Assembly: GCA_043811535.1 (NCBI GenBank)
Contig: JBDRNC010000008.1
Location: 46,867-110,866 of the forward strand
Length of the DNA stretch: 64,000 bases
Direction of reading: 5' to 3'
Source: Elusimicrobiota bacterium
GTDB taxonomy: Bacteria > Elusimicrobiota > Endomicrobiia > Endomicrobiales > JBDRNC01
Part shown: positions 1 to 64,000 of the stretch, in pieces
Position numbering within the stretch: the first letter of the stretch is position 1
How the letters are laid out: each line of letters begins with the position of its first letter
Notes under the pieces: generated by a model
The model's input: the letters and a program-made list of their open reading frames with translations, nothing else
Databases searched by the model: none
Told to the model about the DNA's origin: nothing
Translations under genes and position numbers: made by a program

Positions 1-378
1 ATATGGCATGTTCTTGAGCACCTGACGGATCCGATGGCGACGATAAGGGAAGTTTACAGGATTCTCAAGCCGGGTGGAATATTTCTGCTCGCGCTTCCCA
101 ACCTGAATAATTACTTTTTCAGGCTCATGTACCCCGTAGTCAGGCGAAAAAAATACCTGCTTTTCACGCCGGAAGACAGGGAGCAGCATTTCTTCTATTT
201 CAACGGGCGCGCGCTAAGAAATATGCTTGAACTCGGTAAATTCAATGTTTTAAAAATAGCGCCCGATCTCGGCCAGGTTTCCTCTGGAAAACGCATCCTG
301 GATTTTATGCCTTATCTGTTTTACGCGATATCCGGAATTATTTTTACTGACGCGATAAAAGCTGTCGCCAGAAAGTAA
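1..378 (+). CDS. Class I SAM-dependent methyltransferase (5' partial)
   Basis: Frame is open from base 1: IWHVLEHLTDP...RILKPGG post-II/III motifs. Confidence 0.8.
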   Translation: MWHVLEHLTDPMATIREVYRILKPGGIFLLALPNLNNYFFRLMYPVVRRKKYLLFTPEDREQHFFYFNGRALRNMLELGKFNVLKIAPDLGQVSSGKRILDFMPYLFYAISGIIFTDAIKAVARK

Positions 379-387
379 TCATCTATT

Positions 388-1479
388 ATGAAAATCCTTA
401 TTGACGGAAGAGAATTTGAAAAGGGGAAATTGACCGGGATAGGGCGGTTCCTGAAAAACGTCCTTGCCATGCTCGCGCCCGCGAGGCCGGGATGGGAGTT
501 TATCCTTGTTCTCAACCAGCACGGGGAGTTTCCCGACAAGTACCCGAACCTGAAAACCGCCGTTATTCAAGAGAGAAACACTTTATTCACCGATCAGTTC
601 ACTCTGTCACGGCTTATCAGGCGGGAACGCGCCGGCCTGTTCTACTCGCCCTATTACAAGTGCCCTGTTTTCGCGAATGTTCCAAAAATAATCACGATAC
701 ACGACCTGACGTATTTCATCCTGGAAAGTTCGCCGCATTTTAACAACAAACCTCTTCTCCTGTGGCACAGGATTATTGCACGCGGGGCGTCAAAGATAAT
801 CACTGTTTCCGAAAATTCGGCAAATGACATTAGCCGCCTGCTGAACGTCAGTCGCGACAAGATAAAGGTTTTATACAACACGGTCTCGGATTCTTTCGTT
901 CCGCGGCCCGGCGTAGAGATATCCAAAACACTCGCCAATCATTCAATCAGGAAGCCCTATATCGTTTATGTAGGTAATTCAAAGCCCCATAAGAACCTGA
1001 AACGGCTTATTGAAGCGTTCTCGCTCCTGCCTGAAAAAATGCGGAACGCGTATTCGCTTGTCCTTGCCGGCGTTGACCCGTCAATCCTTGATGAATATCC
1101 GGATAAGAGCGGGTTTGCCGCGATACCTTTCATCCCGGACGAAGACCTTCCGGCCCTTTACAGCGGGGCCGAACTCATGGTGTTCCCGTCGCTTTACGAA
1201 GGTTTCGGCATTCCTCCGGTTGAAGCGATGGCATGCGGGTGCCCCGTGGCGAGTTCCAACGTTTCCTGCATGCCTGAAATACTGGACGACGCGTGCGTTT
1301 ACTTTAACCCGCTTGATATAAATGATATGTCGGAAAAAATCCAATTGCTGTTGTCTGATAAGAACCTGCGGGAAGAATTGAGCCATAACGGCAGGGAACG
1401 CGCTGAAAGATACCGCTTGAAAGCGTCCGTTCCAAGAGTACTCGGAATATTTGACGCGTTCGGAGTAAAACATGAATAA
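388..1479 (+). CDS. Glycosyltransferase family 4 (MtfB-like)
   Basis: YVGNSKPHKN and FPSLYEGFGIPPVEAMACG motifs. Confidence 0.92.
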   Translation: MKILIDGREFEKGKLTGIGRFLKNVLAMLAPARPGWEFILVLNQHGEFPDKYPNLKTAVIQERNTLFTDQFTLSRLIRRERAGLFYSPYYKCPVFANVPKIITIHDLTYFILESSPHFNNKPLLLWHRIIARGASKIITVSENSANDISRLLNVSRDKIKVLYNTVSDSFVPRPGVEISKTLANHSIRKPYIVYVGNSKPHKNLKRLIEAFSLLPEKMRNAYSLVLAGVDPSILDEYPDKSGFAAIPFIPDEDLPALYSGAELMVFPSLYEGFGIPPVEAMACGCPVASSNVSCMPEILDDACVYFNPLDINDMSEKIQLLLSDKNLREELSHNGRERAERYRLKASVPRVLGIFDAFGVKHE

Positions 1480-3013
1480 ACCCAAATACACGCATGACCA
1501 TGTTCTTTTCCTGCTTTTCACGCTGAACTCCCTGTTTTATATCTGGTTTTACCGGTTCCTGCCACTACAGGATTATCCTGATTGGCTTTTCCAGGGGCTT
1601 TTGTTCTCCAAAGCGCTGAAGGGACAGCTGATGGAAGGATACCGGCTGATTGGTTATCCCGTGGCGAATTCACTGTCAACTGTCTTCATCGGCCTGTTCG
1701 CCCTGCTGTTCAACATTGAGATATCAGGAAAAATACTGCTGTCGGCTTACGCGCTTGTTTTTATCGCCGGCTCTTTTTACATGCTTAATTCACTGGCAGG
1801 AAGGGATAATCATCCGTTCCATTACGCCGCGTTCCTTTTCCTTTTTAACTGCTTCTTCTTCGCCGGCAATATCAATTATGTCATCGGGCTCGGCATACTG
1901 TTTTTCGGGATGGGTTATATCCTCAGAAACGCCCAAACCCCCGAGAAGATTGGCGTCATACCGGTCCTGCTGGCATCCGTACTGCTGTTCTATTCCCACG
2001 CCGTGATATTCATGGTTTATCTGTTCTTCGCGGGGTTATTCGCGCTTTCTACCGCAAGGAAGAATGTTATTCTCAAGGTTCTGGCGGGATTGCTGCCGTC
2101 TATCGCGCTGTTCGGGATTTTTGCGGTTAACCACCTGCGCATGGCGAAGGCCGCCGCGCCGGTCCCTCTTAATCTCAATTTTCTTTCCATATCGGGAATC
2201 GCCGGCAATATCTCGTGCCTTTCCGTTTTCCAATACTTTTACCCTGTCATGGACGCGAATACGAAATACATAAATATTCTCAATATACTTAATCTCGCAT
2301 TTTGTCTAGTGTTTGCAGTGGTATTATTTTACGGTTTTCTGAAAATACTTTTAAAATTCAGGGAACACGCCTCGCTGGCTGTTTCAACCGCCGTTCTTTC
2401 CCTGTTTGCGTTTTTCAATCCCGGTTATTTCGCGGGAATCGTCAGGCCGGGCGAAAGGCTTATTTTTCCGGCGGTATGGATAATACTCGCGTTCCTGGCG
2501 GCGCGGCCCGGATATCTCGGCGCGAAATCCGGAAATATCGTCAGATACGCCGCGATTTTCGCGGTCCTCGCGCAGGCATTCTTCCTTTATTACTTCGGCG
2601 GAATGGCCTCAAATCAAATGGCCGGTATGAATGCCGCGCTTGAGCAAAGCGGCGTTAAGGGCGATTACACGCTTGCCCCGGAAAGCCATTTTAACTATGA
2701 AAATACATTCCGCACGGATTTTAAAAAACCTAAATTCCTCGGAAGGATATCGCCGCTCATACGCCTGCCGTATTACCTTAACATAAACAATTACGCGTAC
2801 ACCTCTGTTTTCCCGACGGGGATATTCATATCCGTTAAAGAATACGCGGCCGCGAATTCAATTACGGACATCCAAAACAATGCCGCGTCGTACAGGGATA
2901 ACGTGATTATCGCAGGGCATCGCGCGGGGAATAATTTTATCGCAGGAAAATTGAGCAAACGATATAAAATTGTCATTGACGAAAAATATTTCATGCTCCT
3001 AAAGAAAAAATAA
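1472..3013 (+). CDS. Polytopic membrane protein, possible GT-C fold glycosyltransferase
   Basis: Many hydrophobic helices, N-terminal LPLQDYPDW loop, glycan-cluster context. Confidence 0.55.
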   Translation: MNKPKYTHDHVLFLLFTLNSLFYIWFYRFLPLQDYPDWLFQGLLFSKALKGQLMEGYRLIGYPVANSLSTVFIGLFALLFNIEISGKILLSAYALVFIAGSFYMLNSLAGRDNHPFHYAAFLFLFNCFFFAGNINYVIGLGILFFGMGYILRNAQTPEKIGVIPVLLASVLLFYSHAVIFMVYLFFAGLFALSTARKNVILKVLAGLLPSIALFGIFAVNHLRMAKAAAPVPLNLNFLSISGIAGNISCLSVFQYFYPVMDANTKYINILNILNLAFCLVFAVVLFYGFLKILLKFREHASLAVSTAVLSLFAFFNPGYFAGIVRPGERLIFPAVWIILAFLAARPGYLGAKSGNIVRYAAIFAVLAQAFFLYYFGGMASNQMAGMNAALEQSGVKGDYTLAPESHFNYENTFRTDFKKPKFLGRISPLIRLPYYLNINNYAYTSVFPTGIFISVKEYAAANSITDIQNNAASYRDNVIIAGHRAGNNFIAGKLSKRYKIVIDEKYFMLLKKK

Positions 3014-4086
3014 TGGAATTCAAGGCCGGTAAAATCCTGGTAGTCAATCTTGGCGGGCTGGGCGACATCGTGATGATGACGCCCATACTGAAAGCCGTAA
3101 AGAAGAAATATCCCGGCTCAAGCATCTCTCTTCTGACTATACCCCGCTCGCTGGAAATATCAAAGAATCTTTCCGGCATCGACAGATTCTACACGCTGCC
3201 GATGACATTTAAGACTCCCTCGCCGTTCTTTTTCCTGAAACTGCTCCGTGCGGCGCTGGATTTGAGAAAAGAACGGTTTGACGCTCTTATTGACTTCAAG
3301 GGGGTACAGACAACACCGGGCAGCTTAAAGATGTTTCTGCTAGTTAAAATAATTAACGCGAAAACGTCTATCGGAAGGAACCTCGGAGGAAAAGGATGGT
3401 TTTTTGACCATAAAATCAAAGAGACCGTCAATAAACCTAACACTGAAGTTGAACATACGCTGAAACTGCTTGAACCTCTGGAAATAACGGAATTTGACAA
3501 GACGATAGAGTATCCCGTCACGCGGCAGGACACGGAATTCATTGATTCCGAGCTTAAGAAATTAAATATTGACAAGGCCGTTCACAAGCTCATCGGCCTC
3601 AATCCAGGCGCGTTCAGGCCTTCGCGCAGGTGGCCTATTGATAGCTGGAAAGATCTGATAAACCTTTTAACCGTGAAATATCCCGACTGCAGGATATTCA
3701 TTACGGGCGAGCAAAGCGAGCTGACTTCCATCGAGAAACTGAAAATCTCGGATAACGTTATCGTAACAAACGGCAAATACTCAATCGGACAGCTGGCGGC
3801 TTTGTTCAGCAAGCTTGATGTGTTTATCACGAATGACACCGGGCCCATGCACCTGGCGGCCGCCGCGGGCGCGAAAATTACCGCTATATTCGGCCCGGGC
3901 GATGTCCACAGGTTCAGCCCTTCAGTCGCGAAAGAAAAATACAGGATAGTAAGAAAAGACATACCCGGCTGCGAAAGGCCCTGCTACAAATTCAGCTGTG
4001 ACAATCCTGTATGCCTGACGGGCATACAGCCCGCTGAAGTGTTCGCGGCAGCGGACAATCTCCTTAAATCAGGCAAACAACAATGA
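3013..4086 (+). CDS. Glycosyltransferase family 9 (heptosyltransferase-like)
   Basis: GGLGDIVM, NPGA..RRWP, TNDTGPMHLAAA motifs. Confidence 0.92.
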   Translation: MEFKAGKILVVNLGGLGDIVMMTPILKAVKKKYPGSSISLLTIPRSLEISKNLSGIDRFYTLPMTFKTPSPFFFLKLLRAALDLRKERFDALIDFKGVQTTPGSLKMFLLVKIINAKTSIGRNLGGKGWFFDHKIKETVNKPNTEVEHTLKLLEPLEITEFDKTIEYPVTRQDTEFIDSELKKLNIDKAVHKLIGLNPGAFRPSRRWPIDSWKDLINLLTVKYPDCRIFITGEQSELTSIEKLKISDNVIVTNGKYSIGQLAALFSKLDVFITNDTGPMHLAAAAGAKITAIFGPGDVHRFSPSVAKEKYRIVRKDIPGCERPCYKFSCDNPVCLTGIQPAEVFAAADNLLKSGKQQ

Positions 4087-5261
4087 ATAAATCGAAGATA
4101 GTCCACATCATCACGCGTCTTGATACCGGCGGCAGCGCTGAAAACACGATAATCACCTGTTCGCTTTCGGACAAATCAAGATTTGAGACCACTCTCGTTT
4201 ACGGCCCGCCCTTGATAAAAACTCTTTCCTGCGAAAGCGTCGTCCTGCCATCGCTTGTCAGGGAGATTTCTCCGGTTAAGGATATAATTACGCTTATCGC
4301 ACTCTTCAGACTGCTTAGGAAGATTAAGCCGGACGTAGTGCACACGCATTCGTCAAAGGGCGGCGTGATAGGCCGCTGGGCCGCCTGGCTGTATAACCAA
4401 ACAACCAGGGTCCAGGGTCCAGGGTCCAGGATGACGAAAATAGTCCACACACCACACGGGCACGTATTTTATGGCTATGAGTTCGGCCTTGTAAAAACAC
4501 TTGTTTTCCGGCTGGTTGAAATATTCTCGGCGTTCATAACAACCAAATTGATAGCGCTGACGCAGGGCGAGATGAAAGAATCCCTTAGCGCGGGCGTCGG
4601 TAAGCCGGGCCAGTGGACCGTCATACACAGCGGAGTGGACATCGATCCCGCGGCTTTAAAGCCCGGGGCTTCCGTGAGGAAACAGCTGGGCCTGCCCGAA
4701 AACGCGCTGGTGGCAGGCACGATAGCAAGGCTTGAACACGTCAAGGGCGTTAAGTTTCTCATAGAAGCGGCCGGACTGTTAAGCAAGCGCGGGATGCGGG
4801 ATGTTTACTGGCTGGTGGTCGGCGGCGGGAAATTAATGGACGTTCTCGCGTCAAGAGCGAACGCGCTCGGCCTCAAGGACAGGATTGTCTTTGCGGGGAT
4901 GAGAGATGATGTCACGGAAATGTTTTCTTCAATGGATATATACGTCCAGCCGTCCCTGAATGAAGGAATGGGAAAAACAATCGTACAGGCCTGCGCGCTC
5001 GGGCTTCCGGTAATCGCTTCAAGAGTGCAGGGAATACCAGATATAATTAAAGACGAGGAAACGGGAATGCTTGTTCCGCCGGCGAATCCCGAAGCGCTCG
5101 CGGAAAAGATTCAAGAATTGATAAATGATCCCGCAAAAAGAAAGAAACTCGGTGAATCCGGCAGGATATTCGTCAACAGGATATCCGACGGATTCCCTTT
5201 TTTCAGCAGCAAGAGAATGGTTCACCTGATGGAAAAACTATATGAAAACCTTCTGCGTTAG
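4083..5261 (+). CDS. Glycosyltransferase family 4
   Basis: HTHSSKGG, HTPHG, PSLNEGMG motifs. Confidence 0.9.
   Translation: MNKSKIVHIITRLDTGGSAENTIITCSLSDKSRFETTLVYGPPLIKTLSCESVVLPSLVREISPVKDIITLIALFRLLRKIKPDVVHTHSSKGGVIGRWAAWLYNQTTRVQGPGSRMTKIVHTPHGHVFYGYEFGLVKTLVFRLVEIFSAFITTKLIALTQGEMKESLSAGVGKPGQWTVIHSGVDIDPAALKPGASVRKQLGLPENALVAGTIARLEHVKGVKFLIEAAGLLSKRGMRDVYWLVVGGGKLMDVLASRANALGLKDRIVFAGMRDDVTEMFSSMDIYVQPSLNEGMGKTIVQACALGLPVIASRVQGIPDIIKDEETGMLVPPANPEALAEKIQELINDPAKRKKLGESGRIFVNRISDGFPFFSSKRMVHLMEKLYENLLR
4405..4430 (+). repeat. (CCAGGGT)x3.7 heptamer tandem repeat inside the GT4 CDS
   Basis: ccagggtccagggtccagggtccagg; the same unit is intergenic at 46031-46047. Confidence 0.85.
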
Positions 5262-6657
5262 GATTGCCCTGATTTTTCTCGCGATTTGCTTTTTCCCGGA
5301 TTTTCCGCTTGCCGCGGCCGCGCGCGGCGGCATGCGCCAGGTTTCCTGCATTGTGCATATCCAGTCATCATTCAGCGGGAAATCAACCGAATCTTTCAGC
5401 GATATCCTGAAACAAAGCCGGGCGCTGGGCATTGACGCCGTGGTTTTCAACGAAAAAGACATGATGAGATGGGAATACGGCCTGTGGCCGTTCCGCAACA
5501 TCATGAAAAGAACCGTCCAGGACAACTCGGTGCTCCTGCTCGGCCCCGCAAGATACCTCGGCGCCATGAAAAACGCAAGCCGGGATTTTCCTGATATGGT
5601 TGTCATCCCGGGCGTCGAGTCGGCCCCGTTTTACTGCTGGAAAGGAAATCCGCTTGCCGGCAATCTTCAACTGCTCGGCTGGCACAAGCACATGCTTGTC
5701 ATAGGCATGGAAAAACCCGAGGACTACGAAAACCTGCCGCTTGTCTCCAATCCGAAAGCAGGCGCTTTCAATCTGCTCATGTTCTGGCCCCTTGCGGTTA
5801 TCGCGGGCGGGATGATTCTCAGAAAAAGAAGAACGCTTGCCGCACTTCTTGTGTTTACCGGAACTCTGCTGCTGATAAACAATTATCCTTTCAGGTATTT
5901 CGAATTCAGCCAGTATTCCCACGGTTACGGGGAAAAGCCCTATCAGAAGCTCATTGATTACGTTGATAAGAAAGGCGGATTGACTTTCTGGGCTCATCCC
6001 GAAGCGGTCAACTGGGAAACTCCGAGAAGATTCGGAAGCATCACGGTTTCAACCCAGCGATACCCTCAAAGCATTTTGGACACAGTTGGCTGCACCGGTT
6101 TCGCTATTTTCTCGCAGGGATGGCGCGAGGCGGGAAAACCCGGCGGGTACTGGGACCAGGCCCTTGCCGAATACTGCGGGGGATTCAGGGAAAAACCCGT
6201 TTGGGCCATAGGCGAGATCGATTACGACGCGAACTCATACCCTCTTAACCAGATACAGAACATACTCTGGGTCAAGGAGAAAACAAAAGAAGCGGTCCTT
6301 CAATCGCTGAAGAACGGCAATTATTACGTAACGTGGCGCAACATGAAATGGGGCTTCAAACTCAGCGGTTTTTCGCTTTCCAGCGGCAGGAACAAAGCCG
6401 TGTGCGGCGAAGAGATCAAATACGCCGGTCCGGTCCGCGCGCGCATGGTCATTACCGCGACGGATTCCCAAAAGCATAAAACCACGGTGAGAATAATCCG
6501 CAACGGGAAAGTGGATAAATTGATAATCGCCCAAACGCCGGTTGAAATAGTATACGAAGACAGCGAAAAACTTCCGGATCAGATGAATTTCTACAGGTTC
6601 ATGATAGAAGGCGGCTATCCGATACTGGCGACCAATCCGGTGTTTGTAAAGCGATGA
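5242..6657 (+). CDS. Exported/membrane protein with PHP-like metallohydrolase features
   Basis: Signal peptide, HIQS, PGVES, AHPE motifs, internal TM pair. Confidence 0.5.
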   Translation: MKTFCVRIALIFLAICFFPDFPLAAAARGGMRQVSCIVHIQSSFSGKSTESFSDILKQSRALGIDAVVFNEKDMMRWEYGLWPFRNIMKRTVQDNSVLLLGPARYLGAMKNASRDFPDMVVIPGVESAPFYCWKGNPLAGNLQLLGWHKHMLVIGMEKPEDYENLPLVSNPKAGAFNLLMFWPLAVIAGGMILRKRRTLAALLVFTGTLLLINNYPFRYFEFSQYSHGYGEKPYQKLIDYVDKKGGLTFWAHPEAVNWETPRRFGSITVSTQRYPQSILDTVGCTGFAIFSQGWREAGKPGGYWDQALAEYCGGFREKPVWAIGEIDYDANSYPLNQIQNILWVKEKTKEAVLQSLKNGNYYVTWRNMKWGFKLSGFSLSSGRNKAVCGEEIKYAGPVRARMVITATDSQKHKTTVRIIRNGKVDKLIIAQTPVEIVYEDSEKLPDQMNFYRFMIEGGYPILATNPVFVKR

Positions 6658-6664
6658 ATACGAC

Positions 6665-6720
6665 GATTACACAGATTTCAAACGAAGATTACACGGATAG
6701 CAAACGAAGATTACACAGAT
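6665..6720 (+). repeat. Orphan GATTACAC[A/G]GAT array, 3 units, 22-nt period
   Basis: Units at 6665, 6687, 6709; same unit as the left arm of the GxxExxY element. Confidence 0.9.
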
Positions 6721-6738
6721 ACGTCATTCTGATGTTGC

Positions 6739-6814
6739 TGTCATCCCCGAAATCCGTAATCGGGGAACCACTTTCACGGAAACTTGGATTCCCCGGTTAA
6801 ACCGGGGAATGACA
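6739..6814. repeat. TGTCATCCCC...GGGAATGACA double-hairpin REP-like element
   Basis: Two GC hairpins in terminal inverted TGTCAT/ATGACA; relatives at 11068-11097 and 14874-14907. Confidence 0.7.
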
Positions 6815-6889
6815 AACTTAGGCTTGAATGTATGTTCTGTCGCAACGGTCTGATTTAGTCAGCAATAAGATGAAATATTTCGCGTTTTT

Positions 6890-6898
6890 TGTTATAAT
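6890..6898 (+). promoter_or_regulatory. Extended -10 box (TGnTATAAT), probable leaderless transcript
   Basis: tgttataat ends 6 nt before ATG 6905; no SD. Confidence 0.55.
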
Positions 6899-6904
6899 TT
6901 CTAT

Positions 6905-7585
6905 ATGATTTTGGCGGTGCATCAACCCCAGTATCTGCCGTGGTTGGGATATTTTCACAAGATTGCCAATTGTGATCTTTTCATCTTTTTGGATGACGTC
7001 CAGTACAAGAAAAGAGAGTTCCAGAACAGGAATAAGATTAAAACGCCGAACGGCCCGCTCTGGCTCACGGTACCGGTCGCCACAAAGGGCAAATATTCGC
7101 AGAAAATTAGCGAGGTTACGATAGATAAAGAGACCGGATGGAACAATGAACACTGGAAGTCCGTTGAGCATAATTACGCCCACGCGCGTTTTTTCAGCGA
7201 GCATAAAACTATTTTCAGCGATGTATACGGCATGAAGTGGGACAAACTTATAGATCTCTCCATGAAAATAATCGAAAACACTCTTTCATATCTTGACATC
7301 AAAACACCCTGCAAGATGTCGTCGGAATACGGCGTAACATCCTCCTCAACCCAGAGAATCATAGACCTGTGTAAGAAAACCGGCGCCGATACTTATCTCT
7401 CGGGTGCCGGCGGCAGGGAATACATGGATGAAAAACTCTTTACTGACAACAATATCCGGCTCACATATCAGGACTACAAGCATCCGGAATATGAACAGCT
7501 GCACGGAAAATTTGAGCCGTATCTGTCGGTAATAGACCTGCTGATGAACTGCGGCCCGCAAAGCCGCGGAATTTTACTGGGTTGA
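6905..7585 (+). CDS. WbqC family protein
   Basis: HQPQYLPWLGYFHKI, DDVQY, NRNKIK motifs. Confidence 0.93.
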   Translation: MILAVHQPQYLPWLGYFHKIANCDLFIFLDDVQYKKREFQNRNKIKTPNGPLWLTVPVATKGKYSQKISEVTIDKETGWNNEHWKSVEHNYAHARFFSEHKTIFSDVYGMKWDKLIDLSMKIIENTLSYLDIKTPCKMSSEYGVTSSSTQRIIDLCKKTGADTYLSGAGGREYMDEKLFTDNNIRLTYQDYKHPEYEQLHGKFEPYLSVIDLLMNCGPQSRGILLG

Positions 7586-7602
7586 TATATCCGTTCCCGA
7601 CT

Positions 7603-7628
7603 GTAGCCGGCACTTAAGTGCCGGCTAC
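7603..7628. repeat. GTAG-type perfect palindrome (GGCACTTAAGTGCC core)
   Basis: gtagccggcacttaagtgccggctac, 26 bp perfect. Confidence 0.85.
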
Positions 7629-7649
7629 CAACGAATATACAGGATTGGA

Positions 7650-8111
7650 ATGAACAGATTCCTAAGAAAAGAATACGAAAAAACAAGGAAACTGCCGGCG
7701 CCGAAGATGCTTATCAAGCTGATCGGCTGGATTTTCCCGTTTTCCATGCCCTGCAAGATAAGGCCCTGGCTGCTGCGCGTGGCGGGAGCGAACATCGGGA
7801 AACACATATTCATCGGCAGAATGTGCGTCATAGACGATAATTTCACGGAACTGCTCACGATCGAGGATGACGTCATTATCTCATACGGGGCGATGATCTT
7901 CTGCCACGACAGGTCCAAACCAGAAACTGTTTTGGGACCGGTTGTGCTTAAAAAAGGATGTTATCTCGGATTCGGCTGCCTTGTCCTTCCCGGAGTAACG
8001 GTTGGAGAAAACGCTATTGTGGGCGCCGGAGCGGTGGTCACTAAAGATGTCCCTCCGGGAGTAACAGTTGTCGGAATACCGGCAAGCCCCATAAAAGCTG
8101 GTAAGCCTTAA
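7650..8111 (+). CDS. Hexapeptide-repeat acyltransferase
   Basis: LPGVTVGENAIVGAGAVVTKDVP. Confidence 0.9.
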   Translation: MNRFLRKEYEKTRKLPAPKMLIKLIGWIFPFSMPCKIRPWLLRVAGANIGKHIFIGRMCVIDDNFTELLTIEDDVIISYGAMIFCHDRSKPETVLGPVVLKKGCYLGFGCLVLPGVTVGENAIVGAGAVVTKDVPPGVTVVGIPASPIKAGKP

Positions 8112-8119
8112 GTATTGCT

Positions 8120-8182
8120 ATGATTTGGATTTTGTTTTTTTGAGCTTATTTAGTGTTTAGAACTTAGTATTTAGTGTTTGAG
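8120..8182 (+). repeat. TTTAGTR heptamer array (right arm only)
   Basis: Shares tttgagcttatttagt with the right arm at 34450-34466. Confidence 0.7.
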
Positions 8183-8188
8183 GTAATT

Positions 8189-8989
8189 ATGTACGAAAAA
8201 TACTGGAGCTTTAAAGAAAAACCGTTTGAGAACACGCCGGACCCTAAATTCCTCTACAGTTCTCCGCAGCACGAGGAAGGGCTGAACCGCATGCTTTACG
8301 TCGTAAGGGAAAGCAAAGGCGCCGGGCTTCTCACGGGCGTTTACGGCTGCGGAAAAACGCTTTTGGCGCGCGCCCTGATGAAAGAGCTTGAAATTTCAGT
8401 ATATAAGGTCGCCCTCCTTACAAACCCGCGCCTTGACGACATTGAAATGCTGAGGATGATAACCCACCATCTCGGGCTGGCCGAACCTCCGGTAAGAAAA
8501 GCGGATGTGCTGATAGCGCTTGAAAAGATACTCCAGAACAACATGAATGACGGAAAAAAAACCGTTGTCGTGATAGACGAAGCCCACGCGATAGAAGACA
8601 GGAGCATTTTTGAGGAAATAAGATTGCTGCTTAATTTCCAACATGCCGATAAATTTCTGCTCACGCTGATACTGCTGGGCCAGCCGGAACTGAAAGATAT
8701 AATAGAAGGGAACAAACAGTTGAACCAGCGCATCGCGATGAGGTATTATCTTGACAACCTGGACGCGTCTGAGACGGATCATTATATAAAACACAGGCTT
8801 AAAGTTGTGGGAAGCAATTCCGACATATTTACCCAAAAAGCCATCGATTTGATACACGAGCGTTCGGGCGGCATTCCGAGAAGGATAAACCAGCTTTGCG
8901 ACTCGTCGCTTCTGACCGGATACGGCAAAGAAGCGGATATAATTGACGATGAGATAGTGGAAGAGACGATAAGAAGTTTATCTTTATAA
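8189..8989 (+). CDS. ExeA/GspA-family AAA ATPase
   Basis: PFENTPDPKF, Walker A GVYGCGKT, IDEAH, GQPEL, GIPRRIN. Confidence 0.9.
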   Translation: MYEKYWSFKEKPFENTPDPKFLYSSPQHEEGLNRMLYVVRESKGAGLLTGVYGCGKTLLARALMKELEISVYKVALLTNPRLDDIEMLRMITHHLGLAEPPVRKADVLIALEKILQNNMNDGKKTVVVIDEAHAIEDRSIFEEIRLLLNFQHADKFLLTLILLGQPELKDIIEGNKQLNQRIAMRYYLDNLDASETDHYIKHRLKVVGSNSDIFTQKAIDLIHERSGGIPRRINQLCDSSLLTGYGKEADIIDDEIVEETIRSLSL

Positions 8990-8991
8990 GA

Positions 8992-9146
8992 TTTTAACAT
9001 CCATCCTCCCCTTCGATAATAGGGGGAAGCACAGTGTGCTTCCCCACTGGGATGTTCGTAGATGGGGGTGCCGGAGGAACGAGGTGGGGATGGAAAGAAA
9101 ATAATCGTCACCCCCATCCCAACCTTCCCCCGTCAAGGGGGAAGAA
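8992..9146. repeat. Composite GC-rich palindromic element, copy 1
   Basis: 8992-9092 matches 15791-15891 with 1 mismatch; followed by a CCCCATCCCAACCTTCCCC hairpin. Confidence 0.9.
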
Positions 9147-9168
9147 GATAGGTAGAACGGAGATAATC

Positions 9169-9792
9169 ATGAAAATTCTAGCAATCGGCGCGCATCCTGA
9201 CGACCTTGAATACGGCTGCGGGGGAACTCTCGTAAAGCTTTCCCGCCTGGGGCATGAGATACATCTGCTTGTCATGACAAGGGGAGAGATGGGGGGCAAA
9301 CCGGAATTGCGCCAGACAGAACAGGAGAAAGCGGCAAAATTCATCAAAGCGAAGCTTTACTGGGGCAGGTTCCAGGACACGCAAATACCGCTGGAAAAAG
9401 AAACGATAAACACTTTGGAATTTTTCATCAAGAAAATCTGCCCGGATCTTATCTTCTGCCTTTTCCCTAACGATACCCATCAGGACCATAGGATAGTGGC
9501 CCAGGCCACGATAACAGCGACGCGCTATATTCATAACGTGCTGTTCTATGAAGTGCCTACGTCCGTCGATTTCGGGCCGGCCAGCGTTTTTGTGGATATA
9601 GGGTCAGTTATCCAGCAAAAACTTACGCTGCTTAAGATCCACAAATCCCAGGTATTCAAAACGCGCGTAGCCAACCTTACTATTCTGGAAAGCTCAAAGG
9701 CATCCGCGCTGTTCCGCGGATTGCAGAACCGCGTTAAATACGCGGAGGGTTTCGTGCCGCTTAGAGTCAACCTGACAACAAAATGGATATAA
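9169..9792 (+). CDS. PIG-L family deacetylase
   Basis: AIGAHPDDLE and DTHQDH motifs; start moved past the repeat-derived N-terminus. Confidence 0.9.
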   Translation: MKILAIGAHPDDLEYGCGGTLVKLSRLGHEIHLLVMTRGEMGGKPELRQTEQEKAAKFIKAKLYWGRFQDTQIPLEKETINTLEFFIKKICPDLIFCLFPNDTHQDHRIVAQATITATRYIHNVLFYEVPTSVDFGPASVFVDIGSVIQQKLTLLKIHKSQVFKTRVANLTILESSKASALFRGLQNRVKYAEGFVPLRVNLTTKWI

Positions 9793-9795
9793 TAA

Positions 9796-9876
9796 CATTC
9801 CCGCATCGGTCCGCCGCGGCGGACGGGAATGGGAAATTTCAAAATCCCCCTGTATCCCCCTTTAGAAAAGGGGGAG
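9796..9876. repeat. Hairpin with nested CCGCCGCGGCGG, plus AAATCCCCCTGTATCCCCCTTT...AAAGGGGG element
   Basis: Second part also occurs at 17172-17208. Confidence 0.7.
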
Positions 9877-9901
9877 TGAGTATACAAAACGGAGCAACTA
9901 A

Positions 9902-11053
9902 TTGAATTCAAACGGTTCATTGCGTAAAGCATATTACGTTCTCCTTTGCATCCTGCTTGTCATGCTTGTCCAGATGAAAGGCGGAAGGTGGGCCTGGACG
10001 TTCCAGGCGTGGGACCAGACATGGAACATCCGGTGGATATATGTGTTGTTCCTGTCTTTTATCTTTGCCCAGCTGCTTACGCCGGTTGCCATCAGGCTGG
10101 CGTGGTTCTTTAAAATACTTGATTATCCGGACGCAAGGAAATTGCACGGAAAACCGATGCCGAGGATAGGGGGGCTGGCGATATTTTTTGCCGTTATCTT
10201 CGCGACCGCTCGCAATTACCAGTTCTCGCCTGAACTGCTCGGCCTGGTGACCGGCGGTTCAATAATATACATACTGGGATTCATCGACGATATACACCCG
10301 CTTCCGGCGACGCCGCGGCTTATTATCCAGATGCTCGCCTGTTTTGCCGTCATTAAAGGCGGGATAGTAATAACCGCTATCCCGAGTTACTGGCCCTTTG
10401 CCGAATATTTAAGAATTATCGTGACCGTTGTCTGGCTGATAGGGATAGCGAATGCCATCAATTTCCTCGACGGGGTTGACGGCCTTATTTCCGGAATGGT
10501 CGCCATAAGCGCGTTACTTTTCTTTTTTATCGCGTGGCCCACCAGGCAGAGCTACCTTGCCTATCTTGTCATAGCCGTCGCGGGCGCCTGCATCGGATTC
10601 CTGCCGTATAACTGGAAACCGGCCAAAACTTTCATGGGCGACGCCGGCGCCACTTTCCTGGGTTTCATGGTGGCCGGCACGGCTATAATGGGCTCGTGGG
10701 CGCACAAAAACCCGATGGTCGCCATATCTACGCCCCTGCTTATTCTCGGCATACCCATCTTTGACATGATATACACGACCTTTTCAAGGATCAAAAACAG
10801 AAGAATCCATAATTTTAAACAATGGCTGGAATACACGGGCAGGGACCATTTCCATCACCGCTTGATGCATATCGGGCTTTCCGAAAAAAATACCGTGCTT
10901 TTTATCTGGATGCTGAACATCTGCCTCGGCATAGGAGCGGTAGTGATAAGGAACGCCGGGGCAATGAATTCAATATTCGTTCTGATACAATCCGCGATGA
11001 TATTGCTGATTATTACGGTGCTTATGATAGTCGGAAGGGAAACGACAAAATGA
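9902..11053 (+). CDS. WecA/TagO-like undecaprenyl-phosphate GlcNAc-1-phosphate transferase (MraY family)
   Basis: PRIGG, GFIDD, NFLDGVDG, FMGDAG, HFHH motifs. Confidence 0.9.
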   Translation: MNSNGSLRKAYYVLLCILLVMLVQMKGGRWAWTFQAWDQTWNIRWIYVLFLSFIFAQLLTPVAIRLAWFFKILDYPDARKLHGKPMPRIGGLAIFFAVIFATARNYQFSPELLGLVTGGSIIYILGFIDDIHPLPATPRLIIQMLACFAVIKGGIVITAIPSYWPFAEYLRIIVTVVWLIGIANAINFLDGVDGLISGMVAISALLFFFIAWPTRQSYLAYLVIAVAGACIGFLPYNWKPAKTFMGDAGATFLGFMVAGTAIMGSWAHKNPMVAISTPLLILGIPIFDMIYTTFSRIKNRRIHNFKQWLEYTGRDHFHHRLMHIGLSEKNTVLFIWMLNICLGIGAVVIRNAGAMNSIFVLIQSAMILLIITVLMIVGRETTK

Positions 11054-11199
11054 CGCCTCTACACGGCGTCATCCCCGAAGGTTGTAATCGGCGACCAACA
11101 TTAACTTAATTTAATCGAAGTCCCCTTTCAAGGAGGATCCATTTTAACTCAAGAAAGCGAGCAAGTAAAAATCAATTAAATTGACGGAGGATCTGCATA

Positions 11200-11952
11200 A
11201 TGAAGAAAACGGCAAAATTAATCGTGATGATGTTGTTCTTTGCGGGCGCCGCGGAAGCGCGTATCAACATGTTTGAGCCCTGGCACCCGGGGCAGGATTC
11301 AAAGATCCGCAGCGAATTCTCTTTCCAGTACATCGGATCCGTTCTTTTCGGGGATAAACTGCAGGAGATCCCGTTCCAGCTGTCTTACACGGCCGGAAAA
11401 AATATCGAGGTCGGGGGAAGATGGGGAGTGAAGAATTTTGACGGCCATTTCGGCATAAGCGACCTCCTGCTCGGCATGAAGTACGGTTTTCTGGAAGAAA
11501 CTATCAACAAGCCCAGTGTGATAGGCGAGATCGGGTTTTCACTGCCTACCGCCGACCAGAACAACGGGCTCGGGACCGGTTCTGTCGGCCTGCTCCTTAA
11601 CTGGGCCATAGAAAAAAGGATTGAAACTCTGACGGGCTACTTCGGGTTGGGCATGGCGATGTACTCCGAGAACAGCGACAAGGTTCAGTACGGGAATATT
11701 TTTTCATATCACGTAGGCGCAGGCTCACAGTACAATAAACTCTTGCGGATACACATGGAATTCAAGGGTTTCAACCACGGAGCCGCAAAAACCGCGGGCA
11801 TTCAGACTTTGGACAACTACCAGGAAATGTACCTCGCGCCCGGCGCGAATTACAACTGGACAAAACAGAACATGATACTTTCCGGCTCGCTCCTGTTCGG
11901 TCTCACGCCGGAATCGCACAAATTAGGATTTATTATAAGCAGCAACTTTTAG
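11200..11952 (+). CDS. Outer-membrane beta-barrel protein (putative transporter)
   Basis: Signal peptide, amphipathic strands, LPTAD..GLGTG, C-terminal Phe. Confidence 0.65.
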   Translation: MKKTAKLIVMMLFFAGAAEARINMFEPWHPGQDSKIRSEFSFQYIGSVLFGDKLQEIPFQLSYTAGKNIEVGGRWGVKNFDGHFGISDLLLGMKYGFLEETINKPSVIGEIGFSLPTADQNNGLGTGSVGLLLNWAIEKRIETLTGYFGLGMAMYSENSDKVQYGNIFSYHVGAGSQYNKLLRIHMEFKGFNHGAAKTAGIQTLDNYQEMYLAPGANYNWTKQNMILSGSLLFGLTPESHKLGFIISSNF

Positions 11953-11958
11953 TACAAC

Positions 11959-12058
11959 GATTACACCGATTTGAAACGAAGATTACACCGATTATCAACA
12001 ACGATTTCACAGATTATATAAAGACGATTACACCGATAAACAACGAGATTACACTGAT
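11959..12058 (+). repeat. Left arm of GxxExxY element: 5 x GATT[A/T]CACNGAT
   Basis: Units at 11959, 11981, 12003, 12026, 12047. Confidence 0.92.
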
Positions 12059-12073
12059 TAACGACTGGGGGAT

Positions 12074-12448
12074 ATGCAGATGAAGGAAACTGATCTTTTA
12101 ACTGCAAAGATAATTGGCTGTTGTTTTAAAGTTCACAGGGAGATTGGCCCGGGTTTCAATGAAAAAATATATCAAAATGCCCTGACAACTCTTTTCAATA
12201 AAGAGAACATTAATTACATAACGGAAAAGGAATACGAAGTAAAGTACTTAAATGCTAGGATAGGAATATTTCGCGCAGATATAGTAGTTGAAGAGAAGGT
12301 AATAGTAGAGATAAAGGCGGTAACAGGAGATATCACCAAGTTATTTGAAAAACAAGTTATTTCGTATTTAAAGTCGTCGGGGCATAAAATTGGGTTGTTG
12401 ATAAATTTTGGCAATGAAAGCTGTCAGATAAAAAGACTTGTTAGTTAA
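12074..12448 (+). CDS. GxxExxY protein (PD-(D/E)XK nuclease fold)
   Basis: GPGFNEKIY, RADIVVEEKVIVEIK, GLLINFG; visibly AT-richer than its flanks. Confidence 0.93.
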   Translation: MQMKETDLLTAKIIGCCFKVHREIGPGFNEKIYQNALTTLFNKENINYITEKEYEVKYLNARIGIFRADIVVEEKVIVEIKAVTGDITKLFEKQVISYLKSSGHKIGLLINFGNESCQIKRLVS

Positions 12449-12464
12449 TCCGTGTTTTGGTTGT

Positions 12465-12566
12465 ATCTGTGTAATCTGTCGTTAGTAATCTGCGCAATCG
12501 TCGTTCTTGTAATCTGTGTAATCGTAGTTTTTATCTGTGTAATCTTCGTTAGAAATCGGTGTAATC
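12465..12566 (-). repeat. Right arm of GxxExxY element: 5 x ATCNGYGYAATC (inverted)
   Basis: Units at 12465, 12488, 12512, 12533, 12555 are reverse complements of the left-arm unit. Confidence 0.92.
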
Positions 12567-12584
12567 TTTGTTCTAGGAGAGATA

Positions 12585-13883
12585 ATGAAAACATTCGTAC
12601 TGGACACAAACGTTCTGCTGCATGATCCTGAAGCGATGTTTTCGTTTGCTGACAACCGCGTAGTTATCCCTATGATGGTCATTGAAGAACTTGACGGTTT
12701 TAAGCGGGTTAACGATGAACGGGGGAGAAGCGCCCGTCTCATATCGCGCAGGCTCGACGGTCTGCGTTCCAAGGGAAAGATATCGGAAGGCGTGCCGCTG
12801 AAAACCGGCGGAACGTTGAAAATTGAGCTCAGCCATGAAGTAGAACTGCCCAAAGACCTTATCATTTCCAAACCGGACCACAATATACTCAGCATCGCCG
12901 TTTATTTCCAGAAAAAGGGCGATAAAGTATTACTGATAACCAAAGACATCAACCTGCGGATTAAGGCCGAAGCGATCGGCATAGACGCCCAGGATTACGA
13001 AAAGGAGAAAGTAAAATTTGAAGAGTTGTACAGCGGCTGGCGGGAAACAAAGGTTTCTTCCGACCAGATAGACGCGTATTACAAAAAAGGGAAATTGCAG
13101 GTAAACGAGAACTTCTTCCCTAACGAGGGCGTAATCCTGAAGGACGAGAGCGGGACCTCAAAAAGCGCTCTCGCAAAATACAGCAACAAGGACCGCGCGC
13201 TGATACCGCTATTTCATCAGAACGCCATTCCGTGGGGATTAAAACCGATTAACATAGAACAGCGCTTCGCCATAGAGCTGCTGCTCTGCAACGACGTAAA
13301 TCTCGTGACGCTCATAGGCGTCCCCGGGGCCGGAAAAACCCTGCTTGCGCTCGCGTGCGGACTCCACAAAACAATAGAAGAAAAACAGTTCAGGCGGCTT
13401 TTCGTCGCGCGCCCGATAATGCCGATGGGCCGGGACATAGGATACCTCCCGGGCACAAAAGAGGAAAAACTGACGTCGTGGATGGGCGCCATCTACGATA
13501 ATCTGGAGTTCCTTATTGACAGGAACCACATAGACGAAAAAACGGAAGATAAGATACAGTATTTCTTTGAGACCGGAAAAATAGAGATAGAATCGCTTAC
13601 GTTCATAAGGGGACGCTCTCTTCCGAACCAGTACATGATAATTGACGACGCGCAGAACCTGTCGCCGCATGAAGTCAAGACTATCATATCCCGCGCCGGC
13701 GAGGGGACCAAAATAGTGCTGACCGGCGACCCGTTCCAGATAGACAATCCTTACCTGGACGCTTCTTCAAACGGGCTGACCTATATCGTCGAAAGGTTCA
13801 AGGGGCAGGATATATTCGGCCATTTGAGCTTCACGAAAAGCGAGCGCAGCAGGCTTGCCGCTCTTGCTTCTGAACTACTCTGA
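12585..13883 (+). CDS. PIN-PhoH family protein (PhoH2)
   Basis: VLDTNVLLHDP PIN domain; GAGKT, GYLPG, RGRS PhoH motifs. Confidence 0.93.
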   Translation: MKTFVLDTNVLLHDPEAMFSFADNRVVIPMMVIEELDGFKRVNDERGRSARLISRRLDGLRSKGKISEGVPLKTGGTLKIELSHEVELPKDLIISKPDHNILSIAVYFQKKGDKVLLITKDINLRIKAEAIGIDAQDYEKEKVKFEELYSGWRETKVSSDQIDAYYKKGKLQVNENFFPNEGVILKDESGTSKSALAKYSNKDRALIPLFHQNAIPWGLKPINIEQRFAIELLLCNDVNLVTLIGVPGAGKTLLALACGLHKTIEEKQFRRLFVARPIMPMGRDIGYLPGTKEEKLTSWMGAIYDNLEFLIDRNHIDEKTEDKIQYFFETGKIEIESLTFIRGRSLPNQYMIIDDAQNLSPHEVKTIISRAGEGTKIVLTGDPFQIDNPYLDASSNGLTYIVERFKGQDIFGHLSFTKSERSRLAALASELL

Positions 13884-13885
13884 CC

Positions 13886-14761
13886 ATGACAAAGCTTTAC
13901 GCCGACCTTCACGTTCACACGAATTTTTCTGACGGAGGATTTTCGCCGGAGGAGGCGGTGCGCCACGCTAAAAAACTCGGCTTTTCCGCCATAAGCATAA
14001 CCGACCATGATTCCACGGAAGGCGTGCCGGCCGCTCTGAAAGAAGGCAAGATACAGGGAGTTGAAGTTGTTCCCGGAGTGGAACTTTCAACGGAAATGAA
14101 AACTACCGGGGAAAGCGAGATGCACATCCTCGGTTACTTTATCAACTGGGAGAACGCGCAGTTCCAGGAAAGACTGGCAATGTTTCGGAAGTTCAGGCAG
14201 GACAGGGGGAAGAAAATAATAGACAAACTGCTCAAACTGGGATTGAAGTTCGACGAGATACGGCTTTACGAAGCAACCGGGCAGGGCAATATCGGCCGGC
14301 TGCATTTCGCGAAAGCGCTGGTTGAACAGGGTTTTGTGAAAGATATAAGCGGCGCTTTTGAGAAATACCTGGGATTCGGCAAACCCGCCTACGTGCCCAA
14401 ATGGCAGTTGAGGCCGGAAGAAGCCATCAGCATGATACTCAAGATCGGAGGCATTCCGGTCCTCGCTCACCCTCATTACGGCAATTACGCCAATAAAAAC
14501 GTGCTAAAAAGCCTCGTTAGCAGCGGCCTTCAGGGACTTGAGGTCTGGCACAGCAACCACCCGCAGTGGGTGGTTCAGAAATACGAGGAAACGGCGCAGG
14601 AATTCGGCCTTATAGCCACGGGCGGCTCGGACTGCCACGGACAATTCGGAAAGCAGCCGCCCGCGATGGGCAAGGTTAAAATTCCTTATGAAGTTGTGAA
14701 GAAACTGAAACTATTGAAACAAAAAATAGAAGATGACAATCTAAAGATATTGAAGGCGTAA
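13886..14761 (+). CDS. PHP-domain phosphoesterase (YciV/TrpH-like)
   Basis: DLHVHT..SDG, TDHD, AHP, GGSDCHG. Confidence 0.92.
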   Translation: MTKLYADLHVHTNFSDGGFSPEEAVRHAKKLGFSAISITDHDSTEGVPAALKEGKIQGVEVVPGVELSTEMKTTGESEMHILGYFINWENAQFQERLAMFRKFRQDRGKKIIDKLLKLGLKFDEIRLYEATGQGNIGRLHFAKALVEQGFVKDISGAFEKYLGFGKPAYVPKWQLRPEEAISMILKIGGIPVLAHPHYGNYANKNVLKSLVSSGLQGLEVWHSNHPQWVVQKYEETAQEFGLIATGGSDCHGQFGKQPPAMGKVKIPYEVVKKLKLLKQKIEDDNLKILKA

Positions 14762-14773
14762 AAGGGTCCATAA

Positions 14774-14853
14774 GTAGGCGGCACTTAAGTGCCGCAACCT
14801 GTTTTAGATATTCATATCATTAATTTGGCTAAGGGACTTAAGTCCCTTTCTAC
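14774..14853. repeat. Pair of inverted ACTTAAGT-core palindromes bounded by GTAG...CTAC (REPIN-like)
   Basis: gtaggcggcacttaagtgccgc ... aagggacttaagtccctttctac. Confidence 0.75.
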
Positions 14854-14920
14854 TATAACGATATGCTAAAAAATGTCATTCCTGTCCGCCGCGGCGGAGG
14901 GATGACAAATGAGGAATCAT

Positions 14921-15796
14921 ATGAAAACATTATTTTTAATTCTCGAAAGCTTCCGGCCGCGCCAGTGGACGAAAAACCTGATAATTTTCGCCGGCATACT
15001 TTTCTCGCAGAACATCACGGATCTGCGGATGCTTGCAGTCACCGCCGCCGCGTTCCTTGTATTCTGCCTCCTTTCGGGAGCCGTTTATACGATTAACGAC
15101 ATTGTTGACGCCGAAGAGGACAAAAAACACCCGTTAAAATCAAAAAGGCCGGTTGCTTCGGGCAGGCTGAACAAAAACGCGGCGCTCGCAATATCCCTGA
15201 TGATCGCGGCGGCGTCACTGACAGCGTCTTTTTTCTTCGGGCCGGTTTTTCTTTTGATATCGGCGGGATACCTTCTGCTTCAGCTCGCTTATTCGTTCTA
15301 TCTCAAGCAGCTTGTCATAATTGATGTCTTCGCGATAGCCCTGGGCTTCGTGCTGCGCGTCGTGGCCGGAGCGGTGGCGATAGACGTAGAGATCTCGTCA
15401 TGGTTCGTGATCTGCACGATACTGCTATCGCTTTTCCTCGGATTCTCCAAGCGGCGCCACGAGCTTGAAACGCTTGAAGACAACGCGAAAAAACACAGGA
15501 AGGTATTGAACGATTACAGCCAATATCTGCTTGACCAGATGATATCGGTGGTTACGGCGTCCACCGTCATAGCGTACGCGCTCTACACGATAGCCCCGGA
15601 AACAGTAGAGAAATTCGGCACTAACAACCTTATCTTTACAGTTCCGTTCGTGCTTTACGGGATATTTCGCTATCTCTACCTCGTCCACCAGAAAGGCGAG
15701 GGGGGGAGCCCCGAAAACATTCTTGTATCGGATGTTCCTCTGATAATCGACATTCTCCTCTGGGCCGCGACCGCCGCCGCCATACTCTATTTTTAA
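14921..15796 (+). CDS. Decaprenyl-phosphate phosphoribosyltransferase-like (UbiA family)
   Basis: RPRQWTKN, NDIVD..EDKKHP.K..RP, KRRHE motifs. Confidence 0.9.
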   Translation: MKTLFLILESFRPRQWTKNLIIFAGILFSQNITDLRMLAVTAAAFLVFCLLSGAVYTINDIVDAEEDKKHPLKSKRPVASGRLNKNAALAISLMIAAASLTASFFFGPVFLLISAGYLLLQLAYSFYLKQLVIIDVFAIALGFVLRVVAGAVAIDVEISSWFVICTILLSLFLGFSKRRHELETLEDNAKKHRKVLNDYSQYLLDQMISVVTASTVIAYALYTIAPETVEKFGTNNLIFTVPFVLYGIFRYLYLVHQKGEGGSPENILVSDVPLIIDILLWAATAAAILYF

Positions 15797-15941
15797 CATC
15801 CATCCTCCCCTTTGATAATAGGGGGAAGCACAGTGTGCTTCCCCACTGGGATGTTCGTAGATGGGGGTGCCGGAGGAACGAGGTGGGGATGAAAAACTGT
15901 TAAAACCCCACCCTAACCCTCCCCTACAAGCGGGGAGGGAA
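15791..15941. repeat. Composite GC-rich palindromic element, copy 2
   Basis: 101 bp near-identical to 8992-9092; overlaps the stop codon of the UbiA-family gene. Confidence 0.9.
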
Positions 15942-15965
15942 TAAAGGAAAAGGAAAGGATTTCAC

Positions 15966-17006
15966 ATGTCACGTTATTTAATCACCGGCGGAGCAGGATT
16001 TCTCGGAATAAACCTTACACGCTATTTATTGGCGAAAGGGCACCAGGTTACATCGCTTGATATGGCTGATTTTGATTATCCGGATTGCAAGGATAGAATT
16101 AAGGAAATAAAGGGCGATATCTGCGACAGAAGCGCTGTTGACAGGGCGATGGAAGGCGCGGAGATCGTTGTCCATACCGCGGCGGCCCTGCCTCTTTACA
16201 AAAAGAAAGTCATTTTTTCCACCGAAGTTGACGGCACTAAAACCGTAATCGATTCCGCCTTCGCCCATAAAGTACAGCGCTTCGTCCACGTGTCATCCAC
16301 CGCCGTTTACGGCATACCTGACCACCATCCCCTGCTTGAAACCGATAAACTGGACGGCGTTGGGCCATACGGCCAGGCGAAGATAATGGCTGAAGAGGTT
16401 TGCCTGGAATACAGGAAAAAGGGGATGTGCGTGCCTGTCATACGCCCGAAATCATTCATAGGGCCGGAACGTCTGGGGGTTTTCGCTCTGTTTTACGATT
16501 GGGCGAAAGACGGCAGGGGCTTCCCCATGATAGGCAGCGGGAACAACCGTTACCAGCTTCTTGACGTAGAAGACCTGTGCGATGCCATCTACATCACTGC
16601 AACCGGCGACAGGAATAAGGTCAATGACACGTTCAATATAGGCGCCAGAGTTTTTGCTACTATGAAAGAGGATTACCAGGCGGTGCTTGATTACGCCGGT
16701 TTCGGCAAGAAAATTAAGGGATTCCCGGCGTGGCCGATGATATGGACGCTGAGGATTTTGGAAGTTTTCAAACTTTCGCCGCTGTATAAATGGGTGTATG
16801 AAACGGCGTCCAAGGATTCGTTCGTATCAATAGAAAAAGCCGAGAAGGTACTCGGCTTTAATCCGAAATATTCCAACAAGGACGCGCTCGTGCGCAACTA
16901 TAAATGGTATCTTGACAACCTGCCCAAGTTTGAGAACGCGAGCGGCATCTCCCACAGGGTGCCGTGGAAGCAGGGGATTCTCAGATTCGCGAAGGTGTTT
17001 TTCTGA
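15966..17006 (+). CDS. NAD-dependent epimerase/dehydratase
   Basis: TGGAGFLG, SSTAVYG, YGQAK. Confidence 0.92.
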   Translation: MSRYLITGGAGFLGINLTRYLLAKGHQVTSLDMADFDYPDCKDRIKEIKGDICDRSAVDRAMEGAEIVVHTAAALPLYKKKVIFSTEVDGTKTVIDSAFAHKVQRFVHVSSTAVYGIPDHHPLLETDKLDGVGPYGQAKIMAEEVCLEYRKKGMCVPVIRPKSFIGPERLGVFALFYDWAKDGRGFPMIGSGNNRYQLLDVEDLCDAIYITATGDRNKVNDTFNIGARVFATMKEDYQAVLDYAGFGKKIKGFPAWPMIWTLRILEVFKLSPLYKWVYETASKDSFVSIEKAEKVLGFNPKYSNKDALVRNYKWYLDNLPKFENASGISHRVPWKQGILRFAKVFF

Positions 17007-17134
17007 AAAACATTATTATAGGCTCTCCGCCAGGAGAGCTTTAATAATTCATACCGACGAGTGTTGAATAATATTTTCTCATGGAAAATTATTCAACGGT
17101 CTACGAGCCGGTATAGCTAGCAGCAACAGACGTG

Positions 17135-17208
17135 TCCCCTCTTTATCAAAGAGGGGAAAGGGGAGATTTCCAAAATCCCCCTGTACCCCCCTTTAATAAG
17201 GGGCAAGT
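17135..17208. repeat. CCCCTCTTT/AAAGAGGGG double-hairpin element
   Basis: Two hairpins; related to 9841-9876. Confidence 0.7.
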
Positions 17209-17322
17209 GATTTCGGTTCTGAATCAATCCCGCTTTGAGATAAAGAGACTTCTTGAATATCTAATTGGTTTATGATAGCATATTTTATAAGTATCGCGTA
17301 AATTTATCCTAAACGGAGCGGA

Positions 17323-19680
17323 ATGATGAACGTTTATATAGGCACATTCCTGATTGCACTTGCAACACTCTCCTTTGAAGTGACCCTCATCCGCCTTCTA
17401 AGTGTTGTAACCTGGTACCACCTGAGTTTTTTCGCGGTCTCGACCGCCATGCTCGGTATGACGGCTGGAGCAACTACAGTATTCCTAAAACCCGAATGGT
17501 TTTCAGATGAAAAGTTGGATAATACAATCTCAAAGTCCTGTTTAGGTTTTGCCCTCTCCATACCGGGTTCCCTAATCATCCTATGTCTTATAGCACTCAA
17601 CGTTGAAAAAACTATAATGTCGTTCTTTGCCCTTCTCGTAGATACTTTTGCCTGTATGCTTCCGTTCTACTTCTCCGGTATTGCATTATCAGCGATACTG
17701 ACAAAATATAAACTGCCAATTGGAAAATTGTACGCGAGCGATCTTGCGGGCGCGTCGCTGGGATGCCTTTTTGTTCTCTGGGGGCTTGATATATTCGATG
17801 CCCCCAGCCTGATCATTTTGTGCGGGGCCATCGCCATACTAGCCGCATTGTCTTTTATCTGGAACCGTGTCGGAGTTAAAAAACTGCATTATGTCATCCT
17901 ATCCATTTCATTCGTTGCCATATCGATAATCAATTCCAGCACCTACTATGCAATCCGCCCGTTTTTCGTGAAGGAAAAAACCGAAAAAGTCGATCAGTTC
18001 TATCTGGAGAAATGGAATTCGTTCTCGAGGGTAGTCGTTTACAAGCGCGCGAACGAATCGCCACAGTATTGGGGACCAAGCTCAAAGGCACCGAAGAATA
18101 TATTAATACCGCAGCATCGAATGAACATAGACGGCGAGGCTGGAACTGTTTTGAGAAGATTCTCGTCCATGTCAGACATAGAGCATTTAAGGTATGATAT
18201 ACCAAATGTCGTATATTTTCTAAGGCCTCCCGGAAAAGTATGCGTGATCGGCGCCGGAGGCGGAAGAGACATACAGAGCGCACTGCTATTCAAGAATATA
18301 GACGTTACAGGGGTGGATATAAACCCTATCTTTATCAATCTGCTTAAAGGCAGTCTCGGGGAATTTGCAGGGATTGCCAAAAATAAAAGTGTTTCGCTTA
18401 TTACGGATGAGGCGAGAAGCTATCTTTCAAGGACAAAAGAGAAATACTCCATAATCCAGATGTCCCTTATAGACACTTGGGCCGCAACAGGCGCGGGAGC
18501 ATTTTCTCTTTCCGAAAACTCTCTCTATACCGTAGAAGCGTGGAAGATCTTCACGGCACGGCTGTCTGATGATGGCATTTTTACGGTTTCAAGATGGCAC
18601 AATCCCGAAAATCTCGGGGAGACCGGACGCGTGGTCAGCCTTGCAGTCGCATCGCTGCTTGAATCGGGAGTTACCGATTACAGAAAACACATTGCAATGC
18701 TCACAAATAAATCTGTATCAACGCTTCTCTTGAGCAGGAATCCTTTCGGCCGGAAAGACATCCAGAAAATAATAAACGTCGCAGACACCTATGGTTATGA
18801 TAAGACCATAATACCCGGGGAAAAACCAAAAAACGAAGTTCTTGCAAAAATCTTATCCTCGCGTTCAAAAACTGAACTTGCAATCGCTATAGCTGACGAA
18901 CCACTCAATTATACGCCTACAACCGACGAAAACCCCTATTTCTTCAACATGCTTAAGCTAGATCATATAGGATATGTGCTTAGCACCGGCAGGGGAATAC
19001 TGAAAGGTAATCTTTTGGCAAACCTTACTTTGGCCGGCCTTGTGCTTTCGCTTTTTGTTTTAGCGATCCTGACAATAGTGCTGCCTCTTAAATTTAAGAC
19101 AGGTAAGAAAGACCCGGTGCTCTGGCAAGCTGCAGTTTATTTCTCTTTGATAGGCGCAGGTTTCATGTTCACAGAAATAGCTCTTATTCAGAAAATGTCA
19201 GTCTTTCTTGGACATCCTACATATGCACTTGGGATATTGCTATTTACTATTATCGCCAGCTCCGGATGCGGGAGTTATTTAAGCGAGAAAATTCCATTAA
19301 CCACATCTCCATGGATGTTCATATACCCGGTGACAACGGCTTTAGCGATTCTAGCTATAAGGTTCATTCTCCCTGTCCTGATGTCTGAAATGGTTTCTTC
19401 TTCCATGATCAACAAAATATTCGCTTCAGTTATAATAATCTTCCCGCTGGGAATGCTGATGGGTGTATGTTTCCCTACAGGGATGCGCTTCGTCCGTCTT
19501 AGTAAATTTGCGGAAACTCCGTGGTATTGGGCGCTCAACGGTATATTCGGAGTATTATGCTCAGCACTAACTGTTTTCATTTCCATATATCTTGGTATTT
19601 CGGTTAGCTTCTACTTAGCTGTTGTCTGCTATCTATTACTGCTTCCATGTCTGCCTGCAATGCATACTTGGCAAAAATAA
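17323..19680 (+). CDS. Membrane protein with spermidine-synthase-like SAM-binding domain
   Basis: N- and C-terminal TM bundles, IGAGGGRD, VDINP, DEARS, ENSLYTVEA. Confidence 0.8.
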   Translation: MMNVYIGTFLIALATLSFEVTLIRLLSVVTWYHLSFFAVSTAMLGMTAGATTVFLKPEWFSDEKLDNTISKSCLGFALSIPGSLIILCLIALNVEKTIMSFFALLVDTFACMLPFYFSGIALSAILTKYKLPIGKLYASDLAGASLGCLFVLWGLDIFDAPSLIILCGAIAILAALSFIWNRVGVKKLHYVILSISFVAISIINSSTYYAIRPFFVKEKTEKVDQFYLEKWNSFSRVVVYKRANESPQYWGPSSKAPKNILIPQHRMNIDGEAGTVLRRFSSMSDIEHLRYDIPNVVYFLRPPGKVCVIGAGGGRDIQSALLFKNIDVTGVDINPIFINLLKGSLGEFAGIAKNKSVSLITDEARSYLSRTKEKYSIIQMSLIDTWAATGAGAFSLSENSLYTVEAWKIFTARLSDDGIFTVSRWHNPENLGETGRVVSLAVASLLESGVTDYRKHIAMLTNKSVSTLLLSRNPFGRKDIQKIINVADTYGYDKTIIPGEKPKNEVLAKILSSRSKTELAIAIADEPLNYTPTTDENPYFFNMLKLDHIGYVLSTGRGILKGNLLANLTLAGLVLSLFVLAILTIVLPLKFKTGKKDPVLWQAAVYFSLIGAGFMFTEIALIQKMSVFLGHPTYALGILLFTIIASSGCGSYLSEKIPLTTSPWMFIYPVTTALAILAIRFILPVLMSEMVSSSMINKIFASVIIIFPLGMLMGVCFPTGMRFVRLSKFAETPWYWALNGIFGVLCSALTVFISIYLGISVSFYLAVVCYLLLLPCLPAMHTWQK

Positions 19681-19817
19681 ATGTATTGCCCCATGAGAAA
19701 TATGAGCTAGCAGAATGCTCAATTTTGGTTATTTTGACCTAGTTCTGGATATTATCAGATATACTTTGAACAGACTATTCACTTTAGGGGTTCAGGAACT
19801 TTCCGTTGTGCGCTCTT

Positions 19818-21311
19818 CTAGAAGTACTTTTCGGAAAAGTAATCGGTCTTTGTGGGAAGCCAGGGGGGGATATTGTAGTAGTTTTCCTTGATGCCTTTTA
19901 AAACCGTATCTTTGTAAGCGTCGTACTTGAAGCCGTAGCCGAGAATGATGTAAAAGACCGCCTTGCGCGCTTCGAACTGTTTTATTTCAACCTTCCTGAA
20001 ATACGGCTTGTAATTACCCATCTCGGGCGGGGATTTCCTTAGTATTAGTATGTTTCCGCCCTTCAACTGCCTGAAATCCGTTATCATGTCGTCCTGCCTG
20101 CCGTGGTGCGATCCGCCCCCGAAAACAAAGAAATATTTGCCGTAATAGTACGAGATGACCGCGGACTCGGCGTAGCTTTCCGTACAAAGCGCGAAATCCT
20201 TCTCGTAAGGTTTTACCTCGGACACAACGCTGCCCGGCGACATGCCCATCACTATCATGTTGTAGTTTTTGTTGTTTTTCATGTATTCAAGCGGTATAGA
20301 AAGCAGTCCGCCTATCAGGAAGAGATGGGCGAACGAGAAAAACAGCATGAACCTGATGCTCTTGAGGAGCTGCTCTTCGGTAAGCAGGAAGAACGCCGGT
20401 ATGTAGAGAAAGGGATAAAAAGCCAGCACCCAGTGGAGCCCGATGGTTTTCTTGAAAGACAGCAGGAAAAACACGAGAAGCGGGACTACAAACGAGAACG
20501 CGAATATCTGATATCCAAAGGAATGCGAGACCTTCATGAACAGCTCTCTTCTCTTCTTGTAAGCGTAATACAGGAGCGGCGGTGTTATAAGATAGGCCTG
20601 CGAGACAAGATAGAGGAGCATTTTCCCGAAAGAAAATGTTTCCTGCTTGTTCCTGTTAAACAGGTTGAAAAGCAGGTTTGCCCAGCTGTGGGTGTAGTTC
20701 CAATAGATATTGACCAGCGCGAACGGTATTACGGAAAGGAAAAGAACGGCAAAACCGGTTGTCTTTTTCCTGTCCTTGGGCGTGCATATGAAGTACGCAA
20801 GATATGCCAACCCCAGCAGAACCGCGAAATACTTGGACAAAAATGCCAGCCCCAGCGTTATCCCGGAAAAAAGGTACAGGAGATAATTCTCCTTTTCAAC
20901 GGCCAAAAACAGAAGGACCGCCGAAAGAAAAGCGAAAAAAATGACGGGCGTGTCGGTAGAAACCGGGATATAGAGCAGGTTTATCGGCGATATCAGGAAT
21001 AGAATGCCTATGAGATAGGCCTTGACCGGTTCGGCTCTCCTTATAATCAGGTATATCCCGATGCCTATCAATATCGTTGACAGGATGGCAGGCAGTCTCA
21101 ATACGAATTCCGAACTGCCGAAGAACAGGACAAATCTAAGAACCCACGCTATCATGGGCGGGTGGTCATAGTAGCCGAAGTCAAGATTTTGGGCCCATAT
21201 GACAAAATAGGCCTCGTCGCTTATCAGCGGGATTGCCGCCGCGAGCATGGCTTTTATGATGAAGGTGATCCCCACGCAGTACCAGAACGCCTTTTTTATC
21301 TGATTATCCAT
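19818..21311 (-). CDS. ArnT/GT39-like glycosyltransferase
   Basis: DEAYF..W, YYDHPPM, LSKY motifs; multiple TM helices. Confidence 0.85.
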   Translation of the reverse strand: MDNQIKKAFWYCVGITFIIKAMLAAAIPLISDEAYFVIWAQNLDFGYYDHPPMIAWVLRFVLFFGSSEFVLRLPAILSTILIGIGIYLIIRRAEPVKAYLIGILFLISPINLLYIPVSTDTPVIFFAFLSAVLLFLAVEKENYLLYLFSGITLGLAFLSKYFAVLLGLAYLAYFICTPKDRKKTTGFAVLFLSVIPFALVNIYWNYTHSWANLLFNLFNRNKQETFSFGKMLLYLVSQAYLITPPLLYYAYKKRRELFMKVSHSFGYQIFAFSFVVPLLVFFLLSFKKTIGLHWVLAFYPFLYIPAFFLLTEEQLLKSIRFMLFFSFAHLFLIGGLLSIPLEYMKNNKNYNMIVMGMSPGSVVSEVKPYEKDFALCTESYAESAVISYYYGKYFFVFGGGSHHGRQDDMITDFRQLKGGNILILRKSPPEMGNYKPYFRKVEIKQFEARKAVFYIILGYGFKYDAYKDTVLKGIKENYYNIPPWLPTKTDYFSEKYF

Positions 21312-21369
21312 TTTGTTTCCGTTTGAATTGTCACGATAAAATACTAATAATAACCGGTTTTGTCAAGAA

Positions 21370-22557
21370 CTAAAAATAGTACCTTACGGACGAAAAATAA
21401 ATGCCGGAGTATTCGCCGAACTCCGAAAGCGTCTCGCCGCCGAAACCCTCGAAGGCCCCGAGCGAGAAGTAAAAGTTTTCATGAAAATTGTATTCGAGAT
21501 TCGGCGCCGCGAGCACGGAACCGTCGGTCATGTTTATTATGTTCAGCATGCCAAGATTCACCAAAGGCGTAAACTGATAGACGAACCCCGGCATTATATA
21601 GTGCCTGCCTGTCAGATACGCCGCGCCTTCTGTATAAGCCGTCTTTAACAGGACCGAAGAATAATCTTCCGTCTTTTCCGCGCCGGCCCCGTTAAAATGG
21701 TATTCCGCGTAGCCGTAGAACCTTCCTCCGAAACTATAATCGCAACCGGTTGTAAATCTCAGGTACTCATCCGCGGGGTCCCTCGCGCAATCGTCAAAAT
21801 AGCGGGGGACGGCGTAAGCCGCTTCGATCCAGGCGCCGGCTCCGCCTATCGAACCCGCCAGATCGGCGCCGACGAGCAGGTTTTTCCTGAAATCCGCGAG
21901 CATCGCCGTGACATCGACGCCGCAAATGTACATTTTGTCGCGCGCGAAAAAGCTGTTCTCCGAAGGGAGCATATCCCTGCCGAAAACGCAGCCCGCGTCC
22001 AGTTCGCTCATGGCGCCGGAAGTATATCTGATCCTCAAAGCGTCCACGCCCGTGCGTTCTTCCTTGTCCAGCTCGTCAAACCTGAAGGGGATGAAGACAT
22101 CGGTCGGATTAACCGCTTTGGCGCTGCCCCACGCCACGGCCTGCCTGCCGAAATATACGTCCGCGGCGCCGGCTTTATACTTGACGAACAGCCTGTCAAG
22201 GTTCTGATAAACCGCGAAATCTTTCGAATTTCCCGCGAAAGGGGAGTTTATGTCCGAAATCCTGTAGTTGTACGGCTGCGCCCGGGAGGAAACAATGGAG
22301 GAGTCGCTTATCAAAGGCGTGATGCTGTACGCGGCGCCGAATGACACCGGGCCCGGGTCTCCGGCTTCGAACTTGATCCTGAAACGGTTGCTCAGGGACA
22401 TAACCGATTCCTGCGATGATCCGGAAAGCAAAGGTCCTGTAAGGAAAATCTTGTTATAGCCGCCGACCGACACCGCTTCCCCGACCGGGCACAGAGCCGG
22501 AAACAAAAGAAAAACCGGAATAATAACTGATCTTAACAGGATTCGATGTAAATTCAT
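21370..22557 (-). CDS. Putative outer-membrane beta-barrel protein
   Basis: Signal peptide, LDRLF..GRQ...WG, C-terminal YYF. Confidence 0.7.
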   Translation of the reverse strand: MNLHRILLRSVIIPVFLLFPALCPVGEAVSVGGYNKIFLTGPLLSGSSQESVMSLSNRFRIKFEAGDPGPVSFGAAYSITPLISDSSIVSSRAQPYNYRISDINSPFAGNSKDFAVYQNLDRLFVKYKAGAADVYFGRQAVAWGSAKAVNPTDVFIPFRFDELDKEERTGVDALRIRYTSGAMSELDAGCVFGRDMLPSENSFFARDKMYICGVDVTAMLADFRKNLLVGADLAGSIGGAGAWIEAAYAVPRYFDDCARDPADEYLRFTTGCDYSFGGRFYGYAEYHFNGAGAEKTEDYSSVLLKTAYTEGAAYLTGRHYIMPGFVYQFTPLVNLGMLNIINMTDGSVLAAPNLEYNFHENFYFSLGAFEGFGGETLSEFGEYSGIYFSSVRYYF

Positions 22558-22592
22558 ATTTTTGCAGTAGAAAAAGGATTTTTTAGCGAACC

Positions 22593-23315
22593 CTATATAG
22601 GTCTGCCGCTGAAACTCCTGTCCTGGTCGCTTTCTATCTTTCCGTCTTTGAGAGTTATCAGCCTGTTGGCCATATCCATTATCATCCTGTCATGCGTGGA
22701 AAATACGAACGTCATGCCGGTTTTCCTGTTAAGACTTTTCATCATTTCCAAAAGCGAGGCGGCGGTGCCGGAATCAAGGTTCGCGGTAGGCTCATCCGCA
22801 AATATCAGGGAGGGGGACGTGACCATCGCACGCGCTATGGCGACCCTCTGCTGCTGGCCCCCGGACAGGCGCACCGGGAGCCTGTCAATGTGCTCTGCCA
22901 TCCCTATCTCTCCAAGTATCTCCGTAATCCTCTTGAGCCTTACTTCCTCATGCACGCCCTGCAGCATCATCACGTATTCTATGTTCTCCTTGACGGTCAA
23001 AACCGGTATGAGGTTGTAGGCCTGGAAAATAAACCCGATATTGTCGCGCCTGAAATCCGAAAGCTGCCTGCCTGTCATCGAGGAAAGCAAACTACCGTTA
23101 AGCCAGGCCTTTCCCGAAGAAGGCGAGTCAAGGCCCGAAATAATGTTTAAAAGCGTGGTCTTTCCCGACCCGGAAGGGCCGACGATCGCGGTGAATTCGC
23201 CCGGCCTTATAACCAGGTCAACTCCGCGCACTGCGTCGACCGCTATGTCGTCGAACGCGTAGATCTTGCCAATGCCTTCCGTTACGATAACGCCTTCGTT
23301 TCCCTGCATACCCAT
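22593..23315 (-). CDS. ABC transporter ATP-binding protein (LolD/MacB-like)
   Basis: GPSGSGKT, LSGGQQQRVAIARA, DEPTANLD. Confidence 0.93.
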   Translation of the reverse strand: MGMQGNEGVIVTEGIGKIYAFDDIAVDAVRGVDLVIRPGEFTAIVGPSGSGKTTLLNIISGLDSPSSGKAWLNGSLLSSMTGRQLSDFRRDNIGFIFQAYNLIPVLTVKENIEYVMMLQGVHEEVRLKRITEILGEIGMAEHIDRLPVRLSGGQQQRVAIARAMVTSPSLIFADEPTANLDSGTAASLLEMMKSLNRKTGMTFVFSTHDRMIMDMANRLITLKDGKIESDQDRSFSGRPI

Positions 23316-23356
23316 CTCACCTCCCACATATTTTATGAAAGCCCTTAATAGTCTTA

Positions 23357-23388
23357 ATCCGTGTAATCATTTAAAAATCAGTGTAATC
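23357..23388 (-). repeat. Orphan GATTACAC array, 2 units on the minus strand
   Basis: atccgtgtaatc and atcagtgtaatc, downstream of the permease stop codon. Confidence 0.7.
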
Positions 23389-23412
23389 AGAAATTGCATT
23401 TTGCAATTTCTC

Positions 23413-24633
23413 TCACATGCTCTTTCTCATTGAATCTACTATTTTCATCCTCGCGGCGTAAAATGCCGGATAGAGCCCCGCCAGCATAGTGGATACCAGC
23501 ACCCAGAACGGGTATATTACGAATTGCGAGGGCGTCAATATGGGATATATCAGTTCTCTGAAAGTAATCTTCGCGTATTCAATGCCCGTGTAGTCGATGC
23601 CGGTCTTGGCGACAATCCAGGTGACCGCGAAACCCAGGGCCGATCCGAATACGATGCTTATCAGAGCCAGCGCCCCCGCTTCTAACATGATTAATTTTGA
23701 AATGCCTAAAGGCCTCGTGCCCACCGCGCGGAGCACTCCGAACTCAAACATCCTTTCGTACAGTGACATGAAAAGCGCGTTTATTATGCCCAGAGAAACG
23801 ATAATGAAAAGTATGAGCCCGACGATACCTATGCTCCAATTGGACATATCCATCGCGGCTCTAAGGTCGGGAAGCAGGCGCGTCCAGCTAACAGCCTCGT
23901 TGCCGTCCCGCGAGTACTTGTTCCAGAAATAGAAATTTGCGTCCTGGGCGAATTCCGGGTCCGCGAATTTCACGGCTATCTCATGCACGCCCGGCCCGAT
24001 GCCCAGCATCTGCCGGGCCTTTGCGATTCCCGCGAAGATCATCCCTTTCTCCATCTCGTCGCCGTTCGTGGAGAATATTCCGGATATCCTGAACATCTCC
24101 TGGACAAGATCGCCCGTGCCGGCCTGGGAAACCGTCACCACAACCCTGTCTCCCAAACCCGCCTCAAGATCGTCCGCAAGTTTTTTCCCGATCACTATAT
24201 CCCGTTCATCGCGACCGGACAAAAACTCGCCTTCAACGATTGACCGCGCTATCACGGAAAGGTTCCTTTCCTTTACCGGGTCCACGCCCACGAAACTCAC
24301 ACCGCTCACGTTCGCGGGGGAAGTTATCATGCCGAATGAGAAGGTCCTTGGAGCGTAATACTTCACCGCGGATTCGTTGTCGAGATCCTGCAGGACCCAT
24401 CCGAGGCCTTTGATCGTTTTTTCTACTTCCTGGGTCTTCCTGAAATCCGTTTCGTGGATCTGCGCTTCCCCCAGGAATGAGGAGGTCGCGGATTCTATCA
24501 TGTTCTTTTCCATTCCCTTTACCAGGGCGTCCACAAATATTAGGGACGCCAGGCCCATCCCTATCGCGAAACCCGCGATAGCGGTGCGCCGTTTATTCCT
24601 GAACATGTTTCTCCACGCAAGCTTTAAGAACAT
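23413..24633 (-). CDS. FtsX/MacB-like ABC permease
   Basis: AWRNMFRNKRRT, ERMFEFGVLRAVG. Confidence 0.9.
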   Translation of the reverse strand: MFLKLAWRNMFRNKRRTAIAGFAIGMGLASLIFVDALVKGMEKNMIESATSSFLGEAQIHETDFRKTQEVEKTIKGLGWVLQDLDNESAVKYYAPRTFSFGMITSPANVSGVSFVGVDPVKERNLSVIARSIVEGEFLSGRDERDIVIGKKLADDLEAGLGDRVVVTVSQAGTGDLVQEMFRISGIFSTNGDEMEKGMIFAGIAKARQMLGIGPGVHEIAVKFADPEFAQDANFYFWNKYSRDGNEAVSWTRLLPDLRAAMDMSNWSIGIVGLILFIIVSLGIINALFMSLYERMFEFGVLRAVGTRPLGISKLIMLEAGALALISIVFGSALGFAVTWIVAKTGIDYTGIEYAKITFRELIYPILTPSQFVIYPFWVLVSTMLAGLYPAFYAARMKIVDSMRKSM

Positions 24634-24634
24634 T

Positions 24635-25861
24635 TTAATGAGTCCTCATGGCTTTTGCCGGGTCGACCTTAGCCGCCCTCAAAGACGGGAAAATTCCGAC
24701 GATCCCGGCGGTAAAAAGCACCGCGATTGCCGGAATGTAGAAGCTTCTCGCGTTTATTTCTGTATACATCGCGCTGAATTCAACGCCCCCGTAAGTGAAC
24801 GCTGTATTCAGGCTTATGCCGTTAAACGAAAAATAGTAATTCAAGGCAAGTCCAGCCGCGGTTCCCAGGATTATGCTGACAAACGACAAAATGTAAACTT
24901 CGTACATGACCAGCAGGAACACCTGTTTCGGCCCCGTGCCGAGCGATTTCAGCAAACCGTACTCTCTCCTACGCTCAAGGACCGACATCAGAATGGTATT
25001 GAGAACGCCCACGGCCACTATCATGATGATGACGAACAGCATTACCCACATGCCCTCCACGTCGGCTTTCATCGCGTTGTAGAAGGATTTTGACACAACG
25101 TACCAGGGTTCAACGGAAAGCCTGTCATTGTCGAGCGCTGAAGCGATGTCTTTTTCCAGCCTTTTGACGTCTTTGATATTTCCGGCTATCACCGCGATTT
25201 CGTGCGCGCGGTTCTCCAAAACGAGAAGCTCCGCGGCGTCTTTGATATGGAGATAAAAAGCGGCGCGGTCATTCATCTCGTCGCCGCTTTCCACTATGCC
25301 CGAAACCTCGTAGATATCATTCGCGATCGACCCGTCGGAAGCCTGCGAAATTATCACTACCCTGTCCGTCGGGTTCGATTTCAGCATTTCCGCGAGGCCT
25401 TTGCCCAGCAGGACTTTACGGGAAGGTTCCTTGTCTAAAGCCGCGCCCGAAATTATCTTTTTATCGAACCAGGTGGCGCCGTTCTCGAGTTCCGGGTCTA
25501 TTCCTATGATCTGGGCCGCGGCCGTCTTCTGTCCGAGCGATGCCAGCCCGGCCGAATACACCCGCGGCGCCCACGCTTCCACGCCTTTCACCGAAGCTAT
25601 CTTCCGGCCTTCCTTATAATAATCGTCTATCGTGTTATACAGGGTCGGCTTATCCAGGTATCCCTTCCCGTGCACCTGGAGATGGCCCAGCCGGTTGCGC
25701 GTGAACATGTTTATGATATAGGAATACGAGCCGTCCGACCATCCTATCGAAAAGGCCGACAGCGTAAACCCGCCGAATATCGTAAGCAGCGTGAGCAGGC
25801 TCCGTCTTTTCTGCCTGAAAACGTTCCTGAACGCAACTTTCAGCAGCATGGAGTTTTTCAT
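24635..25861 (-). CDS. FtsX/MacB-like ABC permease
   Basis: FRNVFRQKRRS, ERRREYGLLKSLG. Confidence 0.9.
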   Translation of the reverse strand: MKNSMLLKVAFRNVFRQKRRSLLTLLTIFGGFTLSAFSIGWSDGSYSYIINMFTRNRLGHLQVHGKGYLDKPTLYNTIDDYYKEGRKIASVKGVEAWAPRVYSAGLASLGQKTAAAQIIGIDPELENGATWFDKKIISGAALDKEPSRKVLLGKGLAEMLKSNPTDRVVIISQASDGSIANDIYEVSGIVESGDEMNDRAAFYLHIKDAAELLVLENRAHEIAVIAGNIKDVKRLEKDIASALDNDRLSVEPWYVVSKSFYNAMKADVEGMWVMLFVIIMIVAVGVLNTILMSVLERRREYGLLKSLGTGPKQVFLLVMYEVYILSFVSIILGTAAGLALNYYFSFNGISLNTAFTYGGVEFSAMYTEINARSFYIPAIAVLFTAGIVGIFPSLRAAKVDPAKAMRTH

Positions 25862-25863
25862 GT

Positions 25864-26622
25864 TTATTCTTTGGACTGCAGGTTTCTCAGCGTGAAAACG
25901 TCGTCTTTCACCTGAACGTCAAAATCCGCCTTCAGGTACGTGATGACGGTCTTGTGCCCGGCCTTGTTCTGCGGTATCATTTCCATGACTGAAGGCAGGT
26001 CGCGTTTCCCGAACTTTTTTACCGCGGAAAAATTCAGGACGCGCATGAGTTTTCCTTTCTCGTCAAAATACTCTTCGCTGACGGGTATGTAATCCTTTTC
26101 CCGGACCGCCAGCAGTATCCTGCCCCATACTATCGGCTTGTCCTCTTTAGGGATGAACTCGATGTATATGAGGCCCGCCTTGGCGCCATCGGGCGCCGCT
26201 AATTTGTAATTGTAGTCATCCACAAGCGAAGATTCCTTGACAAGGTCGTCGTTCGTGAAATCCGAGCCCATCCAGGAACTCATCATCATCGAGGGGGGGA
26301 TCTTTATGACCTTGCCGGCGTTCGGCAGGTAATTCCACATCTCATTGCCTATCCTCAGCGTGGCGACTCCCTTTTCCTTCTGCGGCGACAATATCCTTAT
26401 GAAGGTGTGCGTCGTTCCGCGCCCCCACGCGTCCATGCTGAGCGTCCTCTGCCAGTGGGGGGTCACTATGCTCATTTCTATCCGCGAAATATTGGATTTG
26501 CTCCGGTACAGGTTGTCAATTTTTTTGACAATCTGCTTTATGTCCGGATTCTCTTTCGGGCCGGCGCAATAACCGGGCGCGGAAAGAAGTATCAGCGAGA
26601 GAAATAACGCGATTCTTTTCAT
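25864..26622 (-). CDS. Outer-membrane lipoprotein-sorting protein (LolA-like)
   Basis: WNYLP, SWMGSDFTNDD, FTLRNL. Confidence 0.85.
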   Translation of the reverse strand: MKRIALFLSLILLSAPGYCAGPKENPDIKQIVKKIDNLYRSKSNISRIEMSIVTPHWQRTLSMDAWGRGTTHTFIRILSPQKEKGVATLRIGNEMWNYLPNAGKVIKIPPSMMMSSWMGSDFTNDDLVKESSLVDDYNYKLAAPDGAKAGLIYIEFIPKEDKPIVWGRILLAVREKDYIPVSEEYFDEKGKLMRVLNFSAVKKFGKRDLPSVMEMIPQNKAGHKTVITYLKADFDVQVKDDVFTLRNLQSKE

Positions 26623-26827
26623 AGGGCCTCTTTTATTCTATTTTATTAAATTTGCAGGACTAACTCAACCGAGCGGGACTGTTATAATACTTGCAGATTA
26701 ACGGTAAATATTCTAAAATATAACACGATTGCGGAAAGAAAGAATACCTAATAAACTCCGCAGCGCTTAACCTTTTAGACAGTCAGCCGCCCTGCTGATT
26801 ATTTCACAGCCAAAAGAAGGAGTAAAA

Positions 26828-28348
26828 ATGACGCCCCGAAAAACCGGTTTTGACAATGAGAAGTACCTTGCCGAACAGACTAATTCCATACTTGAACGCG
26901 TGAAGAAATTCGACGGTAAGCTTTACCTTGAATTCGGCGGAAAGATAATATACGACATGCACGCCTCAAGAGTCCTTCCCGGATTCGACCCCTGCGTCAA
27001 GATGAGGCTTTTGCAGAAGCTGAAAGATAACGCCGATATAGTTCTGTGCATATACGCCGGCGATATAGAACGCAAGAAGGTCCGCGCCGATTTCGGCATA
27101 ACCTACGATGCCGACGCTTTGAAGCTTATTGACGACCTGAAGGAATGGGGAATAGAGATTAAGGCCGTCGTGATAACACGGTTTGACAACCAGCCGGGCG
27201 CCGTGCAGTTCAAAAACAAGCTTGAGAGAAGGAACATGAAAGTGTACCTGCATTACCCGATAGAGAATTACCCGAATGACATCGATAAAATAATCAGCGA
27301 GAACGGCTACGGCAAGAACGATTACATCGAAACGAGCAAACCGCTTGTCGTCATAACCGGGCCCGGGCCGTGTTCAGGCAAGCTTTCAACATGCCTTTCC
27401 CAGTTGTACCACGATCACAAAAGGGGGATAAATTCCGGTTACGCTAAATTCGAGACGTTCCCCATATGGAACATCCCGCTCAAACATCCCGTAAATATCG
27501 CCTACGAAGCCGCTACCGTTGACATACGCGATTACAATGAGATAGACCCGTTCCATCTTGAAGCGTACGGGGAAACCGCGATCAACTACAACCGCGACGT
27601 CGAGATCTTTCCCGTCCTGAAAAGGATGCTTGAAAGGATAACCGGAAAAGAGCCCATGTACAAATCTCCGACGGATATGGGCGTGAACCGCGCCGGGTTC
27701 GGAATTATTGACGACGCGGCGACGCAGGCCGCCTCAAAAGAGGAGATAATCCGCAGGTATTTCAGGTACAGGTGCGAGTATATCATGGGGCTGACGGACA
27801 AGGAAACCGTTGACAGGGCCGAGATGATCCTCAACGAGCTCGGGCTTAAACCGGAAAACAGGGCGGTCGTAGGACCGGCCCGCGCGTCCGCCGAAGCGGC
27901 GCAGAAGGAAGGCAAAGGCAATGAGGGCATATTCTGCGGCGCCGCGTTAGAGCTTCCGGACGGGGAGATCGTGACAGGGAAAAACAGCCAGTTGATGCAT
28001 GCGTCTCCGAGCCTTATCCTTAACGCGATTAAAAAACTTGCCGGCATTCCCGATAATATCCACCTGCTCTCGCTGAATATCATACAGTCCATAGGCGGGC
28101 TTAAAAAAGACATCCTCAACAACAAGACGGTCAGCCTTGACCTTGACGAGACGCTCATCGCGCTGAGTATCAGCGCCGCGACGAACCCGACGGCCCAGGT
28201 CGCGATGGAAAAACTGAAGGAACTGAAAGGCTGCGAGGTCCACATAACCCATATACCGACCCCCGGAGACGACGCCGGGCTCAGGCGTCTCGGTGTGAAC
28301 CTCACCAGCGACCCGGATTTCCCGACGAAGAATTTATTCATTTCTTAA
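26828..28348 (+). CDS. DUF1846 (UPF0371) family protein
   Basis: KLYLEFGGK, HASRVLPGFDP, YAKFETFPIWN, SPTDMGVN. Confidence 0.92.
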   Translation: MTPRKTGFDNEKYLAEQTNSILERVKKFDGKLYLEFGGKIIYDMHASRVLPGFDPCVKMRLLQKLKDNADIVLCIYAGDIERKKVRADFGITYDADALKLIDDLKEWGIEIKAVVITRFDNQPGAVQFKNKLERRNMKVYLHYPIENYPNDIDKIISENGYGKNDYIETSKPLVVITGPGPCSGKLSTCLSQLYHDHKRGINSGYAKFETFPIWNIPLKHPVNIAYEAATVDIRDYNEIDPFHLEAYGETAINYNRDVEIFPVLKRMLERITGKEPMYKSPTDMGVNRAGFGIIDDAATQAASKEEIIRRYFRYRCEYIMGLTDKETVDRAEMILNELGLKPENRAVVGPARASAEAAQKEGKGNEGIFCGAALELPDGEIVTGKNSQLMHASPSLILNAIKKLAGIPDNIHLLSLNIIQSIGGLKKDILNNKTVSLDLDETLIALSISAATNPTAQVAMEKLKELKGCEVHITHIPTPGDDAGLRRLGVNLTSDPDFPTKNLFIS

Positions 28349-28413
28349 TAATAATAAGCAATCAGCAATTATCAATTAGCAATAAATTAAAACAAAGGCA
28401 TTAAAATATTACT

Positions 28414-29247
28414 ATGGTAAAGAAAATTGATTCAAAAGAACTTGGGCTTGTGATGGCCATAATCCTGGGCAAATACCTGTTCAAGACAGATGACCTCCAC
28501 TACGGCTACTGGACTCCTGACCTGAAGCTTGACGTGTCAAATATAGTCAAGGCGCAGGACAACCACTCAAACCTCATAATTTCCAATATTCCCGGAGGCG
28601 TTCAGACCATTCTTGACGTGGGCTGCGGCGCGGGCGCGCTGGCGAAAAGACTGCTCGCGAAAGGATGGCAGGTTGACTGCGTCTCCCCGAGCATGCTTCT
28701 TACGCGGGAAGCAAAAAAGCTTACCGGAGGAAAATGCGGGATGTTCGAATCCGGGTACGAGTCCGTGGAGACCGACAAGAAATACGACCTTGTCATTTTC
28801 AGCGAGAGCTACCAGTATATAAACCTGAAGAAATCCCTGGAACAGACCGCCAGGTTCCTGAAACCCGGCGGCCACATGCTTATATGCGATTTCTTTGAAA
28901 CGGACGCCGAGGGGGAAAGCGCTCTCGGAGGCGGACACAAGCTGGGCGAATTCTACGAAACCGTCAAGAAATACCCTTTCAAGAACGTAAAGGACATAGA
29001 TATCACCAAACAGACATCCCCGAACCTCGTGCTTATCGACGATATGCTCAAGCAGATGGGCCTTCCTATATGGGAACTCATCCACGAGATGCTCAAAACC
29101 AACCACCCGGCGGTATACAAGCTGCTGACATGGAAGTACAGGAAAAAGATAGACAAGATAAACCAGAAGTATTTCAGCGGCGCCAGGAACGGGGAAAACT
29201 TTGAGAAATTCAAGTCCTACCGCCTGATGCTGTATCAAAAACAGTAA
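28414..29247 (+). CDS. Class I SAM-dependent methyltransferase
   Basis: LHYGYW, LDVGCGAG, LKPGG. Confidence 0.88.
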   Translation: MVKKIDSKELGLVMAIILGKYLFKTDDLHYGYWTPDLKLDVSNIVKAQDNHSNLIISNIPGGVQTILDVGCGAGALAKRLLAKGWQVDCVSPSMLLTREAKKLTGGKCGMFESGYESVETDKKYDLVIFSESYQYINLKKSLEQTARFLKPGGHMLICDFFETDAEGESALGGGHKLGEFYETVKKYPFKNVKDIDITKQTSPNLVLIDDMLKQMGLPIWELIHEMLKTNHPAVYKLLTWKYRKKIDKINQKYFSGARNGENFEKFKSYRLMLYQKQ

Positions 29248-29275
29248 TTAGCGATTAGCAATTAGCTATTAGTAT

Positions 29276-29304
29276 TTGACAACATTGCCGTTATTTGGTA
29301 TATA
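29276..29304 (+). promoter_or_regulatory. Sigma70-type promoter of the cob/btu operon
   Basis: TTGACA-17-TATATA with upstream TG. Confidence 0.65.
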
Positions 29305-29330
29305 TTGTTCTGTTATCTTTGACATATTAA

Positions 29331-29497
29331 TAGGTTGAGGAAGTTCCGTGACGCTCGAAAGGGCTATTCGGACACTGCCCCGCAACGGTAAATTAACGAC
29401 AGCAAGTAGCAATTAGCTATTAGCAATTAGAGTTCTTAACTACTCGCCAATTGCAAATCGCAAATTGCTGTCGTTAAGAGTCCGGTCGACAGCCTGT
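29331..29497 (+). promoter_or_regulatory. Cobalamin riboswitch with inserted hairpins
   Basis: GGAAG..CCGTG..TTCGG..ACTGCCCCGCAACGGTAA ... GAGTCCGG..GAC; upstream of cobO. Confidence 0.85.
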
Positions 29498-29586
29498 TTT
29501 CAAGCTTTAACCTTCGCGGGAAGGAGTTTTCGTATTTTGCCTCACTTTCCATCCCGGGAAGTGGGGTATATTTATTTTCTGACAAT

Positions 29587-29669
29587 CATCCTCCCTCTTG
29601 ACGGGGGAGGAGCGAGGTGGGGGTGCCCCCCATCCCAGCCTTCCCCCGTAGAAGGGGGAAGGTGAAGGA
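29587..29669. repeat. CATCCTCCC/CCCCATCCCAGCCTTCCCC double-hairpin element
   Basis: Shorter relative of the 8992 and 15791 elements; half copy at 54497-54541. Confidence 0.75.
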
Positions 29670-29684
29670 ACAAAGGATATATTT

Positions 29685-30200
29685 ATGCTAATTATCAACA
29701 CCGGAAACGGCAAGGGAAAGACAACGGCGGCCATTGGCCAGATGGTAAGGGCTCTTGGGCAGGGTCAGAAGGTCTGTTTTGTCCAGATTTTCAAGGGCGC
29801 GGTATTCTATGGGGAGCAGAAGGTTCTTCAAAACCTGAAAAACCTGGATTTTTACTCTTTCGCGCCCAAACATCCGTACTGTTTCAGGGGCATCAGCCTC
29901 CGGCCGATCAGGCTGGAATGCCAAAAGGCAGTCAAACTCCTGAAAAAAATAGCAAGAGGCCGGAAGAAGTATGATCTCATCGTTCTTGACGAGTTTAACA
30001 TAGGCGTAAGGGACGGCTTTATCGGACTTAAAGCATTACTTGATGTATTAAATAAACTGATTGAAAATACAAATGTAATTATCACAGGGCGCGGAGCACA
30101 CAAAGAGCTCCTGAAGCGGGCCGACTTAATCACTGAAATGAAAGAGGTCCGGCACCCGTACAAGAAAGGCATCAAGGCTTCCAAAGGCCTAGAATTCTAG
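29685..30200 (+). CDS. cobO: Cob(I)yrinic acid a,c-diamide adenosyltransferase
   Basis: TGNGKGKTTAAIG, LDE, ITGR, HPY motifs. Confidence 0.92.
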   Translation: MLIINTGNGKGKTTAAIGQMVRALGQGQKVCFVQIFKGAVFYGEQKVLQNLKNLDFYSFAPKHPYCFRGISLRPIRLECQKAVKLLKKIARGRKKYDLIVLDEFNIGVRDGFIGLKALLDVLNKLIENTNVIITGRGAHKELLKRADLITEMKEVRHPYKKGIKASKGLEF

Positions 30201-30236
30201 TTAAGTAGACCGGCACTTAAGTGCCGGTCTACTTAA
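30201..30236. repeat. 36-bp perfect palindrome, GGCACTTAAGTGCC family
   Basis: ttaagtagaccggcacttaagtgccggtctacttaa. Confidence 0.9.
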
Positions 30237-30256
30237 AGTAATACTTGAAGGAAGTT

Positions 30257-30865
30257 ATGGGTAAACCCCGTTCCAAATCTCGAAGCTTAGGTCTATCCGC
30301 AAAATATTCTACCCCAAAGTGTTCCAATGCAGAAATTTGGAAACGGGGTAAAATTATCTTCATCACTGGCGGCGTAAGGTCCGGAAAGAGCAAATTAGCC
30401 ACTGATCTGGCCAAGAAATCAGGCAAAAAGGTGGCATTTATAGCTACTTGCGCCCCCCTTGACCGTGAAATGGAACACAGGATAGGTTTGCACAAGAGTT
30501 CAAGGCCAAAGAACTGGAAAACCATCGAAGAACCCAAGTACCTGCGATCCGCGCTCAAAAAAATCCCATCCGGAACAGGGTCTGTAATTGTCGACTGCCT
30601 TACCTTATATGTATCAAACCTCATACTTTCAGGAAAAACTGAAGAAGAAATACTAAATAACATTGAAAATACAATCAAAATACTGAAAAAATCAAGATTT
30701 ACCTCAATTCTGGTCTCTAATGAGGTGGGCATGGGCATAGTTCCGGATAACGAATTGGCCCGTATTTTCAGGGATGTGTCCGGAAAAGTCAACCAGTTGG
30801 CGGCAGCCGCGAGCGATGAGGCGTATTTCATGGTTTCGGGACTGCCCGTTAAAATAAAGGAATAA
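30257..30865 (+). CDS. cobU: Adenosylcobinamide kinase/guanylyltransferase, with 29-aa N-terminal insertion
   Basis: TGGVRSGKS, DCLT, SNEVGMGIVP. Confidence 0.92.
   Translation: MGKPRSKSRSLGLSAKYSTPKCSNAEIWKRGKIIFITGGVRSGKSKLATDLAKKSGKKVAFIATCAPLDREMEHRIGLHKSSRPKNWKTIEEPKYLRSALKKIPSGTGSVIVDCLTLYVSNLILSGKTEEEILNNIENTIKILKKSRFTSILVSNEVGMGIVPDNELARIFRDVSGKVNQLAAAASDEAYFMVSGLPVKIKE
30265..30349. mobile_element. CCCGTT...AACGGG inverted-repeat element inserted in frame in cobU
   Basis: accccgttccaaat / atttggaaacggggt; GGGTAAA repeated 87 nt apart. Confidence 0.7.
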
Positions 30866-30867
30866 AA

Positions 30868-31923
30868 ATGGAACTGCTCCGAAAAACTCTACAGAACATT
30901 GAACCCATAAACGCGGAATTCATGAAATTCGCCCAGAAACGCCTCGATTCGCTCACAAAACCGCAGGGAAGCCTGGGCCGGCTTGAAGAAACCGCGAAAA
31001 AAATCTGCGGGATAACAAGAAAACGTAATCCCCACCTTGACGTCAAGGTGGTCATAACGATGGCCGCCGACCACGGAGTCACCGACGAGGGCATCAGCGC
31101 GTATCCGAAAGAAGTAACGCCCCAGATGGTTTACAATTTCATAAAAGGCGGGGCCGGCATCAACGTGCTCGCGAGGCACATCGGGGCGAAAGTGATCGTC
31201 GTTGACGTCGGAGTGGCCGCCGACCTTGAGCAAAGTGACGGGCTCGTATCGCATAAGGTGGGCTACGGCACCAAAAATATGGCGAAGGGTCCCGCAATGA
31301 CCGAGGACGAGGCAGTATCCTGCGTTGAAGCCGGGATAGAAATTGCCCAGGCAGAAATAGAAAAGGGAGCGAATATCATCGGGACGGGCGATATGGGCAT
31401 CGGAAACACTACCGCGTCAAGCGCGGTTACCGCCGTGATAACCGGCGCCGACGTCTCCAATATAACCGGAAAGGGTACGGGTATCGACGATAAAAAGCTC
31501 GAGCACAAGATTTCCGTAATAAGGAAAACCCTTGAAATCAATAAGCCGGACCGGGAAAAAGCCCTGGACGTGCTTTCAAAAGTCGGAGGCTTTGAGATCG
31601 GCGGAATCGCCGGAGTGATATTGGCTTGCGCTTCAAATAAGATACCCGTGGTAATAGACGGCTTCATTTCCGGCGCCGGGGCGCTCATCGCTTACGCGCT
31701 TGATCCGAAAACCGCGGATTACATGATAGCTTCCCACTTGTCCGTGGAGTGCGGCCATAAAACCATCCTGGACCATATAGGATTGAAGCCCCTTTTTGAC
31801 CTTGATTTGAGGCTCGGAGAAGGCACGGGCGCCGCGCTCGGCATAGGCTTCTGCGACGCGTCTTTAAAAATATTGAATGAAATGGCATCTTTTAAAGAAG
31901 CCGGTGTGTCCGAAAAACAATGA
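30868..31923 (+). CDS. cobT: Nicotinate-nucleotide-dimethylbenzimidazole phosphoribosyltransferase
   Basis: LTKPQGSLGRLE, ADHG, GDMGIGNTT, LRLGEGTGA. Confidence 0.95.
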   Translation: MELLRKTLQNIEPINAEFMKFAQKRLDSLTKPQGSLGRLEETAKKICGITRKRNPHLDVKVVITMAADHGVTDEGISAYPKEVTPQMVYNFIKGGAGINVLARHIGAKVIVVDVGVAADLEQSDGLVSHKVGYGTKNMAKGPAMTEDEAVSCVEAGIEIAQAEIEKGANIIGTGDMGIGNTTASSAVTAVITGADVSNITGKGTGIDDKKLEHKISVIRKTLEINKPDREKALDVLSKVGGFEIGGIAGVILACASNKIPVVIDGFISGAGALIAYALDPKTADYMIASHLSVECGHKTILDHIGLKPLFDLDLRLGEGTGAALGIGFCDASLKILNEMASFKEAGVSEKQ

Positions 31924-31961
31924 ACAATTAGCAATTGTCAATTAACAATGGAGGTTTACTT

Positions 31962-32723
31962 ATGAAACGATTCTTTTCCGCTCTACCCACGCAGTTTAAA
32001 GCCGCTACCCAGTTCCTGACGGTGTTTCCGGTAAAATCCGGCAGTTTCCCGGACAAAACTACTCTTTCGGGCGCGATTGCGATGTTTCCGCTGATAGGTG
32101 TGGCTTTGGGTTTCGTTCTAGCCGTGTCAAACTCTGTATTCTCAATGGCTTTCCCCGCAACCGTCTCAAGCGTGCTGACCGTACTGGTTCTGGTACTTCT
32201 GACCGGCGGGCTCCACCAGGACGGACTGGCCGATACCTGCGACGGGATTTTCGGCGGGAGTGAAAGCTCAAAACGCCTTGAGATAATGCGCGACAGCAGG
32301 ATAGGCACGTTCGGGGTGCTCGCCCTGATAGCCGATTTCCTCCTTAAGGTTTACCTGATAACGGCAATCCCGGCCACATTGAAGACTCCGGCGCTTATAA
32401 TGATGCCGCTGGCAAGCAGGTGGGGCATGGTATTGGCGCTTTATCTTTTTAAATACGCCAGGGAAAACGGGAAAGCGAAGGCGTTCTTTGAAAGCATGGA
32501 TACAAAGACGTTCGTGATAGGCACCGCGATAGCGCTGGCATCCGCTTTCGTTTTCGCGAAATTCAACGGCTTGTTTATCGTCGTAGCGGCAGGCGTTGTA
32601 GTTTATATCGCCGGCGGTTTTTTCGAGAAAAAAATCGGAGGAATGACAGGAGACACATTGGGGGCGATGAATGAAATATGCGAGATTGTCGCATTGCTGT
32701 TAATCGTCACAATAACTCATTAA
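31962..32723 (+). CDS. cobS: Adenosylcobinamide-GDP ribazoletransferase
   Basis: TGGLHQDGLADTCDG, IMRDSRIG, GGMTGDTLGA. Confidence 0.95.
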   Translation: MKRFFSALPTQFKAATQFLTVFPVKSGSFPDKTTLSGAIAMFPLIGVALGFVLAVSNSVFSMAFPATVSSVLTVLVLVLLTGGLHQDGLADTCDGIFGGSESSKRLEIMRDSRIGTFGVLALIADFLLKVYLITAIPATLKTPALIMMPLASRWGMVLALYLFKYARENGKAKAFFESMDTKTFVIGTAIALASAFVFAKFNGLFIVVAAGVVVYIAGGFFEKKIGGMTGDTLGAMNEICEIVALLLIVTITH

Positions 32724-32729
32724 AAAATC

Positions 32730-33569
32730 ATGAGACAGCTTAAAATCACGATAGCATGTCTGATACTGCCGTTACTCTTCTGTTCAAGCGCTTTGGCCTA
32801 TGACCGAATCATCTCTATCATACCTTCGGCCACAAAAAGCATTTATCTCATGGGTTTGGAAGACAAGCTAGTGGCGGTAACGGTATACTGCCCGCCGGAA
32901 GCCTCTGAAAAAGAGAAAATCGGCACCGTGCTTGAGCCCGACCTTGAAAAGATAGTATCGCTCGAGCCCGACCTTGTCATAGCGACAAAAGAAGGAAACA
33001 GGCATCAGACCGTCGAGAAGCTTCAAAGTCTCGGCATTAAAGTGTACGTGATGGATTCGGTGAATAACTTTGAAGAGATCTGCGGCGCTTTTATAAAGCT
33101 CGGCAGGTTCCTCGGCGCGGACAACAGCGCCGGAAAAGTCGTGCGCGGCGCCAGAAAAAGAATAGAAAAAGTCAGGTCCGTAAAAAGGAACAGCAAGCCG
33201 GCCGTCTTCTGCGAGATAGGCGCCCGGCCGCTTTTCACCGCGAGCGGCGGAAGTTTCATCAACGACATAATAGAGTTCGCGGGCGCAGCCAACATTTTCA
33301 AGGACCTCAAGCCGCGCTACCCCCAGATAAGCCGCGAAGAAGTGCTAAAACGCGATCCCGACGCGATAGTAATAATCACTATGGGCGACGTGACTGACAA
33401 GGAAAAAGAGGCCTGGAACGAATTCCCCGGACTTAAAGCCGCGCGGTCCGGCAGGATATATGTCCTGAGCGAGGCGGTTTTCACCGACCCAACCCCGTCC
33501 GGGCTCGCCGACGGAGTAGAGATACTCGCGCAGACGCTTTTCGGTAAAAGTAGAGATAGAAAACAATAA
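32730..33569 (+). CDS. btuF: Cobalamin ABC transporter periplasmic binding protein
   Basis: RIISIIPSAT, EKIVSLEPDLV; operon context. Confidence 0.85.
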   Translation: MRQLKITIACLILPLLFCSSALAYDRIISIIPSATKSIYLMGLEDKLVAVTVYCPPEASEKEKIGTVLEPDLEKIVSLEPDLVIATKEGNRHQTVEKLQSLGIKVYVMDSVNNFEEICGAFIKLGRFLGADNSAGKVVRGARKRIEKVRSVKRNSKPAVFCEIGARPLFTASGGSFINDIIEFAGAANIFKDLKPRYPQISREEVLKRDPDAIVIITMGDVTDKEKEAWNEFPGLKAARSGRIYVLSEAVFTDPTPSGLADGVEILAQTLFGKSRDRKQ

Positions 33570-33587
33570 GGATTTTATGGTAATGAG

Positions 33588-33687
33588 TCCCGTTAGACCG
33601 CGTAAGTATCAGGATAAATTTTCACAAAGAGCTCATATTATAGCCGTAAGCAAAGCTTAATCTAAAACAAGAGAGGTCTAAACGGGA
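33588..33687. mobile_element. CCCGTT...AACGGG element abutting the next ATG
   Basis: tcccgttagacc / ggtctaaacggga(tg). Confidence 0.6.
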
Positions 33688-34355
33688 TGAAAGTTATCAT
33701 ATCCTGGAGCGGAGGGAAGGACAGCTGCCTGGCGCTTTATAAGGCGATAAAAGCCGGGCACCAGCCCGTTGTGCTCCTGAATTACATATCGGAAGAACAT
33801 AAAAGGTGCTGTTTCCACGGCGTCCCGATGGAACTCATAAAGGCGCAGGCCGATTCCCTGGGCATACCGCTTGAACAGAAAGCCGCGCCGGCGACCATGG
33901 AAGGCTACGAAAAAATGTTCAAGGAAGCGGTTCGCGAATTGATGGCTAAATATGACGCCGAGGGCATGGTTTTCGGGGATATTTACCTGCTTGAACACCA
34001 GAGCTGGGTCGAAAGGGTATGCGGTGAAATAGGCGTTAAAATGATAGAACCGCTGTGGGAACAGCCGGTTGAAAAACTCATAGATGAATTCCTCGGATTA
34101 GGATTTAAAACGACAATTGTAAGCGCCAAGGCCGACATCCACGGCGAAAACTTCGTCGGGCGGGATATGAGCCCTGAAATAGTCCAAATGCTGAAGGCGG
34201 AAAAGGCCTGCGTTTGCGGGGAGAACGGCGAATACCACACCTTTGTTTACGACGGCCCGCTGTTCAAAAATAAGATCAGCATAACAAAGGCGGAAAAAAC
34301 ATTCAGGGACGGGTTCTGGAAACACTGGTTCTTAGATATACAAGAGTTTGCGTAA
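33687..34355 (+). CDS. DUF71/COG2102 ATP pyrophosphatase (Dph6-like, PP-loop)
   Basis: SWSGGKDS, FGDI, CGENGEYHTFVYDGP. Confidence 0.9.
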   Translation: MKVIISWSGGKDSCLALYKAIKAGHQPVVLLNYISEEHKRCCFHGVPMELIKAQADSLGIPLEQKAAPATMEGYEKMFKEAVRELMAKYDAEGMVFGDIYLLEHQSWVERVCGEIGVKMIEPLWEQPVEKLIDEFLGLGFKTTIVSAKADIHGENFVGRDMSPEIVQMLKAEKACVCGENGEYHTFVYDGPLFKNKISITKAEKTFRDGFWKHWFLDIQEFA

Positions 34356-34493
34356 AACACTAAACTCTAAATACTAAACACTAAATAAATCAAAAATTGT
34401 AAATCCAAATTTAAATATAATTGCAGTGTTTGATTTTTAGGATTTGTATTTTGAGCTTATTTAGTATTTAGTGTTTTGTATTTAGTATTTGAC
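34356..34493. repeat. Two-armed heptamer hairpin element (YACTAAA ... TTTAGTR)
   Basis: cactaaa ctctaaa tactaaa cactaaa ... tttagta tttagtg ttttgta tttagta. Confidence 0.85.
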
Positions 34494-34501
34494 AGGAATT
34501 T

Positions 34502-35491
34502 ATGAATAAAAAGCATCTTATCCTGCTATCTCTTGCGTTCATTCTGGCCGTCAGCGTTCTCTTCTCGCTATGCGTGGGCGGCAGCAAGCTTGGAATAACC
34601 GAAGTATTCACCGCGCTTCTTAACGGAAGCTCCGCGGACACTACTTCCACCATCGTCTGGAAAATAAGGGTGCCGCGCGTGCTTCTCGGAGTATTCGTCG
34701 GGATGGGCCTTGCGGCGGTCGGATGCGTCTTCCAGGGCCTGCTCAGGAACCCTCTTGCCGACCCCTATACTTTAGGCATTTCCGGGGGAGCCGCGTTCGG
34801 GGCCACGCTTGCCGTGATAACCGGAATTGCCGCCTTTACGGCGTTTTCGGTTCCCATATGCGCATTCTTAGGCTCGCTCGCGTGTTTCTACGCGGTCTAC
34901 ATGATAGCGTCCAGAAAAAGTTTCTCCATAAACTCGCTTATTCTGACGGGCGTCATCTTCGGATTCATATTCTCCTCGGCGGTCCTTCTGATGCTCGCTC
35001 TCGCGAGCCCCGATAAGATACATGCCTCCATTATCTGGCTGACGGGTGACCTGTCCTCCGCGGGCAGAGATCTCACATTGATCGTGCCGGCTATCGTACT
35101 GGTTGGAACCGCGGTCCTCATGATATTTTCCAGGGAGCTTAACGTGCTGGTTCTCGGGGAGGAAAAGGCCCTCACTCTCGGCATTGAAACCGAAAAAACA
35201 AAAAAAATAATTTTCGTCACCGCATCTCTTATCACCGGAGCGTGCGTCTCGGCTTCGGGCATCATAGGTTTCGTCGGGCTGATTATCCCGCATCTTATGA
35301 GGAAGATCACCGGGCCCGACCACAGGTACCTGATACCCGCGTCGGCACTCGGCGGAGCGGCCTTCCTTCCGCTGTGCGATTCATTTTCAAGAACGATAAT
35401 AGCGCCCGTTGAACTTCCCGTAGGCGTCGTAACGGGGCTCGCGGGCGGAATATTTTTCCTTGTTTTCCTGTTAAGATCGGAGAAAATATAG
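34502..35491 (+). CDS. btuC: Cobalamin ABC transporter permease (FecCD/BtuC family)
   Basis: RVPRVLL, RNPLADP, GFVGLIIPH, ELPVG. Confidence 0.88.
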   Translation: MNKKHLILLSLAFILAVSVLFSLCVGGSKLGITEVFTALLNGSSADTTSTIVWKIRVPRVLLGVFVGMGLAAVGCVFQGLLRNPLADPYTLGISGGAAFGATLAVITGIAAFTAFSVPICAFLGSLACFYAVYMIASRKSFSINSLILTGVIFGFIFSSAVLLMLALASPDKIHASIIWLTGDLSSAGRDLTLIVPAIVLVGTAVLMIFSRELNVLVLGEEKALTLGIETEKTKKIIFVTASLITGACVSASGIIGFVGLIIPHLMRKITGPDHRYLIPASALGGAAFLPLCDSFSRTIIAPVELPVGVVTGLAGGIFFLVFLLRSEKI

Positions 35492-35540
35492 CGACAACTG
35501 TGTACATGTGCTAAACGCTAAAAATAATATAAAGGTTAAA

Positions 35541-36356
35541 ATGTTAGAACTTAATGGCGTATCAGCGGGTTATGGCGGACGAACAGTGATATCGGACATA
35601 TCGTTCCGCGCGGAAAAGGGCTCATTTCACGGGATAATAGGGCCGAACGGCGCCGGCAAGACAACGCTTTTCAGGACTATAAGCAGGATAATAGGCCTGT
35701 CCGCAGGCAAGATGTTCTTTGGCGGCAAAGACATCGGCAGGATCCCGAGGCATATTCTCGCGAAAGACGTCGCCACGATGCTCCCGCTTTACGACATTCC
35801 TTTCACGTTTTCCGTAGAGGAATTCGTCATGCTGGGCAGGTTCCCTCACCAGAACAGGTTTGAAAAACCGAAAAAAGAAGATTATGAATCGGTAAGGCAG
35901 AACCTTGAATTCACGGACATAATCAATCTGAAAGACAGGAAACTGAACGAGCTGTCCGGCGGCGAAAGGCAGAGGGCCATTCTCGCTCAGGCGCTCGCGC
36001 AGAAACCGAAACTCCTTCTGCTGGACGAGCCGACGGCATATCTTGACATCGGCCACCAGATAGCGATACTTGACCTGATAAAGAAACTCAACAGGGACGA
36101 CGGGCTTACCGTTATTACAATTCTTCACGACCTGAACCTCGCGAGCGAATACTGCGACAAGCTGTTGATGATGCGCGGCGGCGGAATATTCAGGTCCGGA
36201 ACTCCGGAAGAAGTGCTTACTTACGAAAATATAGAACAGGTGTATAAAACCGTTGTTGTGGTAAAGGAAAATCCGATTTCGCGCAGGCCTTATGTGATAT
36301 CGGTTTCGGGCGAAAGCCTGAAAAGGAAAACTGCCGGCACAGGGAATCCCGTGTAA
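35541..36356 (+). CDS. btuD: Cobalamin ABC transporter ATPase
   Basis: GPNGAGKT, LSGGERQR, DEPT, HDLNLA. Confidence 0.88.
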   Translation: MLELNGVSAGYGGRTVISDISFRAEKGSFHGIIGPNGAGKTTLFRTISRIIGLSAGKMFFGGKDIGRIPRHILAKDVATMLPLYDIPFTFSVEEFVMLGRFPHQNRFEKPKKEDYESVRQNLEFTDIINLKDRKLNELSGGERQRAILAQALAQKPKLLLLDEPTAYLDIGHQIAILDLIKKLNRDDGLTVITILHDLNLASEYCDKLLMMRGGGIFRSGTPEEVLTYENIEQVYKTVVVVKENPISRRPYVISVSGESLKRKTAGTGNPV

Positions 36357-36485
36357 ATCGGGAACAGCCCCGCTACTGTAATCCAGCCCTTACGGGTGTA
36401 TGGCAACAACCACTGCTATTTTTACGGCAGGAAGGTGCCATTCAGGAGAAGATTCTCCTGGGAGAGTCAGGAAACCCGTCGGCAA
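36331..36485 (+). promoter_or_regulatory. Cobalamin riboswitch overlapping the btuD 3' end
   Basis: AGGGAATCCCGTGTAAATCGGGAACAGCCCCGCTACTGTAA ... CCACTG ... GGAAGG ... GAGTCAGGAAACC; P1 tgccggc/gtcggca. Confidence 0.92.
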
Positions 36486-36616
36486 GAACACACTCGAGGG
36501 AGGACATATGACTACAGCAATTAGCACTTAGCCCGCCGCGGCGGGGCAATTAGTTCGGAGAAAACGGCAAAGGCATAGACAGAACGGCAACACAAAAACA
36601 AGAAAAAGGAAGAACA

Positions 36617-38491
36617 ATGAAAATAAAACATATCGCATTATTCGTTTGCGCAGTATTCGCTTCAACACTTGTGTCAGCTCAGGATGACGTATTTTTAAGC
36701 CTTACCAGGAAAGCAAAAGACATCAAGGAAATGCCCACGAACGTGACGGTGATAGGTGAAACTGAAATAGCCGCCAAAAAAGCGGAAAATGCCGGGGAAA
36801 TCATAAAAAATACGGTCGGCCTGACGTCCGGACAATACGGGCCGTCTTTCGGAGGCCAATTTGACGTCATGCTCCGCGGCTCGTCCCCGGAAGAAGTCCT
36901 CGTGCTCATTGACGGCCGAAGGATCAACAACCCGTCCATGGGCCTTGTCAACATGGGGCTCATACCCGCGGAAAACATAGAGAAAATAGAGATAATCCGC
37001 GGCGGAGCCTCCGCGATCTACGGCACGAACGCTTTCGGCGGCACTATCAACATCATCACGAAAAAGCCAAAAGACGACGCGCCAAGCGCGGAACTCGGCT
37101 TTAACGCGGGGAACTTCAACACCCAGGGATACAGGCTGAACCTCAACGCCAAAAAGGGAGCGCTGTCGGGTTTCGCGTCCGCCGGAAAGTCTTTATCGGA
37201 CGGTTGGCGGGACAACTCAAAGTTTGACGGGCGCAACTTCTCCGGCAGATTAGGATACGAGGCGGGAGCCGCGGGCAATTTTGACCTGTCCGCATCCATC
37301 GAGGCTTCCGATTACGGCACGCCGGGACCGGGCGCGACGCTGGACAAGTACGACGGAACCGTAGAAAAAGAGTCATCCTCCGACGGCATTTACAAGGACT
37401 TTAAGAATTATTACAGGCTCGAACAATCGCTGGCTTTGGGCGAAAACCTGATAAAAAACTCGGTCTATTCATCCCTGTCCGACTCCAATTACAGCGAAGC
37501 GCTGAACTTCAAGGACAACGATTACAAGAACTTTGTATTCGGGGCCGAGTCCCAGTTCATACACGAAATAGGATTTACGGCAGGCGCGGAATGGTGGGAG
37601 GAATCCTATAAGAACGGCGATAACATAATGGACACTACGCTTGTAGACAAAAGCAGGGTAAACGCCGCCTGCTACATCCAGCAGGAACTGAAAGCCGGAA
37701 ATTTTGCTTTCATACCGAGCGCGAGATACGACAGCAACTCCGTCTTCGGAAGCGTCTTCAGCCCCAGAACAACGATTACGTGGCAGGCGTCGGACGCGCT
37801 GAAACTCTCCGCGAACTCCGCCAAAGCGTGGCGCGCCCCCACATTCAACGAGCTGTACTGGGTCAGGGAATCTTTCGTATGGAGCGGAGTCACGTATATA
37901 ACGGAAGGAACCCCGGACCTCGTTCCCGAAGAAGGGATTACGTCGGACCTCGGCGCGGAATACACCTTCAGCGCGTGCAAGGCCGGCCTCACCGCATTCC
38001 TCACCGACAGCCGGAACCTGATCTCGTGGGATTCCACGTTTGACGCGGCGACAAACACAAGCTTTTACAAGACAGCTAATATAAACAAGGCGAAACAGAC
38101 CGGAGCCGAGTTCACGTTTGACCATAAACTTGCGAGCGGGCTCTACCATTCGGTCAATTACATGTACCTGTGGGCGCAGGACACGGTTAAAGAAGAAATG
38201 CTGATATACAGGCCAAGGAACACGGCCAACTACAAAATAACCTGCCTGACGCCTTTTGACACGAGATTCGACGTTTCGGCCCAGTACGTCAGCGAACAGG
38301 AAACCGGAGAAACTTACGCGTTCCTGCCCGAGTACACTCTGGTAAACTTCGGGGTATCGCAGAAAATCCGCGACACCGAACTCTGGCTGAAAGCCAATAA
38401 TGTCACCGACAAGAAATACCAGACGCGCAACAAGTATCCGCTGCCCGGCATAAATTTCAACGCCGGCGTGACGGTGAAGTTCTGGAATTAA
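36617..38491 (+). CDS. btuB: TonB-dependent receptor, BtuB-like
   Basis: Plug VLVLIDG..IEKIEIIRGGASAIYG, APTFNELY; downstream of a B12 riboswitch. Confidence 0.88.
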   Translation: MKIKHIALFVCAVFASTLVSAQDDVFLSLTRKAKDIKEMPTNVTVIGETEIAAKKAENAGEIIKNTVGLTSGQYGPSFGGQFDVMLRGSSPEEVLVLIDGRRINNPSMGLVNMGLIPAENIEKIEIIRGGASAIYGTNAFGGTINIITKKPKDDAPSAELGFNAGNFNTQGYRLNLNAKKGALSGFASAGKSLSDGWRDNSKFDGRNFSGRLGYEAGAAGNFDLSASIEASDYGTPGPGATLDKYDGTVEKESSSDGIYKDFKNYYRLEQSLALGENLIKNSVYSSLSDSNYSEALNFKDNDYKNFVFGAESQFIHEIGFTAGAEWWEESYKNGDNIMDTTLVDKSRVNAACYIQQELKAGNFAFIPSARYDSNSVFGSVFSPRTTITWQASDALKLSANSAKAWRAPTFNELYWVRESFVWSGVTYITEGTPDLVPEEGITSDLGAEYTFSACKAGLTAFLTDSRNLISWDSTFDAATNTSFYKTANINKAKQTGAEFTFDHKLASGLYHSVNYMYLWAQDTVKEEMLIYRPRNTANYKITCLTPFDTRFDVSAQYVSEQETGETYAFLPEYTLVNFGVSQKIRDTELWLKANNVTDKKYQTRNKYPLPGINFNAGVTVKFWN

Positions 38492-38494
38492 AAC

Positions 38495-38572
38495 GATTGC
38501 ACAGATTATAAACGAAGATTACACAGATTATTAATGAAGATTACACCGATTACTAACGGAGATTCCACAGAT
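38495..38572 (+). repeat. Orphan GATTNCACNGAT array, 4 units, 22-nt period
   Basis: Units at 38495, 38517, 38539, 38561, starting right after the btuB stop. Confidence 0.9.
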
Positions 38573-38646
38573 AAAACAAATCCCCTGTATTCCACTTCCG
38601 AAGTGGCGAAGCCTCTTCGGAAGTGGCAGGGTGGCGAGGTCATGCA

Positions 38647-39189
38647 ATGCTTAAGAAACTGCCGTTGAGCGAGTTCTACCATCTCATCAACCACGGGCCG
38701 TGCGTCCTGATAACGTCCGGAAGCGCGCAAAATGCCAATGTCGCGCCCGTCGCGTGGACGATGCCGGTCAATGACGACCCTCCGATGCTGGCGATATCAG
38801 TCGCTGAAAGCCATTATACTGCCGAGTTGATAGGAAAAACCGGCGAGTTTGCGGTCAACATACCCGATAAAAAGATGCTTGCCGTTTTGATGTCGGCGGG
38901 AAAAGTATCCGGCAGGAAGGAAAATAAGATCCGAAAATACGGTATCAGTATTCAGGACGGTATTAAGATATCAACGCCGCACCTTGAGGACGCCATCGGC
39001 TGCATAGAGTGCCGTGTCAAGGAAAAGCGGGTTTATGAAGGGGTCGTGGTCATCATTGCCGATGTGCTGCACTGCGCGGTTAAAAAGGGGCTTTACGACT
39101 CGTACTGGATAACGCCTAAGGCTAAGACCCTGCATCATCTGGGAAGCGGATATTTCTGTACTCCGGGGAAGAGATTTAAATATAAATAA
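38647..39189 (+). CDS. Flavin reductase family protein (flavoredoxin-like)
   Basis: GPCVLITS, NVAPVAW, EFAVNIP, HHLG. Confidence 0.85.
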   Translation: MLKKLPLSEFYHLINHGPCVLITSGSAQNANVAPVAWTMPVNDDPPMLAISVAESHYTAELIGKTGEFAVNIPDKKMLAVLMSAGKVSGRKENKIRKYGISIQDGIKISTPHLEDAIGCIECRVKEKRVYEGVVVIIADVLHCAVKKGLYDSYWITPKAKTLHHLGSGYFCTPGKRFKYK

Positions 39190-39252
39190 TAGTGCTTAGA
39201 GAATAGGGATTAGTGGATAGGAGTTTAATCCCTGCTCACTATTCTCTATTTC

Positions 39253-41382
39253 CTAGGTTTTATCTATCTTAAAGAGCTTCACGGCAATTACCGTAAACAC
39301 AACGCCGATCACCGAGCCGATCGCGACATCGACCGGAAAATGCACTCCGACGTAAATCCTGGAAAGCCCTGTAAAAAACGCTATCGCGAAAAACAGCACT
39401 ATCCACCAGAATTTTCTGACTTTGTAAGCCAGGTATGTCGCGGCGCTGAACGCCGTTTCGGCGTGACCCGAGGGGAAAGAGCTCCCGAAATGCCTCTCGC
39501 CGAAACTGTTCACAAGCCCGCCCCATAACGCCAGCGGCCTTGACCTTCCAATTATGTCCTTAATCAGCGCAATGATTATCCCGCCCGCCAAAAGTATGCC
39601 CGCGAATATCATGAACTCCCGCCAGAATCTATCTCTTCGCGTCTTCCAAAGATAATATCCCATGCAGAACGCTATCATCACGAGTCCCGTGTTCAGCCTT
39701 AGCGTGGCATCCAGCGTGCTCCAGTCGCCCATGACAAAATCCAGGAATTTGTTCTCCAGCCTTTTATTAATGAACCAGAAAATCCTCTGGTCCAGCTGGA
39801 TAAGCCCCTGCTTCAGCGTCACCTGCGGCCCCGCTATCAACGAGGTGTATTCCCATGGAAGCCGCTTAAGGTCGAATTTCCTGCCGTATGTCAGCCAGAA
39901 TATCCTTATCTTCCTGCTGTTCCTGAAAATTTCCACCGGCTGCGCCGGTTTCCATGACCTGAAAGGATAGATAGTCTGCGGTTCCGCGTAGAAAAAATCA
40001 TTGCAGACAAATATGCCGTCGCGCCCGTCAAGATTACCAAGATCTCTCTGCCAGAAATCAAAAGCGTCGGGGCGCGTGCTCAGCGCGTAAACCCGCGGAT
40101 GCTTGGGCGTGTAAAACTGAAGCTGGGCCGCTATGTAGTGAGTTTTTGTGAATATAAAAGGCTTCGGTTCCGGAGATGCTTCGATGATTTCGTTTATCTT
40201 CGCGCCGACCTCGCGCCACCCGTAAATGTCATTCGTGATGTCGATCTTTTCGGCCCTCGCTATTCCGTTCTCTATCTTCGCCGCCTCGTCCTTCGGGATC
40301 AGCCGCTCCACGGGTATCACCTTGAACATCGAGTGCAGGGGCATGATCAGTGTTATGCCGAGCGCAACCGCCCACCCGGCTATCAGAGTATTCCTGAACC
40401 ACAGTTTATTCCAGAACCTGACCGAATAATCCGCGACAGCTATCATAAGGACAAGATAGCCCATCGCCGGCCAGTGAGGGAGTATCTCCTTGAATAAAGC
40501 TACTCCGTTGAAGAGAAAGAGCGTGGGAACTGAAAATGAAAGCAAGAACAGCAGTTTTTCGTCGCGTGCTTTGAAATATTTCACCAGGGACAGCGCGAGC
40601 ACCGCCCAGGACACGATGAATATCACCGGCGAAACATATCCCGACTGCGCCGCCAGACAGCGCAGGAGCAGGTCCGGGCGCAGCAACTGCGGCGCCGCTT
40701 GTACGATACCGCGCTTTAATTGGAAACCGAAAGAGGCGAAGTTGTTCTGGAGGTTCCAGATCACGACCGGCAGGAATACTATGAAAGCGATTATCAGCGC
40801 CAGGTACGGCTCCCGGCGCTTCAGCCAGTGACGATGCTCTTTGGAAAATACCAGGAAGAGGAACAGCGACGGAACGAGCAGTATCGCGTTATATTTGCTC
40901 AATAGCCCGAGCCCGAGTATCAGTCCCAGGACATACCAGAGGTATGCCTTCTTCTCTTTCAGCAGTTTCCAGAAAACGAATATGAAAAGCATCCACAGTA
41001 TAGAAAGCGGCGAATCCGGTATGGACATCGAGGCGCCGAGGAAAGAGAAGACCGGCGTGAGATTGAGCATTACCGTTCCCCAGAAGGCCGTTTTCTCGCC
41101 GTACATGTCCTTTACCAGCCTGAAAAAAATCCACGAAAGCAGGAAGAAAAAAAGCACGGCGGAAAAACGCACGCCGAACTCGTTATTGCCGAATAAAACC
41201 GTTGTAGCCTTGACAATGTAGCCGATTGCTGGAGGATGGTCAAAATAGGAAAGTTCCGGATTCTGCGCGTAAACCCAGTAATGCGCTTCGTCCCCGCTGA
41301 GTCCGAGCCGGCCTATTATCAGCAAACGGATAAGTGCCGTTACCGCGTTTATTATCCAAAACCAGAGGTTGTAGTTTGACAT
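39253..41382 (-). CDS. ArnT/GT39 glycosyltransferase fused to a C-terminal PAP2 phosphatase
   Basis: DEAHYW, YFDHPP; C-terminal K..IGRSRP, SFPSGH, SRIYVGVHFPVD. Confidence 0.88.
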   Translation of the reverse strand: MSNYNLWFWIINAVTALIRLLIIGRLGLSGDEAHYWVYAQNPELSYFDHPPAIGYIVKATTVLFGNNEFGVRFSAVLFFFLLSWIFFRLVKDMYGEKTAFWGTVMLNLTPVFSFLGASMSIPDSPLSILWMLFIFVFWKLLKEKKAYLWYVLGLILGLGLLSKYNAILLVPSLFLFLVFSKEHRHWLKRREPYLALIIAFIVFLPVVIWNLQNNFASFGFQLKRGIVQAAPQLLRPDLLLRCLAAQSGYVSPVIFIVSWAVLALSLVKYFKARDEKLLFLLSFSVPTLFLFNGVALFKEILPHWPAMGYLVLMIAVADYSVRFWNKLWFRNTLIAGWAVALGITLIMPLHSMFKVIPVERLIPKDEAAKIENGIARAEKIDITNDIYGWREVGAKINEIIEASPEPKPFIFTKTHYIAAQLQFYTPKHPRVYALSTRPDAFDFWQRDLGNLDGRDGIFVCNDFFYAEPQTIYPFRSWKPAQPVEIFRNSRKIRIFWLTYGRKFDLKRLPWEYTSLIAGPQVTLKQGLIQLDQRIFWFINKRLENKFLDFVMGDWSTLDATLRLNTGLVMIAFCMGYYLWKTRRDRFWREFMIFAGILLAGGIIIALIKDIIGRSRPLALWGGLVNSFGERHFGSSFPSGHAETAFSAATYLAYKVRKFWWIVLFFAIAFFTGLSRIYVGVHFPVDVAIGSVIGVVFTVIAVKLFKIDKT

Positions 41383-41384
41383 AT

Positions 41385-41458
41385 TATTACCGATTACAGA
41401 TTACAAATTACAAATTAACGGCCTTTAATATGTAGTCTGTAATTTGTAATGTGTAATT
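41385..41458. repeat. Two-armed heptamer hairpin (ATTACAA ... TGTAATT)
   Basis: gattacagattacaaattacaaatt ... tgtagtctgtaatttgtaatgtgtaat. Confidence 0.8.
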
Positions 41459-42156
41459 TATCTGTTTAATTTTAACTTCCAAACCCTGAAAAGATATTGT
41501 ATCAGCATCGATGGTTTCAGTTTTGATACTCCGGCGCCGCGCGCCATGAATTCAATCGGGACTTCGGTTATCCTGAACCCGTACTTCCTTATGTAATGCA
41601 GTGATTCTGTTACGACAAACGGATCCCGGGCCTTCAGATGCGGAAGAATTTTCACCATGACTTCTCTTTTAAAAAGCCTGAATCCCGAAGCAGGGTCCTT
41701 CAATTTTACGCCGAGAACGAGCGCCAGGTATTTGCGCGCGAACTCGCTTATAATATTGCGCAGGAAAGTTCTTTGTTCATCCTTGCCGCCTTCCACGTAC
41801 CTTGAACCTATTACAACGTCATATTGTTCAGCGGCTTCCACAAAAGCCGGAATATATTTCGGGGAATGCGAAAGGTCGCCGTCCATCTCAACTATCATAT
41901 CGGCGCCCAGTTCCAGCGCGACCTTGAAACCGTCTATGCCCGCCCACCCGCGCCCGCGTTTGTCTTTTCTTACGAGCAGGTTTACCCGCTTATCTTTTTT
42001 GGAAATCTCCTCGACGATCTTATATGTGCCATCCGGCGAGAAATCGTCCACGACAAGAACGCCTATGTCCAGCTTCAGCGTTAGTATCCTGTCTATCACG
42101 ATCTGGATGTTTCCGGCTTCATTATAAGTGGGGATTACTGCGATGATCTTAGGCAT
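41458..42156 (-). CDS. Polyprenol monophosphosugar synthase (GT2, DPM1-like)
   Basis: IPTYNE, VVDDFSPDGT, MDGDLSH, GSRY. Confidence 0.9.
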   Translation of the reverse strand: MPKIIAVIPTYNEAGNIQIVIDRILTLKLDIGVLVVDDFSPDGTYKIVEEISKKDKRVNLLVRKDKRGRGWAGIDGFKVALELGADMIVEMDGDLSHSPKYIPAFVEAAEQYDVVIGSRYVEGGKDEQRTFLRNIISEFARKYLALVLGVKLKDPASGFRLFKREVMVKILPHLKARDPFVVTESLHYIRKYGFRITEVPIEFMARGAGVSKLKPSMLIQYLFRVWKLKLNR

Positions 42157-42189
42157 TGAAAGATTCCAAGATTTGAAAGATTAACTTCT

Positions 42190-43329
42190 TCATTCTTCCT
42201 TCTTCCGTCTTCCTTCTAGCAGTGCGTGCACTGCTTTAAGAATTGCTTCCGGTTTGATCATGTCCATGCAGCTCGGTTTCTTATCGCATTTCTGCAGGTA
42301 ACAGCACGCGCAGTTTTTAGGCGTGACAACCTTGATCCCGCGTTTGTACATCTCTATTTCCGCCGATGACGTCGGGCCGAATATCCCTATGACTTTTTTC
42401 TTCAGTCCCAATCCGGCGTGAAGCGCGAGCGTGTCCCCTGTAATGACCACGTCGCAAAGGCCAAGCAGAGCGAAAAAATCAGTGATTGAATTGCCGGTCC
42501 CGGCGCTTATTGCCTTTCGCCCGGATCTCCTGATAAGGGAAGCTATAAGTTCCTTTTCTTCGCACCCGCCGTATAAAACGACTTTAAATCCTCTTGAAGC
42601 TAAATTTTTGATTACCGCGATGGAACCTCTGTCCGTCCATTTCTTTAATTTCCATCTCTTGCCGGCGCCCGGATTGATGCCGATAACAGTTTTACCGGCA
42701 AGACCGTGTTTCCGCGCGAATGTTTTCGCTTTCAGGACCGAACTTCTGACAAGCGGCGTGTATATCTCGTAATCCGCCCGCTTCAATCCGGCTATCTTTG
42801 ACATCCAGTACTGGTAGGTTTTTCTGTTTTTCTTTTTTACGTCGTCAAACGCGCTCATCTCAAGCCAGTGTTTCGCGGCCGTGTTGGAGCACAGGATTTT
42901 CCGGCTATTGTCCAGCATGAAGCCGATCTTGTTTCTGGAAAGCGCAAGCCCCGCCAGGCTCAGGCTCTCGGGAGAAAGGTCCAGGTTTATCACATGGTCA
43001 AACCTGTTCGCGGCAAGATACTTGAAAATATTCTTGTCAAAGGGGAGGACCCTGTCTACGCGCGGATTGTTCTCAAGTATCGGGACCGAAACCGCGTCGG
43101 TTATCCAGGTGATATCGGATTTGGGGAATTTAATCTTCAGGCCGGGCAGTAAAAACGTGGTGCGCAGGACATCGCCCATCGCGTTGAGCTTGATTATCAG
43201 TATTTTTTTCTTTGCCGGGGATTTTCTGATTGGGGCATACTTTCCGCAATTGGAGCATTTGACGGCGCGTTTCTTGTGAAAAACGCACGGCCTGTCCAGC
43301 GGGAAATGAATGCAGTCGGTTTTAATCAT
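42190..43329 (-). CDS. Glycosyltransferase family 9 with N-terminal Cys cluster
   Basis: AMGDVLRTT, NPGAGKRW, TGDTLALH, FGPTS. Confidence 0.88.
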   Translation of the reverse strand: MIKTDCIHFPLDRPCVFHKKRAVKCSNCGKYAPIRKSPAKKKILIIKLNAMGDVLRTTFLLPGLKIKFPKSDITWITDAVSVPILENNPRVDRVLPFDKNIFKYLAANRFDHVINLDLSPESLSLAGLALSRNKIGFMLDNSRKILCSNTAAKHWLEMSAFDDVKKKNRKTYQYWMSKIAGLKRADYEIYTPLVRSSVLKAKTFARKHGLAGKTVIGINPGAGKRWKLKKWTDRGSIAVIKNLASRGFKVVLYGGCEEKELIASLIRRSGRKAISAGTGNSITDFFALLGLCDVVITGDTLALHAGLGLKKKVIGIFGPTSSAEIEMYKRGIKVVTPKNCACCYLQKCDKKPSCMDMIKPEAILKAVHALLEGRRKKEE

Positions 43330-43517
43330 GATTATTGATAATGATACAATTTTGAGCACAAAAAGTCTATATTTAATTGCCGTATGTGACCTACATTACT
43401 GCAATTAAATTGAAATGCCCGTCAGGGTACGAAATCCCGCCGACGGCGGGGGAACACAAATTTTCTATCGCGGCAAGGGGATTTTGAGATTACCGTCAAA
43501 TGATGTATAATACGCCA

Positions 43518-44309
43518 ATGAACACTAAATTTAAAGCATTACAATTAAAGCTGCTTCAAATGAAACGCGTGCTCATCGCGTTTTCCGGAGGCGTGGATTC
43601 TACGTTCCTTCTGCATGCCGCCGTCAAGACGCTTGGCAGGAAGAATGTCCTGGCGGTGACGGCTGTAAGCGAAACCTACCCGAAATCCGAGCTGAAACTC
43701 GCGAAGAAGATGCTTAAAAGAACCGGCGCGAGGGGGATATTTATAAGAACCTCCGAGTTGAAAAACAGTAGATTCGCGTCAAATCCGCGTGAAAGATGTT
43801 TTTACTGCAAGGACGAGCTTTTCAAAAAACTCTCCGCTCTTGCGAAAAAAAACAAAATGATTCTGCTCGACGCGACGAATTATTCCGACAGGACCGACTT
43901 CAGGCCCGGGAGGAAAGCCGCGATGAAGTGGGGGGTCAAATCACCTATTGCTGAAGCAAAACTGACAAAAGACGAAATTAGAAAGTTGAGCAGGAGATTC
44001 AAGCTCCCCACGTGGGACCTGCCGGCGCAGGCGTGCCTGGCTTCCAGAATACCTTACGGCGTAAAAATCAGCACGGCGCTGCTTGCTAAGATTGAAAAAG
44101 GGGAAGCATTCATAAAAAAACTCGGCTTTACCAATGTCCGCATAAGAAGCCACGGCAATATCGCAAGGATTGAAATAGACAAGAAACAATTTAATAAACT
44201 ATTGGATGGAAACATCCGCAGTAAAATATATGCCTGCCTCAATAAACTCGGCTGGAGCTATGTCTCCGCCGATATCCTCGGTTACCGCACGGGTAGTTTG
44301 AACAATTAA
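43518..44309 (+). CDS. larE: ATP-dependent sacrificial sulfur transferase, LarE family
   Basis: AFSGGVDS, RCFYCK, DFRPG, ACLASRIPYG, GYRTGS. Confidence 0.88.
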   Translation: MNTKFKALQLKLLQMKRVLIAFSGGVDSTFLLHAAVKTLGRKNVLAVTAVSETYPKSELKLAKKMLKRTGARGIFIRTSELKNSRFASNPRERCFYCKDELFKKLSALAKKNKMILLDATNYSDRTDFRPGRKAAMKWGVKSPIAEAKLTKDEIRKLSRRFKLPTWDLPAQACLASRIPYGVKISTALLAKIEKGEAFIKKLGFTNVRIRSHGNIARIEIDKKQFNKLLDGNIRSKIYACLNKLGWSYVSADILGYRTGSLNN

Positions 44310-44410
44310 CAGTTAACAATTATCAATTACCAATGAACGACCAACAACGGGAATAGGACATCAAGAATGATTATTGATAATTGCTAATTGGTAATTGTTC
44401 ACTGCTATTG
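44300..44410. repeat. Two-armed heptamer hairpin (AACAATT ... AATTGNT)
   Basis: aacaattaacagttaacaattatcaattaccaatg ... attgataattgctaattggtaattgttc; supplies the larE stop codon. Confidence 0.8.
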
Positions 44411-44436
44411 ACACTCCCTGATTAAAATAATAGAAT
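44408..44436 (+). promoter_or_regulatory. Sigma70-type promoter
   Basis: TTGACA-17-TAGAAT. Confidence 0.65.
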
Positions 44437-44572
44437 TGCTGACACATTTAGAACTCAGGAACTAGAAAATAGAGAATAGTGAATAGGAAAAAATACGGCA
44501 AGAAAAAAATGCCTTGAATAGTGCAGAAATTGCTGTAATAATATTGGATATTACAAATCACTGTTATTAAAG

Positions 44573-46027
44573 ATGAAAAACCAGAACAAAGCGCCATTAT
44601 TCGAAACTCTCCACGCTCACGCAAAAAAACAGGTGACATCTTTCCACACGCCCGGCCATAAGAACGGGCACAGCATAGACCACCACCTCCGCTCTTATAC
44701 AGGGAAGAACGTCTATTATTTCGATGTTACCGTTTTTCCGGAAGTGGACTCTCTCCACGACCCGACAGGCCCGATAAAAAAGGCCCAGGAACTCGCGGCG
44801 CAGGCGTACGGCGTCGAGCACTCGTTTTTTCTCGTTAACGGCTCGTCTTCCGGGAACATGGCGATGTTTCTCGCGACCTGCAAGCCGGGCGATTCCGTTA
44901 TCGTGGCCAGGAGCGCGCACAAGTCGATAATGTCGGGTATCATACTGGCCGGCGTCTGGCCCATCTGGATACAGCCGAAAGTTGATCAGAACCTCGATAT
45001 TATATTTGACGCTTCTCCGGATCAGATAGAGGAAGCCCTCAACCAGTTCCCCGAAGCCAAGGCAGTATTCGTCACAAGCCCTACCTATAATGGAATTACA
45101 ACCGACCTGTTTAAAATAGCCGAGATATGCCACCAGCGCGGGAAAGTCCTTCTTGTCGATGAGGCCCACGGCGCGCACCTTAAATTCCACAAGGACCTGC
45201 CGGTTTCCGCGGTTGAGGTCGGCGCGGATATCTGCGTTCAGTCAACGCATAAGATACTGTCGGCTCTGTCGCAGGGCTCAATGCTTCATTTCAACTCGGA
45301 CATCGTGGATTACAACCGCGTGAGAAAGATAGTATCGCTGCTTCAGACAACGAGCCCGAACTACCTTATACTGGCCAGCCTTGACCTCGCGCGCAGGCAG
45401 GCAATGCTCAGCGGCGAAGATATGCTGGACAAGGTCATCAAGGCGGCTGAATCCGGCAGGCAGAGGATAAACAAGCTCAAGAATTTCTACTGCTTCTCTC
45501 GCCAGGAGATCCAGCGCCAGGGCTACGACCTTGACCCCACCAAGCTCACTATTAACGTCACGCGCACGGGTTTTTCCGGATATCAGATAGAGGACATCCT
45601 CTCCAAGGAATATAATATTCAGGTGGACTGCGCGGATATTTTCAACATGATAGCCATTATGGGCATAGGTTCCACAAAGAATGACGTGCAGCAATTGGTT
45701 GAAGCGCTTGAAGACATAGACAACAAATATAAAGGGCACCAGCAGAACTGGATACTCCAGATACCTTCGCTCGCGACTGAAATGGTCATGATGCCGCGCG
45801 ACGTTTTCCTCGCGGCTAAGATAAAGCGCGTGCCTTTGCCTAAAGCCGCGGGACACATCGCGGCGCAGACGCTGACGCCCTACCCACCGGGCATCCCCGT
45901 GGTAATCCCCGGCGAGCGCATAACAAAAGAGATCTGCGAATATCTCATGGATATGACCGAAAAGAACATACGCATAAGCGGCCAGGAAACGGAAATGCTC
46001 AGGACGGTCAAGGTCGTGGACAATTAA
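44573..46027 (+). CDS. Orn/Lys/Arg decarboxylase (PLP, class I)
   Basis: FHTPGHK, VDEAHG, QSTHK, TTSP, PYPPGIP. Confidence 0.93.
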   Translation: MKNQNKAPLFETLHAHAKKQVTSFHTPGHKNGHSIDHHLRSYTGKNVYYFDVTVFPEVDSLHDPTGPIKKAQELAAQAYGVEHSFFLVNGSSSGNMAMFLATCKPGDSVIVARSAHKSIMSGIILAGVWPIWIQPKVDQNLDIIFDASPDQIEEALNQFPEAKAVFVTSPTYNGITTDLFKIAEICHQRGKVLLVDEAHGAHLKFHKDLPVSAVEVGADICVQSTHKILSALSQGSMLHFNSDIVDYNRVRKIVSLLQTTSPNYLILASLDLARRQAMLSGEDMLDKVIKAAESGRQRINKLKNFYCFSRQEIQRQGYDLDPTKLTINVTRTGFSGYQIEDILSKEYNIQVDCADIFNMIAIMGIGSTKNDVQQLVEALEDIDNKYKGHQQNWILQIPSLATEMVMMPRDVFLAAKIKRVPLPKAAGHIAAQTLTPYPPGIPVVIPGERITKEICEYLMDMTEKNIRISGQETEMLRTVKVVDN

Positions 46028-46069
46028 GAACAGGGTCCAGGGTCCAGAAACAACAAAATATCATATTAA

Positions 46070-46740
46070 ATGAAAAGATATAGACTTATATTGATTTGTC
46101 TACTAATCGCTCTTTCTAATAATGCTTACGCCGGCATCGGCATTTTCAACAAGATATACGCCGGTCTTTTCATTCCCTATTACAGCATCGGCGGGGATTT
46201 TGACGGCACGAAACTGCTCACGGACGGCAAGGAATTTTTCTACGTGCCCAAGGTTGAGCCCGCCGCCGGATACGGGATCGTTCTTGGCGCGAGGGGAAGA
46301 TTTGTTGAATCCGAAACCAGCCCTATTGATCTCGCGGTGGAAGCTTCAGTCGCGATGTCAAGACATAACGCGAGCTGGCTCGGTAATCCCGCAAACGTTT
46401 CTTACACGGAGATTAAGTTCGACGCGAGGCCGTTCTTTCTCGCGAATAGGAGGCTGCAGCCGTACCTGGGATTGGGACTTTCTTTCGGCCTGCTGACCGC
46501 GGAAATCTTTCCGCGGACGCGTCCGGGACAGGGAACGCCTTATACAACTTAACATCTTTAGATTTGGAGGGAGGCGCCGCGTATTTCATCACGAACAAGC
46601 TTTCCGTTGAGTTGGGAATTACGATGGAACTGGGAAGTTTCTACCAGGCGACGGGTGTTACTAACGAGCCCAAAACAGTTCAAAACGGGCTGGATCCGCA
46701 GTTGACGTATCCGGGGTTGAAAATTAATTATTTATTTTAG
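46070..46740 (+). pseudogene. Outer-membrane beta-barrel protein, frameshifted near 46502
   Basis: ORF stops at 46552; the -1 frame continues NLSADASG...PGLKINYYF* to 46740. Confidence 0.75.
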
Positions 46741-46843
46741 ATAATATGTAGCCGCAAACTGTGCTCAATCCCGATTCGCGAAGTAAGATCCCGACATTGG
46801 GACTTCTCGGGATTTCACAAACAGCCATTCAAGGAGCTATTTA

Positions 46844-47185
46844 ATGAACAAAAAAGAAATGGAAAGATTCAACAAGATCCTGCTCGAAAAACGCGAAGAC
46901 CTTCTGAAAGTCGTGAAATCCAAGAAAGAGAACGATCTGATTGAGGTCGAAATAGGCGACGAGATAGACACGGCATCCGCGACAAGCGAAAAAGAGCTTC
47001 TTTTTGAACAGACTGACAACGAGAAGATCATCCTCGATGCGATCGAATCCGCGCTCCGCCGCATAGAGATCGGAAAATTCGGCATGTGCGAATCCTGCGG
47101 GCTGGACATCAAGGAAGGCCGCCTCAAGGCCATCCCATGGGTAAGATACTGCATCGAATGCCAGAACAAGGTTGAAAAAGGATAA
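46844..47185 (+). CDS. TraR/DksA family transcriptional regulator
   Basis: GDEIDTA, C4 zinc finger CESCG..RLKAIPW.RYCIEC. Confidence 0.92.
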   Translation: MNKKEMERFNKILLEKREDLLKVVKSKKENDLIEVEIGDEIDTASATSEKELLFEQTDNEKIILDAIESALRRIEIGKFGMCESCGLDIKEGRLKAIPWVRYCIECQNKVEKG

Positions 47186-47188
47186 ACA

Positions 47189-48250
47189 ATGCCGGCCGTA
47201 AACCAGCAAATACTGGATATTTATTGTTTAATAGCGTGCCAGTGGCGGGCCTGGCTCACGGCGGCCGGCATCGTGCTGGCATTCTGGGTCGGCGGTTTCC
47301 TGTTCCGCAAGGTAGTTGTTGTTTACATTGAATTCCTTACCAGGAAAACCGAAACCAAAATAGACGATGTCATAATTTCCTGCCTCAAACCTCACCTTAT
47401 ATACTGGCCGGTCCTGCTGGGACTGTATTTCGCGGCGAAGGCCGCGCCGGTTGAGAACGCTCATGTGCTGGCGCTGTTTAATAAAACCGTGCTGGCGCTG
47501 TTCTTCCTCTCGGTCACATTTCTCGTATCCAATATTGTTTCAGGCATATTCAAGGTATACACCGACAAGCACGCAATGCCTTCGGCAAGCCTGACTAATA
47601 ATGTCATCAAGTTCGTTGTAATCGCGGTCGGCGCGCTTGTCATACTTTCGCAGCTCGGGATATCCATAACGCCTCTGCTGACGGCCCTCGGCATCGGCTC
47701 GCTCGCGGTCGCGCTCGCTTTCCAGGACACGCTTTCCAATATGTTCGCAGGCTTCCATATAATAATGTCAAAACTCATCAAAACGGGCGATTATATCAAG
47801 CTTGAAAGCGGCGAAACGGGATATGTCCTGGATATAGGATGGCGCGCCACGAGAATAAGGGAACTGTCAAATAACGTCATACTCGTCCCCAATTCCAAAA
47901 TAACGGCGTCGGTGCTCAAGAACTTCTACGCGCCGGACAAAGAGATGGCCGTGCTTGTCCAGGTCGGCGTATCGTACAACAGCGACCTCGCGAAAGTTGA
48001 AAAAGTAACGATAGAGGTCGGGGAAGAAATCATGAAGACGGTGCAGGGCGGCATACCGGACTTCAAGCCGTTCATACGCTACCACACGCTGGGCGACTCC
48101 TCGATCAACTTCTCGGTGATACTCAGGGCAAAAGAAGTCGTTGACCAGTATCTCATCACCCACGAATTCATAAAACGCCTCCACAAACGCTACAAGCAGG
48201 AAGGCATCGAGATCCCCTTTCCGCAAAGAGTCGTGCACCTGCAGAAATAA
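47189..48250 (+). CDS. Small-conductance mechanosensitive channel family protein
   Basis: ALAFQDTLSN, GDYI, IGWRAT, GIEIPFPQR. Confidence 0.93.
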   Translation: MPAVNQQILDIYCLIACQWRAWLTAAGIVLAFWVGGFLFRKVVVVYIEFLTRKTETKIDDVIISCLKPHLIYWPVLLGLYFAAKAAPVENAHVLALFNKTVLALFFLSVTFLVSNIVSGIFKVYTDKHAMPSASLTNNVIKFVVIAVGALVILSQLGISITPLLTALGIGSLAVALAFQDTLSNMFAGFHIIMSKLIKTGDYIKLESGETGYVLDIGWRATRIRELSNNVILVPNSKITASVLKNFYAPDKEMAVLVQVGVSYNSDLAKVEKVTIEVGEEIMKTVQGGIPDFKPFIRYHTLGDSSINFSVILRAKEVVDQYLITHEFIKRLHKRYKQEGIEIPFPQRVVHLQK

Positions 48251-48375
48251 AACCAATTTCAGATTTCAAATATTCCCGACTTCGCTGGGACTCCATGTTT
48301 ACACTAATGAGGTCGCATATTTCAGATTGCGGATTTACGTCATATATCCGGCCATGCTGAATCATCCGAAACCTT

Positions 48376-48966
48376 ATGAAAAACAGAAAGGGCATTTTAT
48401 CAGGCGTGTCAGCCGGAATGATGATAGTGATGTCATTCGCGCTTATCATCATTGCGTCCTTCCTTTTCTCGGCCGCGTTCCTCAAGGCCACCGAATTTAC
48501 CGGCTATTTTCAAAAGGTCATATACGCGGGAAAAACAGCGCCGGCTCAGCGCGTCGATCTTATCGCAGGCGCAGTCAGTTCAATAGTGTTCACTGTTTCC
48601 CTTTGGAAATACTTCCTGCTCTTCGGCCTGATGGGTGCTGCCTGCTATATTTTCAAGAGAATTGACGACAAGAAAAAGCTTTTCTATATTTTTCACACTT
48701 TCAGACTGAGCCGCGTTTACCTTTTCTGGTTCGGCGTTTGCCTTGTTGCATGCTATTTATTCGCACTGCTGAAACTCAGGGATAAAATAGTTTTCGGCAC
48801 GGTCTTTCCGGATACGGTCAGCGTTTACTCGTTCTGGATGCTGTCAATGGGTTATTTCGGCGGATCGCTGATAGCGGCGAGAGTCCTCAAGGAAATGTGG
48901 ATTTTCTGGTACAGATTGTTCAGCAACGAACCCAAGCCCGATGAATCAATTGTGTTTGAGGAATAG
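48376..48966 (+). CDS. Hypothetical membrane protein
   Basis: 196-aa ORF with about 4 TM segments. Confidence 0.55.
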   Translation: MKNRKGILSGVSAGMMIVMSFALIIIASFLFSAAFLKATEFTGYFQKVIYAGKTAPAQRVDLIAGAVSSIVFTVSLWKYFLLFGLMGAACYIFKRIDDKKKLFYIFHTFRLSRVYLFWFGVCLVACYLFALLKLRDKIVFGTVFPDTVSVYSFWMLSMGYFGGSLIAARVLKEMWIFWYRLFSNEPKPDESIVFEE

Positions 48967-48976
48967 AAACTAACAC

Positions 48977-49005
48977 TTGACAAAGGCAAATCAGTTTAGT
49001 ATAAA
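48977..49005 (+). promoter_or_regulatory. Sigma70-type promoter
   Basis: TTGACA-17-TATAAA. Confidence 0.6.
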
Positions 49006-49080
49006 TAAATTGAAGCAATAGCAGACCGCATAATTCTCTTGGGGGAGAAAGAAAATGGGGGAGAATAGTTTTTATATCAT

Positions 49081-49114
49081 AACCACTTGCCGGCAATCCG
49101 GCTGTGGTTTTTTC
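49081..49114 (+). terminator. Intrinsic terminator-like hairpin in a 5' leader
   Basis: aaccac-tt-gccgg-caat-ccggc-t-gtggtt followed by a T run. Confidence 0.5.
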
Positions 49115-49128
49115 TATTTAAGGAGAAG

Positions 49129-49671
49129 ATGATGGAAGAGTTGGTTCCGCAAACCAGGATAGAAAGCAGGATTTTCGTCATCAGAGGCAGGAAGATTATG
49201 TTGGATAAGGATCTGGCTGAATTGTACGGAGTATCCACTAAAGTACTTAATCAAGCGGTAAAAAGGAACTTAAAACGCTTCCCGCCCGATTTTATGTTTC
49301 AATTGAATAATCAAGATGTTTCAATCTTGAAGTCACAAATTGTGACTTCAAGTTGGGGTGGTGTACGCAAACTTCCATTCGCTTTCACCGAGAACGGAGT
49401 TGCCATGCTTTCTAGCGTCCTGAACAGCGAAAGAGCGATTCAGGTAAACATCCAAATAATGAGGACATTTGCACAATTGAATCATTACCTTTCAACTCAT
49501 AGAGAACTAGCTCGGAAATTCAAAGAATTAGAAGAACGAGTTGAAAAGAAACTGGGTAAACAGGACGGAAAAATAGAATCAGTGATTGATGTTATCAATA
49601 ATTTATTACTCCGGCCGCATATAGAGATTCCTAAACCGAAATTTAAGATCCGGGGATTCAAGAAGACTTAG
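49129..49671 (+). CDS. ORF6N domain DNA-binding protein
   Basis: IRGRKIMLDKDLAELYGV, NQAVKRN..RFP.DFMFQL, AFTENGVAMLS. Confidence 0.92.
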   Translation: MMEELVPQTRIESRIFVIRGRKIMLDKDLAELYGVSTKVLNQAVKRNLKRFPPDFMFQLNNQDVSILKSQIVTSSWGGVRKLPFAFTENGVAMLSSVLNSERAIQVNIQIMRTFAQLNHYLSTHRELARKFKELEERVEKKLGKQDGKIESVIDVINNLLLRPHIEIPKPKFKIRGFKKT

Positions 49672-49702
49672 CCATATATTTTTGTCATTGCTGGGGGAAA
49701 TA

Positions 49703-50461
49703 ATGACGAAATTCAAGACCGCGCTGTTTCTTTCCACACTGTTTATTCTCATACTTATTTCACACCCGCTATATCCTGCCGCCGAGATGGTTGAGATTTC
49801 CGTAGAAATCACAGAAGTCAACAACGACAAGGCGAACGAACTCGGCATCAAATGGGTGGACACGCTCGCCGCGGGCGAAGTCGCCGGTTCAGCCGATAAA
49901 AGATCTCCCGAATCCCTTCCGGAAGTGCCCTCCCTTGTGCAGGCCGGGGACATAAAAAGATTCTCAGCCCTGACCGCGGAACTTAAAATCCTCATCCAGA
50001 AAGGCGCCGCTAAAGTACTTTCAAAACCTAAGATCACGACAAAGTCCGGCACTTCCGCGAGTTTTCTTGTAGGAGGCGAAATCCCTATTGTCTCCGCCGG
50101 CGCTACCGGCGGCGGGTCCGTCGACTGGAAAAAATACGGCATAAAATGCGATGTTTCGCCCGTTGTTTCCGGGGACTTCATCGATTTCGGCCTTGTCACG
50201 GAAGTCAGCCGCCTTGACTGGTCAAACCAGGTTAAGGAAAATCCAGCTATCCTGACCAGGACAGCCTCCTCACATGTCAGAGTTAAAAGCGGGCAGACAA
50301 TCACGCTTGCGGGTCTTGTGGAAACAGCCAAGCAGGAACAAATCATAGGGATACCGCTTCTTTGCGATATTCCGATTTTAGGTTATCTTTTCAGCCGAAA
50401 AAAAATGGTTGAGAACAAGACTACGGTGCTGATATTTGTGACGCCAAGGATATTGGAATAA
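49703..50461 (+). CDS. Secretin (RcpA/CpaC-like), secretin domain only
   Basis: LSKPKI, FLVGGEIP, IPLLCDIPILGYLF, IFVTPRI. Confidence 0.85.
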   Translation: MTKFKTALFLSTLFILILISHPLYPAAEMVEISVEITEVNNDKANELGIKWVDTLAAGEVAGSADKRSPESLPEVPSLVQAGDIKRFSALTAELKILIQKGAAKVLSKPKITTKSGTSASFLVGGEIPIVSAGATGGGSVDWKKYGIKCDVSPVVSGDFIDFGLVTEVSRLDWSNQVKENPAILTRTASSHVRVKSGQTITLAGLVETAKQEQIIGIPLLCDIPILGYLFSRKKMVENKTTVLIFVTPRILE

Positions 50462-50585
50462 ACCCCGTTAGAGCTAGGCCGCCTTTCGGCGGCCGTATTC
50501 CTTTATATTTTTCTTATTGTGTTATTTTCCGCGACAGCATAATACTCATGAGCAAAAATAGAAATATGTGTATCTCTAACGGGGT
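50462..50585. mobile_element. ACCCCGTTAGAG...CTCTAACGGGGT inverted-repeat element
   Basis: 12-bp perfect terminal IR; right end overlaps GTG at 50584. Confidence 0.75.
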
Positions 50586-50790
50586 GAAAACTAAAAGGGA
50601 AAAAGGTCAGGCCCTCCTTCGCTCGCCGCTGAAGCATTGGGGAGCTACGGAAGGGCAGGTAATGGCGGAATATGTGATTGCGGCAGCCATTCTCGTCATC
50701 GCCATAGCAGGAGTCCTGATAGTATTCAGGGAAGGCCTCGCCGTAGTATTCAATAAAGTAGCGGGCCACCGTTGCGGGATGTACCCATGA
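50584..50790 (+). CDS. Flp-type pilin with palindrome insert in the leader
   Basis: GQ-VMAEY then a hydrophobic helix; start uncertain (GTG 50584 or ATG 50548). Confidence 0.75.
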   Translation: MKTKREKGQALLRSPLKHWGATEGQVMAEYVIAAAILVIAIAGVLIVFREGLAVVFNKVAGHRCGMYP

Positions 50791-51446
50791 ATATATTAAC
50801 GAAAGTATCTCGGGACTCGTATCTAGTATCTCGAACAGCTGAAACACGCAAGAACCTTCATCAAGGCTTCGAAGGACAAGCCCGCCAAAGGCACTACGGC
50901 GGGCAGGCGATGGTTGAAACTCTGTTCGCGGTGGTTTTTCTGACGACGTTTTTCTTCGCCGCAATGCAGTTTATCATGGTCTCAATCGCGTGGTTAAGGG
51001 CCAACGAAGCCGCACAGGCGGGGCTAAGATGCGCGATAGTTTCCGAAGGAAGCACCGTGGAAGGCGCCGGCAGCGGCAATCCAAACAACCGCGCTCAAAC
51101 AGCGGTTTCATATATACTGGGGTTCGGCCTGCCTGCTAAAGCCGTACTTTGGGATAAAATCCCGGCCGAATCGGCCCGCCAGAGGCACAACGGCGGGCAG
51201 GCAGGGCGCGACCACTCTTCGGGCCCGAACATGAACGGCGCGAATATACGGATGTTCTCTCTGCACGTTTATTATTTTCAGAAACTGATGTTTTCGTCAT
51301 TTTTCAGCGGAATGTCTGCTTTCGGGATGCTGAATGTCTCGGACAAATACGGCCCAAGCGGCGCGGCACACTGCCGGATGATAAAGCCGCCTGACTGGAG
51401 GTATTATGAAAAAGCCTATCCGGAAGCGTATTGCTTCAATGAATAA
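50787..51446 (+). CDS. TadE-like pseudopilin
   Basis: GQ-AMVE + TM + EAAQAGLR; ATGA overlap start. Confidence 0.75.
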   Translation: MNILTKVSRDSYLVSRTAETRKNLHQGFEGQARQRHYGGQAMVETLFAVVFLTTFFFAAMQFIMVSIAWLRANEAAQAGLRCAIVSEGSTVEGAGSGNPNNRAQTAVSYILGFGLPAKAVLWDKIPAESARQRHNGGQAGRDHSSGPNMNGANIRMFSLHVYYFQKLMFSSFFSGMSAFGMLNVSDKYGPSGAAHCRMIKPPDWRYYEKAYPEAYCFNE

Positions 51447-52551
51447 GCCGATAAACTTCTATCTTCCGTCTTCCTTCTGCCGTAATCCGCGCGGCCAGGT
51501 ATTACCATACGCTCTGGTTATGCTCCTTGTCCTGATTATGTGCTGGGCGATGATGCTGAATATCGCGAAACTAACCGCGGACCGCATGATTACGCAAAAC
51601 GCGGCCGACAACGCGGCTGTTTCCGCCGCGGTTTACAGGGCCAGGGCCTTGAATACGCTCGGGCTCATGAATAACGCGATCGGCGCTCTGTTGTACGGCG
51701 GCAATGACGCGGTCACATCTTTTTGCTGGACATATCATAAATACTGCGTAAGCGTCGGCCTGACAGGATTGCCGGCAGGCGCGGCAATACCCCTTTTTCC
51801 TATGGGGGGATTGAACCCCGGAGACCTTCCCGGGGAATATGCTGAAGACAACCAGAAAAAGGTCGCGGGATATTTTGATACGTACGGGAGTAACGACCAT
51901 CTACAGGTCCGGTTAATTAAAACAGCCGTTGAACAACTGTCCAAGACGCAGCAATTAATAGCAAAAACCATTTATCCCGTTAAAGTACGCCTGCTCGCTA
52001 ACGATATCGGCAAGAGACAGGAAAAAAACCGCGCCGGAGAATATTCAGGCGCCGATCTCACATATATCGCAAGAGGAACATCGCTGGGCCTCAAAACAAA
52101 CACAAACGGCCCCGAGTACCATAGATCCAAGAAACTTGGCTGGCCCGAATCTTTTCTGATAAAAGGTGCGATAAACACGCTCATAGCGCTCACCGGTACC
52201 CCTGTGGAAATCAAGGAAATATACCAGGCTGAAAGATGGAGCAGCGGGAACTCTTCATGGCTGTACGCCGATAAAGAAGAATTTGACAAGAATCACAAAA
52301 TAACCGTTATTTGCGAAAGGCAGGAGAAAGGCTATCCTCTGCTCGCCGGCTGGTTCGGGATAAAGTGGCCGTCAATAAAGACCATAGCGGCCGCAGGGAC
52401 CTACAATACCGCCGGGCCGATGTTCCCTGTGGAAACGAATGAAAAACCGTCCGACGCTATCTCTCCCGTGATCAGGGAATACCAAAAAGCCGAAGATCAC
52501 GGATGGGACGCGCACCTGGCGCCGGTTAAACAAATGGGGATACTGCATTGA
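51439..52551 (+). CDS. TadG-like Tad domain protein
   Basis: RGQVL + TM + QNAADNAAVSAA. Confidence 0.8.
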   Translation: MNKPINFYLPSSFCRNPRGQVLPYALVMLLVLIMCWAMMLNIAKLTADRMITQNAADNAAVSAAVYRARALNTLGLMNNAIGALLYGGNDAVTSFCWTYHKYCVSVGLTGLPAGAAIPLFPMGGLNPGDLPGEYAEDNQKKVAGYFDTYGSNDHLQVRLIKTAVEQLSKTQQLIAKTIYPVKVRLLANDIGKRQEKNRAGEYSGADLTYIARGTSLGLKTNTNGPEYHRSKKLGWPESFLIKGAINTLIALTGTPVEIKEIYQAERWSSGNSSWLYADKEEFDKNHKITVICERQEKGYPLLAGWFGIKWPSIKTIAAAGTYNTAGPMFPVETNEKPSDAISPVIREYQKAEDHGWDAHLAPVKQMGILH

Positions 52552-53162
52552 CGACAATTACAGATTACAAATTACAAATTACATACAAAAAAAGAAACGG
52601 CGGGCAGGCCCGCCAAAGGCACTACGGCGGGCAGGCGCTTGTGGAAATTGTATTAGTCATTCCGCTTTTTATTCTTATCATATCTTTTACTTTGTGGTTC
52701 GCGCGGGTCTTGATAACGAAACAACAGCTGGTGACCGCCGCCCGATACGGAACCGACATGATCCTTTACACAACGCTCAACGAAAAACAGATAAAAAAAG
52801 AAATTCGCAATTACCTTTCGGATACCAATATTGAAGGAAGGAAACTTGATCCCGCCGGGCTGCCTGACGAAAATATCGCGGTTAAAATCGAAGGCTTCGT
52901 TCTCCCTGATTTTTCAAGCCCGTATGACCTGCTGGATCCTGGAAAATTGGGCAGACTTCTCGACGCGGGCAACCTGCTGGCCTTCCCTGAAAGGCACACT
53001 TCATGGGTTGAAATCCATTATGAATTCAGAACGCCGCGCGTCGTCTCGAATTTCAGCAGATATTTCTCCGGAGGTTTTCTGCCTGAGTCAATCACTATCT
53101 CGGGAAGGTCCGAAGTGCTCGCGGGAACCGGCTGCGGGAATGGGATACATGGACGACAGTAA
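52548..53162 (+). CDS. TadE-like pseudopilin
   Basis: GQ-ALVE + TM + AARYG; TTG start overlapping the upstream stop. Confidence 0.8.
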   Translation: MTTITDYKLQITYKKRNGGQARQRHYGGQALVEIVLVIPLFILIISFTLWFARVLITKQQLVTAARYGTDMILYTTLNEKQIKKEIRNYLSDTNIEGRKLDPAGLPDENIAVKIEGFVLPDFSSPYDLLDPGKLGRLLDAGNLLAFPERHTSWVEIHYEFRTPRVVSNFSRYFSGGFLPESITISGRSEVLAGTGCGNGIHGRQ

Positions 53163-53244
53163 TGAGTAATGGGTATTGAGTATTGGGTTTTTAGTATTTA
53201 GTATTTAGTGTTTAGAGTTTGTCTTAAATGGGGGGTGATTCACA

Positions 53245-53418
53245 ATGCTTATTAACTTCAGAAGGAACAGCAGGGGGCAGGGGATGGTGGAGTATATCCT
53301 GATAGTCGCGCTGATCGCGGTCATCGTGCTTGTCGGGATCAAACTATTCGGCGGCAAGATCAACACGCTGTTTCAGGACTCAGCCGAGAAGATTGAATCC
53401 GAGGCAAGGCCGCAATAA
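53245..53418 (+). CDS. flp: Flp family type IVb pilin (57 aa, absent from the ORF track)
   Basis: MLINFRRNSRGQGMVEYILIVALIAVIVLVGIKLFGGKINTLFQDSAEKIESEARPQ; SD GGGGGTG. Confidence 0.9.
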   Translation: MLINFRRNSRGQGMVEYILIVALIAVIVLVGIKLFGGKINTLFQDSAEKIESEARPQ

Positions 53419-53560
53419 CGCAGATTGTCACAGATAACTAGCACAGATAAGCGCAGATAAGACGTATCTGCGGCAATCTGCGTTTAAAAATCTGTTTAAT
53501 CTGCGCATGGGGCTTATCTGCGTTAATGTTTGTTGTCATAAAATCTGCGGTTATCTGCGT
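53418..53560. repeat. Gene-less two-armed CRCAGAT ... ATCTGCG element
   Basis: 4 left units and 7 inverted units; ends at the SD of cpaB. Confidence 0.85.
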
Positions 53561-53574
53561 ATGGGGGATAATAA

Positions 53575-54444
53575 ATGAAAAAGTCTTTAATCGCAACAGC
53601 AGTCTTCGGGCTCGTTTCCGCGGCGCTGGCCGGGCTCTATCTCGACTCTCTGGAAAAGACATATAAACAGAATTACGAAAAAACAAAAGTCCTTATATCA
53701 AAGCAATATATCGACCAGGGAATGATACTGGACGAATCCATGACTGAGGAAGTTATCGTTCCGAAAGCTTATATCCAGCCGCGCGCGATACCGTCAAAAA
53801 AGGACCTTGTCAATTCCGACGGGCGCAGGATATTCATGACGATAGTGCCTATCGTAAAGGGCGAGCAGATCGTCACGACCAAGCTTTTCATGCTGGGGAT
53901 GGATATCGGGCTTTCAGCCGTGGTCCCGGCCGAAAAAAGGGCCGTAACGCTTGTTTGCGACAGGCAGGACGTGCGCGGCCTGATAAAACCGGGTAACAGG
54001 GTTGATATCATAGGGGTTTTTGAATATGAAGACAACGGCGGCAGGTTCCGGCAGGCCTCCGCGACAATTCTTCAAAACATACTGGTGCTCTCGGTAGAAG
54101 ATATCTTTTTCGGCGGCGAAAAGCTGAATGACTCCAGGAAAACCGGCAGTCCGTACCCGGAATCCGCGGAAAGCAAGATCCCGGTTTCTCTCGCGTTGAC
54201 TCCTCAGGAAGCCGAACTGCTGGCGCTTGCTTCGGAAAAAGGAATCATCAGGTTTTCGCTCAGATCCATGGGAGACGACCGCTTGGCGGCGACAACGGGC
54301 GCGAAAATGCAGGATCTTTTAAAAGACGCGCCCGCGTCCGCGAAAACCGGCGCGAAAGAGGAAAACGCGGAACCGTACGTCAAAGAAATGCGGAAGAAAC
54401 AGCGTGAAGCCCTTGAACTGCTGAATAAATATCGAGCTCCTTAG
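53575..54444 (+). CDS. cpaB: Flp pilus assembly protein CpaB
   Basis: SAF-like region, KRAVT..GLIKPGNRVDI, ILQNILVL, LTPQEAE, LRS. Confidence 0.9.
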   Translation: MKKSLIATAVFGLVSAALAGLYLDSLEKTYKQNYEKTKVLISKQYIDQGMILDESMTEEVIVPKAYIQPRAIPSKKDLVNSDGRRIFMTIVPIVKGEQIVTTKLFMLGMDIGLSAVVPAEKRAVTLVCDRQDVRGLIKPGNRVDIIGVFEYEDNGGRFRQASATILQNILVLSVEDIFFGGEKLNDSRKTGSPYPESAESKIPVSLALTPQEAELLALASEKGIIRFSLRSMGDDRLAATTGAKMQDLLKDAPASAKTGAKEENAEPYVKEMRKKQREALELLNKYRAP

Positions 54445-54553
54445 TTTATGATAAATATGTTTGCGAGATCCGCCGTGGCGGACAAGAAAACAATCATCAT
54501 CCCCATCCCAACCTTCCCCTATCAAAGGGGAAGGTGAAGGAATAAGAATAATC

Positions 54554-56623
54554 ATGGGAAAAATAATTTCTATCTTAGGAACCGGAAACCAGGCAGAATC
54601 TTCAACAATCGGAGTAAATTTGTCGGTCGCGCTCGCCGCGCAAACTAAAACTCCCGCGGCATTGATCGGTTTTGACGGAAATTCCCTGGATGAACTTGAG
54701 GTCTTCTTCAATCTCAGGCCGTCAAAAAGCATTGAAGACATCATTCAGCCGCGGGGAAATGCCGGTGAAACCATTTTTGCCAGGCACACTTCGGACGTGG
54801 ATATAGCCGGGTTTGCCGGGCCTTTCCGTTTTGAAAAAGAAATTTCCGCGCGCTTAAACGAATTCATCGCGTCAGTTTCGGAGAATTATCCCTACACTCT
54901 GCTTCTCTGCCCGAAACCCGGCTGCGAGGAAATACCCCTCATCGCGGGTATATCGGACATAATGCTGCTTGTAATTACCCCTGACTGCCTGTCCCTCAAA
55001 CGAGCTAAAACCATTCTCGGCGCGATAAAATCAAATCATTTCTCATTTGAGATGATTAAACCGGTCATTCTGGACGATGATAGCGGCGGCGCAATTTCTG
55101 AAGAAGACATAGAAAGATTTCTCGGCCTAAACGTATTCCGCAGACTGACGTTTGAGCGCGGAAGTACGGCGTCCGGCATAAACACCGGCAGGCCGGTCGT
55201 TTTCTCCGAACCAAGCAGCAGGTTTTCTTCAGGCATAATAGACCTCTCAAAAATGCTGATTAAACTGGCTATCACTGAAAAGAAAATAGCGCGCGGCCGC
55301 GCGGAATCCCAGGTCGGATCGCCGGAAGAAAAAACCCGCGGCGCAAAGAGGTTAGACGACCTCAAAGAGACGATACACAAACGTATTATTGAAGAAATTG
55401 ACGTGAAATCAGTCGATTTGAAAGACCCGGAGAAAATACGGCAAAACCGCGCTAAAGCCGCCGAGATCATATGCGACATGCTTTCCCGGGAATCCGAAAA
55501 TGAAATCCCGAGGGAACTCAGGCCCGCCTTCGTTGAAGAGCTGCTTGACGAGGTATTCGGGCTGGGATGCCTTGAGAAACTGCTGGATGACCCGGAAATC
55601 ACCGAGATAATGGTAAACGGCCCCGAAACGGTATATGTCGAAAAAGGCGGAAAGATTCATGGCTCCGGCGCGCGGTTTTCCGGGCAAGGCCAGCTACTTA
55701 CGGTCATTGACAGGATTGTCTCGCCGCTGGGGCGCAGGATTGATGAATCTTCGCCAATTGTGGACGCGCGCCTTCCCGACGGCTCGCGCGTCAACGCTGT
55801 GATACCTCCTATTTCGCTTGTTGGCCCCGTCATAACTATCAGGAAATTCGCGAAAAAGAAATTAACAGTTGAAGACCTTGTCAATTTCGGAGCGTTGACC
55901 GCGGAGATGGCGGAATTCCTGAAAACCTGCGTTCTGCTTCGCAAGAATATCGTGATATCCGGAGGGACCGGCTCGGGCAAAACTACCCTGCTTAACGTCA
56001 TGTCATCCTTCATCCCGGAAGACGAGCGCATACTGACTATAGAGGATTCCGCTGAGCTTAATTTGCCGCAGGCGCACGTTGTACGCCTTGAGGCCCGGCC
56101 GCCGTCCATAGAAGGCGCCGGCGAAGTCCCGATAAGGCGTCTCGTGATAACCGCGCTCCGCATGCGCCCTGACAGAATAGTGGTAGGCGAATGCCGCGGC
56201 GGCGAGGCGCTGGACATGCTTCAGGCGATGAATACCGGCCACGACGGCTCGATGACTACGGTCCACGCCAACTCGCCGAAAGACGCTGTTTCCAGGATCG
56301 CCACGATGGTGATGATGGCCGGAATGGACCTGCCGGATAAAGCGATAAAAGAGCAGATCGCTTCGGCGGTCAGGATAATAATACAGCTTTCGCGCTTATC
56401 CGACGGTTCAAGAAAAATTGTGCAGATATCCGAACTCGGCGGCGGGGAGAACGGCGCAATAAAAATAGCGCCCCTGTTCGAATACGCGCGGTCAGGGATT
56501 ATTGAAGGCAGGGTTGTCGGAAAATTCGAACCGGCGGGGACGCTGCCGGATTTTTTTGACGAAATCGAACAACACGGGCTCAAATTGGACAAGAAGATAT
56601 TTTTTGGATTGGGGGGAAAATGA
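54554..56623 (+). CDS. cpaF: CpaE/TadZ-like domain fused to CpaF/TadA ATPase
   Basis: N-terminal degenerate MinD-like fold; C-terminal GGTGSGKTT, LRMRPDRIVVGECRG, NTGHDG. Confidence 0.9.
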   Translation: MGKIISILGTGNQAESSTIGVNLSVALAAQTKTPAALIGFDGNSLDELEVFFNLRPSKSIEDIIQPRGNAGETIFARHTSDVDIAGFAGPFRFEKEISARLNEFIASVSENYPYTLLLCPKPGCEEIPLIAGISDIMLLVITPDCLSLKRAKTILGAIKSNHFSFEMIKPVILDDDSGGAISEEDIERFLGLNVFRRLTFERGSTASGINTGRPVVFSEPSSRFSSGIIDLSKMLIKLAITEKKIARGRAESQVGSPEEKTRGAKRLDDLKETIHKRIIEEIDVKSVDLKDPEKIRQNRAKAAEIICDMLSRESENEIPRELRPAFVEELLDEVFGLGCLEKLLDDPEITEIMVNGPETVYVEKGGKIHGSGARFSGQGQLLTVIDRIVSPLGRRIDESSPIVDARLPDGSRVNAVIPPISLVGPVITIRKFAKKKLTVEDLVNFGALTAEMAEFLKTCVLLRKNIVISGGTGSGKTTLLNVMSSFIPEDERILTIEDSAELNLPQAHVVRLEARPPSIEGAGEVPIRRLVITALRMRPDRIVVGECRGGEALDMLQAMNTGHDGSMTTVHANSPKDAVSRIATMVMMAGMDLPDKAIKEQIASAVRIIIQLSRLSDGSRKIVQISELGGGENGAIKIAPLFEYARSGIIEGRVVGKFEPAGTLPDFFDEIEQHGLKLDKKIFFGLGGK

Positions 56624-57504
56624 TCCTGCTGTTTAAACTGCTCGCGGCTGTCTCGCTGTTCTGCCTTTTCGTTTCTGCTGCCCTGCTGACCGCTATGTGG
56701 GCCTCAAAACTGTTTTCCGGAAGGTTACCTGCCGGCGGCCGGAAACAGGTTACCGCAAAAACAAAGGAAATCCTGGCCGCGTTCCGTTCGGCGCTGGATG
56801 ACAATCCGTATTCCTCGAAATCAAGAAAAATAAGGGCCGCCGCCGCGTCCGCGTTTTTCTTCGCGCTCTCAATAATCTCCGGCAAGATAATACTGGCATT
56901 TACCGGCGCCGTGTTGTTTTTCTGCTTATCCGGTTTCTATTTCAAAAGGCGGATTCTCCGGAGGCAGGATATCTTTGAGACGCAGCTTTCCGAAGCTCTT
57001 ACCATGATAACCGGTTCGGTCAAGGCGGGACAGTCGTTTGTCCAGGCGCTTGAGAACACCGCTCTAAACGCCAAGCCGCCGCTGTCGGAGGAACTCCTGC
57101 TCGTACTTGGCCGGATAAAACTCGGCGCGCCTCTGAACCGGGCGCTACTGGAAATGTCGGAACGCAATCCCGGCAGGGAGCTAAAGTTGGCGGTAATATC
57201 CATAAACATAGCCCGCGAAACCGGCGGGAATATAGGCGAAATGCTTGTGCGCGTATCCCACGCGATCTCTGAGCGCAAAAGAATCCGCGGAAAGATCAAC
57301 TCTTTAACATCGCAGGGCAAGGCATCGGGCGTCATAATGAGCGCAATCCCGCTTGTATTGCTTTTCGCGCTCTACTTCATGTCTCCCGAAACAACCGGGC
57401 TGTTATTTACAACCGTCCCGGGCAACCTGATGCTCGCGCTGGCGGCGCTTATGATATCTATCGGCGCTTTCTTTGTCAAGAAAATTACCGAAATTGACAT
57501 CTAG
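56620..57504 (+). CDS. tadB: TadB (T2SS-F family)
   Basis: AGQS..QAL, ETGGN, TSQGK. Confidence 0.88.
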   Translation: MILLFKLLAAVSLFCLFVSAALLTAMWASKLFSGRLPAGGRKQVTAKTKEILAAFRSALDDNPYSSKSRKIRAAAASAFFFALSIISGKIILAFTGAVLFFCLSGFYFKRRILRRQDIFETQLSEALTMITGSVKAGQSFVQALENTALNAKPPLSEELLLVLGRIKLGAPLNRALLEMSERNPGRELKLAVISINIARETGGNIGEMLVRVSHAISERKRIRGKINSLTSQGKASGVIMSAIPLVLLFALYFMSPETTGLLFTTVPGNLMLALAALMISIGAFFVKKITEIDI

Positions 57505-57508
57505 GGAT

Positions 57509-57828
57509 ACGCAGATTAACGCAGATTCTTAAGACCAGATTACGCAGACAAAACCAAGACGCAGACGACTTCATATATTAAGTCAATGGAATCCCGCTTT
57601 AGCGGGATGAACACAGATAGAAAACTCAGATTAGCGCAGAATAAAACGCAGATTATCACAGAATTAAACTCAGATTATCGCAGATAATATGTATCTGTGG
57701 CAATCTGCGGGTATCTGCACATGAGGCTTATCTGCGTTAATACTTTTTGTTAAAGAATCTGCGGGCATCTGCGTATGAGGTTTATCTGCGTTAATACTTT
57801 TTGTTAAAGAATCTGCGGGCATCTGCGT
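57509..57828. repeat. Gene-less two-armed CGCAGAT ... ATCTGCG element with 54-bp tandem duplication
   Basis: 57721-57774 equals 57775-57828 with 1 mismatch; right arm homologous to 53505-53560. Confidence 0.88.
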
Positions 57829-57841
57829 ATAGGAGGGAGAT

Positions 57842-58726
57842 ATGCTTATATTTTTGTCGGCACTTTGTTTCGGCGCGGCAACAGCGATGCTGTTCTATGT
57901 CGCCGCGGGTATTATTGAGAACCTTGGGATGGAAAAGGCCCTTCAATCGCGGCTCCGGAAAACCTTTGAATTCCAGCAGAGAGGGATAAAAGGCAATATT
58001 TTCTTCATTTCCAACAGGTTGGGCGGGCGAATCGCCAGAATAAAGTCGCCTTACCTGTTGAAGTTATCGCGAAAGATTGAATATTTCATTTCTATCCTTA
58101 ACGAACCCTATAACAAAATCGATACCGCCACCTACATCGGACTGCATTTTATATTCGCGGCGACGGCGGCTCTGCTGGCGGCCTTCGCGCTGGAAACATT
58201 CAACCCGGCCCCGCTCACGGCCGCGTTCTGCGCGGGTTTCTTTGTCCCGTATCTCTGGCTTTCCGAAAAAGTGAAGGAAAAGCATAAAAAAATCTTCAAG
58301 CAGCTGCCGGACGTCCTTGTACTGCTGTCGCTCATGATGGAAGCCGGCATGGAGTTCAACGCCGCGCTCAATAAAATAATTGAAATGGAAGAGGGGGAGC
58401 TGACTACGGAACTGTTCATTGTTCAGCAGGAAATAAAGCTCGGAAAATCCAGGATTGACGCCCTTTCGCATATGTCCGGTCGGCTGAACCATCCCCAGTT
58501 GTCCATGGCGGTCAACGCGCTGGTTACGGCGCTTAAGACCGGGAGCGGCATCGTTCCGACCCTCAAATCCCTGTCCGAACAGTTCAAAACCGAGCGCATC
58601 CAGCTGGCTGAAAAAGCCGCCAATGAGGCCCCGCTCAAGATGATGTTCCCGCTGGCCTTATTCATATTTCCTACCATATTCATCATCCTTTTCGGCCCCA
58701 TAATACTGACTTTCATGGCCGAATGA
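57842..58726 (+). CDS. tadC: TadC (T2SS-F family)
   Basis: LPDVL.L...MEAG, AEKAA...PLKMMFP..LFIFP. Confidence 0.9.
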   Translation: MLIFLSALCFGAATAMLFYVAAGIIENLGMEKALQSRLRKTFEFQQRGIKGNIFFISNRLGGRIARIKSPYLLKLSRKIEYFISILNEPYNKIDTATYIGLHFIFAATAALLAAFALETFNPAPLTAAFCAGFFVPYLWLSEKVKEKHKKIFKQLPDVLVLLSLMMEAGMEFNAALNKIIEMEEGELTTELFIVQQEIKLGKSRIDALSHMSGRLNHPQLSMAVNALVTALKTGSGIVPTLKSLSEQFKTERIQLAEKAANEAPLKMMFPLALFIFPTIFIILFGPIILTFMAE

Positions 58727-58796
58727 CTGAATTAGCTGATTTTTCAAGCAATTTCCGAATATGAGTTGAGATTACTCAAAAAAAACATATAAAACC

Positions 58797-58825
58797 TTGA
58801 CACCGGCGAAAAACGGGTATATACT
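58797..58825 (+). promoter_or_regulatory. Sigma70-type promoter
   Basis: TTGACA-17-TATACT. Confidence 0.75.
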
Positions 58826-58844
58826 GATAGTGGCAAAAGTTACA

Positions 58845-59002
58845 CCGATAAAGGCAAACCCGGAGTAATCCGGGGACGCAAAGCCGAGGAACCTAGTAAC
58901 GACAGTATGAAATAGGAAGACAGAAGAAGGAAGAAAAGGCTGTTAACTTCCATCTTCAAACTTCAATCTTCCGTCTGTCGTTAAGGTTGGCTGGGGTGCC
59001 GG
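58845..59002 (+). promoter_or_regulatory. Cyclic di-GMP-I (GEMM-I) riboswitch with 87-nt insert in P3
   Basis: GGCAAACCCGGAGTAATCCGGGGACGCAAAGCC...AACCT//AGGTTGGC...TGCC. Confidence 0.85.
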
Positions 59003-59011
59003 AACAAAAAT

Positions 59012-60607
59012 ATGAAGTATTTAATTAAGGAGAAAAGCAATTTATTACTCAATAATAAATTATTTATCTCCTTATTTTTATGTATATTCGTATCTTTTTC
59101 CGCCGCGGGGGTTGCGCTGGCGGTTTCCGATAAAATACTTGTAAATTTCAAGCCGAATTACCTTTCCAAAACTAACTTCATTTACATTTCATTCACCCCG
59201 GATTACAATCCTGTCGCTCTCTATCCCGAACCGGTGGCCGACCTGGCAGCCGAACCTGTTGACGGCGCCAAAATCAAATTGACCTGGACGCCGTCCATAT
59301 CAGGCGACGCCGCGGCCTATACAATATATTACGCTTCATCCGTTCCATTAATGGATTATTCCAATCCCGCGGATATTGTGTCGCATCCGGAAGCAACCTG
59401 GACGTCGCCTGCTCTTACCGCGGGGCAAGTATATTATTTTGTTGTCCGGACCGTTAACGATTCCGCGAACGAAGAAATCAATACGGACATGGTGAGCGCT
59501 ACCGCCCTGGGCAGTCTCTCGGGAGTGGTGAAGGCCTCGATTAAAATACCCCAGAACGGCAAAAAGATATCAGGCAACCAGCTCATGATAATGGCGGAAA
59601 TCACTTCCGGGAAATTGTCGGACGTAAAGCAGGTGCTTTTTGAATACAAGAACAACAATGAGACCACGACATGGACGGCGCTCCCCGCGGCAAACAGCAA
59701 TCATCCGAATCCCGATACCAAGCCGCCGTATTTCATTCAATGGGACGCGCATAACCTCGCGGCGGGAAAGTACAATATCCGCGCCGTAGCTACCGATATC
59801 TACAACTCCGTGGACCCTTCTCCGGGGTATGTAACCGTGACTGCCGACCACAACGACCCCGATGTCTGCGAAGGTAAAAATGAAAAAGGCGAGCACGAAA
59901 AGAAAGAAAAAGTATCCAACCAGAAAGACAATACGATTAAAACCTCGGACAACGAAAAGAACAAGATCACGCAGATCATCATTCCAAAGGGCTGCATGAG
60001 CGTTGACTCTACAATGATAACCGTTGTTGTTGATCCTGTTTTGAATGTTCCCGTTCCGGAAAGGTTCTACGGCATAGACGAGTTCAGGGAGATAACGCTG
60101 CAAAACGGGACCCTTCAGGGCGAAGCCCAGTTGATCATGCAATACGCGGATGATAATGACGACGGCATTTTAGACGGGACGGATATCCCCGTAGAAACTC
60201 TGTGCGTCTATTCCTACAACACGACAAAAATAGAGTGGGAAAAACAAAACTCTACCGTTAACGAAGAAAATAAGACCGTAAACGGCAAGACCACGCATTT
60301 CTCGCTTTTCGCGCTGTTCGGAGCGCCGGCCGCCGACTTGTCAGGATTAAAAATCTACCCGAACCCGTTCAAGCCTTCAAAGGGACACACGTACATAAAA
60401 TTCGATAATCTTACCCTAAACACGAAGTTACAGATATTCACGCTTGCCGGCGACATAATCTTTGAGAAAGAAGACATAGACATAGGCGATTTCAGCTGGC
60501 AGGCGGTCAACCAATCGGGGAAGGAAGTCGCCAGCGGCGTCTATATCTGCCTGATAACAAACGATTTGGGCGAGAAAAAGATATCAAAAATCGCGGTGAT
60601 CAGATGA
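59012..60607 (+). CDS. Exported FN3/Ig-like protein with T9SS-type-A/FlgD-like C-terminal domain
   Basis: FN3-like LTWTPS..YYFVVR, HFSLFAL, C-terminal IYPNPF..IFTLAG..W...N..G..VASGVY. Confidence 0.75.
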   Translation: MKYLIKEKSNLLLNNKLFISLFLCIFVSFSAAGVALAVSDKILVNFKPNYLSKTNFIYISFTPDYNPVALYPEPVADLAAEPVDGAKIKLTWTPSISGDAAAYTIYYASSVPLMDYSNPADIVSHPEATWTSPALTAGQVYYFVVRTVNDSANEEINTDMVSATALGSLSGVVKASIKIPQNGKKISGNQLMIMAEITSGKLSDVKQVLFEYKNNNETTTWTALPAANSNHPNPDTKPPYFIQWDAHNLAAGKYNIRAVATDIYNSVDPSPGYVTVTADHNDPDVCEGKNEKGEHEKKEKVSNQKDNTIKTSDNEKNKITQIIIPKGCMSVDSTMITVVVDPVLNVPVPERFYGIDEFREITLQNGTLQGEAQLIMQYADDNDDGILDGTDIPVETLCVYSYNTTKIEWEKQNSTVNEENKTVNGKTTHFSLFALFGAPAADLSGLKIYPNPFKPSKGHTYIKFDNLTLNTKLQIFTLAGDIIFEKEDIDIGDFSWQAVNQSGKEVASGVYICLITNDLGEKKISKIAVIR

Positions 60608-61515
60608 AATATATAAATACAATCATCATCCTGGCATTCTGCGCGCTCGTGCTCGCGCCTCCGCTTCGCGCGATAGACGAGAACGCCGGCACGTCAGGCC
60701 TCCAGTTCCTTAAAATCGGACTGGGCGCGAAACAGCTTGCTTCCGGCGAGAGCGCGTGCGCCTCAGCCGAAGATTCAAACACTATTTTCTGGAACCCGGC
60801 CGGATTAACGCGTCTCGAAAAACGCCAGATAAGCCTTTCCCATAACCAATGGATAGACGGCATCAGCGAGCAGTCGGTAACATTCAACTATCCGGGCGAA
60901 AAATGGCACTTTGGAGGGGGCATACTCTACCTTCACATGGGAGATCTGACCGGCTACGATATCGACGCGCAGGGGAAACCGGTTAAAATCGCCGATTTCA
61001 CTTCTTATGATATGGCGGCGATATTTTCCTGCGCGAGAGTGTACGAAGGCGTTTCAGTCGGCTTGAACGTCAAACTGTTCCAGGAAAAAATTGAAAATAC
61101 CCAGGGGTCGGGCGCGGCCATTGATATCGGCGCGAGCAAATCACTTATGGAAAACCTGGTTGCGGGCGTAGTCCTGCAAAACGCGGGCACATCCGTGAAA
61201 TTCATTGAGAAGGAAACACAACTGCCTTTGAACATAAAGGCCGGCCTGGCATACAGGATGTTAAGCGATAGATTGTTATTGACCGCTGACGTAAACAAAC
61301 CGAATGACAATGCATATAAGGGAAGCTTCGGAGCGGGGTATAAAGTCGCCGATTCACTGGCGTTCAGGGCCGGATATAACGATAAAACGGCGTTGAACAG
61401 CAGCATCACTTTCGGCCTGGGCATTAATATTTCAGAATGGACGGTTGATTACGCGTACGTTCCTTACGGAAAATTAGGGGACACGCACAGAATTTCTCTT
61501 ACTACCGGATTCTAA
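60604..61515 (+). CDS. PorV/PorQ (UPF0164) family outer-membrane protein
   Basis: FLKIGLGA, FWNPAGL, DYAYVPYG.LG.THRIS. Confidence 0.85.
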   Translation: MKYINTIIILAFCALVLAPPLRAIDENAGTSGLQFLKIGLGAKQLASGESACASAEDSNTIFWNPAGLTRLEKRQISLSHNQWIDGISEQSVTFNYPGEKWHFGGGILYLHMGDLTGYDIDAQGKPVKIADFTSYDMAAIFSCARVYEGVSVGLNVKLFQEKIENTQGSGAAIDIGASKSLMENLVAGVVLQNAGTSVKFIEKETQLPLNIKAGLAYRMLSDRLLLTADVNKPNDNAYKGSFGAGYKVADSLAFRAGYNDKTALNSSITFGLGINISEWTVDYAYVPYGKLGDTHRISLTTGF

Positions 61516-61524
61516 GCGGCAACT

Positions 61525-62007
61525 ATGGTAAGGCATATCAGGATTTTTGCGGCAGCGCTTTTACTGTTAATATTTCCGTGTTTATGCGCGGCTGAATTTA
61601 CGGTAGACCCTTCATACGTCAGGGTTACCGGGATAAAGCCCGGCCGCGCCGCCAAGCTTTTAAACGACGTGTTTCAAAAAAAATACTTCATCGGCATTAA
61701 TAACCTCGGCGGGGAAACATCCGGGTACAGGATTGACATCGTAAGCTGCAAAGAATACGGGATAGAGCCCCATCCCGGATATGAGGATATTCCGGATGTT
61801 TCATGGATAAAAATCAAAAAACCGGTCTTTAAGGTAAAGGCGGGAGAACTCAAGAAGATAAGAGATATTTCTATTAAGATCCCGAAAACATCGGGACAGG
61901 CCGGAAAGAATTATCAGGCGATTATTAAAGTAATAGGCGAAGCTTCCAAATATCAACCGGTGAATATTGAAGTGATTTTGCCTCTATGGATAGCGGTATC
62001 TAAATAA
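61525..62007 (+). CDS. Exported hypothetical protein (Ig-like, possible chaperone)
   Basis: Signal peptide, FTVDP N-terminus, beta-rich. Confidence 0.5.
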   Translation: MVRHIRIFAAALLLLIFPCLCAAEFTVDPSYVRVTGIKPGRAAKLLNDVFQKKYFIGINNLGGETSGYRIDIVSCKEYGIEPHPGYEDIPDVSWIKIKKPVFKVKAGELKKIRDISIKIPKTSGQAGKNYQAIIKVIGEASKYQPVNIEVILPLWIAVSK

Positions 62008-62028
62008 ATTCTCATAAATGAGCTCTGC

Positions 62029-63354
62029 ATGAAAACAAAATTATTAATCGCAACGCTAACTGTCATTTGCGCTCTATCCATCACAGCGTGGGCCGCGATC
62101 GGCATTAATCTCACCTCAAACGGATGGAACGTGACCCCTGCCGGCGGCAAGGGCGCGGGAACATGGACCAGCCCTACTTTTTCTGCGCAAAATATCGGAA
62201 CTGAATCCGGCAAACTGCTCATACGCGCCTCAAATACGCAGAATTGGAGCCTGTCGGCAGCTCCCGGAATGAACATCTTCGCCATGCAGTTTGGAGACGG
62301 AGGCACATGGAAAGCGTTGAGTACAGCTGAATCAGTTCTTGTGCAGTCGCTCAACGCGGGACTGCAGTACAATTTCATGCTGCGATATCAATCGCCTTCC
62401 GATTTGACTGATAAAACTTTGTCCGTGACCCAGATATCGACCGTCACTATTTCGATCATTTCCGCCGCATTGCAGCAGCCGGTCACTTCCTATGTCTTCC
62501 TGAAAAAATGGGGCAGCCGCGGATCGGAAAATGGCCAACTCCTTGATGCTGTAAAACTTGCCCTGGATTCGGCCGGTAACGTATATGTGGCGGATCATCT
62601 TAATAATCGCGTCGTAAAATTCACGTCAAACGGGGATTATATCATGAGTTGGGGAACAGCCGGCTCCGGCGACGGTCAATTCTCGCAAGCTTCAGGAATC
62701 GGCATAGACAGCAAGGATTACATATATGTGGGAGACATGCAAAACAACCGCGTGCAGGTATTCACCTCAAGCGGTCAATTTGTGAGAAAGTGGGGAACTG
62801 CCGGAACCGGCAACGGTCAATTTGACAAGCCCTACGGAGTTGACATTGACAAGGACGATAATGTCTATGTCACGGAATACTATGGATGCCGTATTCAGAA
62901 ATTTGATGCGGAAGGCGCGTATCTGATGAAGTTCGGAACCGAAGGAACCGGAGATGGGCAGTTACACCATCCAGCTACTGTCGCCATTGATGATTTGGGT
63001 TACATTTATGTTGCAGACTGCGGAAACAGCCGGGTGCTAAAGTTTGATTCAAACGGCGTTTTTGTTTTGAAATGGGGGACATTTGGCCTCGGCAACGGCC
63101 AATTTGACGTGCCGCAGGACGTAATAGTCGACAGATCCGGCAATATACTTGTAGTTGATTCCAGGAATTATACCGGACAGAATAGGGTACAGATTTTCAC
63201 GCCTAACGGCGTCTACATCTCCCAGTTCGGAAACGGACTAGGCACCGGCGACGGGCAGTTTCTTTCCTTATACGGCATGGTCATGGATCCATCCGGAAAG
63301 GTATATACTCTTGACGGTCCCACAGGCCGCATACAGGTATTCACGCCGCAATAA
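62029..63354 (+). CDS. Exported NHL-repeat beta-propeller protein
   Basis: Six G.G.GQF..P.G...D..G.IYV.D..N.R.QKF-type repeats. Confidence 0.9.
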   Translation: MKTKLLIATLTVICALSITAWAAIGINLTSNGWNVTPAGGKGAGTWTSPTFSAQNIGTESGKLLIRASNTQNWSLSAAPGMNIFAMQFGDGGTWKALSTAESVLVQSLNAGLQYNFMLRYQSPSDLTDKTLSVTQISTVTISIISAALQQPVTSYVFLKKWGSRGSENGQLLDAVKLALDSAGNVYVADHLNNRVVKFTSNGDYIMSWGTAGSGDGQFSQASGIGIDSKDYIYVGDMQNNRVQVFTSSGQFVRKWGTAGTGNGQFDKPYGVDIDKDDNVYVTEYYGCRIQKFDAEGAYLMKFGTEGTGDGQLHHPATVAIDDLGYIYVADCGNSRVLKFDSNGVFVLKWGTFGLGNGQFDVPQDVIVDRSGNILVVDSRNYTGQNRVQIFTPNGVYISQFGNGLGTGDGQFLSLYGMVMDPSGKVYTLDGPTGRIQVFTPQ

Positions 63355-63368
63355 GAACGAGAGGATTT

Positions 63369-64000
63369 ATGAAATCCCTGAAGGTATTGTTTATTCTGCT
63401 AACCGCCTGTTCGCCTGTGTGGGCCGCTATCGGCATTAAGCTCACCTCAAATGAATGGAACGTGGCCCAGGCTGACGGCTCGGGCGCGGGAACATGGACC
63501 AGCCCTGCATTCACCGTTCAGAATATCGGCACTGAACCCAGCAAACTGCTCATACGCGCCTCAAATACGCAGAATTGGAGCCTGGCGGCAGCTCCCGGAA
63601 TGAACATCTTCGCCATGCAGTTCGGCGACGGGAACACATGGAACGCGCTGAGCACGGCGGAATCAGTTCTTGTCTCATCTCTCAGCGCGAGCTCGCAGTA
63701 CAATTTCCTGCTGCGCTATCAGTCGCCCTCGGATTTGACCGATAAAACCCTGTCCTTGACGCAGACATCAACCGTCACTGTTTCAATTGTTTCCACCGCG
63801 CTGCAGCCGCCGGTTACTTCCTATGTTTTCCTGAGTAAATACGGCGCTCTCGGGAGCGGTAACGGGCAATTCAATTGGCCCTATAATATCGCGTTTGATG
63901 CTTCCGGAAACATCTACGTCACTGAGACCAATACCGGCAGTGAGACGGTCTGGAACTGCAGGGTTCAGAAATTCGACAGCAATTTCAATTTTATCACCAA
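63369..64000 (+). CDS. Paralogous NHL-repeat protein (3' partial)
   Basis: SD GAGG + ATG 63369, frame open to the window end; N-domain highly similar to the 62029 protein. Confidence 0.85.
   Translation, partial: MKSLKVLFILLTACSPVWAAIGIKLTSNEWNVAQADGSGAGTWTSPAFTVQNIGTEPSKLLIRASNTQNWSLAAAPGMNIFAMQFGDGNTWNALSTAESVLVSSLSASSQYNFLLRYQSPSDLTDKTLSLTQTSTVTVSIVSTALQPPVTSYVFLSKYGALGSGNGQFNWPYNIAFDASGNIYVTETNTGSETVWNCRVQKFDSNFNFIT

Follow-up and report, generated by a model that had tools for sequence, protein, structure and literature searches.

What are the short palindromic and periodic sequences that fill so many gaps between genes in this Elusimicrobiota bacterium, and what put them there? The stretch of DNA in which they were noticed (64,000 nucleotides, hereafter the window) holds at least eight separate repeat families, built of short hairpins and seven-base repeats, which crowd its intergenic gaps. 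A sequence-only reading had taken them for non-autonomous elements, mobilised by small single-gene nucleases and confined to tolerated sites. Since six main families bracket a rare small gene of their own elsewhere in the genome, we consider it probable that what fills the gaps are gene-less forms of tiny elements, likely selfish and belonging to at least eight families, with the bracketed genes likely copying the arms around them.

Repeat families in the window and the genome

With gene boundaries taken from an in-house simple gene caller, an element is found at 33 of the 58 gene junctions of the window and in 648 of the 1634 gaps of the whole genome (~40%). All the named families proved real, occurring well above chance as judged by block shuffles and at sites of the kind claimed. 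Period-7 arrays number 631 genome-wide, 534 of them mostly intergenic, against 5, 0 and 5 in block shuffles, and there are 174 period-8 arrays (the shuffle control covered period 7 only). The remaining genome-wide counts, each followed by its range in block shuffles, are 256 for GATTACAC/CGCAGAT words (15-25), 68 for CCCGTTAGA arms (16-17), 31 for ACTTAAGT palindromes (0-2; 29 of the 31 are intergenic), 60 for the CCCCATCCC type (0), 74 for CCGCCGCGGCGG (0-3) and 58 for a loose GGGCAGG pattern (7-10). For the GTCAT type, a loose GTCATCCCC pattern stood only slightly above chance (123 vs 77-87 shuffled), and its place was taken by a tight pattern with clear enrichment (36 vs 1-9).

Elements also lie within one another, as the earlier reading had it: CCGCCGCGGCGG sits in a GTCAT hairpin (14875-14906) and in a heptamer arm (36533), and ten times, twice within the window, the loop of the CCCTCCCC hairpin encloses a 55-nt unit. 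The mini-hairpins are of two kinds, GGGCAGG (family D) and CCGCCGCGGCGG (family H).

9811..9822, unstranded: family H mini-hairpin CCGCCGCGGCGG; other copies at 14886 (inside the GTCAT hairpin), 36533 (inside the heptamer arm) and 54470, with a variant at 43437
50612..50659, + strand: family D-like 48-nt in-frame insert at a prepilin Gly-Gln site
50881..50907, + strand: family D 27-nt in-frame insert at a prepilin Gly-Gln site; the same at 52609-52635
51175..51201, + strand: 27-nt family D insert lying mid-gene in a TadE-like gene

The last of these is an exact 9-aa insertion relative to the orthologue in G002. For families D and H no partner gene was proven in this genome. A fixed target for family D was considered and dropped, the copies being too few.

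Partner genes

A small gene enclosed by the arms is found for 6 of the 8 named families in this genome, the partners being GxxExxY, a four-helix bundle, a RAYT, two GIY-YIG types and DUF559. The link between arm and gene is repeated in phylum or order relatives for GxxExxY, the four-helix bundle, DUF559 and the GTCAT-type GIY-YIG. The only arm-bracketed gene found in the window is, as first described, that of the GxxExxY cassette (family A).

11950..12575, + strand: gene-carrying cassette, inverted GATTACAC arms around the GxxExxY gene (12074-12448)
6660..6721, + strand: family A single arm, a GATTACAC array with a 22-nt period
38492..38572, + strand: family A single arm across the stop codon of a TonB receptor gene
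53419..53560, unstranded: two-armed family A CGCAGAT element lacking a gene, with a larger counterpart at 57505-57830

The GxxExxY product (PD-(D/E)XK-like) matches TIGR04256 with 127 bits and shares D69 with 24, and E79 and K81 each with 23, of 24 homologues; a search by sequence found no relative in the PDB, and a single-sequence AlphaFold model was unusable (pLDDT 35). Both GxxExxY genes of the genome lie within GATTACAC/CGCAGAT arms, and inverted flanks accompany 21 of 24 GxxExxY loci, a count that includes 1-2 of our own loci, has no random-gene control and uses 24 of 27 loci, with fragments, weak hits and long fusions left out. The window cassette lies between a porin-like gene and phoH, a junction that in relatives measures 14-80 nt and lacks arms in all six cases where both genes adjoin; at the two gene-less sites, junctions are 76-334 nt shorter in 9 of 10 comparisons. 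TAG/TAGG duplications for this family were dropped as ambiguous with the arm ends. Also dropped were an ORF6N gene (49129-49671) as a second cassette, around which no arms were seen, and a general GGGGG SD signature, which is true of this genome only.

Family B, the largest, comprises about 800 arrays (805, period 7 and period 8 together) against 6 four-helix-bundle genes.

34352..34492, unstranded: full gene-less TAAAnnC element, with its cognate cassette at G000 C27:28082-28441
41386..41459, unstranded: ATTnCAn hairpin, with 54 near-full-length copies
8112..8180, unstranded: half element of TAAAnnC words, its arm end entering the SD region of the downstream gene
44295..44410, unstranded: AACAATT hairpin
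28350, 29243, 31913, 39188, 42156-42217, 44463, 46031 and 53158-53220: other heptamer arms

All six genes (PF05635), a further one of which is at G000 C12:54791-55162, adjoin 7- or 8-nt arms, two of them with a single clear arm only, and a period-7/8 array stands on at least one side at 25 of 29 PF05635 loci (1-2 own loci included and no random-gene control; 29 of 30 loci used, with fragments, weak hits and long fusions left out). Our own cassettes lie between protein genes, past a tRNA-like sequence or at a contig end, and none lies within the 23S rRNA gene. The partner is an Avd-like S23p protein (PF05635, TIGR02436) for which we know of no catalytic activity; both of the four-helix-bundle proteins scanned matched TIGR02436. 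Its closest structure is 2GSC (E 4e-23, 5 chains), described in the available text of PMC4990558 as a homopentamer. The proposal that small nucleases serve these elements thus fails for the largest family, whose partner has no known nuclease activity, and for the GTAG family, whose partner is a RAYT transposase.

The arrays of family B follow a grammar of words. Spans of 4-5 words account for 502 of the 631 period-7 arrays, four words being commonest, and identical neighbouring words are depleted in four of seven heptamer families (observed/expected with position kept, 1/17.1, 23/42.8, 2/9.5 and 3/13.0) and non-significant in the other three. This avoidance could alternatively come from loss of perfect repeats. 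Such word-run arms would fit binding sites for a pentameric protein; the match of five words to a pentamer is so far a numerical coincidence, the commonest span being four. Identity among gene-less heptamer copies is 71-87%, and just 96 of the 805 arrays have a 28-mer in common with another, which gives no hint that the copies spread in a recent burst.

Family C consists of CCCCGTTAGA elements and has a GIY-YIG cassette, within CCCCGTTAGA arms, as its partner (G000 C7:15856-16134).

50463..50584, unstranded: family C element (CCCCGTTAGA...TCTAACGGGG) over the start of a Tad pilin-like gene
33588..33687, + strand: family C element whose last base is the A of the downstream ATG

The junction of the second element is 74-130 nt shorter in all three relatives compared. 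These elements have terminal inverted repeats of 11-14 bp and 4-bp target duplications, exact 4-nt direct flanks being found at 10 of 29 own elements (3.1±1.5 when permuted) and at 18 of 66 GIY-YIG-carrying loci from GTDB (2.9±1.5); the other 19 own elements, the gene-carrying one among them, lack an exact duplication. Inverted ends and duplicated targets are features that they share with IS elements and MITEs. Of 80 listed GTDB loci with CCCCGTTAGA arms, from a scan that was conditioned on GIY-YIG-sized spacing (arms 245-275 nt apart), 66, spread over many phyla, enclose a GIY-YIG nuclease and no DDE or HUH transposase.

The other partnered families in the window are the GTAG repeats (family E), the GTCAT hairpins (family F) and the CCCTCCCC elements (family G).

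7602..7629, unstranded: family E GTAG REP (ACTTAAGT palindrome); other copies at 14773-14800, 14826-14854 and 30201-30238, the last with a perfect 16-bp stem
6738..6815, unstranded: family F pair (GTCATCCCCG...GGGAATGAC), Ssn/SRM-like
9000..9146, unstranded: family G composite, with BoxC/triplex-like arms and a 55-nt GGGGAAGCAC unit nested in it; another copy at 15797-15945; other arms at 9843, 17174, 29590-29662 and 54500-54534

The RAYT gene (G000 C30:6542-7075; NF047646, 122.6 bits against a cut-off of 80) has ACTTAAGT REPs on both sides and one inside. Two GIY-YIG genes (G000 C30:25172 and C4:109303) lie within GTCAT arms, and in a tree of 26 of 30 fetched loci plus 4 own genes, with UvrC-length ones left out, the GTCAT-flanked genes form one clade of 7 (support 100/99). 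The published degenerate SRM pattern has 20 matches (6-10 shuffled), 0 of them in the window; 9 are intergenic, the flank of our own C30 GIY-YIG gene being among these sites. The DUF559 gene (G000 C7:17183-17563) lies within CCCTCCCC arms, and inverted flanks occur at 8 of 11 DUF559 loci (1-2 own loci included, no random-gene control; 11 of 28 loci used, leaving out fragments, weak hits and long fusions). A triplex layout gave 14 loose matches for family G, all intergenic and with 0 in shuffles; the strict E. coli TM consensus gave 0. Outside the window, a further GGGGACGG family has a Y1 gene (C36:8220-8876) between TIRs, with GGGGWSAS matched at 7 of 8 positions.

Evidence for mobility

The elements are not fixed at orthologous sites. 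In 109 junction comparisons with order-level relatives, 86 were empty, 18 held an element of a different family and 5 one of the same class (cases where an ORF >110 aa intervened were left out, and L020 alone was counted since it and L021 are identical at the compared junctions). A reciprocal filled site is present in G006, and the ATTnCAn hairpin at 41386..41459 stands where relatives have a -4 gene overlap. GTDB holds no genome of the same family, and a metagenome scan using the protein encoded at 9962-11053 as query found 3 loci (42-76% identity); the polarity of insertion rests on order-level relatives because these loci are distant. Because sites are mostly empty in relatives and six of eight families bracket their own gene, the elements are neither fixed nor without a consistent enclosed gene, the two outcomes that would speak against mobility. 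The pairing of arms with genes, empty orthologous sites, the multiplication of whole units and, in the CCCCGTTAGA family, 4-bp target duplications all favour the reading that the repeats are gene-less members of gene-carrying families; their mobilisation in trans we infer.

It is unlikely, in our judgement, that only the cassettes move and that each gene-less copy is a separate remnant of cargo deletion, with no copying in trans. Cargo genes overlap the arms, so that deletion would leave paired arms, and broken cargo genes exist; near-identical gene-less copies are few, and CCCCGTTAGA copies vary in the length and sequence of their interiors, which look mutually unrelated. Against this, 35 near-full-length copies of the gene-less TAAAnnC element, with length and loop sequence in common, stand at unrelated sites across the genome, one nested composite recurs ten times, and, with about 800 arrays but 6 four-helix-bundle genes, hundreds of deletions would have had to occur in parallel and leave similar joints.

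Sites occupied within genes and RNAs

The reading that elements enter riboswitch loops was confirmed; inserts in Tad leader peptides and in the CobU N-terminus, and arms that supply stop or start codons, were observed directly.

29393..29477, + strand: family B heptamer hairpin (85 nt) in a cobalamin riboswitch (weak match, 29315-29511)
58897..58983, + strand: family B GAAGnnG hairpin, an 87-nt insert in the P2 loop of a c-di-GMP-I riboswitch (58844-59004)
30266..30348, + strand: family C variant (CCCCGTT...AACGGGG), in frame in the N-terminus of CobU
51455..51485, + strand: heptamer array translated within a Tad leader peptide; another at 52556-52583

The CobU insert, 83 nt plus a TAAA duplication, makes up 87 nt, and the protein begins MGK-[29 aa]-IIFITGG where relatives have an MGKLIFITGG-type start. 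In relatives the cobalamin riboswitch loop is short (G011, G013 and G014) or holds other heptamer words (G004 and G012). Genome-wide, 105 of the 805 periodic arrays span a stop codon and 74 lie inside strongly called genes. The bias to tolerated sites is strong, but it is no rule, and 'confined' is too strong a word because 37 of the 805 lie mid-gene. Most simply, the bias to gaps, RNA loops, leaders and protein ends would reflect the survivors of selection.

The same placement might instead mean that the hairpins are domesticated RNA devices, kept for tuning mRNA processing or translation in operons much as RNase III-cut intervening sequences might, a view that we hold to be quite improbable. 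Seven of eight elements tested form much better folds than their shuffled versions, arms extend over stop codons, SD regions and riboswitch loops, and 391 of 426 array-bearing gaps separate co-oriented genes, though 1514 of 1604 gaps are of that class. However, 23 of 46 convergent gaps are filled, a larger share than the 391 of 1514 among co-oriented gaps, and sites in relatives are mostly empty or hold other families. Nor was there arm covariation, a GU-over-AC bias on the transcribed strand or an orientation bias in 20 TAAAnnC elements (those of the 35 matched by pattern), where arm-to-arm pairing was 417 against 429±6 shuffled and GU 27 against AC 25.

That the arrays arose where they stand, through local replication slippage and hairpin-forming mutation, with the gene links as by-products, is very hard to credit and largely refuted by copy units, word spans, target duplications and neighbour avoidance: one riboswitch loop does carry different heptamer words in relatives on a short common stem base, but slippage predicts identical neighbours and variable lengths, the opposite of what is seen, and leaves family-specific cargo genes and target duplications unexplained.

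A model for the spread of the elements

If the repeats are gene-less copies of small selfish elements, a partner gene would likely copy its own arms to new sites, its protein recognising them on single-stranded DNA and host repair completing the insertion. For RAYT and Ssn-type partners these two steps draw on published experiments in which their repeats were cut in vitro; for GxxExxY, DUF559 and CCCCGTTAGA-type GIY-YIG partners they are suggested by analogy only. The four-helix-bundle protein may bind and deliver the element and leave cutting to another enzyme, because its homologue of solved structure is a ring of five and the arms look like runs of 4-5 binding words.

More tentatively, the four-helix-bundle (S23p/Avd-like) ring could be the recognition module of very widespread, undescribed, non-catalytic mobile elements, in which one subunit would read one 7-8-base word, 4-5 words would form an address, and hundreds of gene-less hairpins would have spread with a borrowed enzyme; the GxxExxY, DUF559 and 280-bp GIY-YIG elements alongside it would be among the smallest autonomous transposons. 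If true, such reading by a ring would account for the heptamer repeats of bacteria and for the ORF that rRNA intervening sequences carry.

Relation to known repeats

Cyanobacterial STRR repeats are short intergenic heptamer runs like those of family B, whose arms do not, however, consist of identical units in variable number as STRR-like tandem repeats would. Families D and H are palindromes of 12-48 nt that enter genes in frame or other hairpins, in which they resemble Rickettsia palindromic elements and cyanobacterial SDR repeats; they are shorter than the Rickettsia elements and of other sequence.

Within the portions of the cited papers available to us, parts of the present set match published systems, namely REP/RAYT, Ssn, BoxC and the Coxiella IVS. 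Family E resembles GTAG REP/RAYT in its GTAG-footed palindrome and a cognate RAYT flanked by the same repeats (PMC3733652, PMC6006769), and the wider pattern is also alike, with one gene per family, many intergenic copies, repeat-supplied stops and some in-gene copies (PMC3733652, PMC6006769). The likeness to REP/RAYT and TIRYT covers only family E and perhaps the GGGGACGG family; the other families use unrelated proteins. Family F recalls Ssn and its NTS/SRM hairpins, with arms on both sides of a single-domain GIY-YIG gene of ~95 aa, although its window copies miss the strict SRM pattern (PMC11893778). The CCCCGTTAGA family differs from Ssn in its GIY-YIG clade, terminal inverted repeats and 4-bp duplication, and is absent from the main text of PMC11893778.

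Family B is like the Coxiella 23S rRNA IVS, where inverted ends, with a near-perfect 28-bp stem, enclose the ORF for an S23p family protein and heptamer repeats lie upstream of that ORF (PMC4990558). In contrast, its cassettes occupy ordinary junctions, its gene-less copies are ~100-fold more numerous, and its arms are imperfect word arrays without covariation instead of a near-perfect stem. It also resembles the TAACTGA repeats, for which a regulatory role was proposed, in its short intergenic heptamer runs and rare in-frame copies at protein edges, but has many vocabularies, inverted partner arms and four-helix-bundle cargo; the main text of PMC4679880 contains neither 'four helix' nor '23S'. 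Family G shares the purine/pyrimidine three-block layout and variable loci of the BoxC/PIT/TM triplex repeats, but encloses a DUF559 gene, where the available text of PMC4666352 names no partner gene. Our literature search found no description of GxxExxY, four-helix-bundle or DUF559 cassettes as mobile families, although supplements may list such motifs, and none of CCCCGTTAGA cassettes, at whose motif the search was scarcely aimed. New here are the heptamer word grammar (mostly 4-5 words, identical neighbours avoided, no covariation) and the CCCCGTTAGA family's 4-bp target duplications and GIY-YIG cargo across many phyla.

Implications

The design known from REP/RAYT and Ssn, a small gene with its own repeat, is used by at least five unrelated protein families in one genome. 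Heptamer runs and triplex-like repeats, two repeat types that had long lacked an explanation, now have candidate partner proteins. Since the repeats contribute to signal peptides, pilin leaders and riboswitch loops, they confuse the annotation of genes and RNAs. The finding also suggests how a protein family without an assigned function could be tested directly, by asking if a four-helix-bundle pentamer binds 7-base words in a run.

Repeat families and their genomic setting

The gene content of the window is ordinary (glycosylation, cobalamin, Tad-pilus and transport genes), and inspection of each gap, combined with repeat scans, found in it every repeat family named in a sequence-only reading of this DNA. 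Gene boundaries came from ORF lists and a simple purpose-made caller (2188 genes); elements occupy 33 of the 58 junctions between neighbouring genes in the window and 648 of 1634 gaps across the host genome (G000; 2.65 Mb, 40 contigs, of which C8 holds the window at 46867-110866). Genome-wide, arrays of 7-nt words number 631 versus 0-5 in shuffles, and the remaining families lie ~4- to 60-fold or more above shuffles; a loose GTCAT pattern showed no comparable genome-wide excess. The sequence-only list lacked the 174 period-8 arrays, which have arms of 8-nt words. Other host families missing from it are GTCATTGCGAG hairpins, a TAAATTGCC family, GGGGACGG TIRs that accompany a Y1 gene, and the palindromes particular to each of two other Y1 genes (example sites on host contigs: C14:1590, C15:1082, C16:38600, C13:7000, C36:8200).

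Arms and partner genes

Partner genes were sought by searches of the host genome and their flanks were then read. The proposal that small single-gene nucleases mobilise these repeats called for consistent enclosed gene families. Six of the named repeat families have one in the host genome, with one-to-one arm-gene links.

Repeat arms and their partner genes in the host genome
GATTACAC/CGCAGAT arms (family A): GxxExxY, 2 genes
7/8-nt word arms (family B): four-helix bundle PF05635, 6 genes, the word differing in each
ACTTAAGT GTAG REPs (family E): RAYT
GTCAT hairpins (family F): GIY-YIG, two genes
CCCCGTTAGA ends (family C): a third GIY-YIG gene
CCCTCCCC triplex-like arms (family G): DUF559

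In a sample from the phylum, a periodic array lies on at least one side of 25 of 29 four-helix-bundle loci, and inverted flanks surround 21/24 GxxExxY and 8/11 DUF559 loci (frequencies with no background rate from random genes); arm words differ between genomes, and the GTCAT-flanked GIY-YIG genes form a single clade. Across GTDB, CCCCGTTAGA arms 245-275 nt apart, a spacing picked to suit a GIY-YIG-sized gene, occur at ≥117 loci and enclose GIY-YIG in 66 of the 80 listed, from many phyla. Host searches and flank inspection established no partner for the CCGCCGCGGCGG mini-hairpin (family H) or the in-frame insert palindromes (family D). Short GIY-YIG genes also adjoin whole and partial tRNA-like copies or sit between them, in some cases with CCGCC hairpins (host C4:50429-50707 and C27:42202-42450; retrieved loci L145, L152, L153, L159); with three loci having such hairpins nearby, these genes are only a lead to a partner of families H and D.

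A GGGGG run stands just 5' of the start codon in 12/17 cargo genes of the host versus 28/1533 host genes (window 12066-12070, 49040-49062, 53229-53234, 53562-53566), also precedes several ORF6N-like genes and host genes directly 3' of gene-less arms, and is mostly missing from cargo genes of relatives (present in 3/24 and 2/29). A solitary, armless ORF6N gene (window 49129-49671), inserted 5' of the Tad secretin, contains an internal TCACAAATTGTGA palindrome and has four more copies elsewhere in the genome (44-64% identity, one split).

Turnover and probable copying

The closest genomes compared come from different families within the order (~70% nucleotide identity), so the direction of change is read by parsimony. 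At 23 element-bearing window junctions with an informative relative, 109 orthologous comparisons gave 86 element-free sites, 18 with another family and 5 with the same broad class; at least one relative is empty at 20/23 junctions, so that the elements turn over rather than being fixed, as anticipated from the sequence. The GxxExxY cassette is absent from 6/6 relatives in which porin and phoH are still adjacent, and homologues with 64-66% identity and the same arms occupy other sites in two relatives (G001, G007); a third, G006, has a GIY-YIG cassette where the host genes overlap (-4).

Gene-less copies could be separate deletions of cassettes, but near-full-length copies number 35 for the 146-nt TAAAnnC element, where they have a loop in common, and 54 for the ATTnCAn element, which favours copying as units. 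Target duplication appears in one family: exact 4-nt direct flanks border 10 of 29 CCCCGTTAGA elements (3.1 expected), and the copy of this type in CobU is an 87-nt in-frame insert that includes a TAAA duplication. Heptamer copies share just 71-87% identity and only 96/805 arrays share a 28-mer with another, which counts against recent heptamer activity.

The nature of heptamer arms

Most arrays (502/631) span 4-5 words. With position kept, identical neighbouring words fall below expectation (1 vs 17.1, 23 vs 42.8, 2 vs 9.5, 3 vs 13.0), a depletion not significant by this test in three other heptamer families. These patterns fit arrays of protein-binding words, although the same neighbour pattern could arise if perfect repeats are unstable and selected against. 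Across 20 TAAAnnC elements, left and right arms match no better within than between copies (417 vs 429±6), and the elements show neither a GU bias nor a clear orientation bias; together with neighbour depletion, these results speak against both slippage and selection for an RNA stem, even though the hairpins still fold. The structure nearest the four-helix-bundle partner, 2GSC, is described as a homopentamer (PMC4990558), and the partner matches the Avd model with a score below the cut-off; if the arms are protein-binding words, each subunit may bind one.

Tolerated sites

A strong positional bias holds, with 731/805 periodic arrays outside strongly called genes and the remainder N-terminal (26), C-terminal (11) or mid-gene (37, against a 66% share of mid-gene DNA in the genome). 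The term 'confined to tolerated sites' is nevertheless too strong, because of these mid-gene arrays. Family D inserts keep frame; three lie at Tad prepilin Gly-Gln sites, which they rebuild, and one forms an exact 9-aa mid-protein insertion relative to G002. By eye, 22/26 N-terminal arrays resemble LLPSSIF-type hydrophobic cores of signal peptides. The placement in riboswitch loops, leader peptides and protein termini was borne out (c-di-GMP-I, cobO, Tad prepilins, terminal arrays).

In many proteins with AFKD/AFED-type mature starts, the apparent signal-peptide core is a heptamer array (host C4:77268, C18:19877, C38:16298 and others); N-terminal arrays use the pyrimidine strand, C-terminal ones mostly the purine strand. 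Two short pilin-like ORFs fall below the 80-aa cut-off (window 53245-53418 and 50566-50790), the latter with two elements in its leader.

The P2 loop of the c-di-GMP-I switch is enlarged by 87 bases; among nine such aptamers from relatives, seven are short-looped and two, both from G011, hold other heptamer words. The cobO switch in relatives has a short loop in 3, different heptamer words in 2 and a longer loop in 1. Riboswitch inserts of host and relatives share an AAC(G)RC-type stem word at their start:
window 29393-29477, insert
window 58897-58983, insert
L165, L166, L172, L030, L031, inserts in retrieved loci

Across the genome, array edges are ~5-fold richer in this word (10.1 vs 1.9 per kb), which may serve heptamer families as a common signal for an end or a target.

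Nesting, as reported from the window, is common among CCGCCGCGGCGG and CCCTCCCC copies: 43/74 CCGCCGCGGCGG copies lie ≤45 nt from another repeat motif, the stem continues into the flank in 70/74, and ten CCCTCCCC hairpins hold a 55-nt unit in the loop. At window 57702-57830, within the right arm of a family A element that lacks a gene, a 54-nt unit is duplicated in tandem (2.4 copies, 94% match), a local expansion inside the arm. The left end of an IS200-type element occurs in six identical copies, each immediately 3' of TTAGT and apparently within heptamer arms (C16:120, C18:119, C22:43926, C23:66086, C24:25434, C35:12146; five of six at contig ends); these arms seem to be landing pads for a recently active IS.

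Proposed mechanism and relation to known systems

Family E is a REP/RAYT system, in which RAYT is described as cutting and rejoining REPs (PMC3733652, PMC6006769). Family F probably works like Ssn/SRM, where Ssn is described as cutting its own hairpin as ssDNA (PMC11893778). As these sources describe them, BoxC/TM repeats (PMC4666352) resemble family G, and TAACTGA repeats (PMC4679880) and the Coxiella IVS (PMC4990558) resemble family B, which unlike the latter is not in rRNA. The literature covered, main texts with few subscription journals, yielded no account of GxxExxY, four-helix-bundle, DUF559 or CCCCGTTAGA cassettes as mobile families. GxxExxY retains a PD-(D/E)XK-type D-E-K triad and, judged from its sequence, is plausibly a nuclease acting for its own family. 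Each partner protein would act in trans to copy its own arms, host repair would complete insertion, and selection would leave surviving copies in gaps, loops and leaders. The elements are real, and their reading as a guild of small selfish elements, some known and others undescribed, is well supported.

What the first reader, a model, noticed from the sequence alone, without database searches (positions are those of the whole stretch)
11955..12570. GxxExxY nuclease gene enclosed by two inverted 5-unit repeat arrays: candidate new mobile or RNA-processing cassette
Seen: a 124-aa AT-rich GxxExxY gene with a D..ExK motif. It has five GATTACACNGAT units upstream (21-23 nt period) and five reverse-complement units downstream. 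The outer linkers are also complementary (gattacaccgat-ttga-aacgaa-gattacac versus gtgtaatc-ttcgtt-agaa-atcggtgtaatc), so the arms could form a ~100-bp interrupted stem that loops out the gene. The cassette fills the gap between a stop codon and the PhoH SD in a co-oriented run. One-armed copies and related gene-less copies occur five more times in the window. Known: GxxExxY is a PD-(D/E)XK-fold family of unknown function. Inference: an autonomous element (nuclease plus arrayed recognition ends) with MITE-like derivatives, or an IVS-like stem excised from the transcript.
Basis: partly seen in the sequence, partly recalled or inferred. Interest (0 to 1): 0.88.

Follow-up and report, generated by a model that had tools for sequence, protein, structure and literature searches.

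The report
Nuclease gene bracketed by inverted repeat arrays
A small nuclease gene sits between two mirror-image arrays of a 12-letter DNA word; this layout recurs around the same gene family in many bacterial phyla, looks like an inserted mobile cassette, and appears not to have been described.

Summary
Window 11953-12575 holds five GATTACACNGAT units, a 124-aa GxxExxY gene (PF13366/TIGR04256) and five reverse units.

- **Insertion:** it is AT-rich and about 610 bp long. Five relatives keep the same outer-membrane-protein/PhoH2 gene order with only 14-85 nt there and no cassette.
- **Family trait:** homologues from more than ten phyla are bracketed the same way. The unit variant tracks the protein clade.
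- **Dispersed copies:** gene-less doublets and one-armed arrays of the same unit lie in intergenic DNA. They occur mainly in genomes that carry the gene, with exceptions both ways.
- **Fold:** the protein models as a minimal Cas4/RecB/lambda-exonuclease-type nuclease. D, ExK and QxxxY are invariant.
- **Pairing:** the arms can pair (RNA fold z -9.3). Variable unit positions do not co-vary between arms, linkers are mostly non-complementary, and one-armed arrays show no transcription-sense bias. This favours sequence-specific recognition over a selected stem.

Best reading (0.45): a mobile cassette that works like a RAYT/REPIN system with a different enzyme, and whose stem resembles 23S rRNA intervening sequences. 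Mobility mechanism and activity are inferred, not shown. PF05635 "IVS protein" genes share the architecture.

The parts
11953..12065 (+). Left arm: five forward units GATTACACNGAT (11959, 11981, 12003, 12026, 12047) at a 21-23 nt period, starting 7 nt after the stop codon of the upstream gene
   Evidence: (D1)
12064..12069 (+). G-rich Shine-Dalgarno-like GGGGGA, 4 nt before the ATG of the nuclease gene
   Evidence: Read. The same GGGGG motif precedes the other cassette genes of this genome.
12074..12448 (+). GxxExxY gene, 124 aa plus stop. It is a minimal Cas4/RecB-type PD-(D/E)XK nuclease with G25-x-x-E30-x-x-Y33, D69, E79-x-K81 and Q94-x-x-x-Y98.
12461..12575 (+). Right arm: five reverse units ATCNGTGTAATC (12465, 12488 degenerate, 12512, 12533, 12555), ending 9 nt before the PhoH2 Shine-Dalgarno sequence
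   Evidence: D2-D4, I1-I3
11200..11952 (+). Upstream flanking gene, outer-membrane type (PF13557). It marks the left side of the insertion site.
12585..13883 (+). Downstream flanking gene, PIN-PhoH (PhoH2-type). It marks the right side of the insertion site.
6665..6720 (+). One-armed gene-less array, three forward units, starting 8 nt after a stop codon
23357..23388 (-). One-armed gene-less array, two units, between two minus-strand genes
38495..38572 (+). One-armed gene-less array, four units (two with one mismatch), starting 4 nt after a stop codon
53410..53560 (.). Gene-less inverted array of the related CGCAGAT/CACAGAT unit. This is the unit type that brackets the genome's second GxxExxY gene (G000:C30).
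57509..57830 (.). Gene-less inverted array of the CGCAGAT-type unit, including a 54-nt higher-order repeat

Best explanation
The region is a self-contained cassette, gained by insertion, with the layout [array of units ->] [small nuclease gene] [<- array of units].

The gene encodes a minimal Cas4/RecB/lambda-exonuclease-type PD-(D/E)XK nuclease. The 12-nt units are most likely its sequence-specific recognition sites on DNA and serve as the ends of the element. On this reading the system works like a RAYT/REPIN system: a usually single-copy enzyme gene bracketed by its own repeats, plus gene-less inverted doublets and one-armed arrays of the same repeat scattered through intergenic DNA. The enzyme fold is different from the RAYT fold.

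Because the cassette lies inside a co-oriented gene run without promoter or terminator signals of its own, it is probably co-transcribed. Its arms would then pair into a long stem like that of 23S rRNA intervening sequences, which could make the insertion tolerable.

Shown: the anatomy, the insertion (empty sites), the family-wide association, unit/protein-clade co-variation, the dispersed copies and the nuclease fold.

Inferred: that the protein binds or cuts the units, that it mobilises or maintains them in trans, and any RNA processing.
For: 1. **Insertion.** Five relatives (G003, G006, G007, G013, G014) keep the outer-membrane-gene/PhoH2/PHP order with a 14-85 nt spacer and neither gene nor units. 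The window has 632 nt there, at 32-39% G+C against 46-54% in the flanks.

2. **Family trait.**
- In 75 loci from more than ten phyla, upstream flanks share a mean of 7.28 8-mers with the reverse complement of the downstream flank, against 1.56 in direct sense. Three or more are shared in 50 of 75 against 12 of 75.
- On a stricter test (one 6-mer at least twice on both sides), 45 of 75 and 17 of 29 loci pass, against 9 of 75 and 5 of 29 in direct sense.
- GATTACAC lies upstream in 35 of 80 loci and reverse-complemented downstream in 36 of 80. Wrong-sense matches number 15 upstream and 0 downstream, against 123 and 135 right-sense matches; each canonical unit matches that pattern twice.

3. **Unit tracks protein clade.**
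- Bacteroidota carry GATTTCACCGAT.
- An Omnitrophota/Planctomycetota clade carries GATTACAGCGAT or GATTGCAGTGAT.
- The separate clade that holds the genome's second paralogue carries CGCAGAT or ACACGGAT.
- Other subfamilies carry CACAGAG, CACGAAA, CGCAAAG, CACGAAT or CACGGAA.

4. **Dispersed copies.**
- The own genome has 201 units, 187 of them outside crude genes, in 77 clusters.
- All 29 two-armed clusters have the cassette's polarity and none the reverse.
- In a 201-genome phylum sample, 14 of 19 genomes with at least 2 tandem unit pairs have a PF13366 gene, against 11 of 182 without such pairs.
- G004 has the units plus a 22-aa remnant of the gene next to a right arm.
- Five genomes reached from other-phylum loci hold 13-67 units and 1-3 genes, with controls at 0-4.

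5. **Recognition rather than pairing.**
- Nested partner units agree at variable position 9 in 18 of 61 pairs against 24.0 expected, and at position 5 in 32 of 61 against 34.4.
- Linkers agree 54% against 41% for permuted loci.
- One-armed arrays are sense in 18 and antisense in 17 co-oriented spacers.

6. **Enzyme.** The AF2 model has pLDDT 96.1. The best PDB matches are Cas4 SSO0001 (4ic1), lambda exonuclease, Cas4 Pcal_0546 and the AdnAB/AddAB nuclease domains. E30, D69, E79, K81 and Q94 are invariant and Y98 at least 90% conserved in 57 sequences.
Against: - **No activity, binding or transposition data exist.** No RNA or DNA runs could be listed for this stretch.
- **The coupling of gene and dispersed units is imperfect.** G006 has the gene with its own flanking units but only one further copy. 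G062 has 44 tandem unit pairs and no detectable gene at 91% completeness.
- **The architecture does not need a nuclease.** PF05635 four-helix-bundle genes, which are not enzymes, show it too: 27 of 28 loci in the phylum sample, and all 5 own-genome genes with both flanks visible, one only partly.
- **No target-site duplication or near-identical array copies were found.** The one repeat family with sharp ends (about 145 nt, 9 copies aligned) ends in TTGAGA-type inverted repeats, not in the units, so another enzyme may move it.
- **The association counts are not independent.** The genomes counted are kin.
- **Cross-phylum unit conservation has a second explanation.** It could come from horizontal transfer of whole cassettes rather than from protein recognition.
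Confidence: 0.45

Rival explanations
1. IVS-like RNA element. The selected property of the arms is the RNA stem. After co-transcription with the operon, RNase III cuts the stem, releasing or inactivating the small mRNA and separating the upstream and downstream messages, as in 23S rRNA intervening sequences. On this reading the nuclease is only a passenger ORF.
For: - The transcript 11945-12580 folds with the two arms paired along their whole length: dG -195.6 kcal/mol, z -9.3, and none of 20 shuffles as stable.
- The outer 43 nt are 88% complementary.
- No promoter or terminator signals of the cassette's own exceed chance.
- PF05635 '23S rRNA IVS protein' genes have the same architecture here.
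- The Coxiella IVS has tandem GACAGAT heptamers before the ORF and a 28-bp inverted-repeat stem, and is cut by RNase III in vitro (PMC4990558, passages read).
Against: - Variable unit positions do not co-vary between paired arms (18 of 61 against 24 expected).
- Linkers are mostly non-complementary in other loci (54% against 41%).
- The unit sequence itself is conserved across phyla instead of only its pairing.
- One-armed arrays exist, equally in sense and antisense (18 against 17).
- The catalytic residues of the 'passenger' are invariant in 57 sequences.
Confidence: 0.2
2. Homing-type selfish gene. Short-unit arrays arise in these genomes by a general host process. The nuclease cuts gene-less inverted doublets of its cognate unit and is copied into the loop by repair, so the gene targets arrays rather than making them.
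For: - The own genome is full of arrays of many unrelated units: 1856 merged arrays, 172 inverted pairs with gaps under 100 nt against 12 direct pairs.
- Gene-less doublets have only 4-6 nt between the innermost units, exactly where the gene sits in cassettes.
- G004 and G062 carry arrays without an intact gene.
- PF05635 cassettes show the same loop position.
Against: - With 76 gene-less clusters available there is only one gene copy of this type in the genome.
- Units are nearly absent from genomes that lack the gene.
- G006 has a cassette with its own arms but no other targets.
- G004 holds a gene remnant, so its arrays may post-date gene loss rather than precede gene arrival.
Confidence: 0.2
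3. Sequence-specific DNA-binding factor with a set of genomic sites. These could serve nucleoid structuring, insulation or termination. The gene is autoregulated by flanking sites and no mobility is involved.
For: - The gene is single-copy, with matching sites dispersed in intergenic DNA.
- Protein clade and unit co-vary.
- In Mucilaginibacter the cassette lies after the same upstream sequence in several species, which suggests vertical inheritance (L070, L090, L096).
Against: - Empty sites in relatives and the low G+C show insertion.
- Sites are not tied to promoters: 141 of 186 classified intergenic units lie between co-oriented genes, often right after stop codons.
- The nuclease catalytic residues are invariant.
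- 5 of 80 copies carry in-frame stops.
- The tree mixes phyla.
Confidence: 0.1
4. Coincidence: an ordinary small gene that happens to lie between two of the genome's many repeat arrays.
For: Arrays occur in most intergenic regions of this genome. Some ordinary genes also lie between arrays that share units.
Against: The same bracket recurs around homologues in more than ten phyla, with a conserved unit and fixed polarity.
Confidence: 0.02

Closest known systems
23S rRNA intervening sequences (IVS) with an S23p / four-helix-bundle ORF (PF05635), e.g. Coxiella and Leptospira
   Same: A small ORF of about 120 aa lies in the loop of a stem made by terminal inverted repeats. Tandem heptamers sit directly before the ORF (GACAGAT in the Coxiella IVS, close to the CACAGAT core here). 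The element is inserted within a transcribed unit and is regarded as selfish. PF05635 genes of this genome and phylum show the same inverted arrays (PMC4990558, passages read).
   Different: The site is an mRNA spacer between protein genes, not 23S rRNA helix 25 or 45. The ORF is a PD-(D/E)XK nuclease, not a four-helix bundle. The arms are arrays of a conserved 12-nt word with unpaired linkers, not a continuous 28-bp stem. Gene-less copies are dispersed in the genome. RNase III cleavage is untested.
RAYT / REPIN systems (REP-associated tyrosine transposases and their REP doublets)
   Same: A usually single-copy enzyme gene is bracketed by inverted copies of its own repeat. Gene-less inverted doublets lie in intergenic DNA. 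Each paralogue has its own repeat type. Repeat populations persist after gene loss. Inheritance is vertical in some clades. (abstracts of PMC3116915, PMC5581495 and PMC8049555 seen in the listing.)
   Different: The enzyme has a Cas4/RecB-type PD-(D/E)XK fold, not an HUH/Y1 transposase fold. The repeat is a tandem array of a non-palindromic 7-12 nt word, not a 20-40 nt palindrome with a GTAG or CGTC tag. Copy numbers are lower (tens). No biochemical link has been shown.
Cas4 / RecB / lambda-exonuclease nucleases
   Same: The fold and the motif set D, ExK and QxxxY match. One paper notes that a GxxExxY gene was called cas4 by another pipeline (PMC8934634, passage read).
   Different: At 124 aa it is about half the size. 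None of the four cysteines of the Cas4 iron-sulphur cluster was seen in the alignment consensus. There is no CRISPR context in the window.
Transposons with multiple subterminal binding sites (Tn7 ends, Mu ends) and MITEs
   Same: Several roughly 22-bp-spaced sites lie in inverted orientation at both ends, with shorter gene-less derivatives. The Tn7 and Mu end structures are recalled, not looked up here.
   Different: No transposase or integrase of a known family is present. No target-site duplication was found. The arrays vary in unit number between copies.
Abundant intergenic heptamer repeats (TAACTGA in Beggiatoaceae; cyanobacterial STRR)
   Same: Many intergenic arrays of 7-nt units are shared across distant lineages (PMC4679880: abstract, and passages read). 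STRR is recalled, not looked up.
   Different: Those are almost all direct repeats upstream of genes (one inverted set of 170). The passages read mention no enclosed nuclease or IVS-protein gene.

Membership tests
GxxExxY protein (TIGR04256) / PDDEXK_3 (PF13366) | Score above the curated cut-offs over the full model | tested here: met
   PF13366 scores 117 bits against a cut-off of 22 over model positions 3-116 of 117. TIGR04256 scores 127 bits against 35 over positions 2-116 of 116.
GxxExxY protein (TIGR04256) / PDDEXK_3 (PF13366) | N-terminal G-x-x-E-x-x-Y motif | tested here: met
   G25, E30 and Y33 are invariant in 57 aligned sequences. As numbered, G25 and E30 are five apart, so the G-x-x-E spacing was not confirmed residue by residue.
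RecB/Cas4/lambda-exonuclease branch of PD-(D/E)XK nucleases | Catalytic D, E-x-K and Q-x-x-x-Y motifs on the conserved alpha-beta core | tested here: met
   D69, E79, K81 and Q94 are invariant and Y98 is at least 90% conserved. The model has pLDDT 96.1. Top PDB matches are 4ic1 Cas4 (E 5e-4, TM 0.62), 3slp lambda exonuclease and 4r5q Cas4. The assignment of the motif names to these residues is my reading.
RecB/Cas4/lambda-exonuclease branch of PD-(D/E)XK nucleases | Nuclease activity | not testable with these tools
   No solved structure or assay of a family member was found by sequence (0 PDB matches). Steczkiewicz 2012 lists PF13366 as function unknown.
23S rRNA intervening sequence (IVS) | Inserted in a 23S rRNA helix | tested here: not met
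   The cassette lies between two protein genes. Rfam finds no rRNA in the window.
23S rRNA intervening sequence (IVS) | Terminal inverted repeats able to form a long stem enclosing an ORF | tested here: met
   (z -9.3)
23S rRNA intervening sequence (IVS) | Excision by RNase III | not testable with these tools
   No sequencing run was listed for this stretch.
RAYT/REPIN system | Enzyme is an IS200/IS605-like HUH tyrosine transposase | tested here: not met
   The enzyme is a PD-(D/E)XK nuclease.
RAYT/REPIN system | Single-copy gene flanked by inverted copies of the repeat that is also dispersed as gene-less doublets | tested here: met
RAYT/REPIN system | The repeat unit is itself a short palindrome (REP) carrying a conserved tetranucleotide tag | tested here: not met
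   The units are non-palindromic 12-mers in tandem arrays.
Insertion sequence / MITE | Terminal inverted repeats plus target-site duplication, with near-identical copies | tested here: inconclusive
   The arms are inverted, but no target-site duplication was seen and the arrays differ between loci. A separate 145-nt family with sharp ends and 73-94% identity exists, without an evident duplication.
Rfam RNA families | Match at gathering score over the arms | tested here: not met
   Only a cobalamin and a c-di-GMP-I riboswitch matched, elsewhere in the window.

The most novel reading that the evidence does not exclude
GxxExxY nucleases would be a second, HUH-independent class of repeat-associated enzymes. 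Each paralogue would recognise its own 7-12 nt word (core C-R-C-N-R-A), be bracketed by inverted arrays of it, and seed or maintain a genome-wide population of gene-less array hairpins. The 23S rRNA 'IVS protein' four-helix bundles would be a parallel class built on the same plan. Classical rRNA intervening sequences would then be just the rRNA-resident members of a much larger family of array-hairpin cassettes that populate intergenic DNA across many phyla.
Probability: 0.3. Interest if true: 0.9.

Novelty: new variant of a known kind. Interest (0 to 1): 0.8.

Why it matters
GxxExxY (PF13366/TIGR04256) and the '23S rRNA IVS protein' (PF05635) are two widespread small-protein families without a known role. 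Both turn out to be bracketed by inverted arrays of a clade-specific short word, and the same words are scattered as gene-less hairpins. This gives both families a concrete, testable substrate. It connects the decades-old puzzle of rRNA intervening sequences to intergenic repeat populations. It also suggests a REPIN-like system run by a Cas4-like nuclease, and would explain why some genomes are packed with short inverted arrays.

Cultured carriers (Mucilaginibacter, Pedobacter) make experiments feasible.

I found no description of the association in five searches of the paper library:
- 'GxxExxY'
- 'PDDEXK_3'
- REPIN/RAYT/nuclease terms
- S23 protein, heptamer and STRR terms
- the four family accessions

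Subscription-only papers and supplements were not searchable.

Tried and rejected
- **Sequencing runs for window 11800-12800**: none was listed, so there is no read evidence on expression, junctions or circles.
- **The search of earlier findings:** No earlier findings were seen.
I repeated it with the 5 closest sequences, so the 80 loci are biased towards the window's own subfamily. The phylum sample covers other subfamilies.
- **PDB by sequence:** no match.
- **Phage records:** no homologue. **Plasmid records:** 4 weak homologues. These give no sign that phages or plasmids are the main carriers.
- **Promoter and terminator scan:** nothing beyond chance.
- **Asymmetry between the two arms at unit position 9:** A in 55 of 111 forward units against 87 of 131 reverse units. 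This is a weak difference and I did not pursue it.
- **General array density in sampled 100-kb pieces of four relatives**: the TRF threshold was too permissive (10 arrays per 100 kb in shuffled sequence) to separate genomes cleanly. Only the heptamer rows differ (G000 about 30 per 100 kb, G004 28, G023 13, G007 11, G006 4).
- **The 8-mer CGCAGATW as a marker of the second unit type** proved too unspecific. It was replaced by clusters of at least 3 sites (11 clusters against 0 for the reversed control).
- **Exact cassette boundaries from empty sites:** the relatives are too diverged to align the spacers.
Full report
**1. The observation**

The sequence is as described.
- Five forward units GATTACACNGAT (one with a mismatch) lie at 11959-12058.
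- A 124-aa ORF lies at 12074-12448.
- Five reverse units (four exact, one degenerate at 12488-12499) lie at 12465-12566.
- The pattern gives 19 matches in the window against 0.85 expected, and none of 100 shuffles reached 19.
- The ORF is a full-length GxxExxY / PDDEXK_3 protein.
- The outer 43 nt of the arms are 88% complementary, linkers included.
- The cassette fills the spacer between the stop of a PF13557 outer-membrane-type gene and the ribosome-binding site of a PIN-PhoH gene, all co-oriented.
- It is 32-39% G+C against 46-54% around it.

**2. It is an insertion**

The PhoH2 gene was found in 13 of 14 relatives of the same order that were searched. Five of them (G003, G006, G007, G013, G014) also have the outer-membrane gene directly upstream. 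In all five the spacer is 14-85 nt and holds neither the gene nor a unit. G003, G006 and G007 carry GxxExxY cassettes elsewhere in their genomes. No genome of the same family or genus was available, so the timing is coarse and the exact boundaries could not be aligned.

**3. The bracket is a family trait**

Six of seven intact homologues in other families of the order are bracketed by 2-4 inverted units. The exception is a divergent protein that lacks the ExK lysine.

A scan of one genome per species returned 80 loci of the window's subfamily. They come from Latescibacterota, Nitrospirota, Thermodesulfobacteriota, Planctomycetota, Omnitrophota (including the complete Velamenicoccus genome), WOR-3, Bacteroidota (Mucilaginibacter, Pedobacter), Chloroflexota, Bacillota and others.

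| Test | Inverted sense | Direct sense |
|---|---|---|
| Mean shared 8-mers, upstream vs downstream flank (75 loci with both flanks) | 7.28 | 1.56 |
| Loci sharing 3 or more 8-mers | 50 of 75 | 12 of 75 |
| One 6-mer at least twice on both sides, subfamily set | 45 of 75 | 9 of 75 |
| One 6-mer at least twice on both sides, 29 loci of the window's phylum (all subfamilies) | 17 of 29 | 5 of 29 |

These figures are lower bounds, because some start codons were set too far upstream or downstream by my simple rule.

Flanks of different loci also match each other: permuted partners share a mean of 3.0 8-mers. The word itself is therefore conserved. GATTACAC is the top 8-mer, present upstream in 35 of 80 loci and reverse-complemented downstream in 36 of 80.

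Other subfamilies carry other words on both arms: CACAGAG, CACGAAA, CGCAAAG, CACGAAT, CACGGAA, CGCGAAA, CGCAGAT. These share a C-R-C-N-R-A core. That consensus is my reading of the printed flanks, not a statistic.

In the protein tree the second paralogue of this genome and two relatives form a separate starred clade. They carry the shorter CGCAGAT or ACACGGAT units. Within the main clade, unit variants follow sub-clades. The tree shows both vertical blocks (14 Bacteroidota rows) and starred clades that mix phyla. This agrees with the 'multiple transfers' noted for PF13366 by Steczkiewicz et al. 2012 (table row read). Five of the 80 copies carry in-frame stops.

**4. Gene-less copies**

The own genome (2.65 Mb, 40 contigs) has two GxxExxY genes.
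- It holds 168 exact GATTACACNGAT units, or 201 if position 5 may be A or T. Of these 201, 187 lie outside crude gene calls.
- Of 77 clusters, all 29 two-armed ones have forward units first and reverse units second, as in the cassette, and none the opposite order.
- The innermost units are only 4-6 nt apart.
- One-armed clusters between co-oriented genes are sense in 18 cases and antisense in 17.
- The second unit type forms 11 clusters of at least 3 sites, two of them around its gene, against 0 for a reversed control.
- A roughly 145-nt repeat contains a 2+2 doublet between two further stem-loops. It has sharp ends, and I aligned 9 copies at 73-94% identity. Its ends are TTGAGA-type inverted repeats, and no target duplication is evident.

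Across 201 genomes of the phylum:

| | PF13366 gene found | No gene found |
|---|---|---|
| At least 2 tandem unit pairs (19 genomes) | 14 | 5 |
| Fewer than 2 tandem unit pairs (182 genomes) | 11 | 171 |

. Most of the 11 carry other subfamilies with other units. The genomes are kin, so this is not a test of independence.

The exceptions matter.
- G004 has about 105 units and only a 22-aa C-terminal remnant of the gene, next to a right arm.
- G062 has 44 tandem pairs and no detectable gene at 91% completeness.
- G006 has the gene with three flanking units and one other copy.

In five genomes reached through loci from other phyla there are 13-67 units and 1-3 genes, with controls at 0-4.

**5. 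Stem or recognition sites?**

As RNA, 11945-12580 folds with the arms paired end to end (dG -195.6 kcal/mol, z -9.3). Three results argue that pairing is not what is conserved.
- In 61 nested unit pairs of gene-less doublets, the variable positions agree no more than chance: position 9 in 18 against 24.0 expected, and position 5 in 32 against 34.4.
- In 26 loci the linkers between units agree 54% between arms, against 41 ± 2% for permuted loci.
- One-armed arrays occur in both senses.

Together with cross-phylum conservation of the word, this points to sequence-specific recognition, most simply on DNA.

**6. The protein**

The AlphaFold model is confident (pLDDT 96.1). Its nearest solved folds are Cas4 SSO0001, lambda exonuclease, Cas4 Pcal_0546 and the AdnAB/AddAB nuclease domains. 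E30, D69, E79, K81 and Q94 are invariant and Y98 nearly so in 57 sequences. This is the motif set of that nuclease branch (my assignment). No family member has a solved structure by sequence.

**7. Context: a wider phenomenon**

The genome holds 1856 merged tandem arrays. Of the 2295 TRF rows, 785 have period 7. There are 172 inverted pairs less than 100 nt apart, against 12 direct pairs.

Its six PF05635 '23S rRNA IVS protein' genes include five with both flanks visible. Four of these sit between clear inverted arrays and the fifth between partly inverted ones, each with its own unit. Several of these units recur as gene-less hairpins in the window.

In the phylum sample, 27 of 28 PF05635 loci share 4 or more 7-mers in inverted sense. 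The figures are 6 of 28 in direct sense and 14% for permuted partners. Two neighbouring cassettes each have their own unit.

The published Coxiella IVS has tandem GACAGAT heptamers before its S23p ORF and a 28-bp inverted-repeat stem, and is cut by RNase III in vitro (PMC4990558, passages read). So the architecture is that of an IVS, found here outside rRNA and around a nuclease.

**8. Verdict**

The anatomy, the insertion and the family-wide association are solid.

The mechanism is inferred. I favour (0.45) a cassette whose nuclease recognises the units as element ends and which behaves like a RAYT/REPIN system with a different enzyme. The rivals are an RNA-level IVS-like role (0.2), homing of the gene into pre-existing arrays (0.2) and a non-mobile DNA-binding role (0.1). 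The shared architecture of the non-enzymatic PF05635 genes is the strongest caution against giving the nuclease the active part.

I found no description of the association in five literature searches. Supplements and subscription journals were not searchable.

Noticed in passing
whole genome G000; in the window e.g. 28353-28383, 29246-29272, 29401-29465, 31916-31949, 34355-34491, 41393-41459, 44301-44397, 52556-52583, 53158-53215: Most intergenic regions carry tandem arrays of 7-8 nt units (AATTAGC, ATTACAA, AACAATT, TATTTAG and others), often as forward-then-reverse hairpins. TRF gives 2295 rows (785 of period 7), merging to 1856 arrays. There are 172 inverted pairs with gaps under 100 nt against 12 direct pairs.
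   Followed up: partly
G000:C27:35177-35491, C12:54833-55150, C18:79723-80034, C28:36189-36500, C27:28112-28393 (outside the window); loci L158-L186: PF05635 '23S rRNA IVS protein' four-helix-bundle genes are bracketed by inverted arrays of a gene-specific short unit. This holds for all 5 own-genome genes with both flanks visible (one only partly) and for 27 of 28 loci in the phylum sample. Some of these units are the ones scattered through the window.
   Followed up: partly
G000:C30:27069-27455 (L002 1320-2040): A second GxxExxY paralogue of the genome belongs to a separate protein clade. It is bracketed by about 12 forward and about 8 reverse CGCAGAT-type units at a 9-14 nt period.
   Followed up: partly
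G000:C8:111675-111817 (0.8 kb beyond the window end) and 8 other copies: A roughly 145-nt repeat family has sharp ends. Its TTGAGA-type terminal inverted repeats and two stem-loops enclose a 2+2 GATTACAC doublet. Copies are 73-94% identical and show no evident target duplication.
   Followed up: partly
L187 1515-1625 (G004:C23): A 5'-truncated remnant of a GxxExxY gene (last 22 codons) is followed by two reverse units. The genome has about 105 dispersed units and no intact gene.
   Followed up: yes
L038, L066, L077, L082, L091: Five of the 80 homologous genes from other genomes carry in-frame stop codons and are probably decaying copies.
   Followed up: no
L176 1440-2800 (G064:C108); also G098:C52, G051:C9, G053:C34, G070:C70: Cassettes cluster. 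Two PF05635 cassettes lie 0.9 kb apart, each with its own unit (GGAGATT, GGTGATA). PF13366 and PF05635 genes lie within about 1 kb of each other in G070, G096 and G111.
   Followed up: partly
window 36285-36497 and 58843-58947: A cobalamin riboswitch (69.5 bits) and a c-di-GMP-I riboswitch (39.4 bits), both on the + strand.
   Followed up: no
window 6721-6810 and 38573-38640: The one-armed arrays are followed by separate G+C-rich stem-loops (ccccgaaatccgtaatcgggg; cacttccgaagtggcg..cttcggaagtggca). These may be terminators or other elements.
   Followed up: no
L070, L090, L096 (Mucilaginibacter species): The cassette follows the same upstream coding sequence in several Mucilaginibacter species. 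This suggests a fixed, vertically inherited position in that genus, unlike in the window's order.
   Followed up: no

Follow-up and report, generated by a model that had tools for sequence, protein, structure and literature searches.

Upstream of the cobO gene of an Endomicrobiales (Elusimicrobiota) genome, an 85-nt hairpin made of tandem heptamers lies inside a predicted cobalamin riboswitch. The same closing helix, around heptamers of another type, lies inside a c-di-GMP riboswitch of the same 64,000-nt stretch of DNA (the window). What is this hairpin, and is it a working part of the two RNAs or a guest in them? A preliminary description had seen in it a shared module resembling the intervening sequences (IVSs) of rRNA, with a fixed closing helix and interchangeable periodic arms. 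We analysed the window, its source genome (G000; assembly of 2.65 Mb, 92.8% complete) and the genomes of relatives (G001, G003 and so on). C-numbers stand for contigs and L-numbers (L031, L100, L103, L124) for relatives' loci, L100 being a metagenome contig. The features of the window are the following.

11950-12580, plus strand: GxxExxY (PF13366) gene in long inverted arms of the gattaca type; Pfam match at 12098-12436
29246-29272 (region to 29281), plus strand: unpaired four-unit array TAATTAG CGATTAG CAATTAG CTATTAG, from TRF and sequence
29336-29491, plus strand: predicted aptamer core of an AdoCbl-class (RF01482-like) cobalamin riboswitch, GGAAG box to GGTCGAC, from the custom model R1 and the gene context
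29353-29364, plus strand: small optional hairpin gctcgaaagggc in the loop of the first aptamer hairpin, from comparison of relatives
29393-29477, plus strand: 85-nt heptamer hairpin module, from sequence, TRF and fold
29511-29524, plus strand: CCTTCGCGGGAAGG hairpin, counterpart of the last (kissing-loop) hairpin of RF01482, from relatives and the L031 alignment
29538-29578, plus strand: terminator-like hairpin with a T-rich tail (putative expression platform), a 13-pair stem followed by TATTTATTTT
29685-30200, plus strand: cobO/btuR (corrinoid adenosyltransferase), first gene of the operon, Pfam PF02572 (1.7e-47)
58843-59003, plus strand: c-di-GMP-I (GEMM) aptamer, Rfam RF01051 at 39.4 bits (gathering score 35)
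58896-58984, plus strand: 89-nt heptamer module capping the second hairpin of the aptamer, from sequence and fold

As the preliminary description had claimed, a perfect 13-bp inverted repeat (TTAACGACAGCAA/TTGCTGTCGTTAA, at 29393-29405 and 29465-29477) encloses heptamer arms, both in the sequence and by TRF. It is flanked by GCAACGGTAA on one side and GAGTCCGG on the other. The 5' arm consists of a 9-nt leader, TAACGACAG (29394-29402), and of the heptamers CAAGTAG CAATTAG CTATTAG CAATTAG; after the loop, the 3' arm has four mirrored heptamers and then the inverted leader CTGTCGTTA (29468-29476). Period-7 arrays were called by TRF on both arms (AGCAATT at 29401-29430, TCGCAAA at 29444-29465). 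The predicted fold of the 85-mer reaches -29.6 kcal/mol, compared with -13.1 ± 2.7 for shuffled sequences (z = -6.2; none of 200 shuffles as good). The opposite strand of the arms would fold at -37.4 kcal/mol against the -29.6 of the sense strand. The 9-mer TAACGACAG occurs five times in the window, where 0.29 copies are expected, and none of 100 shuffles reached this number. The fifth copy, CTGTCGTTA at 12476-12484, lies as had been described in the arms around the GxxExxY gene, which have a repeat period of about 21 nt and also hold TAACGAC at 12059. The second small hairpin that had been pointed out, at 29353-29364, is also present; we consider it to be ordinary variation, because relatives have hairpins of other sequence or length at this place, or none.

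Two further repeats of the window are worth recording. The unpaired array at 29246, of the CAATTAG type, follows the stop codon of a methyltransferase gene and stands directly before a TTGACA, for which a consensus scan found no full promoter at 29246-29281. A GC-rich repeat able to form a hairpin, about 85 nt long (..cctccctcttgacgggggagg..), occupies 29582-29669, behind the riboswitch terminator and before cobO; copies of it at 79-92% are found on contigs C3, C7, C27, C28 and C37.

The identification of the cobO leader as a cobalamin riboswitch was supported by orthologues, by a custom covariance model and by the gene context, although Rfam remained below its gathering score: RF00174 gave 17.3 bits at 29315-29511 (gathering score 31.5), and RF01482 gave no match at this locus. 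We attribute this failure to the 84-nt insertion. The custom model, R1, was constructed from 11 relatives' loci, all short-stem; it matches 29336-29491 at 54.6 bits (E = 4.2e-11), with the 84-nt insertion where the model has 14 positions. The core is intact, with the motifs GGAAG..CCG, CUGCCCCGCAACGGUAA and AGUCCGGUC all present, and 26 bases of the core (query 87-112, window 29366-29391) are found again before cobO in 40 relatives belonging to this order. RF01482 matches the relatives' cobO loci at E ≤ 0.01 in 12 cases out of 20, six of them above its gathering score of 50, and it was from this set that the 11 loci of R1 were taken. In the RF01482 alignment of L031 the insertion place is the stem tip between ..CCACUGUAA and AAGUCAGG.., that is, P6. 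The last hairpin, CCTTCGCGGGAAGG, is kept in relatives as CTTTCGCGGGAAAG or CTTTCGAGGGAAAG, and a hairpin with a T-run is found in them at the place that matches 29538-29578. The operon downstream, of the type cobO-cobU-cobT-cobS-btuF-like, is one of B12 salvage. From the R1 insertion at P6, the orthologues, the last hairpin, the terminator-like hairpin and the gene context, we predict that the cobO leader is an AdoCbl-class riboswitch with an expanded P6 tip. A second, classical cobalamin riboswitch of the window (36285-36497, 69.5 bits), located before a TonB receptor gene, is without a heptamer module.

The corresponding insert in the c-di-GMP riboswitch was also found where it had been announced, as an 89-nt hairpin with the same closing TAACGACAG/CTGTCGTTA pair (58897-58905 and 58975-58983) and another, GGAAG-type heptamer. 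The Rfam alignment of this GEMM aptamer ends inside the insert, at 58947, and comparison with a paralogue and with relatives places the true 3' strand, AGGTTGGCTGGGGTGCCGG, beyond it. The paralogue, at C28:61807-61953, matches RF01051 at 49.7 bits, and the right arm of the window's module is shared with C28:61827-61908. G000 has six GEMM-I aptamers; in these two, the second hairpin is tipped by the module, with a common right arm. Including one aptamer each from G004 and G005, four GEMM aptamers have heptamer hairpins at this tip, a count that does not measure frequency, as the relatives' GEMM loci were picked by length (above about 95 nt). In L092-L096 (from G005, G016, G003, G012 and G006), several GEMM-I aptamers are lengthened in the second hairpin by about 40-45 nt of different, non-heptamer sequence, conserved from one genome to the next (..gggtacggg.cctaa..), and several GEMMs stand in tandem.

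We searched G000 for other members of the family. TRF called 785 period-7 arrays; once period-14 and period-21 arrays had been merged in, the count was 735, with 133 mirrored pairs among them. Further hairpins and arrays led by motifs of the TAACGACAG type, which a genome scan was expected to reveal, do exist both in G000 and across the phylum. In G000, sites within one mismatch of TAACGACAG directly lead an array in 55 of 515 cases, compared with 0-8 of 262-754 for eight scrambled motifs; for exact sites the figure is 9 of 26. Exact TAACGACAG is not in excess genome-wide (26 sites, roughly 20 being expected from the genome length), so that the signal is its position next to arrays. The leader motif of the arrays is TAACGRCAG, with TAACGGCAG, TAACGACAG, TAACAACAG and TAAAGACAG as common forms. 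Array units have the form N5-R-G, and exactly four of them make up 39 of the 55 leader-led arrays; counted together with the ACGRCAG of the leader, there are five N5RG units per arm. The arms pair as helices of 4-6 bp with regular internal loops. A trailer motif, TAAMRAC, was found directly behind the array in only 9 of the 55 cases, and TAACGAC and TAAAGAC are enriched on either side of arrays. The 'fixed closing helix' of the preliminary description does pair, but it is formed by a leader present in two inverted copies, and the same leader stands at the head of unpaired arrays too.

Such arrays are ubiquitous in G000 and vary quickly, and the heptamer stems of P6b in the Nostoc trnL intron change by processes other than point mutation (PMC4476775). 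The hairpins could be native stems that grew in place, through slippage of heptamers and template switches that correct palindromes, without any mobile element, their shared closure reflecting a mutational or structural bias. This would agree with the finding of neither a target-site duplication nor a transposase. Nevertheless, we hold this explanation to be very improbable. One 9-nt leader heads many heptamer types, in unrelated hosts and phylum-wide; arms mostly have a fixed length of four units; within one heptamer type, arrays at separate loci show an identical order of variant units (for example TTCACAG TTGACGG TTGACAG); paralogues of the complete cobO hairpin lie at C28:123875-123948 (82% identity) and C35:108987-109072 (78%); and a single 23S gene, described below, contains six hairpins of like design. 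The shared order of variant units, the whole-hairpin paralogues, the four-unit length and the position of the leader all indicate that the arrays are copies and not products of local slippage.

The copies are not mainly a matter of structured RNAs. The module is present in many intergenic sites, in both orientations, and most family copies lie outside structured RNAs; to this extent the proposal of a shared IVS-like module with interchangeable arms, otherwise supported, has to be qualified. Leader pairs at one mismatch or less comprise 13 convergent, 4 divergent and 17 direct ones, three of the 13 being in riboswitch aptamers. With only 13 convergent against 4 divergent pairs, cleanly closed elements must be few, and at two mismatches or less there is no convergent excess (822 convergent, 824 divergent). 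No target-site duplication is evident in G000; the flanks of clean copies share a possible TA/TTAA, which is part of the leader and ambiguous. No transposase tied to the family was found in this genome. We infer movement rather than see it, since no empty/filled polymorphism was found at short evolutionary distance.

In the relatives, we compared the P6 tip of the cobO riboswitches. Seven sequences, from six families, have a module of 81-99 nt at this site (G000 87, G001 92, L100 91, G003 81, G004 94, G012 99 and G005 90 nt), and in each of them two arms of four heptamers flank a loop, with a leader at the outer 5' end and its inverted form at the 3' end. The 5' leaders read TTAACGACAG in G001 and L100, TTAACGGCAG in G012, TTAAAGACAG in G004 and TTAACTGCCG in G005, and in G003 the leader is reduced to ..CAG. 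A TTAAC-type 5' leader is thus found in four of the six relatives' modules, the two others having TTAAAGACAG and CAG only. The heptamers differ from genome to genome, save that G001 and L100 have the same arms with point changes. The two leaders of one hairpin are sometimes non-complementary (G012, G001); as each side keeps the motif and not the pair, the leader appears to be the terminus of an element rather than a purely structural helix. Twelve other relatives have 15-53 nt at the P6 tip: 53 nt with a TTAACG closure in G008, and 15-40 nt without such a motif at the eleven other loci. Orthologous stems of equal length and unrelated sequence, which would have spoken against an insert, were therefore not what we saw; the stems are either of 15-40 nt or like-design modules of 81-99 nt.

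Recurrence at one site asks for a history. The boundaries GGTAA-W-TTAAC ... GTTAA-G-AGTCC are common to G000, G001, G012, G005 and L100, arms are conserved within family f2 (G001 and L100), and arms match heptamer types common in the host genome, such as the TAGGTAG/TAGATAG arrays located elsewhere in G001. These observations would be accounted for by one ancient insertion at the P6 tip, in an ancestor of the non-Endomicrobiaceae families, followed by vertical inheritance, conversion of the arms from resident copies and several losses; wholesale replacement of P6b in Nostoc (PMC4476775) offers a precedent for the conversion. The distribution is however patchy within families, with 53 nt in G008 and 24 nt in G014 of f9, and a long stem in G001 and a short one in G010 of f2. 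We regard a single ancient insertion as quite possible, if at somewhat less than even odds; otherwise, independent insertions would have hit this site repeatedly.

Across the phylum, 24 of 121 Elusimicrobiota genomes contain a leader followed by three N5RG units (16 hits in G000, 21 in G162 and 10 in G001), the reversed-pattern control giving 6 hits overall in the same 121 genomes. The strict pair TAACRRCAG..CTGYYGTTA matched in 21 of 104 genomes of the order and its reversed controls in 10; many of these matches are chance-like, and we used them only as examples (G081-G083, G103, G001).

Some versions of the element seem to carry genes. G000 has six genes for PF05635, the four-helix bundle protein of 23S rRNA IVSs, and two for PF13366 (GxxExxY). 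The PF05635 gene at C12:54833 has AATTAGC-type heptamer flanks, as in the cobO hairpin, a type with 107 arrays within one mismatch; the one at C39:156323 has AAGATGG/AAGACGG-type flanks, as in the GEMM hairpins, with 122 arrays. In a scripted test, an inverted repeat of period 7 brackets 17 of 35 PF05635 genes from G000 and five relatives and 0 of 200 random gaps; four PF05635 matches below the cut-off or without a usable locus were left out. A leader lies within 170 nt, in the right orientation, at 4 of 29 PF05635 genes. The hairpin copy before cobO itself is without an ORF. The second GxxExxY gene of G000 is located at C30:27093-27437.

One gene-bearing copy seems to lie in an aptamer as well. 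The locus is the following.

L124 (G012:C3), 1378-1935: B12-type leader before a TonB receptor gene (btuB), from the half-match of R1 and the core motifs

The PF05635 gene of this locus (L124:1486-1819) is placed between AGACNAG arms at the P6 tip of the leader. The 5' core reads ..GCCCAGCAACGGTAA and the 3' core GAATCCGGACGA, and the last hairpin contains the ribosome-binding site. A P1 helix of CTGAATAAATAA (1378-1389) with TTATTTAATTCAG (1892-1904) would span a cassette of roughly 480 nt. R1 matches the 5' half at 24.4 bits, and Rfam (AdoCbl-II at 15.7 bits) makes no call. The homologous receptor gene stands behind a cobalamin riboswitch in five of the nine relatives' loci scanned. Given the 5'-half match of R1, the P1 helix spanning the cassette, the 3' core motif and the context of a TonB receptor, the leader appears to be a B12 riboswitch with a PF05635 gene inside its aptamer, a prediction made from sequence.

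Could the module be a working part of the leaders that contain it? It might serve as the platform of a heptamer-reading protein, for example a PF05635 paralogue, or as a deliberate RNase III site, coupling B12 and c-di-GMP control to the cleavage or stability of the mRNA. One site and one design of 81-99 nt in seven sequences of six families would suit such a role, as would a leader conserved in sequence beyond pairing, the arms of L100 and G001 alike but for point changes, and heptamer types that match those around PF05635 genes of the same genome. The IVS of Coxiella, moreover, is cut by RNase III at its first heptamer repeat (PMC4990558). On the other hand, the twelve relatives with a short hairpin still match the riboswitch model, arms differ among genomes, and like modules are found at many intergenic sites in either orientation; the sense strand is the more stable one in only 5 of 11 riboswitch hairpins, so that there is no consistent bias at the RNA level. 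We therefore judge a working part to be improbable.

We also searched for 23S genes in five chosen array-rich genomes, and obtained matches in three. G000 itself lacks an assembled 23S gene, and neither its RNase P nor its tmRNA contains an insert; the scan of structured RNAs that had been suggested gave a positive result for rRNA, in another genome, G111.

L103 (G111:C24), 1501-5119, minus strand: 23S rRNA gene of G111, aligned to that of G004

This gene has 3619 nt, compared with 2937 nt in G004, and contains six heptamer hairpins where G004 has short loops. Four of the six end in motifs of the TAAMGRCAG / CTGYCKTTA type, and the gene accounts for three of the six leader-plus-array hits of the G111 genome. 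One hairpin lies just before GGGTAGGGGAGCGTTC, which we take to be the 3' side of helix 45. None of the three hairpins inspected contains an ORF of 60 aa or more. The loops of two of the hairpins share AAAGTCAATGACTTT. Among the tRNA genes of G000, 13 of 38 have an array within 40 nt (raw count), and the leader-led arrays at C15:12356 and C31:25493 begin 2-3 nt past the 3' ends of tRNA-Thr and tRNA-Gly.

We consider it probable (about 60%) that the cobO hairpin belongs, as a copy without a gene, to an IVS-type family of palindromic repeats that are passengers at the tips of tolerant stems. In this scheme, each arm is a TAACGRCAG leader with four N5-R-G units, the arms being inverted; the two leaders pair into the 'fixed closing helix', and the heptamer type defines sub-families, hence the 'interchangeable arms'. 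The family is dispersed in this genome and its phylum, with gene-bearing versions carrying PF05635 or PF13366, protein families known from the intervening sequences of 23S rRNA. Within structured RNAs, copies would persist only at the tips of variable stems, where an added helix leaves the fold undisturbed: in G000, the P6 tip of the AdoCbl-class riboswitch and the second-hairpin tip of the two GEMM-I riboswitches are the presumed hosts. The longer P6 would leave the working of the riboswitch unchanged. Where a host helix has to stay closed, selection probably maintains the complementarity of the two leaders in RNAs, which would explain why the cleanest closures are those of riboswitch copies. 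As in rRNA IVSs, the stem may be cleaved by RNase III, for which G000 has a gene; a continuous RNase III substrate is nevertheless doubtful, as the inner arms are short helices with internal loops and are weaker on the sense strand. As the module recurs at one riboswitch site in five other families, it could alternatively be of use at this place.

A bolder view starts from density: a single 23S gene with six copies, and G000 with three occupied riboswitch stems, can be cited for targeting rather than mere survival. IVSs, orphan heptamer hairpins and PF05635/GxxExxY cassettes would then form a single class of element that shares its termini (TAACGRCAG in Elusimicrobiota) and homes to the hairpin tips of structured RNAs. 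Its targets would be 23S rRNA, riboswitch aptamers and perhaps tRNA spacers, and a riboswitch could act in a split or processed state, even with a gene inside the aptamer as in the btuB leader of G012. The outer flanks of G000 copies outside RNAs do not pair, and a general rule of hairpin-loop targeting was not borne out. We find such a homing class rather unlikely.

How does the passenger family compare with known systems? The closest is the 23S rRNA IVS (Coxiella burnetii helix 45, Leptospira, Salmonella), with or without an S23p/PF05635 ORF. In both cases, a long stem of terminal inverted repeats replaces the tip of a variable helix, here with a 13-bp closing helix and imperfect arms; the same design is present in the 23S gene of G111, and PF05635 and GxxExxY genes lie within such arms. 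The hosts described here, unlike those of 23S IVSs, are riboswitch aptamers and not rRNA, and the cobO copy has no ORF. The IVS of C. burnetii has heptameric repeats at its 5' end, at the first of which RNase III cuts, and the usual 23S sites are helices 9, 25 and 45 (PMC4990558). A TAACGRCAG leader with four-heptamer arms does not figure in the available part of that account. In the tRNA-Leu(UAA) group I intron of Nostoc, P6b is always built on one of two heptamer motifs, and one class has wholly replaced the other several times (PMC4476775). This resembles our case in its tandem 7-nt units in the stem-loop of a structured RNA and in the interchange of heptamer arms at one site; it differs in concerning Cyanobacteria and a group I intron, and the available part of the same paper reports neither a shared leader or closing motif nor a link to IVS proteins.

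Other parallels are looser. Cyanobacteria have STRR heptamer repeats that recall the arrays of G000. The TAACTGA direct repeats of Beggiatoaceae, Cyanobacteria and Bacteroidetes are abundant intergenic tandem heptamers, of patchy spread and unknown function (PMC4679880). In contrast to STRR and TAACTGA repeats, which are mostly direct arrays of a single heptamer, the elements studied here form mirrored hairpins of many types with a shared leader. MITEs and palindromic repeats of bacteria (Nezha, Correia, REP/BIME, ERIC) are small, non-coding, multi-copy and hairpin-forming, with terminal inverted repeats. The present family is like them in its terminal inverted repeats and many copies (leader pairs, 55 leader-led arrays, paralogous hairpins). 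It is unlike them in having no clear target-site duplication, no cognate transposase, a periodic interior, and relatives that carry PF05635 or GxxExxY. A limited search of the literature found no account of heptamer or IVS-type hairpins within riboswitches. New here are the occurrence in riboswitch hosts, the common leader with arms of four units, the return of the module across families at a single aptamer site, and the apparent gene-bearing copy in an aptamer.

Since inserts of this kind would, on our reading, hide real riboswitches from Rfam (17.3 bits in the present case), riboswitches are likely to be undercounted in the annotation of repeat-rich phyla. To our knowledge, rRNA IVSs and the abundant heptamer repeats of some bacteria have gone without explanation for more than 30 years. 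If our reading is correct, a module found in aptamers, in a 23S gene and around IVS-protein genes would tie three puzzles together. The protein gene within the aptamer of G012 would be an unusual test case for riboswitch folding, and the B12 and c-di-GMP riboswitches would provide small, assayable hosts in which questions of cutting, binding and mobility may be addressed.
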